From NCBI GenBank assembly GCA_965262715.1, contig OZ253553.1, positions 1,952,001 to 2,016,000 of the forward strand: 64,000 nt of DNA, read 5' to 3'. Under the pieces are notes generated by a model that was not told where the DNA came from, did not search any database, and worked only from the letters and a program-made list of their open reading frames with translations. Position numbers and translations under genes: made by a program. Below are positions 1 through 64,000 of this stretch, piece by piece. The first letter of the stretch is position 1. Each line of letters starts with the position of its first letter. This DNA comes from Bdellovibrionales bacterium (GTDB taxonomy: Bacteria; Bdellovibrionota; Bdellovibrionia; Bdellovibrionales; JAUICD01).

Positions 1-4
1 CACC

Positions 5-667
5 GTGAGTTTTCCGAAAAAAGATTCATTTTCACATCTATTACCAAAAAAGATGGACACTGCTTCACTACCCACCTCAAATGATCTAACAGAATGGAGT
101 CAATTGGAAGTTTTGGGACAATGTAACTTGACCTACATTGTAACTCAATCAAGGAAAGGTCTCATCTTAATAGATCAACACGCTGCGCATGAACGAGTGG
201 CTTTTGAAAAGTTGATGGATTCTTGGAATAAAAAACATTTTAAAGTTCAAAAAAGTTTAATCCCACAAACACTAAAACTAGAGCCCCACCTCTGTGATCA
301 CCTTCTCAAACACAACTTTAATGAAATAGGTATTGAAATTGAACGTATGGGGCCTGATGCGCTTATCATCTCTTCTAAGCCTGATATACTCTCTGATAAA
401 GGCTTAAGTCAGGCTCTTATATCTGCAGCAAAACAAATAGAAGAATTAGGTGATAGTTTCTCTCTTCACAAAATAATCGGCGATCTATTTGCAACAATGG
501 CCTGCCATTCTGTAATACGAGCAGGACAGGCATTAAGTCCCGAGGAGATGAAAAATCTCTTAGTGGAAATGGACAAGTTTAAACTCTCTAGCTTTTGTCC
601 ACATGGCCGTCCTGTCTTTACAGAATTTCCTTTCTCGAAATTAGATAAAGAGTTTGGTCGGGTTTAG
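5..667 (+). CDS. mutL: DNA mismatch repair protein MutL, C-terminal endonuclease domain (5' part outside window)
   Basis: DQHAAHER, ACH and CPHGRP motifs of the MutL C-terminal domain. Confidence 0.95.
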   Translation: MSFPKKDSFSHLLPKKMDTASLPTSNDLTEWSQLEVLGQCNLTYIVTQSRKGLILIDQHAAHERVAFEKLMDSWNKKHFKVQKSLIPQTLKLEPHLCDHLLKHNFNEIGIEIERMGPDALIISSKPDILSDKGLSQALISAAKQIEELGDSFSLHKIIGDLFATMACHSVIRAGQALSPEEMKNLLVEMDKFKLSSFCPHGRPVFTEFPFSKLDKEFGRV

Positions 668-712
668 TTCACTCAAAATAAACCTGCCTCTGGCTGTTTT
701 TGGGCAATTAGG
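668..712 (-). repeat. Partial (3' arm) copy of the structured repeat family
   Basis: Reverse complement reads ...CCCAAAAACAGCCAGAGGCAGGTTTATTTTGAGTGAA, matching the 3' arms at 23783-23814 and 40119-40155. Confidence 0.75.
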
Positions 713-801
713 AAACAGTCTCAGAACGTACAGAACTGTTCAATCTTAATATATGATTATCTAAAATAAAACTGGATTGTTGTTAGAACAGAGGTACACA
801 A

Positions 802-2103
802 TTAAATTTGTGTATCACCCATGTTCATGCGCATTTTACGTCTCTTTGATTTTCTACGAACAGCAATCATGAGCATCAACATAACGACCACAACACCTAC
901 TATTAAAAATAAGAGAGAATTCTCATCTTCTAAAAGACCTCCAGCACCATCTTGCTCTTGATTACCTATGGCTAGAGGGGGTGATGGCGGCTCGAATGAA
1001 GGAGGAGGTGGTGGCGGAGGTGGAGGCGGAGGTGGAACATTATTGTCTGCAAAATCCCCTGCTCCAGCATCTTGAGGAGGAGGTATGCCATCTGCACCTG
1101 GGATTTCATTTCCAGTACCAGCAATATCTGGAGCTTCTTCTTGAGAAGGAGGTGGAACTTCAAAATTATCTTCTTGTATAACCTCTTGCTCTTGTACAAC
1201 TTCATTTGAAGCAACAGGAATAGGTACAGAACCACTATCCCAATATCTTAAAACAACTCCCTCATCTAAAGCCCATTTGGATTCAACTTCAAAATTCGTA
1301 GCCCATAACTCTTTCCATGATTCACGTTCTCCAAAAAGCTGTTCTGCAATATCTCTAATATTTTCATTTCTTCCAGCAGTGTATTGCTGAGGTCCTGCTC
1401 CTATATCTTCATAATAAAAAAGTAAGTTTTGTGAGTCAGTAGGCCTACTTGGTGAGTTATAATACACCTTATCTCCAACATCTACCCCTCTTTGCAAATT
1501 AGGATTAATAGAAAGTAGATCCGCAGCCCTATCTGCTCCATAAATTCTTTGACTTATAGAATCTAAATTATCACCACCTCTTGCTATATACACAGCATTT
1601 ACCAACATGCCTGCTTTATTATATGGGTAAGATTTGATCTTCTTTACAGGAATCATTCCTCGACCTTGTGAAACAGAGCTATCAAAACCGTCAAAAGAAG
1701 AGTCTGATTCTGATGTAAACTGACTTTGATCCTGATCATCTACTGGAAAGGCAGGTAGCACAGAATCTCCTACAGATTCTCCATCATCTACTGGAAGTTC
1801 AGGCAATCCATCTGCTCCATCTGATAATAATGGATCATCTTCTAGATCCAATGGAGCATCTTCAGGTAACCCTTCCTCTGCAAATTCACCGCCCTCAAAC
1901 TCTCCATTTTGTCCCTCTTCATCATCTCCAAACCCTAGTTCATCACCTTCTGCCTCTCCATATTCATCTTCATCATTCAAAGCACTGTCTGCGGGACCTT
2001 CTGAGGGTTCATTCGTTACATTGCTAGAACTACAACCTCCCAGCGATAAACCAATAATTAAAAAACTACAAATTGTTAGATGAAGCCGAAAGATTGTTAT
2101 CAT
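802..2103 (-). CDS. Lipoprotein with LysM-like domains, acidic/Pro-rich linkers and C-terminal TM helix
   Basis: LGGC lipobox, YIARGGDNLDSISQRIYG LysM-like motif, poly-Pro tract, hydrophobic tail followed by basic residues. Confidence 0.7.
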   Translation of the reverse strand: MITIFRLHLTICSFLIIGLSLGGCSSSNVTNEPSEGPADSALNDEDEYGEAEGDELGFGDDEEGQNGEFEGGEFAEEGLPEDAPLDLEDDPLLSDGADGLPELPVDDGESVGDSVLPAFPVDDQDQSQFTSESDSSFDGFDSSVSQGRGMIPVKKIKSYPYNKAGMLVNAVYIARGGDNLDSISQRIYGADRAADLLSINPNLQRGVDVGDKVYYNSPSRPTDSQNLLFYYEDIGAGPQQYTAGRNENIRDIAEQLFGERESWKELWATNFEVESKWALDEGVVLRYWDSGSVPIPVASNEVVQEQEVIQEDNFEVPPPSQEEAPDIAGTGNEIPGADGIPPPQDAGAGDFADNNVPPPPPPPPPPPPSFEPPSPPLAIGNQEQDGAGGLLEDENSLLFLIVGVVVVMLMLMIAVRRKSKRRKMRMNMGDTQI

Positions 2104-2293
2104 TTATAAAGTCCTTTATGCCCATTTATATTTGTACATTAATTTACATATATATTAGCCCAATCACTTATAAAATAACATAACAATAAAAAAATAAGCA
2201 AATAATCTATACTTAAATACATATAAGAGCATATAGATTTTCAAAAGATCTTTTTCAATTTAGATAAAAGTATGGATTATAAAACAAAGACAT

Positions 2294-3898
2294 TTATAGT
2301 TTTTTATTGATGAGACATTTTAATTTATCAAAAAAGTCTATAGACTCTTGTGATCCCATATAAAAAGATGTGACCATATACAAGCCTAATCCTAAAGGAC
2401 ATAAAAAACATAAAAGAAAAAAGCGATCCCATGCGTTTACAGGTATAAATTGATCTAGAACAATCTGTATACCAAAGGCCATAACAAAAGACGCAACAAT
2501 AATATAAAATACAGATGGAATCATTCTAGCATAATCTAATGGACCAATAAAAAATCGGTAAAAAAATAAAAGCAAGCACAGATTAAAACAACCACTTACT
2601 ATAGAGGAAAATGCAAGCCCTTCAATGCCATAGTCTTCCAAAAGATGACTTGCCAGTAAGATATGAAATATTAGGCAAGTACCCGACACGAGAGCAGGAA
2701 TCCATGTATTTTGAATAGCATAAAACGCAGGCTGCAAGATGCGAATTCCTCCATAAGCAAAGATGCCTATTCCATAAATACGCAAAACAGCAGCAGTATA
2801 TTCTACATCTTCAATTCCAAAATATCCCCTTTGAAAAATAACTTGAACTAATAGCTCTGATAAAAGAAAAAGAGCAACTCCTGCGGGGATACCTAAAAAA
2901 AGCATATATCTTAAACTTTGATTTATCAAAATTGATATCTTATCTAAATGACCTTGAGCAAAGTTTTGAGATAAAGTTGGAAGAAGAGCTGTCCCCATAC
3001 TAACAGCTATCAACGAGAGAGGAAATTCCAAAAGCCGGTCAGCCCAAAAAATCCAAGAATTTGCGCCCTCTTGTAAATAACTAGCAAAATGCGTATTCAC
3101 CAGGATAGTTAACTGTAAAACTCCAGCACCTATTAAACTTGGAAGTAATCTAGATAAGACACGCATGGCTGGTTTAAAACGCAAATCTTTTATAAAGCCC
3201 CATCGAAAATGCGGAAGATAGCCTAAGTTCCAAACACCAGGAATCACAACACATAACTGCAAAATACCTCCTACTACGACAGCCCATGCCAAAATCTCTC
3301 CTGGAATGTCAAATAAATCTGATGGTAACAAGGCAGCTATCACAATAGTTAGATTAAATAAAACAGGCGCAAAAGCAGGAGCTGCAAACTTTTTATGACT
3401 ATTTTGAATAGACATAAAAAAGGCATACATACACACTAAAATCAAAAACACCATCATGATACGAGTAAAATAGATAGTGAACCTTACTTTATTTTCTATT
3501 TGTGCAAACCCATCTCCTGCAGTTAATAAATGCACGATTTGAGGTGTAAAAATCAGCCCTAACATAAAAAGAACCAATAATGAAACCAAAATAACACTAA
3601 ACATAATATCAACTAATTTTTTTGCAGCATCATGAGGAGACTTATTCTCCAAAAGCTCTACAAAAACAGGAATAAATGCCACAGAAAGTGAACCTTCACC
3701 AAAAAGACGACGACAAAGATTAGGGATACGCAAAGACACAATCCAAATATCCGTGATGAAACGCGGGAAATAAGCTGAAAGTATCATTTCTCTAACTAAA
3801 GCTACTGAACGACTACTAAATGTCCCCATAGCCATTATGAAAGCAGAATGAAACACAGAAGGTATTTTTCTTTCTAATGTTTTATTGACTTGAGACAC
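2294..3898 (-). CDS. murJ: Lipid II flippase MurJ (MviN)
   Basis: RIPNLCRRLFGEGSLSVAFIP and ADRLLEFP motifs; multi-TM, 534 aa. Confidence 0.95.
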   Translation of the reverse strand: MSQVNKTLERKIPSVFHSAFIMAMGTFSSRSVALVREMILSAYFPRFITDIWIVSLRIPNLCRRLFGEGSLSVAFIPVFVELLENKSPHDAAKKLVDIMFSVILVSLLVLFMLGLIFTPQIVHLLTAGDGFAQIENKVRFTIYFTRIMMVFLILVCMYAFFMSIQNSHKKFAAPAFAPVLFNLTIVIAALLPSDLFDIPGEILAWAVVVGGILQLCVVIPGVWNLGYLPHFRWGFIKDLRFKPAMRVLSRLLPSLIGAGVLQLTILVNTHFASYLQEGANSWIFWADRLLEFPLSLIAVSMGTALLPTLSQNFAQGHLDKISILINQSLRYMLFLGIPAGVALFLLSELLVQVIFQRGYFGIEDVEYTAAVLRIYGIGIFAYGGIRILQPAFYAIQNTWIPALVSGTCLIFHILLASHLLEDYGIEGLAFSSIVSGCFNLCLLLFFYRFFIGPLDYARMIPSVFYIIVASFVMAFGIQIVLDQFIPVNAWDRFFLLCFLCPLGLGLYMVTSFYMGSQESIDFFDKLKCLINKKL

Positions 3899-4040
3899 AA
3901 AAATACCTCACTATTTTCTTGACCCTATAAATAAAAAATGTTATCAGTGTCTTTAAAGCATCACAAATACTTTATATAAAGCAGATTCCTTAATACCTCA
4001 CTATGTCACAAGACATTTGCACTTATAAGAAAGGATGATA

Positions 4041-4355
4041 ATGGCTAATATCAAATCAGCTATAAAAAGAGCACGTCAAAACACCATCAGAAGGTCTAGA
4101 AATAAAAGCAATATAAAGTCGGTTAGAACTGCAGAAAAAAAGCTTCTAAAAGCTTTATCTCATGACCATGACAGCACTTCAAAGACAAATCCTCAAAAAA
4201 GAGCAAATAAACAAGATTCAACTATACCTCCAAAGGAATTAATGAAAATCTATACTAGCAAAATAGACAAAGCTGCACAAAAAGGCATTATCAAAAGTAA
4301 AACTGCTTCTCGCAAGATTAGCCGTCTTTCAAAGCGTGTGCAAACCCACCTCTAA
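4041..4355 (+). CDS. rpsT: 30S ribosomal protein S20 (with internal insertion)
   Basis: MANIKSAIKRARQ start; IDKAAQKGII..ASRKISRL; divergent from murJ. Confidence 0.95.
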   Translation: MANIKSAIKRARQNTIRRSRNKSNIKSVRTAEKKLLKALSHDHDSTSKTNPQKRANKQDSTIPPKELMKIYTSKIDKAAQKGIIKSKTASRKISRLSKRVQTHL

Positions 4356-4385
4356 TTCATACATTTAAAATAACAGATATAATTT

Positions 4386-4432
4386 GCTGCCGGATTGCCT
4401 GTTTGTCAGGTTTCTGAACTCCCGGATTCCGA
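4386..4432 (-). repeat. Degenerate 8-mer tandem array
   Basis: Minus strand GAATCCGG GAGTTCAG AAACCTGA CAAACAGG CAATCCGG CAGCA; same family as 33499-33546. Confidence 0.6.
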
Positions 4433-4545
4433 AAGATGGCCATTAGCAATGGTGTAACTTAGATAAACTGAACAACCCTCGACTCGAAGTCGAGGGGTTC
4501 AAGTAGAAGGGTCAATTAGAAATTGACTAAAGGTTATTAATTTGA

Positions 4546-4693
4546 GCCTACGGCAGGTTTCTGATCTGGCTCAGGCTAGCGGCTTAGGAGAAAACTTTTC
4601 AAAAGAAATTTATATTCCATAATCAAGTTATAAAGCCAAGATAATACAAGGCACGGGGGTTGCCTGTTGCCAGTGAAGATACCTGCTGTAGGC
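4546..4693 (+). ncRNA. Candidate structured RNA/repeat, copy 1 (homolog at 55669-55825)
   Basis: Terminal stem 4546-4558/4681-4693; 23-nt identity (4643-4665) with revcomp 55701-55723; strand inferred. Confidence 0.45.
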
Positions 4694-4883
4694 CCTCTAC
4701 CCCAAACTATTAGCAACAAATGCTATATCTGACATTTACGAACTAGTGAATCCATCTAATAATATAGTTTACACAACTTAAAAATTGAACGTCGCCTAAA
4801 AGCGAGGGATTGGGGGCCATCCCCGAAAGGGACATTAATAAACAATAACAGGCTTTTTATTTACAAAGATTGCATAAAATGAG

Positions 4884-6536
4884 TTATTGAGATGTTCTTT
4901 GTCTCTCGCGTATTTGCCTTATGCGCTTACTAATGTTTTCCGTCCATCTTTGTTTGCGTTCTGCATTCAGGTTTGAAGGAGGTGACCTCATCATCTCAAG
5001 AAATTGGATCGCTTGTTCTACTTGCTGTGGAGTTAAGCTATTGACTTGATTTGTAAATGCTCTCTCCTCTGCTGGAGTTAAGTTGAGACTTGTCGACAGC
5101 TCAATAAAAGGGCGCTGAACCTCCTCATTATTTCCATTATTTCCTGACCCACCACCAATATCTTGATTCTGACCTAAATCATTATCCTGTTGTTGCTCAG
5201 TATCTTGTTGTTGATCTTCTGATTGTGAACCGTTCCTTCTTTCTATTTGTCTTATACGCCTATTAATATTTTCTGTCCATTTTTGTTTGTTTTCTGCGCT
5301 CAAATTTGGAGGAGGTTGCTTCATCCTTTCAAGAAATTGTATGAACTGCTGTGCTTCCTGTGGAGTTAAGTTCTTTATTTGATTAGGCAACATCCTTTCT
5401 TCTGCTTCAGTTAAGTTTAAGCTGACTAATAATGCAGCAAAAGGCCTCTTAGTTGTTCCATCATCTATTAAGCCATCTTGACCATCATCATTTTGATTTT
5501 GATCTAAATCACTATCATTGTTTTGTTGATCCTGCTCATCGTTTTGCTGTCCATCATCGTTTTGATTCTCCCCTTGTCTTTCTCTTCCAAGAAGATCCAG
5601 AGCCTCACACCGTCTTTTTGAAACATGACAATCCCTATGATATCTAGAGTTTTGATAGGCTAACTCAGAGCATTGTCTGAACATCTTTAAATCTTCTCGG
5701 CTATCGCAATGCCCATATAAGATAGCATCAAAATGTATAGGATCTAACAATGAGGCATTGATCCCATTACTTATGCTTTGGAACCTTTCCTGATGAAATG
5801 ACATAATGCTATTTCTTTGTGCTACCCGACAATCAAACCTGTATCTGAGAGCACTTGGATTAGACTCTCTAATATGTCCACTCAAAGGATTAGCAAAATG
5901 TCCCGCATGCATTTCTGGATATTCATCTTTTAATCCTAAAAGGTGTAAAATTTCATGAGTTATTACTTGGCAATCGATATCTGCCTCGTAACTTCCAGAA
6001 TGACTACGGCCGCGGCTAGATTGAATAGTGATGCGATGTAAAGCAAGACCATCAGGAGGTTTAGAATTAGATCTTCGTATCTTATTGTAATCTAGTATCT
6101 CAATTGTTAATTTCTCTCCAGAAGGCCCTAACATATAGGGATTGACTTCTTTCATACAACTCTTCACCCTTCGCATATAGTGATCATGGACTCTATGGTG
6201 AGGCACAATAGGACTAAAATCATAATCGTCTGCAGCAGCAAAGAGCAAGACCAAAGATGCAGTGTAACTTCCATCAGGGTTTTTCTTTATACCATACCCT
6301 CCTGGCGTTTTAAGTCGTTCATCATCAAATACCCTTTGTTCTCCAATATTATACTCATTACAAGAAGATTGCTGTTCATGTCTTCTTATACTGACAAAAT
6401 CCCGTATTATACCTGAAGGTGCAGAGCGTCTCCCAAACCTGGGACACGGATCAGTAGAAACAGTGGAGGATGTGATAGTAGAAAATACATAAGAGACTTG
6501 GAAAAAAATAATAAGAAATAATATGATACTCTTCAT
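4884..6536 (-). CDS. Secreted zinc metalloprotease-like protein with two C-terminal helical repeats
   Basis: Signal-like MKSIILFLIIFF; HEILHLLGLKDEY zincin motif; SIMS Met-turn; duplicated RPF...WTENI..RIRQI unit. Confidence 0.65.
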   Translation of the reverse strand: MKSIILFLIIFFQVSYVFSTITSSTVSTDPCPRFGRRSAPSGIIRDFVSIRRHEQQSSCNEYNIGEQRVFDDERLKTPGGYGIKKNPDGSYTASLVLLFAAADDYDFSPIVPHHRVHDHYMRRVKSCMKEVNPYMLGPSGEKLTIEILDYNKIRRSNSKPPDGLALHRITIQSSRGRSHSGSYEADIDCQVITHEILHLLGLKDEYPEMHAGHFANPLSGHIRESNPSALRYRFDCRVAQRNSIMSFHQERFQSISNGINASLLDPIHFDAILYGHCDSREDLKMFRQCSELAYQNSRYHRDCHVSKRRCEALDLLGRERQGENQNDDGQQNDEQDQQNNDSDLDQNQNDDGQDGLIDDGTTKRPFAALLVSLNLTEAEERMLPNQIKNLTPQEAQQFIQFLERMKQPPPNLSAENKQKWTENINRRIRQIERRNGSQSEDQQQDTEQQQDNDLGQNQDIGGGSGNNGNNEEVQRPFIELSTSLNLTPAEERAFTNQVNSLTPQQVEQAIQFLEMMRSPPSNLNAERKQRWTENISKRIRQIRERQRTSQ

Positions 6537-6555
6537 TCCATCAACCTTTATCAAC

Positions 6556-7215
6556 TTAAAGCTCAAAAATACCAAATTGAGGATCTACACATTCTATACG
6601 GTTTTTATTTAAATCAATGCATTTCAAGTTTTTTCTAGAAAAGGTACGAGAAGATGATTTATTACGACCTTTCTTTTTGATAATCCTTACAATAGATTTT
6701 CCACTTCTTTTATATCTTGCGCATGAAACACAGGTCCATTTTTTATCTCTAGCTTTAGATAAAATATTTTTTAAAAGTCCAAAATGAGCATCTCCTTCTC
6801 TAAAAGTAAGAAGCCTGCCGTCTTCACCTACACGTATGACAGGAGCATGAGGGCTTATTTGATCTACCTGATCATTTTTAGTTGTGTTTTTGTTTTTAGA
6901 GTTCCTTTTTTTCTTTACAGAAGATGTAATTTGTTTTTTTAAAACTTTAAAGTCATTGTTAAGTTTTCTTGTAAAGTGACCTAAGTGAGCTTCTGAGGAT
7001 TTTTGTTGATAAGACCTCTGAAAGGAATTTGTTACAAAATCTACGGTTTTTTCTCGAAAGATCAAAGAGGTTTGATCTACATTTCTGGGATGAGATATCT
7101 CCATTTGCAGAACTAAAGGTTTTGAACTTGACGCTTTGTCGGCAAAAATTTTATTTGAACACCAAACAAGGCCAATAAACCCTACTAAAATCAAAGTAAG
7201 TATCTTTAAATACAT
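6556..7215 (-). CDS. Hypothetical exported basic protein
   Basis: 219-aa ORF with N-terminal hydrophobic segment, co-oriented with downstream protease gene. Confidence 0.6.
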   Translation of the reverse strand: MYLKILTLILVGFIGLVWCSNKIFADKASSSKPLVLQMEISHPRNVDQTSLIFREKTVDFVTNSFQRSYQQKSSEAHLGHFTRKLNNDFKVLKKQITSSVKKKRNSKNKNTTKNDQVDQISPHAPVIRVGEDGRLLTFREGDAHFGLLKNILSKARDKKWTCVSCARYKRSGKSIVRIIKKKGRNKSSSRTFSRKNLKCIDLNKNRIECVDPQFGIFEL

Positions 7216-7573
7216 AAAATTTCTCTTTTAGACCATCTAGAACTATAAGAAGTTCAAACAATAGAGATGCATAACTTTGTATCGACAAAAAATGAAAATT
7301 TATATAGTCAAGTTTTGTGTAGTTTTGAAGTAAGTTTCGGCTCAATAAACCGCAATACATATAAAAATGAGTTGTAATACAATATCATTCAAAAGTATTA
7401 TATTATGAAAAAGGATGTTAAATTTTAATGACTTAAGATATTAAATGACCCAAAAAAAAACAAATTCATGGAGGAAGCAGTTTTTATTTTTGACAGTTAC
7501 AGTTTATATACCTAAAATGAATACTTCTTTGTAGTATGAAATAAATTTAGTCTTCTATTATTTATTCAAAGGT

Positions 7574-9214
7574 TTGTCTGAAATGAAATTTGAACAGCTC
7601 AATTTATCAAAAGAGGTTTTAGATGGTATTCGCAAATGTGATTTCAAGGAATGCACACCAGTACAAGAAGCCGTAATCCCTTTAATTCTAGAAGGAAAAG
7701 ACATTGATGGGTTATCTCAGACAGGTACAGGTAAAACAGCAGCTTTTTTAATTCCTCTCATAGAACGCGTATTGCAATCTATCAAAGCATCTTCTAATGA
7801 TCTTGACATTGCCGTAAAAGAGGCTGAGGGCGAGACGACAAATAATGAAGACTCTAATCATATTACTATTAAAGAGAATAAATGGGCTTATCCTAATTGG
7901 AAGAAAGGCCACTTTATTTTAATTCTAGATCCTACACGAGAGCTGGCACAACAAGTTCATGATGATCTCATAAGACTTAAAGGAGACACAAATATAAAAC
8001 CTGTATTGATCCATGGAGGGTCTAAATATGAATCTCAAAAAGAAGAATTAGCAGCTGATTTTAATTTTACTATCAGTACCCCAGGCAGACTGATTGATCT
8101 TTATAAACAGCATGTTATAGACCTCAAACAGTGTCGTGGAGTTGTTTTTGATGAGGCAGATAGAATGTTTGACATGGGTTTTAAAAGCGATATGCAATTT
8201 TTACTTTATCGTATACCTAAGCATCGCCAAGTTCTACTCTTTAGCGCAACTTTAAGCTTTGATGTCACTCAAATGATCTACCAATTTGGAGCCAACCCAG
8301 TAGAATTTAATTTTAGTCGTGATGACATCAAAGCTGAAAACATAGACGACCAACTTTTTCATATTGGCACACATGAAAAACCTCAGTATTTACTATCTAT
8401 ACTTAAAAAATTCAAGCCTCAGCAAGCTATTGTTTTTAGTAACTTTAAAAATCAAATTGGCCGTATTGTTCACTTCTTAAATGAAAATGGTTATCAAACA
8501 GTGGGCATGTCCAGTTTGCTTCCTCAAAGCCAAAGAAAGCAAGTCATAGAACACTTTAAAACAGCAAAAAAGCAAAGTGTGCTTGTAGCAACAGACCTTG
8601 CAGCCAGAGGCTTAGATATAAAAGAGTTAGACATGGTTATTAACTTTGAGCTTCCAGAGCAACCTGAAAACTATATTCATCGTATGGGACGAACTGGTCG
8701 TGCTGGTAGATCAGGTCACGCTGTGAGCTTGGCAGGAGAAAAAGACATAGAATCTCTTAGCAGAATCGAAACTTATTTAAAAAGTAAGGTAAAAGTAGGC
8801 TGGTTAGAGGATCAAGAGATCATACAAGAGTTTAAGAGTTTCCCTCAACAATTTGAAAGCTTTCCTATTTTCCCCGACCATCTTCTAAAAAATGGAGAAA
8901 GCTCTTCAAGAAAAAGAAAAAGCCAAAAAGTAGAGAATGATAAAAAAAATCAAAAAGTAGAGAGTGATAAAAAAAGTCAAAAAGAATCTCCGTCATCCAC
9001 ACAAAATAAATCATTAAAAAGGTCTATCTCTCAAAGGAGATATATTCATAGAGATCGCATTTTAGGTCGGCATGAGCGCGACAATGTTATAAAAAAGAAG
9101 GCTTCTCCCCAAAAAATAAAGCGTTCAAAAAAGTCTTATAAAGTTATACGTCGTTCATCTCAAAAGACACTCTCCCATAAGATCAAAACATTTTTTAAAA
9201 AATTGTTTACCTAA
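7574..9214 (+). CDS. DEAD-box RNA helicase
   Basis: SQTGTGKT, PTRELA, TPGRL, DEAD, SAT, ARGLD, HRMGRTGRAG motifs; basic C-tail. Confidence 0.95.
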   Translation: MSEMKFEQLNLSKEVLDGIRKCDFKECTPVQEAVIPLILEGKDIDGLSQTGTGKTAAFLIPLIERVLQSIKASSNDLDIAVKEAEGETTNNEDSNHITIKENKWAYPNWKKGHFILILDPTRELAQQVHDDLIRLKGDTNIKPVLIHGGSKYESQKEELAADFNFTISTPGRLIDLYKQHVIDLKQCRGVVFDEADRMFDMGFKSDMQFLLYRIPKHRQVLLFSATLSFDVTQMIYQFGANPVEFNFSRDDIKAENIDDQLFHIGTHEKPQYLLSILKKFKPQQAIVFSNFKNQIGRIVHFLNENGYQTVGMSSLLPQSQRKQVIEHFKTAKKQSVLVATDLAARGLDIKELDMVINFELPEQPENYIHRMGRTGRAGRSGHAVSLAGEKDIESLSRIETYLKSKVKVGWLEDQEIIQEFKSFPQQFESFPIFPDHLLKNGESSSRKRKSQKVENDKKNQKVESDKKSQKESPSSTQNKSLKRSISQRRYIHRDRILGRHERDNVIKKKASPQKIKRSKKSYKVIRRSSQKTLSHKIKTFFKKLFT

Positions 9215-9366
9215 CCTATTATATTTCAAATAAATAAAAGTTCACAACTTGTACTACATTGGCAAGTTAATGGTTTTGTTGCACAAATACTTATATGTTT
9301 TAGTAGTATCTTTTGACAGGCTTGTGAACTAGCTCTTATTCAATGCCTTATGATAAAAGCAAAAAT

Positions 9367-9637
9367 TTTTCCTTAACATTGGGTTAAAAAACGAGGAGAG
9401 TCTCCCTCCTAAAAATGAACAGATTTTTGAGGCAATCAGCATTTTACTGACGGTGCTAACCGTCAAACTAACTGATAAACAACAACGATTCCCTTAACAT
9501 TGGGTCAAAAAACGAGGGGAGTCTTCTTACTAAAAATGTCCCAAGCTTTCCAGGCAGTCAGCTTTTTACGACGACGAGAGTCGTCGAGCTTACTGCCAGA
9601 AAGTTGCTAGGAGCAAGGGGCATTTTTAGTGATACAG
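9367..9637 (+). repeat. Two tandem units of the structured repeat family
   Basis: CCTTAACAT leaders at 9371 and 9492; second unit near-identical to 24473-24617. Confidence 0.9.
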
Positions 9638-10718
9638 CAAGCAAGGCAAAAGCACCGCCTTCCACAGCCTTTATAGGCCATCCTAGATCATCTGAAGTGA
9701 TCACATAAGGAAACTGCTCTTTTACATTATTAGATAAAATATATTTGATGCGATGTACTAAATAATGATTTAAAGCTCCACCTCCACATAATACCACAAC
9801 ATCTGGTAGACAAGGTAAATCTGATTTATAGGAGCGCCCAATAAGTTGAGCTGTAAAGTCTGTCAGCGTCGCTGCTTGGTCGGCTCGAGAACACCCTTTC
9901 AAATCCTTAAGGCATTGCTTAAAAAAAACATCAAATTCTTTACGGTCAAAGCTCTTAGGAGGTTTTTTCAAAACCCAAGAAGATGCCATCCACTTTTTAA
10001 TAATAAGAGAGTTTGTAATACCTTGAAAAGCCAGTTGCCCATCCTGATCATAATAAGATTTTCCTTTTGTTATTTTATTTATAAAAGAGTCTATTAAGGT
10101 ATTTCCAGGCCCTATATCATAAGAGATAACAGATCCCTTAAAAATAGATGTGACATTAGCAATTCCCCCTATATTTTGTATAGCAATGTGGGTATCTTTT
10201 ATTTTTCTCTGATGGATTTTTTTAGATTTAGAAGAAAGCCACTGGAAAACCCTTTGCGCGAGAACTTTTTGATGAAACAGAGTAGCAAGAGGAGCACCTT
10301 GTCCACCAAGAGCAATATCCATTGAACGAAAATCTGAGATCACAGGCACCTTTAATTTTATAGCCAAAAAGCAGGGCTTTCCGATTTGTAAAGTAGCATG
10401 TCCACCATGATGATAAACTGTTTGTCCATGTGATCCTATAAGATGTATTTTCCATCGTCTTTTACGTTGGTGTTGAGATAGCTCATTTGCATAGAATTTA
10501 CCTAATTCAAAATCCAATTCGACTAATTGATCGATAGGGAGATTGTGCGAAGTAGCCTTTAAAAGCTTTTGGTAAAGAGCTTTAGGGTATTGAGAGCAGG
10601 CTTGATCTAAAAATGTCATTTTAAAAGGCTTTTTTTGTATACGAGAAAGGACAAAATCCACACCATCCAAACTTGTCCCACTCATAATACCTACAACTTG
10701 AAGATTCTTCCTTATCAT
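9558..10718 (-). CDS. anmK: Anhydro-N-acetylmuramic acid kinase; native C-terminus replaced by repeat-derived sequence
   Basis: GIMSGTSLDGVD, GSHGQT, DFRSMDIALGGQGAPL, NIGGIAN, CGGGA; last ~25 codons lie inside the repeat. Confidence 0.9.
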   Translation of the reverse strand: MIRKNLQVVGIMSGTSLDGVDFVLSRIQKKPFKMTFLDQACSQYPKALYQKLLKATSHNLPIDQLVELDFELGKFYANELSQHQRKRRWKIHLIGSHGQTVYHHGGHATLQIGKPCFLAIKLKVPVISDFRSMDIALGGQGAPLATLFHQKVLAQRVFQWLSSKSKKIHQRKIKDTHIAIQNIGGIANVTSIFKGSVISYDIGPGNTLIDSFINKITKGKSYYDQDGQLAFQGITNSLIIKKWMASSWVLKKPPKSFDRKEFDVFFKQCLKDLKGCSRADQAATLTDFTAQLIGRSYKSDLPCLPDVVVLCGGGALNHYLVHRIKYILSNNVKEQFPYVITSDDLGWPIKAVEGGAFALLAVSLKMPLAPSNFLAVSSTTLVVVKS

Positions 10719-10940
10719 AGTCTATCTTGCCTCCATCTGATTTACAGAGCTTTTTTGATTCTAAAATGCCAACATCTATGGATATCTTGACTTAAGAGTC
10801 CTTAATCTGTCTGTATACTACACTATACAAAATCAATAAAAAATGAAATAATTAGGATATCAAGAGGCCTTCAATTTCTTTTATGAGGTTTTTAAAGATT
10901 TTCTTATTCTTTCTATTCTATCTGTATTGATGACATAGTT

Positions 10941-11032
10941 ATTTAAGAAGGTTTGTGTTGGTTTTATGTTAAAATAATGAAACACACATTAAGATACTTC
11001 ATTTTCAAAAACCCCTTTTTTAAACAATTAAT
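10941..11032. repeat. 92-bp direct repeat (target-site duplication), left copy
   Basis: Identical to 12983-13074; abuts IS terminal inverted repeat. Confidence 0.9.
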
Positions 11033-12982
11033 CCTGAGTTTGGCAGTTGAAAAAATAAAGTTAAGTAATTTTAATTACTTAAAGGCACATTGAGATTTTG
11101 TGCCACTAGGTTTTTGTTTTTTAGTGTGGTTTTTAAGAAAAGTAAATTGCAGTAATGAAGTTATTCTACTTTAAGTTGTTTAGAAGGTATCTTAACTCCT
11201 ATAGCTTTAAATACATCAGCATTGTTACCGTTAATGTCTGTTCTGATCCAAATAGTTTTGTCTTTATATCTGACAGGTATAGCTCGTACTTCTTTCAGCT
11301 TTAACATAGCCTCTGCTACACTTAATGGTCTTGGCTTTATTCTCTTGCCTGTGGTCGCATTATCTTTTAATGTGATCTTTTTTTGATCTAACTTCTTAGC
11401 ACAATAAGCCTCACATAAATAAGATAGAAAACATACAACTAAATGTCCTAATATTCTCTTGTCTGTCCAGTGGAACATAGGACGTGTCTTTAATGTACCC
11501 TTCAACTCTCTAAATGAATTCTCTACCTTCCATAACTGCTTATAGTTCATTATAATCTCTTCAGAGCTTAAATCTGTATTTGTAATTATTCCAAAAAAAC
11601 CATCTGTCTTTTCTGACTCATTTATAGCTGACTTATTTAAAGTAGGCTTGCCTTTACTCTTAGGATGAGTGATGTATTTCTTATAATTACTATTAGATAA
11701 AAAAGATCTTGTGCTTATGGACTTCTTTGATAATTGAGCTTCTATCTTAGATAGAATATCTTCTCTTACTTTCTTATCTCGTTCTGCTCTCTTTCTTGAC
11801 CATGTAATTATACAACGATCATTATTATAGCTCGTCTCGTATATAGCTAAATCTTCATTTATAAATTTAAAATTCTTTATACTATATATCTCTTCATGAC
11901 GATCCTTTAATAAACCTAGCTTTAATCCTACTATAAATTCATCTCCCTTTGCTTTTAGAGATTGGAGATTCTTATTAGAAAATAAACCTCTATCTCCTAC
12001 TAATATAAATCTTCTGATCTTAAACTTCTTCTTTAACTTTGTCATAACTGAAGGTATTGTTTTACCTTCAAAGGTATTCCCGGGATAAACATCAAATCCT
12101 AAGGGCATACCTTCTGTATCTACTAAAAGTCCAAATACCACCTGGGTACAATCACTTCTTTTCTCTTTGCTATAACCAAATCTCCGAAGATTATCTAAAT
12201 CCTCACGGGTGCTCTCAAACCTCAATGTCGTTAAATCATACAAAATAACATCACACTCATTGAAAAAACTTAACTGAGACTTACCTCGCATATAAAGACT
12301 CTTCTCTATATCTTCCTTATGGTGAGATAGAATATCTAAAGAACGATAAATATCATCGATCTTAAGATCCTTCTCTAAAAAATCAGGGTAAAATAACTGT
12401 TGCCAATGTGAATATAATTTCAGCTTAGAACATGGCTCTATGAATCGATTTACAACTAATGTAAAAACTACCTTCATAAGATCAAATGCAACTTTAGGAT
12501 GTCGCTTCTGTATATCTTTTAGTAATTCATACAAACCCAATTGCTTAAATAGGGTATCTATAATAAGTAAGGGACCTAATATAAAAGTGTTCTGTACATC
12601 AATCTCTTTAGCTATTTGACTGGCAGATACAACATCTAAATGACGGCTTAGAAGAGCAAGAAGATCTTCTAGTCGAGCATCTTTAGCTCGGCCTAAAGAC
12701 ATGAGGGTTCTATGGTTACTTTTACCATCTTTCCAATAGCTTTCAGCTATGTGATAGTAAGCTTGGCCTCTGGAGTTTTTTGTCTTCTTTATGAACATAG
12801 AGATATACTAGGATAAAAATATAAAAAATCAAGTAAAATAAGTATATAATGCAGTGTATAATAATAAGTTGTTTCACTAGGACTTTTGACCAAAACTCAA
12901 ACCCAATAACCCCTAACTACTATAAATAAAGCATTCTTTAAAAAAAATGTTCCGAAAATTAAAATTAACTGCCAAACTCAGG
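11033..12982 (-). mobile_element. IS1634-family insertion sequence
   Basis: 16-bp TIRs CCTGAGTTTGGCAGTT (11033-11048) / AACTGCCAAACTCAGG (12967-12982); long flanking direct repeats. Confidence 0.9.
11161..12798 (-). CDS. IS1634-family DDE transposase
   Basis: YDLTTLRFE, FGYSKEKRSD, VGDRG, YKQLWKVENSFRELK, RPMFHW motifs. Confidence 0.92.
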   Translation of the reverse strand: MFIKKTKNSRGQAYYHIAESYWKDGKSNHRTLMSLGRAKDARLEDLLALLSRHLDVVSASQIAKEIDVQNTFILGPLLIIDTLFKQLGLYELLKDIQKRHPKVAFDLMKVVFTLVVNRFIEPCSKLKLYSHWQQLFYPDFLEKDLKIDDIYRSLDILSHHKEDIEKSLYMRGKSQLSFFNECDVILYDLTTLRFESTREDLDNLRRFGYSKEKRSDCTQVVFGLLVDTEGMPLGFDVYPGNTFEGKTIPSVMTKLKKKFKIRRFILVGDRGLFSNKNLQSLKAKGDEFIVGLKLGLLKDRHEEIYSIKNFKFINEDLAIYETSYNNDRCIITWSRKRAERDKKVREDILSKIEAQLSKKSISTRSFLSNSNYKKYITHPKSKGKPTLNKSAINESEKTDGFFGIITNTDLSSEEIIMNYKQLWKVENSFRELKGTLKTRPMFHWTDKRILGHLVVCFLSYLCEAYCAKKLDQKKITLKDNATTGKRIKPRPLSVAEAMLKLKEVRAIPVRYKDKTIWIRTDINGNNADVFKAIGVKIPSKQLKVE

Positions 12983-13074
12983 ATTTAAGAAGGTTTGTGT
13001 TGGTTTTATGTTAAAATAATGAAACACACATTAAGATACTTCATTTTCAAAAACCCCTTTTTTAAACAATTAAT
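12983..13074. repeat. 92-bp direct repeat (target-site duplication), right copy
   Basis: Identical to 10941-11032. Confidence 0.9.
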
Positions 13075-13155
13075 TTAAAGTTCTATTAAATAAGCATGTA
13101 TCGGCATATTATTTATTCACTAAAATAAAAAATTCTATCGGCTTAAATTGAAAAT

Positions 13156-13567
13156 TTAAAAAGAAAAAGAGAAGTGACCATCATTAGACATATAAAAACA
13201 ACCCTTACAAAGAATATCCCTACCTAAAAGCACATCATAGTCTTTTTTAAGTAGAAGGACTTGTGTTACTTGTAGATACACTTTACTCATTGCTATTAAA
13301 TCTTGAGTTAATGATGAGTCAAGAACAAAACCAAAGGAAACATCATAAACAAAAGTGTCTTTTATGCCTGAAGGACTTGATATTGTTATTTGCCCATTAG
13401 GGTGTAAATCTAAATCTTTTACAACTTTTTCTGATACACAAGTGCTATCTGCACCAGTATCAATAAGGGCATTGTACTTGCTAGTCTTATTATTGACTAA
13501 TCGATGTAATAATAACTTGAATTAAAGGACCAATACCTTTGTGATATTTAGATGACAGGCATGGCAT
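13156..13567 (-). pseudogene. Frameshifted retropepsin-like aspartyl protease
   Basis: Manual translation: MPCLSSKYHKGIGPLIQV / ..ALIDTGADSTCVS..YDVLLGRDIL / CKGCFYMSNDGHFSFSF*, needing two frameshifts. Confidence 0.75.
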
Positions 13568-13838
13568 AAGAAAAATACCCTAAATCAATTGGCATCTCCT
13601 TAATGTGTTGTATTGAAAAGATATCGTCTTTATAATTCATTTCTGCCCTTTTATGTGCATCTTCAAGTGATTTAAAAAAATCAATTATTTTACCATCTTT
13701 CATAAGGGCATATTCATTTTTGTGTGTCTTAAGAAGCTCTGGAAGTTGTTCAATAAAAACCTTAAAATTGCTTTTTATTTGCTCCTCTCGTTTTAAGTCC
13801 TTATTTTTCAAGTCTTGATTGATTTCCATCATAAGCAA
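13548..13838 (-). CDS. Small DUF5678-like protein upstream of the aspartyl protease
   Basis: LPELLKTHKNEYALMKDGKIIDFF..DA motif; overlaps start of protease pseudogene. Confidence 0.6.
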   Translation of the reverse strand: MLMMEINQDLKNKDLKREEQIKSNFKVFIEQLPELLKTHKNEYALMKDGKIIDFFKSLEDAHKRAEMNYKDDIFSIQHIKEMPIDLGYFSYAMPVI

Positions 13839-14253
13839 GACTCCTTACTCTTAATATAATATTACATTTTTTATGATTAATCAATATCTCATGAAGCGTC
13901 ATATTGAAACAAATAAGGCTTTAAGCAGTTTTTATAAGAACCAATTAAAATAAGTAAAACAAGCTTTGATACTATAATTTATATAGAGCTATCACTTCCA
14001 TATTTGCCATGTATTGAGTTTAAAGGAGCTAGTAGGAAAACCAGAGCTTACGTATTGCTTCATAATGCCTATAGAGATTTTCTCTCATTATAGTCCATTT
14101 TCCTTCTAATTAATTAGACAGCTTTTTTAACCCAAAAGTTTCAACATCTCTAGAGCCTTGACTTAAGAGTCCTTATATCATATCTATCTATACATAAAAT
14201 AAACTAAAGATAAAACGATTTAAGAAAAACGATGATTATAAGAGAACTTTAAG

Positions 14254-15030
14254 ATGTTAAGATGGTTATTGAAAAAAACAAAAAGAATCCCGTATTCAAG
14301 AGCACAAGACGCTTTTCAAAGGAAATCTTTATCCATTATACAAATGTTTTTAGAACAAAAAACACTTCTTCTTGCTATTGGCACTTTTTTATTGCTCGTA
14401 GGCGGCTTTTTTCCCATAAGGCAATATTACAAAGAACAAGCTGAAATAAAAGCACAGAGTCAGCTCTATCTGTCTACTGCTAAATGGGAGGCCCTAAAAA
14501 AAGCAGCTCCTCCAAAAACCACACTCAACCCAGATGAACCAGCTCTACCAACTCAAGAACAACAAGATCAACCTCTTAAAGATGAAGACTATAAACAACT
14601 TCAAGTAGGTTATGAAAGGGTTATTCAAAACCATCAAGGAACAAAAGGTGCTGTTTTAGCTGCTTTGCAATTAGCTAATTTGCACATCAACCAGGGAGAT
14701 ACTAAAGGAGCTCTCTATTCTATGCGGCAAGTTGAATCAACCTTGAATACAGAAAACATAATTGATGCAGTAGCTTTAATGTCTTTAGCCAGCCTTTATG
14801 CGGATAATCAACAGTGTACAAAGGCAATAGAGATTTGGTCAAAGATCATTGATGCATCCGATTTTTCTTTTTTTCATGGAGATGCGCTTCTTAAACAGGG
14901 ACTTTGTTTTGAACAAATGAAAAATACAGACATGGCTTATCAAAATTATCAAAAACTTGAAATGGACTATGGAGATTTTCCTTCAGGTCAAATGGCTCAA
15001 AGACTTTTACACTTAATGGATAAAAAGTAA
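14254..15030 (+). CDS. YfgM-like membrane-anchored TPR protein
   Basis: N-terminal TM, TPR-like helices, adjacent to BamB-like gene. Confidence 0.7.
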   Translation: MLRWLLKKTKRIPYSRAQDAFQRKSLSIIQMFLEQKTLLLAIGTFLLLVGGFFPIRQYYKEQAEIKAQSQLYLSTAKWEALKKAAPPKTTLNPDEPALPTQEQQDQPLKDEDYKQLQVGYERVIQNHQGTKGAVLAALQLANLHINQGDTKGALYSMRQVESTLNTENIIDAVALMSLASLYADNQQCTKAIEIWSKIIDASDFSFFHGDALLKQGLCFEQMKNTDMAYQNYQKLEMDYGDFPSGQMAQRLLHLMDKK

Positions 15031-15031
15031 T

Positions 15032-16126
15032 ATGTATTATTTTGTTTTTATTTTTTTTATATTAACAGCTTGTTCTCATAATCCTGATCTTTCTGTGAAA
15101 GCTCCTCGTGATTTAAAACCTCATTGGATGAAAAACACTTATAAAGAGGACATTCACTCTGATTCAAGAGTTCCTCACCTTATGAAGCCTCTCATTGTTC
15201 AAGACTTTATATTTCAGGGTAATGGTAGAGATGGTTTAGTTGCTTATAATAAAGACACAGGACAAAATTTATGGCGCAAGGATATTGAAGGAGGTGTTCA
15301 AGGTGCTACTTTTCACAATAACCACCTCTATATTTCTGGAGGGGATGGCTTAATTTACAGTGTAAATGCAAATACAGGGGAAACTATATGGACTTATAAT
15401 CTCAAATTAGAAATACTCCATTCTCCTACTTTCCACAAAGGTGTTTTATACATCCTTACAAGCAATAACACAGTCTATGCTTTAACAGCAGAAAAAGGTG
15501 AGCTTAAGTGGACCTATGCTCGTAAAGGAACATCTCTCCCTTTAAATATTTATGGCAATTCTCCTCCTTTAATTTACAAAGACAATATTTTATTGGGGTT
15601 GAGCGATGGATTTTTAGTTTGCATCACACAAGATGCAGGAACTTTGGCCTGGGAAAGGTCATTAAGTCAATACAGTCGTTTTAAAAACTTGTATATCACC
15701 ATACATGAGAACACCGTGTATGCCTCTAGCTATGAGCAAGATATTTATGCTTTGGATGCCAATTCTGGAAGAATAGTTTGGAGTATTGAAAAAATGGGTG
15801 GAAGTTCACCTGTGACTATCGATCAAAACAATATTTTCTTTTCTACATTTAATGGTGATATTGTTTCCGCAGATAAAGCTACAGGAAAGATAAAATGGAA
15901 GCATTCCTTAAAAAATTCAATTGCCACTCGGCCAGTTATTTTTCAAAACACAGTTTATGTAGCTCAAAGCAATGGCCCTTTACTCGCGTTGAATAAAACT
16001 TCTGGGGAGGTGGAAGCTCAATACGATAGAGTGAAAGGAGCTTTAGCTCCTATCCACCTTCAAGACGACAGAATTTACTTGATGTCAAGTGAAGGTCAAC
16101 TTCACGTGATAAGAGCCTCTCACTAA
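15032..16126 (+). CDS. PQQ-type beta-propeller lipoprotein (BamB-like)
   Basis: LTAC lipobox; repeated xxAxxxxTGxxxW blades. Confidence 0.8.
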   Translation: MYYFVFIFFILTACSHNPDLSVKAPRDLKPHWMKNTYKEDIHSDSRVPHLMKPLIVQDFIFQGNGRDGLVAYNKDTGQNLWRKDIEGGVQGATFHNNHLYISGGDGLIYSVNANTGETIWTYNLKLEILHSPTFHKGVLYILTSNNTVYALTAEKGELKWTYARKGTSLPLNIYGNSPPLIYKDNILLGLSDGFLVCITQDAGTLAWERSLSQYSRFKNLYITIHENTVYASSYEQDIYALDANSGRIVWSIEKMGGSSPVTIDQNNIFFSTFNGDIVSADKATGKIKWKHSLKNSIATRPVIFQNTVYVAQSNGPLLALNKTSGEVEAQYDRVKGALAPIHLQDDRIYLMSSEGQLHVIRASH

Positions 16127-16231
16127 ACTTCCTCCATCCTCCTATCTATTGAAAATTTAGACAGTTACAATTTTTCTACAACAGAGCTAAAAATACTTAA
16201 GCTTTAAGCCATTTTTACCGAAGCTTTAATT

Positions 16232-17548
16232 ATGAGAAACCAAAAGTTCAAATATATTACTCTTTTCACTTTAATATTTACATTTATCCTTATCTTTACT
16301 TTCCAAAATTGCACAAAAAATGAAGAAGATGGCCCCGTAATTAGAGCGTCAACAGGAGGAGATAAGGCGGTCTTTAAACTCAGTGAGAAATATAATGGAG
16401 GAAATGATGTCTCTGAGATTTTATGGCAAATAAAGTCTGGCACTTGTGGTATGAGCACAATATCTACCGAGACTGCTTTGAATATTGAGATACCTTGGAA
16501 TCAAGATTATGAAGAAGGTGCATGGGGTGGTTTCCATATAGCAGCTCTCACCCATCTTGAACAAGAAGATTGCTTTATTTATCGCTCTTTTCATTTTAGT
16601 GATGTACTCTCTGTAGATCATTTAAGTTGTGTGCCCCAATATGGCTCTATTTCATTTTCACTTTCTGATGATTCATCAACTGAAAAAATTTATTTCCCTG
16701 CTGGTTCTTCTGTAAAACTTGAATTTAAAGCTTATGACGACTATAAAGGCACCGAAAGATCACTAGAAGACGAGTCTTTCCAGTGGAGTATTAAAAAAGT
16801 CGGAGATGACACAGAGCTTGCTGACTCATCTCACACGTCACATCAACTCACTCACACTTTTTCAGAAATGGGACTCTATGAAATTTCGACAAAATCAACT
16901 TCTTCTTCTGAAAACTCATCTAGATTTTTTGATGATAGACAGCTATTCATTGGCCTTTGTGAAAAAGAAGTAGAAGCTGTAGAAATTATTCTTAGTGAGG
17001 AAAGCTTTGGAAACTTAACACCAGAAGAAGTTTTAGAAACAAGACCCATTTTCAATTATGTCAGACCTTCCGACACAGATTCTAGCAACAAGGTGACTCT
17101 TATTTTTGATGATAGTCGAGAAAGGTATAGTGGACGTTCACCAAGTATTTACAAATATAACAGGAGCAGTTCATCTAAATTTATTGATATTGATATTCAA
17201 AATGCAGACGAATGCTTTTTTGATGATGAACCTATTCTAGCAACATGCATTCAAGCCGCAATAGGATGTCCTCCTGAGCAGCCAGATTGTGGTCTTCATT
17301 GTCCTTATGAGATAAGAGAAGGTTTATCTCCATTGTCATCCTGCAGCGGCAACGCACTAGATATGTCAACACTAGATACAGATACTACAGAGTGCACTGA
17401 TGATATTTTTGTGGTAGCAGCCTCTCAAACAGGTCAGGAATATAAACCACAGAAAACTTTTTATAAACACTGCCCAGCAGATCAAGACTATTGTTACTTT
17501 GGAGAAGAGGGAAATCGACCAAGCGATCATAACTGCCCTTCCTCTTAA
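16232..17548 (+). CDS. Cys-rich exported protein (FQNC motif), tandem paralog 1
   Basis: FTFQNC after hydrophobic leader; PKD-like LTHTFSEMGLYEI; highly similar to 17684-18970. Confidence 0.75.
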   Translation: MRNQKFKYITLFTLIFTFILIFTFQNCTKNEEDGPVIRASTGGDKAVFKLSEKYNGGNDVSEILWQIKSGTCGMSTISTETALNIEIPWNQDYEEGAWGGFHIAALTHLEQEDCFIYRSFHFSDVLSVDHLSCVPQYGSISFSLSDDSSTEKIYFPAGSSVKLEFKAYDDYKGTERSLEDESFQWSIKKVGDDTELADSSHTSHQLTHTFSEMGLYEISTKSTSSSENSSRFFDDRQLFIGLCEKEVEAVEIILSEESFGNLTPEEVLETRPIFNYVRPSDTDSSNKVTLIFDDSRERYSGRSPSIYKYNRSSSSKFIDIDIQNADECFFDDEPILATCIQAAIGCPPEQPDCGLHCPYEIREGLSPLSSCSGNALDMSTLDTDTTECTDDIFVVAASQTGQEYKPQKTFYKHCPADQDYCYFGEEGNRPSDHNCPSS

Positions 17549-17683
17549 ATAATCAAATCACTCATTAAACTTATAGACTCTCCTTATCATCTATGAACAT
17601 TTGCTCAGATTGTTGTCATTTTTCTGCTGCAAAAGGACTTAAAAATATTTAAGTTTTAAGCCATTTTTACCGAATTCTTAACT

Positions 17684-18970
17684 ATGAGAAGTCAAAATTT
17701 CAGATATATTATTATCCCTATGTTGATGTTTCTATTCATCCTTATCTTTGCTTTTCAAAATTGCTCAAAGAGTGAAGATAGCTCTGTGAGGCATACTAGA
17801 GCGTCAACAGGAGGAGACAACGCTGTTTTTAAGCTCAGTGAAAAACATAATGGAGGAGATGATGTATCTGAGATTTTATGGCAAATAAAATCTGGTACTG
17901 GTTGTGGCACAGGCACGATATCTACCGAGACTGCTTTGAATATTGAGATACCTTGGAATCAAGATTATGAACCAGGTACATGGGGGATTTTTAATGTAGC
18001 AGCTCTCACTCATCTTGAACAAGAAGATTGCTTTATTTATCACTCTTTTCGTTTTAGTGATGTACTCTCTGTAGATCATTTAAGTTGTGCGCTCTCTTCC
18101 GGTTTTATTTCATTTTCACTTTCTGACGATTCATCAATTGAAAGAAATTATTTTCCTGTTGGTTCTTCTGTAAATCTGGAAGTTAAGGAATATGAAAGCA
18201 GCATTGAAGAATCATTAGAGAATATTTCTTTTCAGTGGAGCATTAAAAAAGTTGGAGATGACACAGAGCTTGCTGACTCATCTCACACGTCACATCAACT
18301 CACTCACACTTTTTCAGAAATGGGACTCTATGAAGTTTCAATAAAACCAACTTCTCCTTCTGAGAATCTATTTGGGTCTTTTGATGGTACAGATCTATTC
18401 ATTGGTCTCTGTGAAAAAGAAGTAGAAGCTGTAGAAGTTGTTCTTAGTGAGGAAAGCTTTGGAAACTTAACACCAGAAGAAGCTTTAGAAACAAGACCTA
18501 TTTTCAATTATGTCAGACCTTCCGACACAGATTCTAGCAACAAGGTGACTCTTATTTTTGATGATAGTCGAGAAAGGTATAGTGGGCACTCACCACGTAT
18601 TTACAAATATAACAGGAGCAGTTCATCTAAATTTATTGATATTGATATTCAAAATGCAGATGAATGTTTTTTTGATGATGAACCTATTCTAAAAGAATGC
18701 TCACAACCACCAATAGATTGTGTTTATGAAATACGAGAAGGTTTATCTCCATTGTCATCCTGCAGCGGCAAAGCACTAGATATGTCAACACTAGATACAG
18801 ATACTACAGAGTGCACTGACGATATTTTTTTTGTAGTAGCTTCTCAAACAGGTCAGGAATATAAACCACAAAAAACTTTTTATAAGCACTGTCCAGCAGA
18901 TCAAGACTATTGTTACTTTGGAGAAGAAAATTATTACCGACCAAGCGACCATAACTGCCCTTCCTCTTAA
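17684..18970 (+). CDS. Cys-rich exported protein (FQNC motif), tandem paralog 2
   Basis: FAFQNC; long identical blocks with 16232-17548. Confidence 0.75.
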   Translation: MRSQNFRYIIIPMLMFLFILIFAFQNCSKSEDSSVRHTRASTGGDNAVFKLSEKHNGGDDVSEILWQIKSGTGCGTGTISTETALNIEIPWNQDYEPGTWGIFNVAALTHLEQEDCFIYHSFRFSDVLSVDHLSCALSSGFISFSLSDDSSIERNYFPVGSSVNLEVKEYESSIEESLENISFQWSIKKVGDDTELADSSHTSHQLTHTFSEMGLYEVSIKPTSPSENLFGSFDGTDLFIGLCEKEVEAVEVVLSEESFGNLTPEEALETRPIFNYVRPSDTDSSNKVTLIFDDSRERYSGHSPRIYKYNRSSSSKFIDIDIQNADECFFDDEPILKECSQPPIDCVYEIREGLSPLSSCSGKALDMSTLDTDTTECTDDIFFVVASQTGQEYKPQKTFYKHCPADQDYCYFGEENYYRPSDHNCPSS

Positions 18971-19099
18971 GCAACCGACCTTACACAAAATAATTTACAA
19001 GCTCTATTAAACCACCAGTAAAATAAAAAAGCTTATTACATAAAGCCTGACATAATTAGACATCTTTGTGCATCAAGACCAAAAAGAGCTGAAATTTTT

Positions 19100-19153
19100 T
19101 ATTTTGGAGAAGAAAATCACCGACCCAGCCATCATCATTGCCCTTCTTCTTAA
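19100..19153 (+). pseudogene. 3' remnant of a third paralog
   Basis: Encodes YFGEENHRPSHHHCPSS*, matching the C-termini of the two upstream genes. Confidence 0.65.
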
Positions 19154-19171
19154 GTAAATCGATGCTACTGT

Positions 19172-19738
19172 CTATGAAGTGGGTATAACCTGTATGTCTG
19201 GAAAATCTTGTTGAAGTATGGATTCAATAGCATAGAGAGTTCCTGTGACAGCACTAGGACAAGAACCACATGCTCCCTCATAGCGGACATAGAGTTTATC
19301 ATCTTTATAATCGACAATTTCTATATCTCCACCATCTGCTTGCAATCCATCTCTAACTGTTTGGTCTAAGATGCTCTCAATCTTTTGTAATTCTGGAGAT
19401 AGGGCTTCCTTACGTTTGTTTTCATATTCAACTTTCTGTTCATTAAAACAGGGATTATGAGTAGGAAGCCTGGTGATCAGGACAGATTCAATCTGTTTGG
19501 ACAAGTCTTTCCACTTATCAAAAAGACTTGCATCATCGCTTCTTGTGATACTGATCACATTTTCAAAAAAATGCACTTGAATGACCTCTTTAATAGCTAG
19601 AAGATCTCTAGCTAAAGTATTTCCCTTACAATCATCATCTAAGTGAAATGTAGCTTTACCTTGATCAATGACATTTTTTTTTAAAATAAATTTTAGAGCA
19701 TTTGGATTAGGCGTGGATTCTATTTGAAAATCATCCAT
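19172..19738 (-). CDS. NifU/Nfu-family Fe-S scaffold protein
   Basis: ESTPNPNALKF N-domain; DGGDIE..GACGSCPS. Confidence 0.9.
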   Translation of the reverse strand: MDDFQIESTPNPNALKFILKKNVIDQGKATFHLDDDCKGNTLARDLLAIKEVIQVHFFENVISITRSDDASLFDKWKDLSKQIESVLITRLPTHNPCFNEQKVEYENKRKEALSPELQKIESILDQTVRDGLQADGGDIEIVDYKDDKLYVRYEGACGSCPSAVTGTLYAIESILQQDFPDIQVIPTS

Positions 19739-19811
19739 ATAAATTAAGATGTTATTTTTTCTATTTGAGTATTTTTCATATTACCTTTCTTTTTTAGAAG
19801 TTGCTCTTGCA

Positions 19812-20612
19812 TCATTCTTTTTTAGATTCTTTAGAACTTGTTTTAGATTCACTCTTGCTTTTTTGTTGAGATTCAATAATATCAAGCAATTCTACTTCAA
19901 AGATGAGTGTGGAATAACTAGGGATTTTTGGGCGACTCTGAGGACCATAAGCCAGCTTGCTAGGGATAAAAAGCTTCCACTTAGAACCTACTGGCATCAA
20001 TTGTAGGGCCTCTGTCCATCCTGCAATCACTCCAGATACAGGAAACTCTGCAGGCCGGCCTCTTTTATAAGAACTATCAAACTCCTCTCCTGTAGCAAGA
20101 GTCCCTTTATAATGTACACTCACTATGCTGTCTTTAGTAGGCTTAGGACCATCACCCATTTTTTGTACTTGATATTGCAACCCTGAATCTGTTGATAAAA
20201 TACCTTCAACTGATTTATTTTTTTCTAAGAAGTCTTCACCCTTCTTTTTGCTAACTTGAGCTTGTTGTCTTTGATGTTGTATAATCGATTTTTGCATATT
20301 TTGCATGGCTTTTAACATTTCTTCCTCTGTCATGCGATTTTTTTCATCCTCTGAAAAGGCATCGCCGACAGACATAGTAAGCACATCCATGTCAATTTGA
20401 ACACCTTGAGATTTGAGAGATTGCCCAAACTTGTAGCCAATAGCATAACTGATCTTTTTTTCATCTGTATCTAAAGGAATGTTTTCTGATTTTTGTGTGC
20501 AAGAAATAAAGGAAATAATAAGAAAACAAATAAAACTTATATTCTTTCCTAAAGAAAACCATTTTGTTGTTGATCTTATTATAGACTGATGTACTGAATG
20601 CAACATTTTCAA
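19812..20612 (-). CDS. FKBP-type peptidyl-prolyl isomerase (FkpA/Mip-like)
   Basis: SYAIG N-domain; VHYKGTL..EFDSSY..VIAGWTEAL..LIFEVELL. Confidence 0.93.
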   Translation of the reverse strand: MKMLHSVHQSIIRSTTKWFSLGKNISFICFLIISFISCTQKSENIPLDTDEKKISYAIGYKFGQSLKSQGVQIDMDVLTMSVGDAFSEDEKNRMTEEEMLKAMQNMQKSIIQHQRQQAQVSKKKGEDFLEKNKSVEGILSTDSGLQYQVQKMGDGPKPTKDSIVSVHYKGTLATGEEFDSSYKRGRPAEFPVSGVIAGWTEALQLMPVGSKWKLFIPSKLAYGPQSRPKIPSYSTLIFEVELLDIIESQQKSKSESKTSSKESKKE

Positions 20613-20635
20613 TATCCTTCATAGTTATTAGCTGC

Positions 20636-20923
20636 TTACTTAAGTAACCCTGGGTTTAAACTATCTTTTAGCTCTTTCCCTACTTTAAAGAAAGGTAGTC
20701 TTTTCTTTTTGACATTAATGACCTCACCCGTTCTTGGATTTCTTCCTTTATAAGAATCATAATAACGATTGGCAAAAGAACCAAAACCTCTAATCTCAAT
20801 ACGGATGTCCTTTTTTAAGGCACTTACCATTGTTTCAAAAATAACATCCACAATGATCTCTGCCTTGCTACTACTCAAGTCTGCTTTCTTAGCAACTGTT
20901 TGGATAAGTTCTGACTTAATCAT
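20636..20923 (-). CDS. HU/IHF-family DNA-binding protein (IHF-beta-like)
   Basis: MIKSELI, RIEIRGFGSF, GRNPRTGE, FKVGKELK. Confidence 0.92.
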   Translation of the reverse strand: MIKSELIQTVAKKADLSSSKAEIIVDVIFETMVSALKKDIRIEIRGFGSFANRYYDSYKGRNPRTGEVINVKKKRLPFFKVGKELKDSLNPGLLK

Positions 20924-21481
20924 TTAATTAAAACCCTATTTTTACGACCAACATAATTTAACCCCTATTTTAATGCATCTATACTCGATACCTCTTAAGC
21001 TATAAATAATTTGTTTATCAGTATCTTACTTGCTCATTATTATTTCAATTCACTCCTTATTGCAAGATCAAATCATCATTTATAAAATATAAAAATTAAA
21101 AATACTTCATACAACTCTATTACAACATAATTACAGAAACTCCTTCTGACAGAAACACTGTTTCATAAAGATAAATCTGCCTACATTATAGACATATAAT
21201 GTTTAACTTTTAGCCACATAGTAACCTATTGAAAATACTAAGCTTTAAACAAATACTGGCTTTAATATCTACATTTCTATTCAATTAAAGCTTCACTTGT
21301 ACTTATGGGTGATTTATTCAAAAGGAACAAAAATATAATATTTCTAAATACTTATTAGATTATAGTCGATATTTTAAACACTTGGAACCATCTTTGCACT
21401 AAATAATTATATCAAAAACTAAATGAAGCAATTTTTAGGGATTCAACTGTCAAATATTCAAAACAAAAGGGATTAGAAATA

Positions 21482-22999
21482 ATGAAAAAAAACAAACTCT
21501 ATATTTTAATACTTATTCCGTTAGCACTTGCTATGACCTCTTTTAATGTTGAAACACAAATTGAAAGAAGATCAATTGAACTAGCACAAAGCAGCGACAA
21601 TCCAGTAGAAGCTATACCTGAATCACCAGAAGCTAAGTCAACAGAACCACCAGCAGGTATAACAAACACTGCAGAAAATATTCGAGACATTCTCAGCCGG
21701 ATGCCAGATGAAATAAACATAGATACGAATAATGATAAAGAAGACGACACCACCCTTCAAGTTATAAAAATTGAAGAAAGCCCGCAGACATCAGGTTTCT
21801 CAATTTCTCCTGGTGCTGATAATACAAGAAATCAAGGTAAAATTATAATTACTATAAACACCTTCACAGAGGCTAATTTAGAGGCGGTACCTGGGATGCC
21901 CTGCGACTGTGACTCTCAGCAATCAATTCGCTTGGAGGTAATCCTTGCAGAAGGTCAGAGCTTAGAATCTCTTACGCCAGATGATTTAAAAACACTTCTT
22001 AAACAGAACAGCGGTGTTATCTTTGAAAAGGTCAATCAAGAAAGACGCAGTCAACATGAACAGCGTTTAGCAGAAAAAGATTGCGATCGTAAAGAAAATA
22101 ATCGGGAAAAATTAAACTGTTTGATTGATCGTGTTAAAGAATCATCAGGAGATGAAAAAGAAGAATTTGTCGCTGAAATTGAAGATCAAATGCGAGACTT
22201 GCTTTACAGTGAAGAAGATTCTGATCAAAGAACATTTGATGCCATCTTCAGAAAACTAAAGAGCGATCGTGCTTTAACAGCTTTAAAAACCAAACTCGAA
22301 AAGCACAAAGATATCAAAGAAGAGGTTGACGAATACAAAGAAGCCTCTACACATTTTGCTAATGAAATGAGAGAGCACAATCTGGCTTATGAAGAAAGCT
22401 TAGATATGATAGCAAATATAGAGAGAAATGGTTTTAGATACCCCCAAGATTGGGCAAACTACGATGCTGCAGTTCAGAATGGGGATACAGCTAAACGTCT
22501 ACTATTTCAAGCACAGCTTGGACTAAATAGGACGACAACAGATTTTAGAAGCGAATTTGATAGAATAACCACCAGACACAGTAGTGGTTTAAGTCCACGA
22601 GATATTCAAATAGCCAGAAATTATGCTTTTCCAAGAGCAAATAATAGCAGAGGAAGAAGCGCAAATGTAAGAGGAAGAGTGGCCAGTCAATCACCATTAG
22701 GCGCAAGAAGCCCTCTTATAGGAGATCAATCTATAGATTATTTAAGAGGTAATTCATATAATGGCTTACAAGGATCACCTCAGAGATTTAATAGCAGCCT
22801 CTACTCTACTAGAGGGCGATTTGGTAGTAACAATCCTACAGCTCTTAACGGCCGCATTAACGGCAGAGGCAGAAGTATGAGAAGTGGAAACCAATTTAGA
22901 TATGACCGCTATGACACTTTACCACAGCCACGAAATTTATACATTGATAGAAGACAACCTAGCAGAGGCAGAGGTATAGGTGGTCGAATAAGCATCTAA
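21482..22999 (+). CDS. Hypothetical exported protein with coiled-coil and Arg/Gly-rich tail
   Basis: 505-aa ORF, signal-like N-terminus. Confidence 0.65.
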   Translation: MKKNKLYILILIPLALAMTSFNVETQIERRSIELAQSSDNPVEAIPESPEAKSTEPPAGITNTAENIRDILSRMPDEINIDTNNDKEDDTTLQVIKIEESPQTSGFSISPGADNTRNQGKIIITINTFTEANLEAVPGMPCDCDSQQSIRLEVILAEGQSLESLTPDDLKTLLKQNSGVIFEKVNQERRSQHEQRLAEKDCDRKENNREKLNCLIDRVKESSGDEKEEFVAEIEDQMRDLLYSEEDSDQRTFDAIFRKLKSDRALTALKTKLEKHKDIKEEVDEYKEASTHFANEMREHNLAYEESLDMIANIERNGFRYPQDWANYDAAVQNGDTAKRLLFQAQLGLNRTTTDFRSEFDRITTRHSSGLSPRDIQIARNYAFPRANNSRGRSANVRGRVASQSPLGARSPLIGDQSIDYLRGNSYNGLQGSPQRFNSSLYSTRGRFGSNNPTALNGRINGRGRSMRSGNQFRYDRYDTLPQPRNLYIDRRQPSRGRGIGGRISI

Positions 23000-23249
23000 A
23001 AAAATCTATTATTTTCAAAAATCAGGTTGATATACATCAATAAATGATTTCCTTAATATGGTGTTAAGAAACAGAGGCTATCTCTTTTCTATCTGGGAAA
23101 CTGGCAAACAAGCAATTGGTTGCCGACAACTAAAACGATGACTGGTAACAAGGATAGCTTACCAGCTTCTAAGTCTACCTGAATGCCAGATAAAATAATC
23201 CACTATTTTAAATCTTGTTTCTATATACCTACGTATACCTTTTTTTTAC

Positions 23250-24617
23250 ATTCCCTTAGCATGATGTCAAAAAACGAGGAATATCTACCCTCCTAAAAAT
23301 GAACAGATTTTTGAGACAATCAGCATTACTGATAGCTCTAACCGTCAGGCTAACTAATAAACAACAACGATTCCCTTAACATGATGTCAAAAAACGAGGG
23401 GAGTCTCCCTACTCAAAATAAACAGATTTTCTAGGCGATAACCATTTTACCGGCGGTGAGAACCGTCGGGGTCATCGCCAGAAAACGGCCAGAGGCTCGC
23501 CTCGAGAGGCCAGTTTATTTTGAGTGAAGTAGCAAATCAAGGAAAATATCTTTGCAGTAATGATTTGAGGGGGAGGTAGTAAACGATTTCCTTAACATCA
23601 TGTTAAAAAACGAGGGGAGTCTCCTACTTAAAATGAACAGGTTTTTGAGGCATTTAGCATTTTCTTGAAGGCGCGAGCCTTCAGGCTGATTAGATACATT
23701 TAAAGAGTCTATCATCTATAAATTAAACACTGTAATCTTTAAAAATCTCAGTGAGACAAGCCTTAACGCTTGTCTATTCCAAAAACTGCCAGAGGCAGGT
23801 TTATTTTTAGTGAAAATAAGTTTTGCGGAAGATCTCGTTTTTGGCTTAAAACATCAACTCTTAGACTGCTATGAAAAGATTTGGTGTGATTTGAAGGGAG
23901 GAGGTAGTGAATGGAAATTTTCCTTAACATATTGTTAAGCAACGAAGGGAGTCTCCCCTCCTAAAAGTAAACGGATTTTCTAGGCAGTCAGCATTTTCTT
24001 GAAGGCGTGAGCCTTCAGACTGATTAGATACATTTAAAGAGTCTATCATCTATAAATTAAACACTGTAATCTTTAAAAATCTCAGTGAGACAAGCCTTAA
24101 CGCTTGTCTATTCCAAAAACTGCCAGAGGCAGGTTTATTTTTAGTGAAAATAAGTTTTGCGGAAGATCTCGTTTTTGGCTTAAAACATCAACTCTTAGAC
24201 TGCTATGAAAAGATTTGGTGTGATTTGAAGGGAGGAGGTAGTGAATGGAAATTTTCCTTAACATATTGTTAAGCAACGAAGGGAGTCTCCCCTCCTAAAA
24301 GTAAACGGATTTTCTAGGCGATGACCATTTTACCGACGATGAGAACCGTCGGGGTCATCGCCAGAAAACAGCCAGAGACTCGCCTCGAGAGGCCAGTTCA
24401 TTTTGAGTGAAACAGCAAAACAAGGAAAAGATCTTTGCAGTAATGATTTGAAGGGGAGGTAGTAAACGATTTCCTTAACATGATGTTAAAAAACGAGGGG
24501 AGTCTTCTTACTAAAAATGTCCCAAGCTTTCTGGCAGTCAGCTTTTTACGACGACGAGAGTCGTCGAGCTTACTGCCAGAAAGTTGCTAGGAGCAAGGGG
24601 CATTTTTAGTGATACAG
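23250..24617 (+). repeat. Array of six structured repeat units including a 334-bp-period tandem duplication
   Basis: Leaders at 23254, 23374, 23590, 23922, 24256, 24473; 23656-23985 nearly identical to 23990-24319. Confidence 0.9.
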
Positions 24618-24624
24618 AGCATTT

Positions 24625-25992
24625 TTAGGGAGACAGTTCTAAACCTCTTCTTTCAAATTCTTGTTTGATGATGTCAGAGTATTTAGAACTTTTTTCTGAA
24701 GAAAACATTTGTTGGTTAAGATGATTTATTTTTACTCCAAGAGTTTCAAAGTTGTCACTGTAGGTGATTAACGGAAGATGCTCGGTAAAGAGCTTTACAA
24801 TATCCTCTTTTAAAACATCAGTATGGTTATATATCTCCCACCAAATACTACTATAGAGGACTCCCATTAAATGAATCTCACCACTGCCATCATCTTGGCA
24901 ATTATCATAAACTGCATCAGCAGTCAGCGTTTTATTTTTTGTAGGGTTTCTAGAGAATTCCTCACCAGAACCGCAGGCTGTAATACCCTTTAGATTATTA
25001 GTAATAAGCTCTCCTATTTGAGGATTATCTGGAAATAAAATAGCTACATGAAAGTCAGCCTGTCCTTCATTAATAGCAAAGAGACAACCTTTTTTATCAA
25101 TACAACAACGACTTGAATCATTTTGTTCTTCCCCAGAGAGTTCACAGAGAGATTTTCTATCAGAACATCTCACATTTTTCTCACAAACACCATTACTAGA
25201 CCTTTCAACAGCAGAATAAGAAAAGTTAGCATGACCTGCTTCATGCACAAGAACGTCAGCACTTAATCCCATTCGCCCTCCACAAAGCTGTATTTTATTT
25301 TCAGAGGCACTCCAGTAAGCGCAAGCTTTAGAGTCACTAAGTCTCTCGTTGAGAATAGTAATATTCTTATTTGTGGCATACCATTTACCTGTATTGAGCT
25401 GCATCCAATCCTTTTGGTACATAATCCAGTGATATATCATGGCTTGATCTACTGAAAGATCAAAATCAGTGTAGGGTGTCGTCCACTTCCCTTTAGGGTC
25501 AGAAACATGAACTCTTTTTTTATCTTCATCAGATTCTATAAGCACATCAAAATGTTCATTTTTCAAAGAACCCTCAGTCGTATCACTGATATAAACAGCA
25601 TAATTTTGGAGTGAATAAAGCTCTTCTAATATAACATTAATATCTGTGCTTAAATTTAGAGGCGCGCCTTTTTGAGCAACAGGGTTCTTCTCATAAATAC
25701 AGGCATTGATATTGGGGTTCATCGGTAATTCTTCTTGGCAATTAGGCACTATACTCCCTACTCTGCCGGGTATTTGTAGTCTATCTGCTAAAGTAGTTGT
25801 AGTTGTACTTGTAGTACTTATCGAGCTTGTTGTTGTGCTTTGAATTGGTGAAGAAGATTCTTCCTGTTTACTTGAAGGTGTCAGCTCACCTCCAAGTTCT
25901 TCTGTTTTACAATTTTGAAAGAAAAGACTAATAAAAACCAATGTTATCAAAAAAAACAACCATGGAATGTATCTTCTTTTAAATAACTTCAT
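24625..25992 (-). CDS. Exported gluzincin (M4/M36-like) metalloprotease with FQNC motif
   Basis: DVLVHEAGH, AINEGQADF, GEIHLMG motifs; FFQNC leader. Confidence 0.75.
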   Translation of the reverse strand: MKLFKRRYIPWLFFLITLVFISLFFQNCKTEELGGELTPSSKQEESSSPIQSTTTSSISTTSTTTTTLADRLQIPGRVGSIVPNCQEELPMNPNINACIYEKNPVAQKGAPLNLSTDINVILEELYSLQNYAVYISDTTEGSLKNEHFDVLIESDEDKKRVHVSDPKGKWTTPYTDFDLSVDQAMIYHWIMYQKDWMQLNTGKWYATNKNITILNERLSDSKACAYWSASENKIQLCGGRMGLSADVLVHEAGHANFSYSAVERSSNGVCEKNVRCSDRKSLCELSGEEQNDSSRCCIDKKGCLFAINEGQADFHVAILFPDNPQIGELITNNLKGITACGSGEEFSRNPTKNKTLTADAVYDNCQDDGSGEIHLMGVLYSSIWWEIYNHTDVLKEDIVKLFTEHLPLITYSDNFETLGVKINHLNQQMFSSEKSSKYSDIIKQEFERRGLELSP

Positions 25993-26302
25993 TTAAATAA
26001 TGATTCCTGACGCTAAATAAAATTTTAAAAGTCCATATTTAGTCTTGACATATATACTTCTCTTCGGTAGAATCTTGAGAATAATAAATGACTAAAAAAT
26101 AAAGCTTGAATAAAATTTTGAATTAAATTAGGGATAATAAAGGTTTAACTTGAAGACTTTAAATAGCCAGGAAACTAAGCTTTTCAACTGAGGTTTATTT
26201 GTTCAGTCATATCTTATTGACTACGTTGTACCAAGTGTGCGATTTTAGAGTTTTAATAATAGGAGTGGGAAATTTTATGAGATTTGACCTGAGGAGAAGA
26301 AC

Positions 26303-26569
26303 ATGGTTGTGATCCGTTTATCTCGATATGGAGCTAAAAAAGCACCAAAGTACCGCATCACTGTTTCTGACCAGAGGAAATGGCGAAATAGCCGTGCTAT
26401 TGAGGTCTTGGGGCATTATACCCCATCTCATCAAGGAATGGCAAAAAAGGTTGTTATTGATTTGGAAAACATCAAAAAGTGGGTCCATCAAGGGGCAAAG
26501 CCTTCTTTACGTGTACAAAAACTCATTTCTGAAGCACAAACATCATTGCCTGTGGAAAAAAATGCTTAA
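26303..26569 (+). CDS. rpsP: 30S ribosomal protein S16
   Basis: MVVIRLSRYGAKKAPKYRI..IEVLGHY..GAKPS. Confidence 0.95.
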   Translation: MVVIRLSRYGAKKAPKYRITVSDQRKWRNSRAIEVLGHYTPSHQGMAKKVVIDLENIKKWVHQGAKPSLRVQKLISEAQTSLPVEKNA

Positions 26570-26711
26570 AAGTGAAGGTGTGTTCACGAATTGAAGACGA
26601 TTACGATGGATTTATTTAAAGATTTGAGTTAATATAGGATGAAAAAGACATAAGGTTTAAGTAAATAACCAAAATAAAGAATTTAAATATATATGTAGGG
26701 TGGTATTAATC

Positions 26712-26960
26712 ATGAGTAATGAGACAAGCTTAAAAGAACTTGTAGAATTTATGGCAAAATCTTTAGTAGACAAACCTGAAGAGGTGGTTGTCAATGAAAT
26801 GATAGGGGAGCACACGACGGTGATTGAACTTAGAGTTGCTAAAGATGATTTAGGTAAAGTTATAGGAAAACAAGGTCGCACTGCCAAGTCGATGAGATCA
26901 ATATTGAATGCAGCTAGCATTAAAATTAATAAACGTAGTGTTTTAGAGATTCTAGAATGA
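26712..26960 (+). CDS. khpA: KH-domain RNA-binding protein KhpA
   Basis: [25 protein letters not shown]; follows rpsP. Confidence 0.9.
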
Positions 26961-27051
26961 GCTTTAATGAAAGTTAACTTGTTAGTCGATACCACTTTAT
27001 AAAATTGATTCTCACTATTTGTCTTTAGTTAAAAAACCAAGTTAATTGATT

Positions 27052-28344
27052 TTAAGAAAACAATGGATTAACCCAGATAGTACTTTTACGCTCTGGCCCT
27101 ACGCTTATAACGTCTATAGGGATTTCTAACTTATTTTCTAAAAAATCAATATAATACCGTGCATTAGAAGGTAGGTCTTCAATTTTTTTAGCTTTAGTGA
27201 TATCTTGTTCCCATCCAGGAAATGTTTTTAAATTTGGTTTAGCAGATTTTAGCATTTTATCAGAGAGAGGAAAGTTTGTAACTTCCTGACCATCTATAAG
27301 ATAACTTATCGCAATGGCAATTTCTTCTAACCCAGTTAGAACATCTAATTTCATTAGAGCTAAGCTGCTAATGCCATTAATGCGAATAGCATACTTTAAG
27401 GCCACAAGATCTAGCCAACCACATCTACGCTTCCGACCTGTTGTGGCACCATATTCTTCACCTTGCTTTTGTATAACACCTCCTAAATCATTTTCCAATT
27501 CTGTGGGGAAAGGACCATTTCCCACACGGCTACAATATGCTTTGGCAATACCTATAACCTTTTTGATAGATAAAGGTCCTATACCGGACCCAATACATGC
27601 AGATCCAGCCAAAGTAGAAGCACTCGTTACAAAAGGATATGTACCATGAAACAAATCCAATAAGGCACCTTGTGCTCCTTCATAAAGAATTTTATGATTT
27701 AATTTGCGGTGTTTATCTATAACATAAGACGTATCAGTAGATCTATAAGGCACTAACTCCTGCGCATAATTTAAAAGATCTTTATAAATGGTTTCTACAT
27801 CAAATTTGGGAAATGAGTAATATGATAGTAGATAGTTTTTCTCTTCTAAGCTTAAACTAAGCTTTTTCTTTAAAGTTTCAGGTTCAAAAATATCTCTGAA
27901 CAAAATAGCTCTTCTGGAAGCCCGATCTTCATAAGCTGGACCTATACCTTTTCCCGTTGTTCCAATTTTTCCATACTTTAATGTGGCTTCACGGGCAGTG
28001 TCTAGTGCCTTATGATAAGGCAAACTCAAAGTGGCATTATCAGAGATAAAAAGCTGTTTATCTTTCTTTAAAAATCCAACTTTTTTAAGGCTACGGATTT
28101 CTTGAGTGACAACTTCTAAGTCTAAAACAACACCTGCTGCAATAACACAAGCGCAAGAATCATGTAGAATGCCAGAAGGTAGAAGGTGTAAAATAGTTTT
28201 CCGTCCATCTATGACAAGTGTATGACCAGCATTTGCTCCTCCTTGATAACGAACAACTAAGTCTGCCTGTGCAGAAAATAAGTCTACAAGCTTACCTTTG
28301 CCTTCATCACCCCACTGAGACCCCACTACAATCACTTCTGACAT
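27052..28344 (-). CDS. purA: Adenylosuccinate synthetase
   Basis: QWGDEGKGK, GGANAGHT, EGAQG, EYGATTGRKRRCGW. Confidence 0.97.
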   Translation of the reverse strand: MSEVIVVGSQWGDEGKGKLVDLFSAQADLVVRYQGGANAGHTLVIDGRKTILHLLPSGILHDSCACVIAAGVVLDLEVVTQEIRSLKKVGFLKKDKQLFISDNATLSLPYHKALDTAREATLKYGKIGTTGKGIGPAYEDRASRRAILFRDIFEPETLKKKLSLSLEEKNYLLSYYSFPKFDVETIYKDLLNYAQELVPYRSTDTSYVIDKHRKLNHKILYEGAQGALLDLFHGTYPFVTSASTLAGSACIGSGIGPLSIKKVIGIAKAYCSRVGNGPFPTELENDLGGVIQKQGEEYGATTGRKRRCGWLDLVALKYAIRINGISSLALMKLDVLTGLEEIAIAISYLIDGQEVTNFPLSDKMLKSAKPNLKTFPGWEQDITKAKKIEDLPSNARYYIDFLENKLEIPIDVISVGPERKSTIWVNPLFS

Positions 28345-28515
28345 TTTTATACCTTTCTATAAAAAACAAAGCTTTTAAAACATAGCCTATCTTATATAGT
28401 TTGTATCCTTTTAAAAAACAACACTTTAAAAGTCCTTTATCAATCAAAGTATCTATACAACTGAAAAAAAGACTTTCGCCTTATATTTACACAATACATT
28501 TCTTCCGAATGGAAC

Positions 28516-29841
28516 ATGGATAGGATACGTTTATTGAGGAAAAATAAAGTGTTAAGACAAAAGATCAATTACCTGGTTAAAAGGCTATTTCAAAGTGACT
28601 TATTCGGCAATTTGTCTCTTACGCCTAAAGTTATAAAAATTCTCTTACTGCTATCAATAACAAATCATCTATTTATCAGCTGTGGAGCTCAAAATGATGT
28701 TCCACGCGCAAATAATAATATGACGGGTGGCATCCCTACTAGTCAATATGAACAAGAAATTCAAAGGGATATACATCAGCTACGCAATACAAATCGTATT
28801 ATTTCTGCCAATTCTGATATAAGAGATATGACATGGCTCTTATCCTGGGGTGCAGATGGTGAAATATATATAGAAACAAGTACAAGCAGTGAAGATAAAG
28901 TTTATAACTTTGCAAATGCCATTAATAGAAATGGAGCTTTCATTGTAGCTTCTCAATCTGATTTGAATAACCCTGAAGATTTATCAGAAGATGAAACATT
29001 TAGAGTTTTAGAATTCGAACATTCTTCGAGAGAAGTTAAAGGAAGAATTTTACGTGCTAATAAGCAAACAATCATCCTTATGAAAGATGCGATCACATCT
29101 CAAACTGTATTTACAGAAAATACAGCACCAATAGAAGCTTTTTTTAAATTAACTTTTGCAAGAGCTGCACATTCTTATTCTATACATCCTAATAGTCAGA
29201 ATGCTGCAGTTATTGACCAGCTACTACAAAATAGACAAGCCTATGTCTTCATTTCAACTGTGTATTGGACAGATATCAATATGGGCACATCATTAAAGGG
29301 TTTAAATATTACACTTGATCATAATAATAATAATGGTAACAATTTTGGATTATCTAGAAATACACCTTATCCTAGGTCTAACACACCTACTTCCAACTTC
29401 AGATTAGATGGAAAAGTAGATGTAAGTATTGATTTATTATCTCTCACAGGAGGTGACGATTATAGCATTACAAATATCTTCTTTCAGCAATCAGCAAGAG
29501 AATTTCTAAACCCTTATCAAACCGAAAGGATTAGAGCGGTTTTAACTACGGATTCAGATACTTCAGATGATCAGGAATCTTCCAATTTGGGATCTATTTA
29601 TTTACGAAAAAAAACACTTAATCCACTCCATTTTGTTTTTGATATTTCAATCTCTCTATTGAGTACTTCAACCAATGCCACTTCAAATATCTCCAACCTT
29701 GTGTTTATAGATCCTTTTGAAGATGTGGGTATACAAAGAGACTTACTTTCCGAAATAGGTGTTAGAAAAGATAGAGGTATTCTCGGCAAGCTTAACCCCA
29801 TAAATTGGCTAAAAGGCCTAGGCCGTATTTTCGGAAGGTGA
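28516..29841 (+). CDS. Hypothetical (possibly lipo)protein
   Basis: 441-aa ORF; internal LFISCG lipobox-like segment; start uncertain. Confidence 0.55.
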   Translation: MDRIRLLRKNKVLRQKINYLVKRLFQSDLFGNLSLTPKVIKILLLLSITNHLFISCGAQNDVPRANNNMTGGIPTSQYEQEIQRDIHQLRNTNRIISANSDIRDMTWLLSWGADGEIYIETSTSSEDKVYNFANAINRNGAFIVASQSDLNNPEDLSEDETFRVLEFEHSSREVKGRILRANKQTIILMKDAITSQTVFTENTAPIEAFFKLTFARAAHSYSIHPNSQNAAVIDQLLQNRQAYVFISTVYWTDINMGTSLKGLNITLDHNNNNGNNFGLSRNTPYPRSNTPTSNFRLDGKVDVSIDLLSLTGGDDYSITNIFFQQSAREFLNPYQTERIRAVLTTDSDTSDDQESSNLGSIYLRKKTLNPLHFVFDISISLLSTSTNATSNISNLVFIDPFEDVGIQRDLLSEIGVRKDRGILGKLNPINWLKGLGRIFGR

Positions 29842-30024
29842 TTGAAAGATTATTTTGTCCGGGAAACAAGCAGACAAGGCAAGCTGGCAATCAGTTGCCG
29901 GCAACTAAAACTCTGTAATCTGTTCTTGAGATATAAATCATGGTTTCATTTTTTAAGATGACTGATAACAGAAACAGCTTGCCTGATGTAAAGGATATTT
30001 TTTGAAAAAAATCTTTGGAACAAT

Positions 30025-30122
30025 GATTTGATGTTTTAAGCCAGACCTCGAAGTCCTCGAGTGATCGCTTTGTTAGCGATCACTCTGCGGAAGATCTCGT
30101 CTTTGTCTTAAAACATCAAATC
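30025..30122. repeat. Nested-hairpin module in repeat linker
   Basis: 16-bp IR 30025-30040/30107-30122 with inner IR 30059-30085; 3' part recurs near 23824-23860 and 24158-24194. Confidence 0.7.
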
Positions 30123-30185
30123 TTAAGTTGCTATTAAACGATTTAGTGTGATTTGTAGAGAGAGGAAGTAGGTAATAAGGAAAAC

Positions 30186-30352
30186 GATTTCCTTAACATG
30201 ATGTAAATAAATGAGGGGAGTCTCCTTACTAAAATGCCTCATGCTTTCTAGGCATTGCCCTATTTGCCAAACGGCGTGAGCCAGTTTGGGGGCAATGCCA
30301 GAAAGTCGCCAGAAGCGAGAGGCATTTTAGTGATACAGAGACCAGTTCATTT
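30186..30352 (+). repeat. Structured repeat unit
   Basis: Leader at 30191; stems ACTAAAATGCCTC/GAGGCATTTTAGT, GGCATTGCCC/GGGCAATGCC, GTGA loop. Confidence 0.85.
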
Positions 30353-32686
30353 TTAGGGAAACCGCATCCCATCTATAATGTTATTAAAAGTAGGGCTTGG
30401 CCTTATAATCTGTGTCACTCGCTTTTCATCTGGATGATAATACCCTCCGATATCAACAGGTTTTCCCTGCTCATTATTGATTTCTGCTAAAATCTTTTCT
30501 TCATGATTCTTAAGTTGATTAGCTAAAAAAGAATACTTTTCTTGAACTTTTTTAAGGTAATGATATTGATCATTTTTTTTATCTGTTAATATTTTAAATT
30601 GTTCAGACAATCTTTCAACTATCGCCTCTGCCCAATAGAGAGCCCAATAAAAATGACTTCCACGGCTGTCTAATTCATGCACATAACGTGATGGAGATTT
30701 CTTTTCTTTTAAAAACCTTTCATTCGCCTTATTTAAAGCTTCAGACAAAATCTGAGCTTCTATTTTAAATTGAATAGATTTGTTTGATAAATCTTCTAGA
30801 GAAACAGCTAAAGCTAAAAATTCACCTAAAGAATCCCATCTTAAATGATTTTCTTTTAATAATTGATCAACATGTCTAGGAGCTGTACCACCAGAACCTG
30901 TTTCATAAAGACTTCCTCCTTTAAGAAGAGGAACAATAGACAACATTTTAGAGCTTGTTCCTATCTCTAAAATAGGAAAAAGATCCGTCAAGTAATCTCT
31001 AAGAACATTTCCAGTAACTGCAATGATTTCTTTTCCTGTTTTGACTTCGTGAAGAGTTAACTTCATAGCCTCTACTGGTGATAAAATGCGAATGTCTAAA
31101 CCATCTGTATCTTCATCTTTTATGAGGTGCTTAACTTTTTGAATCAAAACTCTATCATGAGCTCTATTGCTATCTAACCAAAAAACAGTTAATTGCCTTG
31201 TTATCTTTGATCTTTTTACAGCTAGCTTGACCCAATCACTGACTGCCTCATCTTTTGTTTGACACATTCTCCAAATATCATCTTTTTTCACATCATGCCC
31301 TAAAAGCACATTTCCATAATCATCTGTAATCTCTACCGTACCATTAGAAGGCATCATAAACGTCTTATCATGTGATCCATATTCTTGAGCCTTCTTGGCC
31401 ATTAATCCTATATTTGATACACTTCCCATCGTCCTTGGATCAAAAGCCCCATTTACTTTGCAAAATTCAATAACTTGCTGGTAAATACCTGCATAACTTC
31501 TATCAGGAATGAGCGCTTTCGTTGGATGAAGTTCACCATCTTTTCCCCACACTTTACCAGAAGACTTAATTATAGAAGGTATAGATGAATCAATAATCAC
31601 ATCATTTGGACTATGAAGACAAGTGATGCCCTTCTGAGAATTAACCATAGCTAAAGCAGGACGACTTTTATAACATTTTGCAAAAGCCTCTGTAATAACT
31701 TCTTTCAAAGGTGAAGAACTTATTTTTGAAAAAAGATCATTTAAACCATTACGAAAATTTACTCCTAGCTTATCTAAATCTTTGGCATGGCTACCTATAG
31801 CCTCTTTAAAATAAACCTTTATAGCTTCAGCAAAAATAACTGGATCAGAAACCTTCATCATCGTTGATTTGAGATGTAAAGAAAGAACAAGGTTCTTATT
31901 ATAAGCATCAGCAAATTCTTTCTCAAAAAATTCATTTAAATATCTTTTATTCATCACAGATGCATCAATAACTTCATTTTCTAAAACAGGAAAGGCGGGT
32001 TTAAGAATACTAACAGCACCTTGGTTATCAATAAATTTTATTGTTACATTTGTTGCTTTAGGAATAACTACTGACTTCTCATTTGAATAAAAGTCTCCCT
32101 CAGTCATAGAAGCCACATGCGACTGGCAATTACCATCCCACTGTCCCATGTAATGAGGATGATTTCTTACATACTGTTTGATCTCTTTAGGTACTCTTCT
32201 GTCGGAATTTCCTTCACGTAAGACAGGGTTGACTGCGCTTCCTAAAACTTTTCTATATTTTAAATAAATTTCTTTTTTTGTATCTGTTTGTTTTGAATTA
32301 TCATCTACAGTCACATTTTCAGGAAAAGAAGGTATATCAAATCTCTGATTTTGAAGTTCATTAATAGCAGTTTTTAATTGAGGCAAAGAAGCACTTATGT
32401 TAGGAAGTTTAATAATATTAGCTATTGGTTGTTTAACAACCTTTGAAAGCTCTAAAAGATCATCTGAAGTTGATGTTTTAGATGGGCAAGGAAAACAAGC
32501 TAAAATACGCCCTGCCAATGAGATATCTTTGATTTCAATAGGAATTTTCATCAAAGACAAAAATACTTTGATGATTGGAAACAAAGAATATGTTGCAAGA
32601 GCAGGTGCTTCATCTGTCTTTGTATAAACAATCTTAGCATCATCGTTTTTATTAATTTGTTGTGTATTCATTATTTCATTGCTCAA
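30353..32686 (-). CDS. icd: Monomeric NADP-dependent isocitrate dehydrogenase
   Basis: [50 protein letters not shown]. Confidence 0.96.
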
Positions 32687-32701
32687 AAGATATAGATTTT
32701 T

Positions 32702-33184
32702 TTATTCAAGAGAACTTTTTAACATCCAAGCTGTTTTTTCATGAAACTCAATTCTTGCGCCAAGCAAACTAGTTGTTCCTTCATCATTAGCATCACTTAA
32801 TACAGTCAGGATATATTTTGCTGTTTTAATAATATGTTCATGATCTCTTAGTAAGTTTTCAATCATTATATGAGGTTCTACATCTAAGAACGGATCATCT
32901 TTAATACCACTTAATTTAGCAAATTCTGTATGAGACCCAGGAGACTTAACTCCCATTACTCTTATCCTTTCTGCAATTTCATCGACAGCTAAAGCTAAGG
33001 CAGTGTATTGCTTTTCAAATAAATGATGTAGAGAGCCAAACATAGGACCTGTGACATTCCAATGATATTTGTGGGTTTTTAAATAAAGAGTGTGCGTTTC
33101 AGCAAGCAGTATAGAAAGTTCTTGAGCAATCTCTGAGCACTTAATCTCTGTAATTCCAATATTTAATCCTCTTACACTCCCCAT
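32702..33184 (-). CDS. dps: Dps ferritin-like DNA protection protein
   Basis: LYLKTHKYHWNVTGP, LHHLFEKQY, DEIAERI, EKTAWML. Confidence 0.95.
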   Translation of the reverse strand: MGSVRGLNIGITEIKCSEIAQELSILLAETHTLYLKTHKYHWNVTGPMFGSLHHLFEKQYTALALAVDEIAERIRVMGVKSPGSHTEFAKLSGIKDDPFLDVEPHIMIENLLRDHEHIIKTAKYILTVLSDANDEGTTSLLGARIEFHEKTAWMLKSSLE

Positions 33185-33498
33185 TTGTCCTCCTTTATAA
33201 CTTCATCAAAGATATACTTAAAGTCTATCATCAATAAGTCAAGCGCAGCAATGTTAAATCACCATTATTTTTTTTAAATCGATTATAGAATAAAAATTCT
33301 TTTAAAATCTTTATTTCATATAATATTCTGACTAGAAATGGATCGTCATAACTAAATCAGGATCTGCCAAAAGCAACTAGCGCGCTAAAACATATAAAAG
33401 TATTTCGCAATAAAAATCTGAACTCATCTTACGCAAGCTTTATAACTTTGAGAAAGCCGTTGTTGTTTATTAATTTATCTAAATTATGACCATCTATA

Positions 33499-33546
33499 GA
33501 ATCCGGGAATCTGGGAATCCGGGAACCCAGAAGTCTGGCAGTCTGT
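33499..33546 (+). repeat. Six degenerate 8-mer tandem repeats
   Basis: GAATCCGG GAATCTGG GAATCCGG GAACCCAG AAGTCTGG CAGTCTGT. Confidence 0.8.
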
Positions 33547-33602
33547 TTGTTTTGAATTTTCCCATAATTTTTTCCTCCTTTACCCCCAAAAAGAAATAGA
33601 AA

Positions 33603-33895
33603 TATTTTCCCTAACATATATGTAAAAAATGAGAAGTATCTTCTTACTAAAAATAAACAGATTTTTGAGACAATCAGCATTTTACTGACGGTGCTAACCG
33701 TCAAGCTAACTGATAAACAACACCGATTTCCTTAACATTGGGTCAAAAAATGAGGGGAGTCTCCCTACTAAAATGCATCTTTCTTTCTAGGTGATAACCC
33801 TTTTCTGATGGAGCCATCAGGGTTATCACCAGAAAGTAGCCAGAGGCTAGATGCATTTTAGTGAAACAGAGGCCAGTTTATTTTTAGTGATATAG
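33603..33895 (+). repeat. Two tandem structured repeat units directly upstream of four-helix-bundle gene
   Basis: Leaders at 33609 and 33730; stems GGTGATAACCC/GGGTTATCACC, ACTAAAATGCATCT/AGATGCATTTTAGT. Confidence 0.88.
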
Positions 33896-33912
33896 ATTGG
33901 GAGAAAAAAATT

Positions 33913-34206
33913 ATGGGAAAATTCAAAACTTATCACTTAGCAACTCAATTCTATCATAAATCTAACAACTTAAGTTTAAGAGGGCCAATGAAAAACCAAT
34001 TTCAAAGAGCTTCCCTAAGTATCGTATTGAATCTGGCTGAAAGCTCTGCTAAATCTAGTGCTAAAGAACGTAAAAAATTCTATGAAATTAGCTTAGGTTC
34101 TCTAAGAGAGGTACAAACAATACTAACTCTTGTTAACCATCAAAAATTAATAAGAGAAGCTGATAAATTGGGTGCTTTCCTATATAAATTGTGTAAAAAT
34201 ACTTAA
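33913..34206 (+). CDS. Four helix bundle protein (TIGR02436 / 23S rRNA IVP family)
   Basis: QFQRASLSIVLNLAES...RKKFYEISLGSLREV signature; GGGAG RBS-like site upstream. Confidence 0.88.
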   Translation: MGKFKTYHLATQFYHKSNNLSLRGPMKNQFQRASLSIVLNLAESSAKSSAKERKKFYEISLGSLREVQTILTLVNHQKLIREADKLGAFLYKLCKNT

Positions 34207-34243
34207 AGCTTGGCTTTAAACTCTTTGCGTAAGGTCTCAGTTA

Positions 34244-35719
34244 TTATTTTATTAAACTGTTCCCACAAGCAATATTTTGTTGTGCATGAGATGCTTGTAG
34301 TTCAAGAAGGAACTGATCAACTTCTTTATCTGTAATCTGTACTGCTCCACCATACGCTTCTAGGCCTTGACGTGAGGATGCACTCTGGCTCTTTTTAACA
34401 AGCAGGTCAACAATTAGATCGTTTGCAACACGAATCAGTGGTTCATTATGATAATGTTCATGTACATAATTAATGATATGACCTACCGCTCTTCCTGATA
34501 TATCAAAATTAAATCGACGTCTTCTTAAACTAGGTAAAATTGAGGTTTCTACTACATGCCTTAAATCTTCTTTAGACATTCTATTAGTTATAATTTCTTC
34601 AAAACTAAAAAAATCTTTAGGCATGTCTTGATAACCTTCTGTTGATGAAGCAGCTATTAATTTAATATGGTTTCTTTTTCGTAAATGCGAGCTTAACACT
34701 TGTCTTTGCGAAGCACTCAACTTATGGAATCTATCCATAAAAATGACAATCCTTACTTGAAGTCTCTGTTCTATATCTAAAACAGCCTCTAAATAATTTT
34801 TTAAGTTTTTTGCCTTAGAAAAATCATCTGCAAAACCTCTTTCTATCTTATTAATACGAGATGGATCTGTTTCTATAACATAAGTTTTTCTTCTAGTATC
34901 GCCAGATGCATCTGAAGGATGTTCTGTCATTGCTATTGTATTTATAACAGCCCGATTATCATCTTTTCTTCCAATAAGAATAGGAGCACTATTATTTTGA
35001 GTTGTTAAAGTATCAAGCACTTGACGGACTGCTTCTTGATGTACTTGATTACCACGAGATTCTTCAAAAAATAAGTGATCGCTTAAAAAGTGAACAGATC
35101 CTCTTCGAAACATGCGAATAGGCCTTCTAAAATTACGACTATTTGATTTAGAAAATAGAGAATATAATTGTGTAGTCAGTAAAGTATGATGATCTGTATT
35201 ATCTTGCATATCACTAAGAGTGTAAGAGCTTATATTCTCAGGATTTCTCGAAATGGCTCTATCTATAAGAGTCAAGAAATAAGGAGGCATACTTAATACT
35301 ATAGAACTTGACTGTATCTGCTCTTTCAATTGAATAAGCATAGAAGTATTTTGAGAGCTAAGAAATGGAGAAATTGCTGTCATCATCATTGACATTAATC
35401 TAATATGAGGTGGATTTCGGTCAATCTCTGTCAAAAGAGCTTCTAAAAAAGCTTGTTTAACTTCAAGATAATGAACAAAGTCTGTTAAATAATCCGCAGC
35501 TATTGATCTTTTTTCCTCATCATTTGAAGCTAAGTAATGGAGTTTTTCCTGTAATTGTTGATACTCTTCAGCAGTTGATATTATAGATAAGTCCGTATTT
35601 GACTGTTCTAACTGTGCAAAACTTTTAGTAAAACAAACAACTAAAAGTGAACTGAAGATTAAAAAAGAAAAACTCTTTGAAAATTTTCCAGATTCTCTTA
35701 GTAAGACTTTAATATTCAT
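34244..35719 (-). CDS. Exported protein with degenerate Clp/Hsp100 AAA+ module
   Basis: Signal-like N-terminus; APILIG.., VIFMDRFHKL, LIAASSTEGY resemble ClpA/B NBD1 with dead Walker motifs. Confidence 0.55.
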   Translation of the reverse strand: MNIKVLLRESGKFSKSFSFLIFSSLLVVCFTKSFAQLEQSNTDLSIISTAEEYQQLQEKLHYLASNDEEKRSIAADYLTDFVHYLEVKQAFLEALLTEIDRNPPHIRLMSMMMTAISPFLSSQNTSMLIQLKEQIQSSSIVLSMPPYFLTLIDRAISRNPENISSYTLSDMQDNTDHHTLLTTQLYSLFSKSNSRNFRRPIRMFRRGSVHFLSDHLFFEESRGNQVHQEAVRQVLDTLTTQNNSAPILIGRKDDNRAVINTIAMTEHPSDASGDTRRKTYVIETDPSRINKIERGFADDFSKAKNLKNYLEAVLDIEQRLQVRIVIFMDRFHKLSASQRQVLSSHLRKRNHIKLIAASSTEGYQDMPKDFFSFEEIITNRMSKEDLRHVVETSILPSLRRRRFNFDISGRAVGHIINYVHEHYHNEPLIRVANDLIVDLLVKKSQSASSRQGLEAYGGAVQITDKEVDQFLLELQASHAQQNIACGNSLIK

Positions 35720-36111
35720 ATAGTATCCTTAACCACATATCCGTCAAAATATCTCATATATATTTTTAAGCAATCACAACAAAATAATAAAATAATCAGT
35801 AAGCTACAATAATTGAATAAAACATTATATACAAGTGAACATATTTATATCCTCTATATTTAAAAATAAAGGATAGTTTTTATACACTTTTGAAAAAAAA
35901 TATATAGAGATTGTATGTAAAAACTTCATATATCATTATTTATTCTCTATTGGTATGAATTTTGCTGCCACTGGATATCAAAATAATCTCCAAAAATCAA
36001 AAATAACCTGATGTGTTATTTTTCCTTATCATTTTTAAACAATCTGCCGATAAAAACACATTAGCAAATAAATTTTACTTAATACTTTAATTTTGAAAAT
36101 AGAAACTTAAT

Positions 36112-37296
36112 ATGTCTAAAAACAGTCCTCAAAACAGTTTAATATTTAAAGGTATCACTGCTTTTGCTTTTTTAGTCGGCATAGCTTTTATGCTTTCCTT
36201 TATGAACTGTTCTTTCAATGAAGAACCTATAATTCTTGACAGTCAACATTATTCACCTCTTTCAACACAACTTCCAAGTAGTTTTCCTCCTAATCCTAAT
36301 CCTCCCAATACTAATACTAATACCACTAATACCCCTACTACCACTTCTGATGATTGCTCTAATAATGCGCCTCAATCACAATTAAGTATTGTCCAACAAG
36401 TTGCTACAGAAACTGCTGATCTTTATAAAACAAATGTGCATCAATTTACCCGATACGTCGCTGAGTGCTTAAAAGATATCAACCCAAATTGGGGACGTCG
36501 AATTGATGATGTTGGTTCTCTATCTGGTGATACAATTGCATACTATATAGGCGACAATACAGATCCATATAGTGTTGACATTATAGACAGTTCAACTCCC
36601 TCAAACCCACAACTTGCATGGTTAGTACGGGGTACGATTGATGAATGCGGTCAAGTAGGAGGAACTTGGCAACGTGTGGATGGTGAATGCATTATAGGAC
36701 AGGTAGAGTCAGAGCCTGAAGAGCAATGTACACAAGAGCAATTAGATAATGATTATGCCACTATTAATGAGGAATGCCTAAAAACATGTGATAGTTTTGA
36801 CGACACTAATGCAGAAGGCGTAACAATTGGAAAAGGTGAACAGTGTAACGATACAAGAAACTACAATATTTTATCCATAAAAAATACCTTCGAGTCGGAG
36901 CTAGATGAACCACAAGCCTGTTGTAGGAGGTCTCCTAAAAGAAACTGTTTTAGTTCCAGTGGTTATCAGCTTGTCGTAGATAACTGTCAACCAACTTGCG
37001 CTCAAGCAGCTAAGTTAGCAGGTTACACTACTAATTATTATCTTTATACTAATAAATGTAGCGGGGGCTTTAGTAAGTTTTGTACAGAAAATTGTCAGGA
37101 ACTAAACAAACACGGTCATAAAGATTGGCTGGATTTTACATTTTATGATCCTTATAACTTTATAGAAGCTAGTAATAATACTGAAGGTCATTTATATTTT
37201 AGTGGTGATGACGATGGTTGCTGCATAAGAGCATCTCAAGATGAAACACCTGCTCAGTCTTATAATTCAAAAGGTTGGCATCCAGACGATTACTGA
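36112..37296 (+). CDS. Cys-rich exported protein (FMNC motif)
   Basis: LSFMNC; homologous to the C-terminal half of 37555-39900. Confidence 0.7.
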   Translation: MSKNSPQNSLIFKGITAFAFLVGIAFMLSFMNCSFNEEPIILDSQHYSPLSTQLPSSFPPNPNPPNTNTNTTNTPTTTSDDCSNNAPQSQLSIVQQVATETADLYKTNVHQFTRYVAECLKDINPNWGRRIDDVGSLSGDTIAYYIGDNTDPYSVDIIDSSTPSNPQLAWLVRGTIDECGQVGGTWQRVDGECIIGQVESEPEEQCTQEQLDNDYATINEECLKTCDSFDDTNAEGVTIGKGEQCNDTRNYNILSIKNTFESELDEPQACCRRSPKRNCFSSSGYQLVVDNCQPTCAQAAKLAGYTTNYYLYTNKCSGGFSKFCTENCQELNKHGHKDWLDFTFYDPYNFIEASNNTEGHLYFSGDDDGCCIRASQDETPAQSYNSKGWHPDDY

Positions 37297-37554
37297 TTAG
37301 ATTGATTGTACTACAAGGGACATCGGTAACAGATTCTTCAAGGCAATCTGTCTCTGGAAACTGTTTTTTGTAAGTCCGGGTCCAACGGCTCAACCCCAGG
37401 GACACAGGTAACAACTTATTTTATCTTTAAACATCAAAATATCAATTTCTTTAGATTTCTTTAATATTTTTTTATCATTTTTAAACAATTTGCCGATATA
37501 TATAGTGTAAAAAAATAACTTTTAAGCCTTTATACACTCTAATGGAGATTTGAT

Positions 37555-39900
37555 TTGTTAAACATACAATCACTGAGAGTTAAAAATATTATTATTTTTG
37601 CTTTTTTCTTATTAGGTCTCTCCTTCCCACTTCTCTTTATGAACTGTTCCTTAGATGAAGGCAATAACACACTCAGAAGTAGTGATACTGGAGGTCCTGG
37701 AGACCCTGGAGATACTTCAGTTTATACAGAAAACCTTCCTCCTGACGAGTTTCCTGACCCCGATAATCCTAAAACTAGAGGTAAAATTGTATGGCCTCAC
37801 GGTATCAATACAGTTGAATGGACAGCCACATCCAAAATCACAAATTTAGATATTAATATTCAAAACGGACAAGTTAGTATCACACATACAAAAGCTGGTC
37901 AGTGGGATCCAACAACAAGTGTAAGTTCAGAAAGTGTTGAAGACCCCGTAGAAGGCAATGCATGGATTATTGTTCCACTCAATGGTAAAGGTTATGCTGC
38001 TCCCTATGATTGGATAGGAAAAGCAGACCCCGATCACATGTTAGATGTAGTAAACCTCGATGGTTTATACCAACAGTTACCCATACGCGCAAATGTATCT
38101 GCACTAGCTAGATGGGAGCCCCTGCCTGGAGATAAGATTGGCTTTATGGTATCAGGGCTTGTCAAAGGAGATATAAAAAATGTCGAAGAAAGATCAAAAA
38201 TGATACGTGTCACATTGCCTGACAAAAATGGAAAAATCTCCACAGAGACCTGCTCTCTAAGTGACCAGACCGTTGAAAATACAACTACTTCTACCCAAAC
38301 AACTACTACAACTCCAGAGACCACCGAAGATACAGATATTCCTACTTGTTCAGAAACATCTTGTGAAGCTCCAAACAGAATATCTATCATAGATGATGTC
38401 GTACACGAAAACAGAAGCGCATTCAGTAAGGCTATTGAACTCAATGCAGAAAGTGGCTCTGTGGAAGATGACGATGAACGTTGGGAATTTATGGATAAAG
38501 TGGTAAGAACTGTCCAAGCAACAGATACTGGTTTTGGTTATACATGTATTAATAAAGACTGTGAAAATAATATATCAACTAGTAAAATTGCCTACAAATG
38601 CAAAGAAAATACTGAAACATCCACCTCAGTCAATGAAACTATTATCACTATAGATTTTTTTAATAGCGATGGTTCCACTAAGTGGGCGCCTTCTGATCCA
38701 GAAGAGGATCAACCAGATGGATGGATATTTCTAAGGCCAGGAGCACCGGAGATTACTTCGGAAGGTGAAGGACCATGTTCTAGTGACAGGAACACTCCAG
38801 ACCGACAATCAACTGTTGTGCAACAAATAGCTGCAAAAACTGATGACCTTTATAAAACAAGTCCAGATGCATTCACCCAGCGTGTGGTCGAATGTTTAAA
38901 AGATATTGATGACAATTGGGGCCGTCATCTCGATGATTCTGGTATTGTTACAAAAGACATAATTGCATATCGCATAAATGAAGAAGAAGAGAACCCTTAT
39001 AGTATTAAAATCATTGCAGATGTAGATACTCAAAATCCAACCCTAACTTGGAGTATACAAAAAAACCCTAATAATAATCAATGTGGTCAAATAGGAGGCA
39101 CCTGGAGTGAAATTGTAGGTCAGTGTGTTATTGAACTAGAAGGGCATTGCACGCAAGAGCAAAGAGATAGTGGCAGCTATGGCACTATTAATGGAGAATG
39201 CCATCCAAAATGTGAGAGCTTTGCAGACAGTAATGTAGAAGGAGTATCCATCGCAACAGGAGACGAGTGCGATGACACTGCCAATTACAATATCTTGGCT
39301 ATCAAAAACACCTATGAAGAAAAATTGGACGGATCAAAATGTTGTAGAAGATCTGATAAAAGATTCTGTCTGAATGGTTATCTACTATATGGCGATAATT
39401 GCTACCCAACATGCAAGCAAGCAGCCAAATTAGCAGGTTATACAAACCCTAGCTATTATGACACATATGACAACTCTTTTGCTTCAGGTTTCTTTTTTCA
39501 AAGTACAGAAAACTGTGAGGATTATAAAGGTGGTGAAGATTGGGTAGACTTTACTTTCTACGATCCTTATAGATTTCAACAATCAAGAAATACTCAAGAT
39601 GTAGATATATGCAAAACTGGTTCATGTCCTGATGACACTGGTTGTTGTGTAAAAGATAATCCCAACAGCACACCCACTCATGCTTATGATTCAAACGGTT
39701 GGAACCAGCAAGATCGTGAACGTATATCTGCTGACTCATCTGGAGGGTCTAACACATCCAGTACCACAACAACAACAGTTGATAGCAGTAGTGGTGATGA
39801 ATGTACTATAGGTACTGCAGACACAGATTGTTTTGCAAGATGTAGTATGTCAGAAGCAGGAGAACCAACCTGCGAGAATGGAAGCTGTGTATGTCCCTAA
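37555..39900 (+). CDS. Large Cys-rich exported protein (FMNC motif)
   Basis: LLFMNC; Thr-rich linkers; shares VVQQ..TDDLYKT..CGQ.GGTW..CCRRS..DFTFYDPY with 36112-37296. Confidence 0.7.
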   Translation: MLNIQSLRVKNIIIFAFFLLGLSFPLLFMNCSLDEGNNTLRSSDTGGPGDPGDTSVYTENLPPDEFPDPDNPKTRGKIVWPHGINTVEWTATSKITNLDINIQNGQVSITHTKAGQWDPTTSVSSESVEDPVEGNAWIIVPLNGKGYAAPYDWIGKADPDHMLDVVNLDGLYQQLPIRANVSALARWEPLPGDKIGFMVSGLVKGDIKNVEERSKMIRVTLPDKNGKISTETCSLSDQTVENTTTSTQTTTTTPETTEDTDIPTCSETSCEAPNRISIIDDVVHENRSAFSKAIELNAESGSVEDDDERWEFMDKVVRTVQATDTGFGYTCINKDCENNISTSKIAYKCKENTETSTSVNETIITIDFFNSDGSTKWAPSDPEEDQPDGWIFLRPGAPEITSEGEGPCSSDRNTPDRQSTVVQQIAAKTDDLYKTSPDAFTQRVVECLKDIDDNWGRHLDDSGIVTKDIIAYRINEEEENPYSIKIIADVDTQNPTLTWSIQKNPNNNQCGQIGGTWSEIVGQCVIELEGHCTQEQRDSGSYGTINGECHPKCESFADSNVEGVSIATGDECDDTANYNILAIKNTYEEKLDGSKCCRRSDKRFCLNGYLLYGDNCYPTCKQAAKLAGYTNPSYYDTYDNSFASGFFFQSTENCEDYKGGEDWVDFTFYDPYRFQQSRNTQDVDICKTGSCPDDTGCCVKDNPNSTPTHAYDSNGWNQQDRERISADSSGGSNTSSTTTTTVDSSSGDECTIGTADTDCFARCSMSEAGEPTCENGSCVCP

Positions 39901-40007
39901 CCCTAAGTTTAACCAGGATATAATATTTATTCTCCGGAATTCTGGCAATCGGGCATTCCGGCAAACAGTGTCCGGGAACTGATCTCCGGCCTATCAGAGA
40001 ATAGAAA

Positions 40008-40156
40008 TAATTTCCTTAACATGCTATTAAAAAACAAGGATATCCTCCCCACTCAAAATAAACGGATTTTTGAGGTAGTTAGCATTTTCTTGAAGGCGTA
40101 AGCCTTCAGGCTAACTGCCCAAAAATGACCAGAGGTCAGTTTATTTTGAGTGAAAC
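40008..40156 (+). repeat. Structured repeat unit abutting tRNA 3' end
   Basis: Leader at 40014; TGAAGGC-GTAA-GCCTTCA hairpin; ACTCAAAATAAAC/GTTTATTTTGAGT outer stem. Confidence 0.88.
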
Positions 40157-40159
40157 GAA

Positions 40160-40236
40160 TGGAGCGTAAGGCGGGACTCAAACCCGCGGCCTTCGCCTTG
40201 GCAAGGCGACGCTCTAATCACCTGAGCTACTCACGC
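40160..40236 (-). tRNA. tRNA-Gly(GCC)
   Basis: Cloverleaf GCGTGAG..TCGCC-TTGCCAA-GGCGA..GCGGG-TTTGAGT-CCCGC-CTTACGC-T-CCA. Confidence 0.92.
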
Positions 40237-40326
40237 ATAGACACCTAGACTTAATATACTTTCATTGTAATATCAAATGAAAAAAACATCAAATTATGTT
40301 CTGATCAGGTCTTTAAAATATTAAAC

Positions 40327-41616
40327 TTAAGATTTAGAGATAACTTCTATACCATCCATATAAGGCTGTAATACTTTTGGTATAGATACAGAGCCGTCTT
40401 TCTGCTGATAGTTTTCCAAGATAGCTATCAGTGTTCTTCCTACAGCAAGTCCACTACCATTAAGAGTATGGACAAATTGTGTCTTACGATCTGAAGCCCC
40501 GTGATCTGAATATCCGCGAAAACGTATTTGAGCTCTTCTTGCCTGAAAGTCTCCGCAAAGAGAAACAGACGATATTTCCCTATAAGCATGTTGCCCAGGC
40601 AACCACACTTCAAGATCATAAGTTTTTAATGCAGCAAATCCTAAATCTCCCCTACAAAGATTAACCACCCTATAAGGCAATTCTAATTGTTTTAAAATCT
40701 CTTCTGCATGTAAGGTCATTTTTTCTAGCTCTTCGAAACTTTCATCTGGATGAACTATTTTGACAAGCTCTACTTTATGAAATTGATGCTGACGTATAAG
40801 ACCCTTTGTATCCTTACCATAACTACCTGCTTCAGAGCGAAAACAAGGAGTTAACGCTGCAAAAGCTAAGGGCAGATCTTCATAATTCAAAATCTCTCCT
40901 GCATAATAATTAGTGATGGGCACTTCTGCCGTAGGAATAGGGTATAAATCTCTGCTTTTAATATGAAAGACATCCTCTTTAAACTTGGGGAATTGCCCTG
41001 TATTCCATAATGATCTTTCTTTCACCACATAAGGAGGTGTTGTTTCAATATAACCATGTTTTTTTGTTTGTACATCTAACATAAATTGACAAAGTGCTCT
41101 CTCTAAACGCGCGCCCCAGCCCTGTAATATGACAAATCGAGCTCCAGAGATCTTAGCTGCTCTTTCAAAATCTATAATCTTTAGCTGATGTCCTAAAATA
41201 ATATGATCTCTTGGAGTAAAATCAAATTGGGGAATTTTCCCAACCTCACGTTCTACCTTGTTATCTGTCTCTGAAGTTCCAATTGGGGTTGACTCATGAC
41301 ATATATTAGGAAGCAGCGCAAGCCCCTCTAAATAATCTGCTTCAATTTTTTTAAACTCTCTTTCAGATTCTTGAATATCAACTCCTAACAATTTCATAGC
41401 AAGAATCATTTCTGAGGCATCTTCCTTTTTTTGCTTTTTAACCGAAATTTCCTTAGAAATACGATTTTTTTCTGCTTTTTGAGATTCAACTTTTGAAAGC
41501 CATTGTTTTCTTTGTTTATTTTTCTGAATAACATCTTCCAACGATTGAAGATCATATCCACGGTCTTTTAAACAAACTCGATAATCTTCTAAATCAATAG
41601 ATTGTATATCTATCAT
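40327..41616 (-). CDS. serS: Seryl-tRNA synthetase
   Basis: PTAEVP, CFRSEAGSYGKDTKGLIRQHQFHKVE, HTLNGSGLAVGR. Confidence 0.97.
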   Translation of the reverse strand: MIDIQSIDLEDYRVCLKDRGYDLQSLEDVIQKNKQRKQWLSKVESQKAEKNRISKEISVKKQKKEDASEMILAMKLLGVDIQESEREFKKIEADYLEGLALLPNICHESTPIGTSETDNKVEREVGKIPQFDFTPRDHIILGHQLKIIDFERAAKISGARFVILQGWGARLERALCQFMLDVQTKKHGYIETTPPYVVKERSLWNTGQFPKFKEDVFHIKSRDLYPIPTAEVPITNYYAGEILNYEDLPLAFAALTPCFRSEAGSYGKDTKGLIRQHQFHKVELVKIVHPDESFEELEKMTLHAEEILKQLELPYRVVNLCRGDLGFAALKTYDLEVWLPGQHAYREISSVSLCGDFQARRAQIRFRGYSDHGASDRKTQFVHTLNGSGLAVGRTLIAILENYQQKDGSVSIPKVLQPYMDGIEVISKS

Positions 41617-41916
41617 CGTAAATCCTTTGTAGAACTTATGTCATAGTATAAATAGATCACCTAGATATTGTTACATGAACATCTCAATAATGAAAGGGTG
41701 AATTTCAAGTATTTTGATATAGTCTATACAAATAAGTACCTAATACACACTTACTCAGATCACCTTCTTTTGGAAAACTGGCAGTCCGGAAATCTGGCAG
41801 CAGTATCAGGTATTATCATTCGCGTTCAACCTTTGTATTTGAAAGCACTTTATACTGAATGCTAAATAATATGAGAATTGTAAAAGCTAATGGTAAGAAT
41901 GGAAAGAGACTCACCT

Positions 41917-41974
41917 TGAGAGGCTTGCCTCGAGAGGCTTGCCTCGAGAGGCCAGTTCATTTTGAGTGAAACAG
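41917..41974 (+). repeat. 3' remnant of structured repeat with tandem GCCTCGAGAGGC hairpins
   Basis: GCCTCGAGAGGCCAGTTCATTTTGAGTGAAACAG identical to 24382-24415. Confidence 0.8.
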
Positions 41975-42064
41975 TTTATATTGAACATGATAGGCCATGT
42001 TGACTTAGCAAAACAGGCAGATCAACTAGGAGCTTATTTATATAAACTATGTCAAAATACTTAA
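41972..42064 (+). pseudogene. C-terminal remnant of a second four-helix-bundle gene
   Basis: QFILNMIGHVDLAKQADQLGAYLYKLCQNT* aligns with QTILTLVNHQKLIREADKLGAFLYKLCKNT* of 33913-34206. Confidence 0.85.
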
Positions 42065-42116
42065 GTTTTATTTGAGGGTTACTTTATTTGTAGAACACAC
42101 AAGATTTGAGATGACT

Positions 42117-43662
42117 TCAATGATTTACATCGAAATCTTGTGCCAGATTATCTACAAAGCTTTGAACACCTTTATTGAGCATTTCTATTATATAAATCGT
42201 CCTTTCTATATTTTCAATGTTGTTAATAACATCTTTGGAAAATAAGATAAGGTTAGATGTATAGGCATAGATCTCTTGATGGTTTAAATCTTGGTTATAT
42301 GGATCAGAACTCAAATTACCTAATTGTTGATTATATATGCCAACTTTTGATCTTCCATGAATAGCCCTAAATTGTGTATGATAAATAGACGGCTTATTTA
42401 CATAAGCTTTAAGGGTTAAAATAGCATGAGCTAACTCATGGCTTGTACCCACTAAACTATCTTCTAAATTCTTTTTTGAGTATATCTAAAGCAGCTTGAA
42501 TATCTAACTCTATTTCACCTATTACAGAAGGATATAAAGATATTTTAGTTCTAGAAGCATTAAATAATTCTACTTCTTTCCAATAAGAGAGCATAACCTT
42601 ATTACCATTTTCATGAACTCCATCAATAACCAGACTCAAAAGATAAACTCTTCTATTGAAAACATTAACTGGCTCTAATACTAATCTTGTGATTATTCCT
42701 TGTTTGCGCATCTCAGCAGATAGCTTCCTCATAAGCTCACTGTTTAATCTGACTAAATTATTACGAACAATAGTCCTATTTATAAGCGATAGAGATCTAT
42801 CGCTTAACGATTTATATAACTCTTCAATCTCAAAGAGATTTCTTCGAATACTATTTAAAATTTCATCTGTGATCGGTTTTGAAAGATCTGGCTGACTAGT
42901 TAAGGTTTCTCTTCTTGGTTTAAGTTTCAACCGATTTGCATTTACCGTTTTCGTTCCACTTTCATTTGGAGGATATTCTATAACTATCTGGCCGTTTTCT
43001 CTGATAGATATGATACGAGTTCTTATAGGAATGCCAATTGGATTGAAATAATAGACTTGTTTTCCAACTAAAATAGGTTGATAGGCATCATTTTTTGAAA
43101 TAATTGATTCTGCCATATCCTCATTTAGTCTGACATAGACATTGTCTCCTTCTACTCTTGTAATAACAACATTTTCAAGATAACCATTTGCATTGGTTCT
43201 TGATATAACAGCATTAGGAAAAATATTGGCTCTATTTGCAGGAGGTAAAGTTGTAAAATTTAGATATTCTATGGGATGAACATCTAATACTCCTCTATCT
43301 CTTAGAAAACTGATTGTCTTATCATCTAAGCCTATAATGCTACGAAGCATTTCATCTTGTTTCTGGGTATCTCTAATAATTCCTATTCGTAAGACATCTT
43401 CTACCTTTAATATATCAATGTTGAAAACTTTAAGCATTCTTCTTTTATATTCGTCATCAGGAATATCAATACTTTCTTGAAAAGACAATCTACTCCGTGG
43501 ATCATCATTTGTTAAGCTTTGCGCACACAGAATAAAGTTATTCATCTTTTCATCAAAAGATAAATTTTGAGGAGAGGCATTAGTCTCAAAAATATCTAAA
43601 AAGATGATATATAAGAATGTAAACAGAAAGTATCGGTTCATAATTAGCTTGTAATTTGTCAT
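42117..43662 (-). pseudogene. Exported protein with C-terminal HExxH domain, apparently split by a frameshift near 42465
   Basis: ORF 42457-43662 ends KKEFRR*; +1 frame continues LEDSLVGTSHELAHAIL into ORF 42117-42452. Confidence 0.55.
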
Positions 43663-43805
43663 TTAAGTAATCAGTTATCTGGTATAGAAAAACAGACAGT
43701 AATATTTCATTTTCCAAAAAATAGAGCTCGCTGGCAATAGATATAGATTTTACCTATATGCTAAAGTATGGAAATACAGACTTAAGTAACTCATCTAAAA
43801 TATAG

Positions 43806-46800
43806 TTAAGGCTTTGGATAAATTTTCATTTCTTGAAGTTTTTCCCAAAGTCCTTTTAAAGCGTCTGAAGTATCTAAATAAAAGGCACTTGATCTCACTC
43901 TCCAAAATGTCCAACCACATCTTTCTAGCTTCCATTGTCTTTCACAATCATTCTCTTCATGAGCTTCTGAATGATAAATATCACCATCGCATTCGATGGC
44001 TAATCTTCCATTAGAACCAATAACAACCATATCGATTCTATAATTTGACACTTTAAGTTGAGGAATAACTAAAAATCCTTTCATTGCAATTTCCCAAAAA
44101 ACTTTTACTTCAAACCAGCTTTCAAAAGGAGATGGCGCGTTTTGAGGTATTTTATTCTTCGTATTTTTAATTTTTTTATAGAGGTTTTGTAGTTCTTCTT
44201 GAGACCAACCAGTAGCCTTACTTTTATAATCCATACAATGGACCAACAGTTGTCTTCTAAAGTCATGAACAGATAAATCTTCAACTCCTACAGAATGAAA
44301 TAACCATAATTGATCTTTTCCTCGACTGGCAGCAACATTATATCTTTTTTTGTATGTATCTTTTGTTAAAGCATTAAAGTTATAATCATTAGAAATAGCC
44401 ATGCTAAGAAAAATTATATCTCTTTCATCACCTTGAAAGTCATAGGCACCACCAACCACAATTTCTCTTTTTTCTATAGTCTCTTTATCCAAATAATCTG
44501 TTAAGAATTTCTCTATAAGTTTTATTTGTAAGTGGCCTTGTAAACTTATGATTCCAAATGATTTACCATCATACCTAGAGTCTGAGATACAATCTTTAAG
44601 CTGTTTTACTATACCTTCAGCTTCTTCCTCATTTTGTGGATATTTTGCGCTACCCACTTTACTAACAGCTTTGTCTATAAAGGTGTGTTTGAGAGGTTCT
44701 AATCGAGTACTTCCATATTGTCTCATTGGGGCTAATGGTCTACCAGAATAAGACAGCTTGTTTGAAAATTGAATAATCTCAGGCATACATCTAAAATGCT
44801 CTCTTAATTGAATGCGGCTTTTAAAAGCAATATCACAATAATCATAATAACTGTATTCACGTCCGATATAATCAGAGTGTTTCATATCAGATAAATATTT
44901 CTTTTTTAAACTTTCAACATCTGCATCAACAATACCCGGCATTTCTGGACTGATTTGTTCATTATCTCCAACCACTATAATCTTACTGGCTAAATAATTT
45001 AACATCAGGCCCTCTGGTCCTGTTTGGCTTGCCTCATCTATAATAGCAATATCAAATGGTTTCGAACCTGGTTTGATATTTTCTACAACCCTATAAAGTG
45101 GCATAATCCATACTGGTATGGCTTCTTTACATTCAGACATTCTTTCTCTTGCTACTCTTCTGTGCTTTGAAGCTGTTTTTCCAGTTCCTTTACCAATTTT
45201 GCTGACTGCATAAGCCCAACCCTTTAAACTTGCTTGTTGCTCGCCAGTTATATTAGATAAGCAGTGATGCCAAGCTTTTTTAGCAACAAGTGTCTCAAGA
45301 TTTTTTTGGATCTCATCTATTAAGTCTTCTCTTTCCTCTGTTAAGTTTTGAAAAAAAGTTTCATCACTGTTTTCCCTTATCCAACAATTGACTCGATTCC
45401 ACGCCCAAGCCTCTTCAAATTTTGATAAGCGTTTTTGCCAATCCAAAACATTAATATTTTTTCTTAAAGTTTCAAAAAAAGTATCACTAACAGCATCAAT
45501 TTTTGTCTTAATAGGCATGATTTCCTGAAATATTTTTTTATTTTTATTAAAGTTGAAAATATTTGTATAAGCTTCACTAAACATCTCTATATTTCTATTC
45601 CTGTAAGCACTTATAAGTTGATTTGCAATTTGATTTTTTTGAGTGCTATAAGAGTTTAAAACAGAAATAGTTTTTTCAAATTCAGATGAAATCTTCTCCT
45701 GAATCCTCTTAGCATTTATAACTTTTACTATCTCTAGTTCTTTCTTTAGTGAATTTAAATCCCATTTAGGATAAGGAATTACATATTTATTAAGCATATT
45801 TTTCATATCACTAACGCATTTATGAACTTGTAAGCATTCTTCTAATGGTTCACAAAAGTCTTTACATAAATGATACATAGAAGCAAAACTGTCATCTTTT
45901 ATTTGTTCTTTATCTCTCCAATTTTTTAAAAGATCATACTTAGCAATTCTAGCTTTAGCATAATTATGCAGCTTCTCTGCTTCTAGATACGATCTACATT
46001 TTCTTCCATCAATTGTTACCACTTTTGTTATTTTTTTAACATTTCTAACTTCTTTAGAACAAAACCATCCCCATCTAGGGTTGTCTTCTAAAGTAAACTT
46101 ATTAAAAAAATCATCTAATACAGCTTTTAATTGTGTAAATCTTAACCTAATAGGATATTCTATTTTGAGTTTATCCATAGACAAAAAAACATCTTTATTT
46201 GTATCTAATATTTCATGAGTTCTCTTAAAAAGATATCTCCATGAACGATCTTTATCTAAAATACAATCATTAGCTGCTTGTTGAATCCATTCTTGTTGGT
46301 TAGGATTCATAAGATGTTCTGCTGTACTGATTAATTTCGATAAGAGATCAAAAAACAAATCACAGTCTTGAGTAGAAAAACTATAGTAAGCACTACGTTC
46401 TATTATTTCTTGATCAATTAAACTTTCTTCAATAACCTTTTTTGCTTCTTCTTCTTTTCGGATTTTCCTTTTAACCTCATCCAGATCAAAAAAGTTGTTT
46501 TCATCAGGAAGTTCTTCTTCAAATATACTCAGATCAGGTATAAGTTTTAGTTCTTTTAACAAACGAAATAGGGTTACTGCTTCATTATTCGAGATAGGCG
46601 AAGGTGAATGAGTGCTTGAATCTTTAATATCAAAATCATTTTTAATCCAAGCATATAAGTCCTGTTCTTCTTTTATTTGTTTTGCAATAAGAGCAGCACT
46701 GCCAGAGTAAAACCCAAAAAGATTTTTATATAATCTTGTTTCAAATTCTCTTTTATCAGCAAGTTTTCTTTCAAGATGAATCTTTTCTCCTTTAAGTTCA

Positions 46801-48263
46801 TTATCTCTTTTTTCAAGATACTCTATTTCTTTTTTGCATTCTTCGTTATTCCATTCTTGATATTTTGAATTGATAGAATTGACAGAGGTTTTTAGTTCTG
46901 ATAGTGATTTTTGATCTCGTCCTAATACTTCAACACAAAGAGGTTTTAAGTCACCAGGCAACTTACCTTTTAGAACTTTTAATGCTCTATCAGTTTGACT
47001 AGTGATCAATATCTTTTTTTCAGTGGCAAGTAAATGGCAGATAAGATTAGCAATAGAATGTGTTTTTCCAGTCCCCGGCGGTCCTTGAACAAGAACTCCA
47101 ACACTATCTGATAATTTTTTAATAATACTTTCTTGTTCTTGATTTACTGGAAGAGGAAAGTAATATTTTGTATTCAATTCTTGTAATGATAAGTCCCCAT
47201 CGACATCTTTTATACTCTGATCTTCATCAATTATATAATTTAGGCAGGGGTTAATTAGGTCTGCAGAATCTAGGTCTTCAATAACATTTTTATAAAACTG
47301 TGAAAATGTTCTTTCTCCACGCTTTCTAAGAATAATTGCTGGAGAAACACTTAATGTTGTAAATGATTCATCTGTATGACATAAGTCAAATTCAAGATAA
47401 AATTGACCTTGAGGATCATAACTATTGACCCAAGATTTTAAACAATCAATAAAATCTCCATCTATCCAAAAGTCATTATTTAACTGATTTAAATCAGCAT
47501 TGATTTTATCACTTGTATGAGGCTTCTCATTCATTTCCAGCATATCTAATTCTAAAGACATCTCTACATTTTGATCTCCAGGGCCAACTGTTATTGCGCC
47601 TGTTGCTTCATTAAAATGCATTGACAAAGGAGTTGTTACAATGTGTCGTTTAATGAATTTCCCTTTTTTTGTTTTAGTAGATAGCAAACCAAGTCCTAAT
47701 ATGACTTGGTAGTTTTCACCTTGATTTTTGTTTTTATGATATATCTCATAAAGATCATTGTATCTTTGCCATATAGGTTCTAATCTTTTTTTCTCCTCTG
47801 CCCAAGATTGCCACTGCTGCTCATAAAATTTCAAAAACTCATTTTGAATCTCTGGTACATCCTCAAGCAAAACCTTTGTTTGAAAAACTTCAGCATTTTC
47901 ACCGAGAGTCTCTTGTAAAATGCAATCAAGTAATTGAGGTTTCTTTTTATGATTTTCCAATGTAGATATTGAAATCCAATTTTTAATGACATCAGGAGGT
48001 TTTGGACAATCTGGTATTCTTGGTTTTTTGATTTCGATCCATTTATCATAATTATTGATACTGGATGGATCTATTGATAATCGATGTGTGATAGAATAAA
48101 CTTCTTTTTCTTTAGGAATTTGATCAACCCAAAGAACTTTTTCAAAATTATTGACATCTAAGACTTTTTTAGTTTTGAGATCACTTAACTCTCTCAAAAA
48201 TTGAAATAAGTCTTTAGCTTTTTCCTTACGTGATTTATGAATTCTCATAACATTTGCCATCAA
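43806..48263 (-). CDS. SF1 (DNA2/NAM7-like) helicase fused to C-terminal DUF559/MTES_1575-like nuclease
   Basis: QGPPGTGKT, IDEASQ, VGDNEQ, EHFRCMPEI, FQGDERD, NVAASR; C-terminal RIDMVV..AIECDG..LERCGW. Confidence 0.85.
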   Translation of the reverse strand: MMANVMRIHKSRKEKAKDLFQFLRELSDLKTKKVLDVNNFEKVLWVDQIPKEKEVYSITHRLSIDPSSINNYDKWIEIKKPRIPDCPKPPDVIKNWISISTLENHKKKPQLLDCILQETLGENAEVFQTKVLLEDVPEIQNEFLKFYEQQWQSWAEEKKRLEPIWQRYNDLYEIYHKNKNQGENYQVILGLGLLSTKTKKGKFIKRHIVTTPLSMHFNEATGAITVGPGDQNVEMSLELDMLEMNEKPHTSDKINADLNQLNNDFWIDGDFIDCLKSWVNSYDPQGQFYLEFDLCHTDESFTTLSVSPAIILRKRGERTFSQFYKNVIEDLDSADLINPCLNYIIDEDQSIKDVDGDLSLQELNTKYYFPLPVNQEQESIIKKLSDSVGVLVQGPPGTGKTHSIANLICHLLATEKKILITSQTDRALKVLKGKLPGDLKPLCVEVLGRDQKSLSELKTSVNSINSKYQEWNNEECKKEIEYLEKRDNELKGEKIHLERKLADKREFETRLYKNLFGFYSGSAALIAKQIKEEQDLYAWIKNDFDIKDSSTHSPSPISNNEAVTLFRLLKELKLIPDLSIFEEELPDENNFFDLDEVKRKIRKEEEAKKVIEESLIDQEIIERSAYYSFSTQDCDLFFDLLSKLISTAEHLMNPNQQEWIQQAANDCILDKDRSWRYLFKRTHEILDTNKDVFLSMDKLKIEYPIRLRFTQLKAVLDDFFNKFTLEDNPRWGWFCSKEVRNVKKITKVVTIDGRKCRSYLEAEKLHNYAKARIAKYDLLKNWRDKEQIKDDSFASMYHLCKDFCEPLEECLQVHKCVSDMKNMLNKYVIPYPKWDLNSLKKELEIVKVINAKRIQEKISSEFEKTISVLNSYSTQKNQIANQLISAYRNRNIEMFSEAYTNIFNFNKNKKIFQEIMPIKTKIDAVSDTFFETLRKNINVLDWQKRLSKFEEAWAWNRVNCWIRENSDETFFQNLTEEREDLIDEIQKNLETLVAKKAWHHCLSNITGEQQASLKGWAYAVSKIGKGTGKTASKHRRVARERMSECKEAIPVWIMPLYRVVENIKPGSKPFDIAIIDEASQTGPEGLMLNYLASKIIVVGDNEQISPEMPGIVDADVESLKKKYLSDMKHSDYIGREYSYYDYCDIAFKSRIQLREHFRCMPEIIQFSNKLSYSGRPLAPMRQYGSTRLEPLKHTFIDKAVSKVGSAKYPQNEEEAEGIVKQLKDCISDSRYDGKSFGIISLQGHLQIKLIEKFLTDYLDKETIEKREIVVGGAYDFQGDERDIIFLSMAISNDYNFNALTKDTYKKRYNVAASRGKDQLWLFHSVGVEDLSVHDFRRQLLVHCMDYKSKATGWSQEELQNLYKKIKNTKNKIPQNAPSPFESWFEVKVFWEIAMKGFLVIPQLKVSNYRIDMVVIGSNGRLAIECDGDIYHSEAHEENDCERQWKLERCGWTFWRVRSSAFYLDTSDALKGLWEKLQEMKIYPKP

Positions 48264-48495
48264 TTATGGATCATTTTTATACAGTTCGTATTTTCCTATA
48301 TTCTCTGTTATTTATTTGCGTCTCAAAGCATAAATCTTCTTAACTCCTTTGTCGTTATCGTCTTATACATGCTATAACTTAATAAATTTATAGATATATA
48401 AGATTGCATTTTATTGTAGTGGATGTTAAGTGTCTTATTCATAGTGTAGAATACCTGTCCTCTCAAAAAGAGGTTTATTTTAAAGGATCAGAATA

Positions 48496-49764
48496 ATGAA
48501 AATTCAATCTGTAAGAGGAATGAAAGACCTTAGTCCAACAGAAAGTCCTTTATGGCTTCAAATAGAAAGACAAGCCTACAAAACCGCTTCTCTAGCTGGA
48601 TATACTTATGTGCGCACTCCTATTGTAGAAATGACAGATCTTTTTAAAAGGAGTATTGGAACAAACACTGATATTGTCGAAAAGGAAATGTACACCTTTG
48701 AAGATAAAGGTGGTGACTATTTAACACTTAGGCCAGAGGGTACAGCAGGCTTAGTGAGAGCCGCCATTGAAAACGGATGGATTTCATCACCAAATACAGC
48801 ATTGAAGCTCTTTTACCTAGGCCCTATGTACCGGAGAGAAAGACCTCAAAAAGGCAGATATAGGCAATTTCATCAATTCGGTTTAGAATTATTAGGAGTA
48901 GATAGCCCTTGTGGTGATGCTGAAATTATCTCACTAGGCTGGGATCTTTTGCAATCACTTGATTTAAAAGACATTCAATTGAGACTATCTACTTTAGGCA
49001 CTTTTGCTTGTCGAAAACTTTATCAGGAAAAACTTAAAAATGTCCTTAAACAAAATCTAGAACTTATCCCAAAGGATTTTGTCCACCGTATTGAATCTAA
49101 TCCTCAAAGAATTTTTGATCATAAAGATCCAAAAGTAAAAGAGCTCATTCCTAAACTTCCCGTCTTATTAGATCATCTAGATTTAGAAAGCCAAAAACAT
49201 TTCGAAAAAGTTCAGAAACACCTAACAGAAATGGATGTTCCCTTTACAATAGACCCTCATATTGTCAGAGGGCTTGATTATTATGGACATACAGCCTTTG
49301 AATACACATCAAACCACTTAGGACCTACCCAAAATGCTGTTGGTGGAGGTGGCAGATATGATGTTCTTGTGGAACAGTTAGGAGGAAAGCCTACTCCCGC
49401 TGTAGGTTTAGCAATGGGAATTGAACGCCTTACACTTTTAATTGATAATCTTCCTTTTGATAAATCTATATCTATTTATCTTATTATTCAGGATGTAGAT
49501 CTAAAGGACCTTGCTTTAAAATGGTCTCGCAAACTGCGACTCAGTGATATTAAGACACAAGTGAGTTTATCAGATAACTCATTAAAAAGTCAGATGAAAA
49601 AAGCAGACAAAATAGGCATCTCACACGTAGTGATTTTTGGCCAGCAGGAGATGACAAATCACCAAGTTACAATAAGAGATATGAAATCAGGAGATCAAAA
49701 ACTCATTGACTTAGATCAACTTACAGAACATTTAAAAACATTAAAAGTTGAGGAGAAAAAATAA
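48496..49764 (+). CDS. hisS: Histidyl-tRNA synthetase
   Basis: RGMKD, DIVEKEMY, LRPEGTA, YRRERPQKGRYRQFHQ, RGLDYY, GGGRYD. Confidence 0.97.
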   Translation: MKIQSVRGMKDLSPTESPLWLQIERQAYKTASLAGYTYVRTPIVEMTDLFKRSIGTNTDIVEKEMYTFEDKGGDYLTLRPEGTAGLVRAAIENGWISSPNTALKLFYLGPMYRRERPQKGRYRQFHQFGLELLGVDSPCGDAEIISLGWDLLQSLDLKDIQLRLSTLGTFACRKLYQEKLKNVLKQNLELIPKDFVHRIESNPQRIFDHKDPKVKELIPKLPVLLDHLDLESQKHFEKVQKHLTEMDVPFTIDPHIVRGLDYYGHTAFEYTSNHLGPTQNAVGGGGRYDVLVEQLGGKPTPAVGLAMGIERLTLLIDNLPFDKSISIYLIIQDVDLKDLALKWSRKLRLSDIKTQVSLSDNSLKSQMKKADKIGISHVVIFGQQEMTNHQVTIRDMKSGDQKLIDLDQLTEHLKTLKVEEKK

Positions 49765-51593
49765 TGGCTAATAATTTAGATCTTAAGCGCACCTGTTTAT
49801 GCGGCCAGATATGTAGTGATCATGTAGAGAGTAAAGTGACTTTGATGGGGTGGGTAGATAGATTTAGAGATCATAAAGGTGCCTTTTTTATAGACTTGCG
49901 TGATAAGTCAGGAATTGTGCAAGTTGTTTTAGATATATCAAGACATTTCAAAGAAGTAAAAGAGATTAAAGAAGAATATGTTATAAAGGTTATAGGTACT
50001 GTAAAAAAAAGGCCAAGCCCAAATCCCAAAATCTCTACTGGAGAGTTTGAAGTTCATGTTGCAGAGATAAATATTTTATCTCCATCAGAGTCTCTTCCTT
50101 TTCAAAAAAACCCAAATGAAGATACCCGTCTTAAGTATCGGTACATAGATTTAAGGAATCCACAAATTCAAAAGAACCTAATCACACGTCATCAGCTTTA
50201 TCAATCTGTGCGCAATTATCTTTGTGAAAATCAATTTTTAGAAATAGAAACTCCTATTCTCTATAAGAGCACCCCTGAAGGGGCTAGAGACTATTTAGTA
50301 CCTTCACGTATTGATAAAGGTCATTTTTATGCACTTGTGCAAAGTCCTCAAATTCTCAAACAGCTGCTTATGGTAGGCGGCTTAGATCGTTATTTTCAAA
50401 TTGCTAGATGTTTTAGAGACGAAGATTTAAGAGCAGATAGACAACCAGAGTTTACCCAAATTGATATAGAAATGAGTTTTGTCAACTCTGATGATGTGAT
50501 GGATTTAACTGAAGGAATGATACGAAAAGTTTGGAAAGATGTTTTGGATATAGATATTCCAAAAATAAAAAAGATGTCTTATCAAAAAGCCATGGACCGT
50601 TATGGAACTGATCGACCAGATACAAGGCTTGATGAACTTTGCGACTTTACATCAACTAGTGAATTTTTAAAAAAATTAAATGAACAAGAAAACTCAGAAC
50701 TGTATTTTCGAGACCTTATTAATAAACATATTAAAGAAATTAGCGAAGAAAATAGAATTATAAAAGGCATTGTGATTTCTAAGGGTGGATCATTAAGTAA
50801 TACTCAGCTAAAAAAGATATTACTGAATGTAAAAAATAATAATGATACAACACATGGGCCCTTTTGGATTAAAGCTGATGCACAAGGAAACTTAAACAGC
50901 TCATTTTTGAACTACTTTAAATCTTATGCTCAATATGTTTTTGAATTTGCAAATGCTAAACCTGGTGATCTTATTTTTTGGCTCTCAGGTGAGAAAGAAA
51001 CAGTATGTAAAACTTTAGGACAACTTAGATTAGATTTAGCTCAAAAGTTTAACTTAATTGATAAAGATAAGTTTGAATTTGTATGGGTAACAGATTTTCC
51101 ATTACTTCATTATGACAATCAATCAAACCGATTTGTATCTTCACACCATCCCTTCACTTCTCCTACAGATGAGAGTGCTACTATGATTGATCAATTTTTA
51201 CCTGATGATACACAAGAACAGCACAATCAAATCCTCAACCTGAAAGCTAAGGCGTATGATTTAGTGTGCAATGGATATGAGATTGGCGGAGGTAGTATCC
51301 GTATCCATCAACCAGAGTTGCAACAGAAGGTATTTAAGTTATTGAATTTAACAGATCAGGAGATTCAAGATAAATTTGGTTTTTTTATCGATGCTTTAAG
51401 GTATGGCACACCTCCACATGGTGGGATTGCAATGGGTTTAGATAGGATGGCCATGCTACTTTCTAGGACTGATGCTATTCGAGATGTGATTGCCTTTCCG
51501 AAGACAACACGCGCGACTTGCTTGATGTCAAATGCTCCAAATGAAGTCAGTGAACAGCAACTTTCAGAGTTAGGTTTAGAAGTTAAAAAATAA
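49764..51593 (+). CDS. aspS: Aspartyl-tRNA synthetase
   Basis: RLKYRYIDLR, STPEGARDYLVP, RCFRDEDLRADRQPEFTQ, GTPPHGG. Confidence 0.97.
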   Translation: MANNLDLKRTCLCGQICSDHVESKVTLMGWVDRFRDHKGAFFIDLRDKSGIVQVVLDISRHFKEVKEIKEEYVIKVIGTVKKRPSPNPKISTGEFEVHVAEINILSPSESLPFQKNPNEDTRLKYRYIDLRNPQIQKNLITRHQLYQSVRNYLCENQFLEIETPILYKSTPEGARDYLVPSRIDKGHFYALVQSPQILKQLLMVGGLDRYFQIARCFRDEDLRADRQPEFTQIDIEMSFVNSDDVMDLTEGMIRKVWKDVLDIDIPKIKKMSYQKAMDRYGTDRPDTRLDELCDFTSTSEFLKKLNEQENSELYFRDLINKHIKEISEENRIIKGIVISKGGSLSNTQLKKILLNVKNNNDTTHGPFWIKADAQGNLNSSFLNYFKSYAQYVFEFANAKPGDLIFWLSGEKETVCKTLGQLRLDLAQKFNLIDKDKFEFVWVTDFPLLHYDNQSNRFVSSHHPFTSPTDESATMIDQFLPDDTQEQHNQILNLKAKAYDLVCNGYEIGGGSIRIHQPELQQKVFKLLNLTDQEIQDKFGFFIDALRYGTPPHGGIAMGLDRMAMLLSRTDAIRDVIAFPKTTRATCLMSNAPNEVSEQQLSELGLEVKK

Positions 51594-51769
51594 AATCAAA
51601 GAAATATACAAATGTTGTATAAATCTTGTATAATGAGAAAATGAACAAATTTCATCTAACAGATGAGAATCCTTCAGCTATAATATAAGTTTTTCATGAC
51701 ATTTTAAAAAAGTTTTGATTTGCTAAAGATGATAGATACAAAGACATTTAGGGATAAAAAGGTGATGAT

Positions 51770-54415
51770 ATGAATAAATGGCCTGGCGCAAAATGGTGGA
51801 AATTTGACTTTCATACCCATACACCTGCTTCAAAGGATTTTAGAGACAAGGATGTAACACCTAAAGATTGGTTAAAGAGGTTTATGGAGGCAAAGATAGA
51901 CTGTGTAGCTATCACTGATCACAACAGTGGAGCATGGATAGATAAACTTAAAGAAGCATTACAAGAATTAAATAATAACCAACCTGATTTTTATCACCCT
52001 CTTTATTTATTTCCAGGAGTAGAAATTTCTGCTCATGGAGGTGTACATATTCTAGCTATCTTTGACCCAAGTAAAACCACATCTCATATAGATTCATTAT
52101 TAGGAGCTGTTGGCTACAATGGCACAAAAGGAGACAGTGATGCTGTGACAGAGAAGTCTTTAAATGAAGTCATTGATCTAGTGAAAAGACATAACGCTAT
52201 TCCTATTCCTGCTCATGTGGATAAAAACAAAGGCTTATTTAAAGAATTTAAAGGAACCACACTTCAACAAGTACTGACTAATAATAATGTCTATGCAATG
52301 GAATTATGTGATACCAGCTATTCAAAACCACAGATGTATAATGATAAGAAAGTACAATGGACAGAAGTTTGTGGTTCGGATACACACTTTAAACAACATG
52401 ATCATTTTGGTGATTTTACATGGATAAAGATGGATCAGCCTTCTATTGAAGGTTTAAGATTAGCATTGATGGATGGTAAGACATCTGTTAATCTTTTTAT
52501 GCAGGATAATCCAAACCGGCACTCTCAATTTATTATTGAAGAAGTAGCTATCAAAAATACTAGGTACATAGGGCAGTCTCAAAAACTAACCATTAATTTC
52601 AGTCCATTTTTAAATTCTATTATCGGCGGTCGAGGCAGTGGCAAGTCTACATTATTAGAGTTGATCCGCCTTTTATTAAGACGGGATAAAGAAATTCCAG
52701 ATCCTTTAAAGAAAGACAGTGAAAAATACTTTTCTAAAGGTGATAACAATCTATTACTTGATACCAGTGAATTATCTTTAATTTATCGTAAAAACGATCA
52801 TCGTTATCGTCTTAATTGGTCATTCAAAGCTAATAGTCCTTCATTAGAAATTTGGGAAGAGGATAGTTGGAAACTTGAACATGGAGTTATTACAACATTA
52901 TTTCCTGTATATATCTACAGTCAAAAACAAATTTTTGCCTTAGCACAAGAACCCGATGCTCTATTAAGAATTATTGATAAAGACTCTAGTGTAAAATACG
53001 AGGAGTTGAAAAAAAGACAGATTGATTTCTTGAACTCTTACAAAAGATTACAACAAATGAGAAAGGAATTAAGTGAGAAAGTTGCAGAAGAAAGCAAACT
53101 AAAGGGTTTGCTTAATGATGTAACTCGACAGATAGAACAAATAGAAAAATCTGGACATAAAGATATATTGCAAGCCTACCGCTTACGTCAAAAACAATTA
53201 TCAGTCATTAACGACTTAGAGAGATCATGGGAAAATAAAATTCTACAGCTTCAAGATTTAGATAAATCTATTTACTCACCTCATAACAAGGACATTTTTG
53301 ATGACCATAAAGATATCTTACAAGCTATTAATGATATCAACAAACAGTGGGTAGATCTTAATAAAAGACTAACTCTTTTAGAGCAAGAAGCAAAAGACAT
53401 TTTAAATACTTGGGAGCAAGAAAAAAATAGCTCATCATGGATGGAATCCTTACAACACAATGTAGATCAATATAAAAAAATAAAAAATCAGCTGGAACAA
53501 CAAAAGATTGATCCTGAAAAATACCCTAACCTATTAACATTACAAGGACACTACCAAAAAGAGCTTGATAAAATCAAGGGATATACTGAGTTAGCTGAAA
53601 AATACCATCAAGACAGTCAAAATATACTAAAAGAGCTTCAACAAAATAGGGAGCAATTGACAAAAAATAGAATTTCTTTCTTACAATCAATTTTGAAGGG
53701 TAATTCATTTGTTCATATTGAGGTTAAACCTTTTGGCCAAAAATGGGAAGGAATAGAAAAAAGTTTACGTCAATTGTTACAATGTAAAGATAGTCGTTTT
53801 ATTGGAGATTTTGAGTTTTTAAAAAAGGAATATGGCAACAAGATCGATAAACAAAAAGCTATTGAAGATTTAAAGAATAGATTCAAAGATATTTATCAAA
53901 AAACTGAAATCAATGTTCAAGACCAACGTTTTGCCCAATACATCCAAGGACTTCCACAAGAAACCATTAGTAACCTGATGTGTTGGTTCCCAAAAGATGG
54001 TTTAGATATCACTTTTGGAAAAAAACGAAAGAACATCCGACAAGGCTCTCCAGGTCAAAAAAGTGCTGCACTACTAGCATTTATTTTGTCTTATGGTGAT
54101 GAGCCATTGTTATTAGATCAGCCAGAAGACGATCTGGACAATGCATTGATTTATGATCTGATTGTAAAACAATTACGTCAAATCAAATCTCAAAGGCAAG
54201 TGATTGTAGTCACACATAATGCTAATATTGTTGTGAATGGTGATGCCGAAATGGTATTTCCTCTCACAGTTAGGAGCGGACAATCTATAATAGATCACTC
54301 TTCTAGCATTCAAGATTCTCAAATTAGAAAGAAAATATGCAATGTGTTGGAAGGTGGGCAAGAAGCTTTTAAACAAAGATATAAACGTATTCATTTGGAG
54401 CAAGACAATGTATAA
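51770..54415 (+). CDS. PHP phosphoesterase fused to SMC/ABC-type ATPase (TrlF/Ppl-like)
   Basis: DFHTHT, TDHN, GVEIS, PAH, GSDTH; GGRGSGKS, SPGQK, LLLDQPEDDLD, VVTHN; long coiled coil. Confidence 0.88.
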   Translation: MNKWPGAKWWKFDFHTHTPASKDFRDKDVTPKDWLKRFMEAKIDCVAITDHNSGAWIDKLKEALQELNNNQPDFYHPLYLFPGVEISAHGGVHILAIFDPSKTTSHIDSLLGAVGYNGTKGDSDAVTEKSLNEVIDLVKRHNAIPIPAHVDKNKGLFKEFKGTTLQQVLTNNNVYAMELCDTSYSKPQMYNDKKVQWTEVCGSDTHFKQHDHFGDFTWIKMDQPSIEGLRLALMDGKTSVNLFMQDNPNRHSQFIIEEVAIKNTRYIGQSQKLTINFSPFLNSIIGGRGSGKSTLLELIRLLLRRDKEIPDPLKKDSEKYFSKGDNNLLLDTSELSLIYRKNDHRYRLNWSFKANSPSLEIWEEDSWKLEHGVITTLFPVYIYSQKQIFALAQEPDALLRIIDKDSSVKYEELKKRQIDFLNSYKRLQQMRKELSEKVAEESKLKGLLNDVTRQIEQIEKSGHKDILQAYRLRQKQLSVINDLERSWENKILQLQDLDKSIYSPHNKDIFDDHKDILQAINDINKQWVDLNKRLTLLEQEAKDILNTWEQEKNSSSWMESLQHNVDQYKKIKNQLEQQKIDPEKYPNLLTLQGHYQKELDKIKGYTELAEKYHQDSQNILKELQQNREQLTKNRISFLQSILKGNSFVHIEVKPFGQKWEGIEKSLRQLLQCKDSRFIGDFEFLKKEYGNKIDKQKAIEDLKNRFKDIYQKTEINVQDQRFAQYIQGLPQETISNLMCWFPKDGLDITFGKKRKNIRQGSPGQKSAALLAFILSYGDEPLLLDQPEDDLDNALIYDLIVKQLRQIKSQRQVIVVTHNANIVVNGDAEMVFPLTVRSGQSIIDHSSSIQDSQIRKKICNVLEGGQEAFKQRYKRIHLEQDNV

Positions 54416-55622
54416 CACTCTATCTGAAATATTGGAAAAAATAACATTAGGTGAAGATTCTACTATTGAGTTTAAAGAAAGAATTTCTCACAAAGATAGC
54501 TTAGCAAATGAAATTGCTGCTTTTGCAAATACAAAAGGTGGAGTGATCCTTATTGGTATAGGAGATAACAAAGAAATTATTGGAATTAGTGAAAATGAGT
54601 TAGAATCATTTGAAAAAATAGTGATTGAAATTTGTCGAGATAGCATAGAACCAACTGTCAACATCTATACTGAAAAGCTACTTATTGAAAATAAAAATAT
54701 CTTAAAAATTGAAGTGTCACGTAGTCTTTTTGTCCACAAATCACCTCACGGTTACTTTAGACGACAAGGAAGTAGTAAGAGAGTAATGCCTACAGATCAG
54801 TTAGCTAGACTTATGCAGAGCCGTTCACAAGCACGTATTATAAGTTTTGATGAGCAGGCAGTTCCAAACACAGATGTGAATACATTAAATCAATCTCTAT
54901 ACATGAAATTTATTCCAAATAAAGATGATAAAATCAAATCACTCTATAAACGTCAATTATTACGAAAAGAAAATGGAAGTTACTGTGCTTCAGTTGCTGG
55001 TGTTTTAATGTGTTGTGATACACCTACAGAACATCTTTATCATAGTTTTATTCAAGCCGTTCATTATAGGGAAAAAATAAGAGATGCCAATTATCAAATT
55101 GATGCAAAAGACTTCAAAAACACATTAGATCGTCAAATTATTGAGGCTTTTAAATTTGTAGAAAGATATAATCAAGTTTCTGCAATCAAGATTGTTGGCA
55201 GAGAAGAAAGACCGCAATACAGTATGAAGGCTGTCTTTGAAGCCATTGTTAATGCTGTTGTGCATAGAGATTATTCTAAGCATAGTTCACATATACGTCT
55301 TTTTATGTTTTCTGATAGACTAGAAATTTACTCTCCTGGAGCATTAGCCAATACATTGACTATAGAAAACTTATCTGATAATTTAGCTACACGTAATGAA
55401 CTCTTATCACGTTTACTCTCTGAAATTACTTTAGATGATAACATCAACAAAACAGCCAATAGAAGATATTTTCTAGAACGTCGAGGTGAAGGAGTAGGTA
55501 TTATCCTTAATGAAAGCGAACAATTAAGTGGTAAAAAACCAATCTATGAAATGCTTGGTGAAGAATTAAAACTAACTATTTTTGCTGCCCAATCCCTACA
55601 AGATAACTCATCCCAAGTTTAA
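54408..55622 (+). CDS. AlbA_2 (Schlafen-like) domain protein with RecG-C/HATPase_c_4 region
   Basis: GEDSTIEFK, IAAFANTKGGVILIG, EAIVNAVVHRDY, DRLEIYSPG, RNELL, ERRGEG; ATG overlaps upstream stop. Confidence 0.85.
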   Translation: MYNTLSEILEKITLGEDSTIEFKERISHKDSLANEIAAFANTKGGVILIGIGDNKEIIGISENELESFEKIVIEICRDSIEPTVNIYTEKLLIENKNILKIEVSRSLFVHKSPHGYFRRQGSSKRVMPTDQLARLMQSRSQARIISFDEQAVPNTDVNTLNQSLYMKFIPNKDDKIKSLYKRQLLRKENGSYCASVAGVLMCCDTPTEHLYHSFIQAVHYREKIRDANYQIDAKDFKNTLDRQIIEAFKFVERYNQVSAIKIVGREERPQYSMKAVFEAIVNAVVHRDYSKHSSHIRLFMFSDRLEIYSPGALANTLTIENLSDNLATRNELLSRLLSEITLDDNINKTANRRYFLERRGEGVGIILNESEQLSGKKPIYEMLGEELKLTIFAAQSLQDNSSQV

Positions 55623-55668
55623 AGGTAAAATTGGCCTTGTTGCACAAGCAGCAAGTTTAATGAGCTAA

Positions 55669-55825
55669 GAGATTTGTGAAAGGCATCTTCCATAGGCCTT
55701 AGGCAACCCCCGTGCCTTGTATTTCTATTGTTTTGAGTTTTTATTATGGGATTAAAGTACTTTAAGAGATATTTATTCCCTAAGGCACTGGCCTAGTCCT
55801 ATTTCAGAAGTCTTTCACAAATCTC
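55669..55825 (-). ncRNA. Candidate structured RNA/repeat, copy 2 (homolog of 4546-4693)
   Basis: Perfect 14-bp terminal IR 55669-55682/55812-55825; shared 23-mer. Confidence 0.45.
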
Positions 55826-55880
55826 ATTCTTAAATCTTTATGGGATAATATCTTTTAAGAGTTTCATATATTTATTATTT

Positions 55881-57205
55881 GGTGGATTCAAGTTGCAAGT
55901 GCAACTCCTTGCATAGTTATTTAAAGCGGGTTAGAGGAATACTCTAATCAATCTCTTTAAATAATGAAAGGAGTATTCCATGAGCAATTACACTCATCTA
56001 ACCCAACATGAGAGATACCAGATTTTAGCTTTTTTGCAAAGTGGAAAATCAATAAGTTCAATTGCTACTCAGGTAGGTCGAGATAAAAGCACGATATATA
56101 GGGAGCTGAGTCGTAACAAAGGTTTGCGAGGTTATCGTGCTCAACAAGCCCATGAAAAAGCAGTCGATCGTCTTCAAAACTCTCATAGACATATAAAGAT
56201 AACACAAAAAGTCATTAATAAGCTTGAGAGGTTTCTTTGTGAACGTTGGAGTCCGGAACAAATATCCGGTTTTCTTAAAACAAAAGGTTTTTCTATAAGT
56301 CATGAGAGTATTTATCAACATATTCTGCGAGATAAGAAATCAGGAGGTGATCTCTACAAATTTTTAAGATGTCAGAAGAAACGCAAGAAGCGATATGGTA
56401 CAAGTAGGTTTGATAAAAGGGGTCAGATACAGAATAGAGTGAGTATTGATAAAAGACCTAAGATAGTAGATAAGAGGATTCGCATAGGAGACTGGGAAGG
56501 TGATTTAATGATAGGTAGACATCATAAAGGAGCTTTAGTCACACTGGTAGATAGATGTTCTAAGAAGACGAGGATTGTCAAAATAGAATCTAAGAGTTCT
56601 GAGGCAGTATTTCATGCTATTTCTAAAACTCTTAAAAGAGAGGTTGTTCATACAATGACTTTGGATAATGGTAAAGAGTTTTCGTGTCATGAGAAGATCA
56701 GCGAATATACCGGATGTAAAGTTTATTTTGCTCATCCTTACAGTTCATATCAGAGGGGTTTAAATGAGAACACGAATGGTTTAATCCGTCAGTATTTTCC
56801 AAAGAAGACAGATTTTAGAGAAATCACCTCTAAGGATGTAAAAAAGGTTGAGTTTCTTTTAAATCACCGCCCTCGAAAGAGTTTAGGTTTTCTAACTCCC
56901 AATGAGTTTCATAGACAGAAGATGATTTGTTGAAATCATTATCAATTCAAAATTACTTATCCTATATAACAGCTTTTTGTAAGTAAAAATTGATGTTTAT
57001 AGTAAAGGCAAGTTTTTCCGCAGAGCTTTAGCTCGAGGACTACTTGCCTTTACTATAAACATCAAAGTACATCTCTTCAAATAAAATAATTTACTGTAAT
57101 CTTTCACTATAATTAAAACTTTGTTGGAATATTAATCTTAAAATGATATAACTTTTAAAAATATCTATAACCGCAAAAGTGTTGCACTTGCGATTTGAAG
57201 TTACA
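55881..57205 (+). mobile_element. IS30-family insertion sequence
   Basis: 25-bp imperfect TIRs ending GCAAGTGCAAC (55881-55905, 57181-57205); TT on both flanks. Confidence 0.85.
55980..56933 (+). CDS. IS30-family transposase
   Basis: HTH (STIYRELSRN), WSPEQIS, GDWEGD, TLDNGKEF, RGLNENTNGLIRQYFPK. Confidence 0.95.
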   Translation: MSNYTHLTQHERYQILAFLQSGKSISSIATQVGRDKSTIYRELSRNKGLRGYRAQQAHEKAVDRLQNSHRHIKITQKVINKLERFLCERWSPEQISGFLKTKGFSISHESIYQHILRDKKSGGDLYKFLRCQKKRKKRYGTSRFDKRGQIQNRVSIDKRPKIVDKRIRIGDWEGDLMIGRHHKGALVTLVDRCSKKTRIVKIESKSSEAVFHAISKTLKREVVHTMTLDNGKEFSCHEKISEYTGCKVYFAHPYSSYQRGLNENTNGLIRQYFPKKTDFREITSKDVKKVEFLLNHRPRKSLGFLTPNEFHRQKMIC

Positions 57206-57233
57206 TTATATAAAACTTATACTGCTAATAGCA

Positions 57234-57725
57234 TTATCTATTATCCCAGATTTCTATAGTAGGATTACCTTCAATACTTTCAATAATTTCATATTCATCT
57301 GGAATACTGAGAAAATAAAGGAGTATCCTCCTATATTCCTCATCTGAAATATCTAATACTGGTGACGGACTATTTAATAATTCAACTAAACTGCTAATCG
57401 ACCATTTTATACCACGTTGTTGAGTAGTTTTTATATTAACAACAATTTGTTCAGCAATTTGAAGTCGAGCTTCTTCATCCAAGTCAAAATGTTCCGTTAT
57501 AGCAGAAAAAACTGCAAAGCTGTTATTGTTTTCTAGTGCGAGGGTTAGTGGCATAACTCCATCTGGACAAGGTGCGTTCATAGCTAATGGACCTTTAAGT
57601 TGAGCTTCTGACTCTACTTGGGGAGGTGTAGCTGACTGCCACCATAAGGGACTACATATATCTGCCCTAGCAAAACTGCCCATCATCATTAACCCTACAA
57701 TTAAAAAATATTTCATAAATTTCAT
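57234..57725 (-). CDS. Secreted hypothetical protein, short paralog
   Basis: Signal peptide ..GSFARA-DICS; GAAGGAG RBS; N-terminus homologous to 57905-58954. Confidence 0.7.
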   Translation of the reverse strand: MKFMKYFLIVGLMMMGSFARADICSPLWWQSATPPQVESEAQLKGPLAMNAPCPDGVMPLTLALENNNSFAVFSAITEHFDLDEEARLQIAEQIVVNIKTTQQRGIKWSISSLVELLNSPSPVLDISDEEYRRILLYFLSIPDEYEIIESIEGNPTIEIWDNR

Positions 57726-57904
57726 AATTTGCTCTCCTTCTTTCATTTTGACAAACAATATCAATATATATTTCGTAACTTAAAATTACATACTTATTTA
57801 TTATTCTAACAACAACAGTAAAAACCCTTATTTCAAAAAGGATTTTTACCATTATCTTCTACACATAACTTATTCTTAAAAAAAAAAATTTTCCTCATAA
57901 AAGC

Positions 57905-58954
57905 CTATCTATTAGATTGGGCTGTAACAATTTCATAGATGACCAACCTAGTGCGATACCTTTCTAACCTTTGATTTGGCGATTGTGATGACAAAGTATT
58001 ATTATATGCATTATATATCCAATCATCATTATCATATTTGCCAACGCTATTAAAACCAATAAGAAGTGTGCTTATTGTTTCTTTCATATCATCAAAGCTT
58101 ATTCCTACAGGATCCCTATCATCATGGTTTTTAAAATTTATATCAACATCATTGATTAAGAGCCTTTTTAGTATTCCATCAGCATCAGGAACATCAACAG
58201 TGTGTACTACATGATGTGCAGCGAAGTCAGCTCCCTGTGATGGTGAGTCAGGTCGGATATCCCTTGATATTCCATCGAAACTTACTAACAAATCCCCATA
58301 AGCTTGATGAAGCTGCATAGCCGCAATATGTTCAATTTGATGTTGAGTTTCTTCATCTACTTCATACTCATACCCTTTAGGAATATCAAAAAAATGAACT
58401 GGCGCATGTAAAACATAGGTAGGTGTTGATGATCCAGATTCTGCAGCTATCGATTCTACAGTTGATAACAAGTCTCCATAAGCTTGACGGAGCTGCATAC
58501 CTGCAATGTGTTCAATTTGATATCGAATGTTTTCATCTAAACTATCTAGTTCATATTCATCAGGAATATCAATAAACCGGACTGGTACATGCACAACAGA
58601 AGCAGATGATCTTCCAATTATCGATCCCGCATCTGATAACAACCCTTCATAAGCTTGACGAAGCCTTCTATCTGCAAAATGTTGAACTTGATGTCGGGTT
58701 TCTTCATTTAAATCAAAATGTTCCATTATAACATTAAAAGTTAAAGGGTCTTCATTATTTTCTAATGCTAAGATCATTGGCAAAATTCCATTTGGACAAG
58801 GTACGTTCATAGCTAATCTACCTCTAAGTTGAACTTCGAATTCTATCTCAAAATCTTTAACCGACTGCCACCATAAGCCACTACATACATCTGCCCTGGC
58901 AAAACTGCCTATCATCATTAATCCTATAATCAAAAGATATCTCATAAACTTCAT
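57905..58954 (-). CDS. Secreted hypothetical protein with three internal repeats
   Basis: Signal peptide; three E..HQ..H.A..L.QAY..LL units. Confidence 0.7.
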   Translation of the reverse strand: MKFMRYLLIIGLMMIGSFARADVCSGLWWQSVKDFEIEFEVQLRGRLAMNVPCPNGILPMILALENNEDPLTFNVIMEHFDLNEETRHQVQHFADRRLRQAYEGLLSDAGSIIGRSSASVVHVPVRFIDIPDEYELDSLDENIRYQIEHIAGMQLRQAYGDLLSTVESIAAESGSSTPTYVLHAPVHFFDIPKGYEYEVDEETQHQIEHIAAMQLHQAYGDLLVSFDGISRDIRPDSPSQGADFAAHHVVHTVDVPDADGILKRLLINDVDINFKNHDDRDPVGISFDDMKETISTLLIGFNSVGKYDNDDWIYNAYNNTLSSQSPNQRLERYRTRLVIYEIVTAQSNR

Positions 58955-59357
58955 AATTTGCTCTCCTTCTTTCATTTTGCAAATAATACAAAAAATCTAC
59001 AAACCTTGTCAAATAAAAACCTACAAAGCTACCCTTTTTACAAAATTCCTATCACAAACATGAAATAATTACACAAAATAAAGCTTAGCATATGAAATAA
59101 TTACACAAAGCAAAAACTAATTGGATTTACTTAAAGCATTGTTATAAAGATAATAGTTCTTTAATTTTATTTTGAGATCATTCATTTGGAAAAAAGCATT
59201 AACCTTTTAATATCATTGATTTTTAAAAATATTTGTATTAAAAGTCATATTTATTTTTGTAAGATCAATTAAGATATTTTAATTTACTTTCTCTTAGGCT
59301 ATTTGAAGTTAAAACGTGAAAGAATAAGAGTTTATGTCAATTTCGAGTTAAAATGAA

Positions 59358-59499
59358 TAGAAGCCCTCTTATAAAATAATATTTAAGAAGTCGAATTGCA
59401 AAATGCAAAATATTATTTTATAAGATGGCTTCTAGTCAAAATGGACGGACTCTCTTAAAAGCGTGTATACGCACTTTTAAGAGAGTCCGTCCATTTTGA
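59358..59499. other. Two back-to-back long inverted repeats
   Basis: 59358-59384/59408-59434 near-perfect; 59436-59461/59474-59499 perfect 26 bp. Confidence 0.8.
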
Positions 59500-59574
59500 G
59501 TGAGACAGTCCTTTTATATAGAGCCTGAACTAAAAGGTTGTTTTGAAAATGTGAGCACAGGAAGTAATTTTGAG

Positions 59575-61956
59575 ATGAGTTCTAAGTTCAAGCTGTTTTT
59601 AATATTTTTATGTCTCATTGGTTGCTCTCCAGTATTTGCAAAAGATAAACCAGCAGCATGCGCTACAGCTCTGATGCCTTATGTAGGTTTATTCTTAAAA
59701 CCTAATAACAGCGAATTACAACAAGCAGTCTCTGTCTTATTAGAACAATCAGAAGAAGTAGGTGACCTTTTATTAGACCTCAATCAAAATCCCTCGAAAA
59801 GTGAGGTTTTAAATAATCATGTTGACAGGATCTATAAATTAAATCCTCAATCTGCTTTTATTTTAACTGCTGCTATTTTAAAAGCTTCATTAACAGATGT
59901 GAATAAAGAGATAATCAAAAAAACGTGGGATGAATTTATAAGCAGTTCAAAGGCTTCTGAAGAAGTGCAAAGAGCCATAAATCAAGCTTTTAAAAGACAA
60001 CCAACAAATAATGAAAGCACACCTCATAATCCTTATATAGATTCCCTTTCTTTGCGAACATTACTTTTACTAATAGAAGATCCAAATTATCAAAGTATAT
60101 TGGTATTGAAAGATAAAAATGAAACCATAAGTGGATATACTTCGTACAAACCTGGTGATTCTGAAGTTTTAAGTTATGTGCATTTGAATAACGCTTACAT
60201 CTTTTTTGAAACCTATAAACGTGTCTATGTTTTTCAAGTTCAACCTGAGAGTCATTTATCAACCAATGTTCTTGTATTTAATAAAAAGCAACCTAATCTC
60301 ATAGCTAATAACCTATACCATGAATATTTTGAAGAAATACAACATTATTTTAATTCTTCATATACCGAAATGAATGAAGAACTTATAGATAATGTTCTAG
60401 ATAATTTAGATATGATAACAACCACTGTTAAAAAATCAACCTTTTTTGAAAGATTTATTTACCGTCTTACAAGAATTCGAGATGCTTTTGAAATATCATC
60501 TCATTCAATCATCGACAATGCTATTACTAATTATAATGCTACAAAGAATGACTTTCAAGTTTCAACACTTTTAAAGATAGCTCATTATTTAAGAGTCAAA
60601 TTGTCAATTCTATTAAGTGATGAAGACTTGGTCCCTTATGCTCACATTGATCAAAGTAGACCTCCTTTATCAGATGAGTATATATATGAAGTAGAAAGAA
60701 ATATCAAAATAAAACTTAGAGATGCAATCAGAAAGTCTGACCTTACTTTATCAGATTTGGAAAATAAAAGTGGAGTATCTCTATCAATCCTTAACAAGAT
60801 ATTAGCAAGCTCATTTATTCCAAAATATTTAGTAATGAAAAATATTACAGATGTTTTAGGGATTGATATTAATGAATTTTTAATAAAAATTGTAAATGAT
60901 GTTCTAAAAAATATGCTACAACATCACTTTAACAACAACCAAGATCAACAAAATGAAGCAGCTATCTTAGAGCGTATTGGAAATCGTATTAAACAAGCGA
61001 TGTTTTTGGCAGGGTTTGATTTAAAAACAAGATTAACAGAAGTATTAGGAGTCCGCATAGATAATCTAGGTAAAGTGAATCCGCGATTTAGAGTTCTATT
61101 AACAACATCTTATGTAACAGGAATAAACCTATCAGTTCTAGTTGGTGATGCAAACTTAGAAGATCAAATTGACCCAAGCCTTGCAAGACACACTGAGATG
61201 CCAGAAGACTATTTTAGAAAAGCAAGGATCCTTATAATCTATTATATCAAAAAAAGAATGGTAGAATTAAATCTCTCCATAAGAGATCTTGCCTCTTTAA
61301 ATAGCGGGCTTAAACAAGATACAATACGCACATTGTTTAATGGAAGGCAAACCCCAGGCTATCTTTTACTTTCTAAAATAGCGGATACTTTAAAAACCAC
61401 ACTATCTGATCTACTACAAAATTTAGAAGAAGATATTGAACAATTTAACAGTTTAGATTTAAATATTGAAGTTCCTGCCTCTAATAGAAACAATATAACG
61501 GAGAGCGCTCTAAACGAACTTAATCGTTGGAGACAACGTATAATTCAAGCTGTAGAATTGAGTCGTATACCATCAAAGAGATTAGACAAAGAATTCAAGA
61601 TAAGACTCAAAACTTTCAGAGAAAAGAGACTAGCCACCCTTTTTAAAGCGGCTCATCTTGCAGGAATTACTGTATCAGAGCTTTTAGGTCATAGAGATCT
61701 TTCACAATTAATAAGTCCTCATCGTGATATAAAAGCAATAAGACCATTATCCGACTCTCAAATTAAAAGAAAGGTACATCAGTTTAGTCAAAATATTACA
61801 ATTCGAATGGAGAATGTTTATGGACATCCTTTACCTCCACATATTAGAAATCACATATCTACAGTATATGACAGCCTACTGGTTTCATCTTCTCGTATAA
61901 TACGATTATCTGAAGAGCTGAATGTAGATCCTGTGCATTTTTTTGCAGATTTATAA
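59575..61956 (+). CDS. Protein with signal peptide and tandem XRE-type HTH-like repeats
   Basis: MSSKFKLFLIFLCLIGCSPVFA; repeated LTLSDLENKSGVS.., LSIRDLAS..P...LLSKIADTL, TL.K.A..L...LS.LL. Confidence 0.65.
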   Translation: MSSKFKLFLIFLCLIGCSPVFAKDKPAACATALMPYVGLFLKPNNSELQQAVSVLLEQSEEVGDLLLDLNQNPSKSEVLNNHVDRIYKLNPQSAFILTAAILKASLTDVNKEIIKKTWDEFISSSKASEEVQRAINQAFKRQPTNNESTPHNPYIDSLSLRTLLLLIEDPNYQSILVLKDKNETISGYTSYKPGDSEVLSYVHLNNAYIFFETYKRVYVFQVQPESHLSTNVLVFNKKQPNLIANNLYHEYFEEIQHYFNSSYTEMNEELIDNVLDNLDMITTTVKKSTFFERFIYRLTRIRDAFEISSHSIIDNAITNYNATKNDFQVSTLLKIAHYLRVKLSILLSDEDLVPYAHIDQSRPPLSDEYIYEVERNIKIKLRDAIRKSDLTLSDLENKSGVSLSILNKILASSFIPKYLVMKNITDVLGIDINEFLIKIVNDVLKNMLQHHFNNNQDQQNEAAILERIGNRIKQAMFLAGFDLKTRLTEVLGVRIDNLGKVNPRFRVLLTTSYVTGINLSVLVGDANLEDQIDPSLARHTEMPEDYFRKARILIIYYIKKRMVELNLSIRDLASLNSGLKQDTIRTLFNGRQTPGYLLLSKIADTLKTTLSDLLQNLEEDIEQFNSLDLNIEVPASNRNNITESALNELNRWRQRIIQAVELSRIPSKRLDKEFKIRLKTFREKRLATLFKAAHLAGITVSELLGHRDLSQLISPHRDIKAIRPLSDSQIKRKVHQFSQNITIRMENVYGHPLPPHIRNHISTVYDSLLVSSSRIIRLSEELNVDPVHFFADL

Positions 61957-61962
61957 CTCCTC

Positions 61963-62352
61963 CTGTTCCACTAAAAATAAACCAACCTCTGGTTGTTTTT
62001 GGGCAATGAGCATGACGGCTAACGCCCTCCTAAAATGCTCATTGCCTCAAAAATCCGTTTATTTTTAGTAATGAGAATTTTTTCTTTTTTTATACGATGT
62101 TAAGGAAAATGTTGCTGTTTACAAAGCAGCCTGACGATTCACATCGTCAGCAAATAGCTAACTGCCTAAAAAGCTTGAGGTGTTTTAGTAGGAAGAATCT
62201 CTTTATTCTCTTATATCATGTTAAGGAAAATATTGTTGTTTACAAATCAGCCTGAAGGTTTACATCTTCAAGAAAATGCTGACTGTCTCAAATATCCATT
62301 TATTTTTAGTAATGAGGGTCTCTTCTTTTTTTACAAAATGTTAAGGAAATCT
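61963..62352 (-). repeat. Three tandem structured repeat units (minus strand)
   Basis: TTAAGGAAA at 62100, 62221, 62341 (period ~120); hairpins CTGACGAT-GTGA-ATCGTCAG etc. on the minus strand. Confidence 0.88.
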
Positions 62353-62370
62353 TTCCTAATAGTTTTTTAT

Positions 62371-62502
62371 TTTCTAAAAAATGTGTATTCCTTTCATTTT
62401 GTTAAAATGCATCTAAGCAAAGCAGTCATATTTTTACCTTAAAAACAGTTTAAAATAGGTTTTAAAGCAATCTTAAAAAATAATTCAGCCTAATCTTATT
62501 AA
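62371..62502. repeat. 132-bp direct repeat (upstream region of ankyrin gene), second copy 63869-64000
   Basis: Identical sequence at offset 1498, running off the window end. Confidence 0.85.
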
Positions 62503-62614
62503 AAACTGCTTGTCATAAACTTAAGTTTAATGATAGAAAGTATCAATTGTTTTTGTGTATATCAAATTATAAAATATAAAATTTGGAATAGTTGTTGTAA
62601 GAGCGTACTAAATC

Positions 62615-63633
62615 ATGAGTCGAAATCAGGTATTAATTTATATTTTGTCTTTTTTGACAATTTTTATCATTACAACATTTAGTAGCTTAGGCTTATCTCG
62701 CCGCGCTAAACTTCCTAAATCATTAGAAGAAGAAAGGGTTGCCAGATTACTTTATGAACACATACTTCAAGATAACTTAGATGGATTTACGGAGATTTTA
62801 AATAATTACCCACAATATATCAATATTGCATATTATCACCCAAATTATGATGACTATCTTACACCTTTACAATCTGCTGCTCTATTAGGGAGAGATGATT
62901 TTATAGATGAGTTATTATTAAAAAGAAAAATCGATCTATTTTCCAGAACAACAAATAAAGGTAATTCTATTCTTCACCTCTCCAGCATACCTCATATTAC
63001 AAAAAGACTTATAGACCTTACTTTCAAGCTTGAAGCCCGCAATGCTCAACTTATGACTCCTCTACTTGCACAAGCCTACAAAACAATCCTTAACAGAGGA
63101 GTTATACATACCTTACTAGAAGCTGGTGCTAACCCGGATGCAAGGACTAATATTTCAGATTAACAGCCTTACATATTTTATTTAAGCCACATCATGCACA
63201 TAGCCATCGAGAAGACCTATTAGCTATTTTAGGAGATCTTTTAGAATATGGTGCAAGCGTAGATGCTACAACCAAACAAGGTGCAACTGCTTTACACTTT
63301 GCTGCAGGAAACAATGATGCTGAAGCTATAAGGATTCTTGTCAATAAAGCAAATCAAATAGGAATTAAAGATTCTTTTATTAATACACAAAACTCATCCG
63401 GCAATACTCCACTTTCTATAGCTTATAAACATCAATCTAAAGAAGCCATCACCCAACTGCTAAAACTAGGAGCAAATCCTTTCTTAAAAAATAATGATGG
63501 TGTATCAGTTAATGGAGATGCCCGCCTTCGAAGCAGTGAAGGAGAAGTTTTTGATTTTAGTAAATTTGTCTTAGATGAAATAAGACGATATATTAAACCA
63601 TCAGTCATTTGTGCCCAACCACTGACGACCTAA
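62615..63633 (+). pseudogene. Exported ankyrin-repeat protein with single frameshift near 63159
   Basis: TPLQSAA, GNSILH, TPLL..GANPDA; shifted frame continues LTALHIL..GATALHFAA..GNTPL..GANP to stop 63633. Confidence 0.8.
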
Positions 63634-64000
63634 CGCGAATACTTAAACAAAAGTAAAGTTTTGTATTTTGCAAAATAAAAGTCCTCATCATTGTTTTTTT
63701 ATTCTGAAAAATCCTTTCAGAAAAAAGTGTAATCTATGTATACAGAATGGACCCTTTTACTTTCAGGCAAGCGGCTAAACAGTGTCCGGAAACTGATCCA
63801 AAGAACCGATTCCGGACTACCTCAATTACCGGAATGCTAGATAAAATAAATCCTCATTTTAGATTTCATTTCTAAAAAATGTGTATTCCTTTCATTTTGT
63901 TAAAATGCATCTAAGCAAAGCAGTCATATTTTTACCTTAAAAACAGTTTAAAATAGGTTTTAAAGCAATCTTAAAAAATAATTCAGCCTAATCTTATTAA

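What the first reader, a model, noticed from the sequence alone, without database searches (positions are those of the whole stretch)
9367..62352. Dispersed family of ~120-150 bp covarying structured repeats with GNRA-capped variable hairpins
About 16 copies of a leader TTCCTTAACAT-N-AAAAAACGAGGGGAGTCTCCCTACTAAAA occur at 9371, 9492, 23051 (partial), 23254, 23374, 23590, 23922, 24256, 24473, 30191, 33609, 33730, 40014 and on the minus strand at 62100, 62221, 62341. Complete units form three nested stems whose sequences differ between copies yet stay paired. Outer: ACTCAAAATAAAC/GTTTATTTTGAGT, ACTAAAATGCCTC/GAGGCATTTTAGT, ACTAAAATGCATCT/AGATGCATTTTAGT. Middle: GGCGATAACC/GGTCATCGCC, GGCATTGCCC/GGGCAATGCC, GGTGATAACCC/GGGTTATCACC, GGTAGTTAGC/GCTAACTGCC. 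Apical: CGACGAC-GAGA-GTCGTCG, TGAAGGC-GCGA/GTGA/GTAA-GCCTTCA, CTGACGAT-GTGA-ATCGTCAG. Strand-specific GNRA loops and compensatory changes suggest selection on a single-stranded fold, probably RNA (inference). I do not recognise it as a named family.
Basis: partly seen in the sequence, partly recalled or inferred. Interest (0 to 1): 0.88.

Follow-up and report, generated by a model that had tools for sequence, protein, structure and literature searches.

The report
Folded repeat crowding bacterial gene ends
The repeats are real: they belong to a family of about 150-base folded elements found hundreds of times in one genus of uncultured predatory-type bacteria, which behave like selfish DNA whose one end keeps getting joined next to gene ends and which cluster with a small mobile gene of unknown function, but the enzyme that moves them was not found.

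Summary
Observation confirmed. All 16 sites exist, and the genome holds 481 hits (320 near full length, 2.1% of its DNA; 0 in a reversed control). The fold is a three-way junction, not three nested stems. 31 of 41 pairs show two-sided changes and G·T outnumbers A·C 106:44, so the strand as written is the folded one. Loops are GNRA-biased but not strict (107 GNRA, 28 GNYA, 18 ANNA), so RNA is not shown. No Rfam match, terminal inverted repeat, fixed target duplication or flanking RAYT. The family is confined to the genus: the hits in another genus lie on mis-binned contigs. The scan found this family before elsewhere in this genome. Added here: (1) polarity: the 3' end lies within 20 nt of convergent stop codons or tRNA CCA ends in 38 of 95 cases (5' end 9 of 91), has replaced anmK's C-terminus, and marks tandem junctions 10:1; (2) a link to multicopy Avd-like four-helix-bundle cassettes (22 of 39 loci; 14 of 14 in a congener); (3) inner stems swap at orthologous sites. 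Best reading: a non-autonomous, fold-recognised mobile repeat working like YPAL or REPIN; enzyme unknown.

The parts
668..793 (-). Leaderless, degenerate copy; its 3' end directly abuts the stop codon of the convergent ORF 5..667
9367..9487 (+). 3'-truncated ~120-nt unit (leader to end of P2), followed by a complete copy
9488..9636 (+). Complete element; its 3' end is fused into the convergent anmK gene and replaces the native C-terminus with 25 residues read from the element's minus strand
23047..23102 (+). Leader-only copy followed by heptamer-like units
23250..23369 (+). 3'-truncated unit
23370..23531 (+). Complete element with one 14-nt expansion in P3
23586..23817 (+). Element interrupted after P2c by a 74-bp insert (23692-23765; 8 copies in the genome, all in elements)
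23918..24151 (+). Second interrupted copy (tandem period ~332 bp)
24252..24414 (+). Complete element with P3 expansion
24469..24616 (+). Complete element; 3' end plus a short duplicated arm ends 7 nt from the stop of the convergent ORF 24625..25992
30020..30135 (+). Second structured repeat (family B hairpin; 43 copies in the genome, 34 within 200 bp of an element, all on the same strand)
30187..30337 (+). Complete element; 3' end 14 nt from the stop of the convergent ORF 30353..32686
33503..33540 (+). Block of 6-8-nt tandem units that opens the four-helix-bundle cassette
33605..33725 (+). 3'-truncated unit inside the loop of the hairpin that carries the four-helix-bundle ribosome-binding site
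   Evidence: (clusters 178, 238)
33726..33868 (+). Complete element in the same hairpin loop, followed by a duplicated 3' arm
33913..34206 (+). Four-helix-bundle gene (97 aa, TIGR02436/PF05635, basic); one of about 19 copies
39934..39977 (+). Heptamer block upstream of the element
40010..40157 (+). Complete element; 3' end 3-4 nt from the 3' end of the convergent tRNA-Gly
40160..40236 (-). tRNA-Gly(GCC), the neighbour of the 40010 copy
41943..42063 (+). 3' arm of an element joined to the 3' third of a four-helix-bundle gene (split-gene remnant)
59401..59507 (+). Leaderless variant: outer stem and 3' end around a plain hairpin
61964..62109 (-). Complete element; 3' end 6 nt from the stop of the convergent ORF 59500..61956
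62110..62350 (-). Two 3'-truncated ~120-nt units in tandem upstream of the 61964 copy

Best explanation
It is a non-coding, non-autonomous mobile repeat of one Bdellovibrionales genus. Shown: a ~42-nt leader with a sharp 5' edge, a ~105-nt three-way junction held by compensatory change on one strand, and a short unpaired 3' tail; copies are gained, lost, expanded in tandem and swap inner stems. Inferred: the element is copied as a folded single strand (DNA or RNA, undecided) that a trans-acting protein reads by shape. The 3' tail is the reactive end. It is joined by non-DDE chemistry, with microhomology, to single-stranded or hairpin-rich sites on the same strand. Joining to a distant site makes a new copy; joining to a nearby upstream site makes the tandem and arm duplications; joining to a nearby downstream site deletes the DNA between, and repeated rounds stop only at the next essential border, which piles 3' ends up at stop codons, tRNA ends and start regions. 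The multicopy four-helix-bundle cassette is the best candidate partner or co-traveller; the cutting or copying enzyme is unknown.
For: 481 hits, 0 in control; mostly intergenic, both orientations. Pairing kept; distal P1 arms perfectly matched at 5 variable pairs in 63% of 309 copies against 12% when reassorted; bulged A kept in 297 of 309; G·T:A·C 106:44, and 30:8 among events seen at more than one locus. Orthologous sites in a ~90% identical strain carry different inner stems or differ in presence. Free 3' ends within 20 nt of a convergent stop or tRNA end: 38 of 95; free 5' ends near a same-strand stop: 9 of 91 (Fisher p 2e-6). 5 of 34 tRNA genes have an antisense 3' end 0-4 nt from their 3' end and 2 have it 3-6 nt before their 5' end; the pattern recurs at other tRNAs in G001. 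anmK lost its native tail exactly at the element's 3' end, and the tail was not found on the element's far side. Of 37 tandem arrays, 10 break at the 3' end and 1 at the 5' end; 34 of 256 copies have a duplicated 3' arm. Four-helix-bundle loci with an element within 250 bp: 22 of 39 against 12-14% of other genes; 14 of 14 in G001 within 400 bp; dN/dS about 0.1, pI about 10.
Against: No enzyme found: the only Y1 transposase is an ordinary IS200 not flanked by the repeat and G001 has none; G001 has no reverse transcriptase; no IS110; the Y2 search was uninformative. The paired test in 36 convergent gaps was not significant (11 vs 3 within 20 nt, Wilcoxon p 0.27), and allowing a 15-20-nt 5' extension narrows the gap. 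26 of 37 arrays are uninformative. Four-helix-bundle genes are also multicopy in genomes without the element, so they are not sufficient, and the link may be only a shared target preference; several of the 22 loci descend from one split gene; no background was computed for G001. Gene ends come from a crude ORF caller. No intermediate was observed.
Confidence: 0.55

Rival explanations
1. Retroposed RNA. The element is transcribed on the GNRA strand, bound by the Avd-like pentamer, and reverse-transcribed from its 3' end with tRNA 3' ends or free DNA ends as primers, which puts it antisense behind CCA ends and stop codons.
For: GNRA bias (107 of 135 GNNA loops) and G·T bias; exact CCA junctions; variable junctions with extra 5' bases and 25-37-nt duplications; in G001 a same-strand element starts 65-103 nt after the stop of 8 of 9 intact four-helix-bundle genes; Avd binds an RNA stem-loop in DGRs; G000 has group II intron and retron reverse transcriptases.
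Against: No reverse transcriptase found in G001; none of the three G000 enzymes is tied to the element or to four-helix-bundle genes; 3'-truncated copies (90) outnumber 5'-truncated ones (66); 3' ends also sit just before tRNA 5' ends and start codons, which tRNA priming does not explain; the structural match to Avd is weak (rank 42).
Confidence: 0.15
2. Orphaned REPIN-type family: spread by a RAYT or other HUH enzyme acting on folded single-stranded DNA, with the gene since lost or too divergent to be found.
For: GNYA and ANNA loops tolerated; tandem arrays that include flanks and insertion next to existing copies are described for REPINs; one reactive end fits HUH chemistry (own knowledge).
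Against: No RAYT-like gene beside the repeats in G000 or G001 although G001 holds several top-scoring copies with equal scores at scattered sites; multi-copy clusters are mostly same-strand (78 of 103), not inverted doublets; no clear replication-strand bias beyond that of genes (115:80 against 56%).
Confidence: 0.12
3. Host-selected 3'-end device (terminator, mRNA stabiliser or RNase III site, like SPRITE or YPAL): copies that land antisense behind a gene supply a terminator, which lets the native 3' region decay.
For: P3 plus a T-run scores as terminator-like on both strands; pile-up behind stop codons; SPRITE and YPAL are described near gene 3' ends.
Against: The strand read in those cases is the one with A·C mismatches and no GNRA loops; the fold is kept equally in copies far from gene ends; positions are not conserved (rpsQ-rplN filled in G000, empty in G001); it does not explain the anmK truncation or the spread.
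Confidence: 0.1
4. No selection on the fold: replication template-switching perfects the palindromes, and ordinary recombination plus resident IS elements spread them passively.
For: Exact 14-nt expansion steps in P3 (13/27/41/55 nt) and a ~20-fold 16-nt expansion; some copies ride inside IS1595-type MITEs; many IS families in the genome.
Against: G·T over A·C asymmetry, invariant bulges and AGA loop, biased tetraloops; only 3 hits lay between a matched pair of those MITE ends; near-identical copies at distant sites often share only 0-8 flanking bases.
Confidence: 0.08

Closest known systems
YPAL/RU-2 of Yersinia (168 bp; passages of PMC2229807)
   Same: Similar size, internal inverted repeats, no TA termini, variable-length duplications (3-26 bp there; 25-37 nt seen here), targets next to dyad symmetry, recent gain and loss.
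   Different: Here a three-way junction plus a separate leader; junctions often delete instead of duplicating; the copies nearest gene ends are antisense to the gene; link to four-helix-bundle cassettes. Sequence identity to YPAL was not tested directly.
bcr1 of the Bacillus cereus group (passages of PMC3184786)
   Same: Dispersed, positions not conserved, compensatory changes keep a branched fold, mobiliser unknown.
   Different: bcr1 has 5-bp direct repeats and is shown to be transcribed; no fixed duplication and no expression data here.
REP/REPIN-RAYT systems (passages of PMC3116915 and PMC3733652)
   Same: Hundreds of intergenic hairpin repeats, tandem arrays including flanks, insertion next to existing copies, narrow taxonomic range.
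   Different: Not a 20-40-bp tagged palindrome or an inverted doublet; no RAYT gene flanked by the repeat.
SPRITE of Streptococcus pneumoniae (passage of PMC3184786)
   Same: Terminator-like part; bias to 3' ends of convergent genes.
   Different: Much larger covarying fold; the bias concerns one end of the element; evidence of adjacent deletion.
Avd/spacer RNA of diversity-generating retroelements (abstract and section 8 of bioRxiv 2023.10.23.563531)
   Same: A small basic four-helix-bundle protein gene followed by a ~140-150-nt structured segment.
   Different: No adjacent reverse transcriptase; the protein is closer to Xcc0516 and BT_0352 than to Avd; binding untested.

Membership tests
Rfam ncRNA families | Match at gathering score | tested here: not met
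   Only tRNA in the window; at E<=10 only weak hits far below cut-offs in 23000-24700
REP/REPIN-RAYT | RAYT (Y1 HUH) gene flanked by the repeat | tested here: not met
   One PF01797 gene in G000, an IS200 with its own ends, nearest element about 1.8 kb away; none in G001
REP/REPIN-RAYT | Unit is an inverted doublet of short tagged palindromes | tested here: not met
   Unit is ~148 nt; 25 of 103 multi-copy clusters are mixed-strand
DDE-type MITE | Terminal inverted repeats shared with a resident IS | tested here: not met
   Ends are not complementary beyond a few bases; no likeness by eye to the ends of the multicopy IS families printed
DDE-type MITE | Fixed-length target-site duplication | tested here: not met
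   31 of 278 clusters had a paralogous candidate empty site; junctions range from deletions to 25-37-nt duplications; many partners are sibling repeats
YPAL-like elements | Internal inverted repeats, variable duplication, target next to dyad symmetry | tested here: inconclusive
   Seen in single cases (RBS hairpin loop, tRNA stems, 25-nt duplication), not tested genome-wide
YPAL-like elements | Co-transcription and RNase III processing | not testable with these tools
   No RNA holder listed
Integron attC cassettes | IntI integrase and arrays of single-gene cassettes each ended by the site | tested here: not met
   Two tyrosine recombinases only, a ~340-aa Xer-like one and a ~198-aa one also in G002, neither near elements; copies are dispersed in both orientations; no IntI-specific model was run
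IS91/ISCR rolling-circle elements | Y2 transposase in the genome | tested here: inconclusive
   0 of 5 genomes, but the control rang nowhere
Diversity-generating retroelement | avd next to a reverse transcriptase with TR/VR | tested here: not met
   No reverse transcriptase among 71 neighbours of 35 four-helix-bundle loci, no four-helix-bundle gene in the three G000 RT loci, no RT in G001; TR/VR not searched
Four helix bundle protein TIGR02436/PF05635 (the associated gene) | HMM score over cut-off and four-helix fold | tested here: met
   57.1 bits against 24; model pLDDT 84 with four helices; TM 0.87 to 2gsc and 2rld, E above 0.001

The most novel reading that the evidence does not exclude
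The repeat is the nucleic-acid partner or satellite of an undescribed mobility system built on the small four-helix-bundle (Avd-like) protein: the protein binds the folded strand and, with a host polymerase or a distant reverse transcriptase, joins its 3' tail to free 3' ends at tRNA CCA termini, gene ends and hairpins. This would give the widespread PF05635 family a function and define a transposase-free class of mobile element.
Probability: 0.15. Interest if true: 0.85.

Novelty: new variant of a known kind. Interest (0 to 1): 0.52.

Why it matters
For most small structured bacterial repeats the mobiliser is unknown. This family offers hundreds of natural variants that map a fold at base-pair level, a clear polarity (one end makes the junctions, trims intergenic DNA and has rewritten an enzyme's C-terminus), and a named candidate partner, a basic four-helix-bundle protein under purifying selection whose family has no known function outside diversity-generating retroelements. 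That makes two open questions testable with one binding and mobility experiment. If the link fails, it remains a genus-specific junk repeat that shapes 2% of a genome.

Tried and rejected
Presence in a second genus (G004): rejected. All hits lie on three contigs 85-87% identical on average and largely syntenic to G000, while G004 has its own rplN elsewhere. This also removes the apparent perfect co-occurrence with four-helix-bundle genes. Rpn/Transposase_31 as mobiliser: 16 copies in G003, which lacks the element. IS200 TnpA, group II intron and retron enzymes, IS110, the short tyrosine recombinase: no linkage or absent from G001. Y2 search uninformative. Replication-strand bias: no more than that of genes. 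Sigma-70 promoter inside the element: none in the one copy scanned. Phages and plasmids: no match. Viral contigs: no pattern match and no four-helix-bundle relative. Metagenome contigs: 0 matches, then 1 with no element around it. Covariance model: 3 of 150 genomes of the order, 1 of 150 of the phylum, 0 of 5 other genomes rich in four-helix-bundle genes (only 20 candidates scored per genome in the large searches). No RNA holder listed. Laying contigs only confirmed the sequence in runs of one sample. The first grammar parse was off by one base and was redone. Paper searches listed no description of this family or of a link between such repeats and four-helix-bundle genes; one search was swamped by unrelated hits; supplements were not read.


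Full report
Setting. The window is bases 1,952,001-2,016,000 of G000, a 2.94-Mb single contig of 33.6% G+C. The only genome of the species collection with exact matches to a core pattern was titled a Bdellovibrionales MAG, and relatives carry Bdellovibrio-type domains, so I treat the host as an uncultured Bdellovibrionales.

Observation. All 16 sites are present; a leader pattern gives 18 matches against 1.56 expected. A profile built from 76 distinct copies finds 481 hits in the genome, 320 spanning both ends, and none in the reversed sequence; they cover 62.7 kb in 235 clusters, 13 of them mostly inside crude ORF calls. The window has 8 complete, 2 interrupted, 5 3'-truncated and 1 leader-only copy among the 16, plus three further pieces.

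Anatomy. A ~42-nt leader starts sharply (T at 96-99%), holds a weak hairpin and shows no consensus pairing. The core is a three-way junction: P1 13 bp; a 3-nt linker; P2 made of 6 bp, a bulged A (297 of 309), 10 bp, a 5-6-nt pyrimidine-rich bulge and 7-8 bp closed by a tetraloop; P3 5 bp with an AGA loop; then a short unpaired tail. On 45 distinct copies from G000, G001 and the mis-binned contigs, 97.1% of cells pair and 31 of 41 pairs change on both sides; related sequences can inflate this test and the structure came from the same copies. Distinct mismatch events are 106 G·T to 44 A·C, 30 to 8 among those at more than one locus, so the strand as written is the folded one. Among 309 parsed copies the apical loop is GNRA in 107, GNYA in 28, ANNA in 18, another tetraloop in 46, another length in 80 and not found in 30. 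GNNA loops are also stable in DNA (own knowledge), so this does not decide RNA against DNA. P3 grows in exact 14-nt steps.

Dynamics. The same inner stems occur within different outer stems, yet the two P1 arms, 100 nt apart, stay matched (63% perfect against 12% reassorted). A strain ~90% identical to G000 in its syntenic blocks, found as mis-binned contigs in G004, has copies at the same rpsQ-rplN site with the same flanks but other inner stems; G001 is empty there. Of six loci aligned between the two strains, most differ in content. The family was found in G000, G001 and those contigs only: 3 of 150 genomes of the order and 1 of 150 of the phylum, not in phages, plasmids or viral contigs.

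Polarity of the 3' end. Orientation to genes is nearly even (120:90), which argues against a leader or riboswitch. But 38 of 95 free 3' ends lie within 20 nt of a convergent stop codon or tRNA end, against 9 of 91 free 5' ends next to a same-strand stop; 17 of 105 3' ends lie within 20 nt of a same-strand start, against 0 of 70 5' ends. 13 of 34 tRNA genes have a copy within 150 nt; five have an antisense 3' end 0-4 nt from their 3' end, four of them joined straight to the complement of CCA, and two have it 3-6 nt before their 5' end. In G001, 8 of 30 tRNA loci examined (of 35) have a copy within 150 nt, five antisense downstream, two of these at 4-5 nt. In the window the copies at 668, 24469, 30187, 40010 and 61964 show the pattern, and the 9488 copy has replaced the last 25-36 residues of AnmK, whose orthologues continue past the junction; the lost tail is not in the 155 nt on the far side. 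Of 37 tandem arrays 10 break at the 3' end, 1 at the 5' end, 12 at neither clearly and 14 are not duplications; 34 of 256 copies repeat their 3' arm. Against: the paired test in 36 convergent gaps gives 11 against 3 but Wilcoxon p 0.27; congener loci (G001 plus L097-L108) give 5 of 24 against 1 of 16; with stricter end' ends also gather 15-21 nt after stops. One reaction, joining the 3' tail to a nearby or distant site on the same strand, explains new copies, duplications and creeping deletions; this is inference.

Junctions. There are no terminal inverted repeats and no likeness to the printed IS ends. For 31 of 278 clusters a paralogous candidate empty site exists; junctions show 10-25 A-rich extra bases on the 5' side, microhomology on the 3' side, deletions of up to about 30 nt or duplications of 25-37 nt. 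These are paralogues, not true ancestors. A few copies ride in IS1595-type MITEs.

The four-helix-bundle link. The gene at 33913-34206 is a TIGR02436/PF05635 protein, basic, with dN/dS about 0.1 among 8 intact copies, folding like Xcc0516 and BT_0352. Of 39 such loci in G000, 22 have an element within 250 bp against 12-14% of other genes. Elements sit in the loop of the gene's ribosome-binding hairpin in both orientations and split the gene near codons 62-66 in G000 and G001, possibly from one old event. In G001 all 14 loci have an element within 400 bp and 8 of 9 intact genes are followed on the same strand after 65-103 nt (no background available). However, the gene occurs in 83 of 251 genomes of the order, multicopy in several without the element, among random housekeeping neighbours with no recurring enzyme (71 ORFs from 35 loci). 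Earlier scan notes describe such repeat-flanked cassettes in many other genomes (unchecked AI notes). So the cassette is a wider mobile unit, and the element is either its genus-specific satellite or simply favours it as a target.

Mobiliser. Not found; see Tried and rejected. These were searches for seven chosen families, not a full proteome screen.

Comparison. It works most like YPAL and bcr1 (passages read) and shares habits with REPINs (passages), but fails the defining tests of REP/RAYT, DDE MITEs, attC cassettes and DGRs. For the Rpn paper PMC5350276 I saw only the listing. Nine paper searches showed no description of this family; supplements were not read. The scan itself noted the family three times on other windows of this genome; the polarity, the four-helix-bundle link and the binning artefact do not appear in the lines shown for those notes.

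Verdict. Real, well supported as a structured mobile repeat, a new variant of a known kind. Interest 0.52: the family alone is modest and already noted by the scan; the polar junction behaviour and a testable protein partner raise it.

Noticed in passing
window 30020-30135 (+); partial at ~23824 and ~24158; reverse copy in the IS30 3' region ~56990-57065: A second covarying hairpin family (43 copies by motif; 34 within 200 bp of the element, all same strand), also carried by the IS30 copies; found in G000 and the mis-binned contigs, not in G001 by BLAST with few candidates scored.
   Followed up: partly
G004 contigs C1, C4, C11 (L126-L129, L133-L135): These contigs come from a G000-like strain (85-87% mean identity, second rplN), so G004 is a mixed bin.
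   Followed up: yes
L053, L057, L060, L061, L071, L166: In other members of the order, four-helix-bundle genes occur as head-to-head doublets around a perfect hairpin holding the ribosome-binding sites; in this genus the single genes keep a short antisense stub of their own start upstream.
   Followed up: partly
window 33503-33540, 39934-39977, 41778-41799; 142 blocks genome-wide: Blocks of degenerate 6-8-nt tandem units, often as inverted pairs, 27 near an element and 10 near a four-helix-bundle gene.
   Followed up: partly
window 9558-10718 (-): anmK ends in 25 residues encoded by the element in place of the 25-36 native ones; activity unknown.
   Followed up: yes
G000:C1:1892740-1893060: An internal 16-nt hairpin unit of one element is expanded about 20 times in tandem.
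   Followed up: no
L149 (G000:C1:~892900-893490) and L148, L150: A conserved ~198-aa tyrosine recombinase without the N-terminal binding domain in G000, G001 and G002; G003 and G004 gave no tyrosine recombinase match at all.
   Followed up: no
window 11161-12798 (-) and 55980-56933 (+): IS1634-family and IS30-family transposases; the genome has at least nine multicopy IS families and about 38 Rpn-like ORFs.
   Followed up: no
L017, L020, L019: One full and one degenerate group II intron reverse transcriptase and a retron St85-type enzyme fused to a long N-terminal domain, near tRNA-Asp.
   Followed up: no
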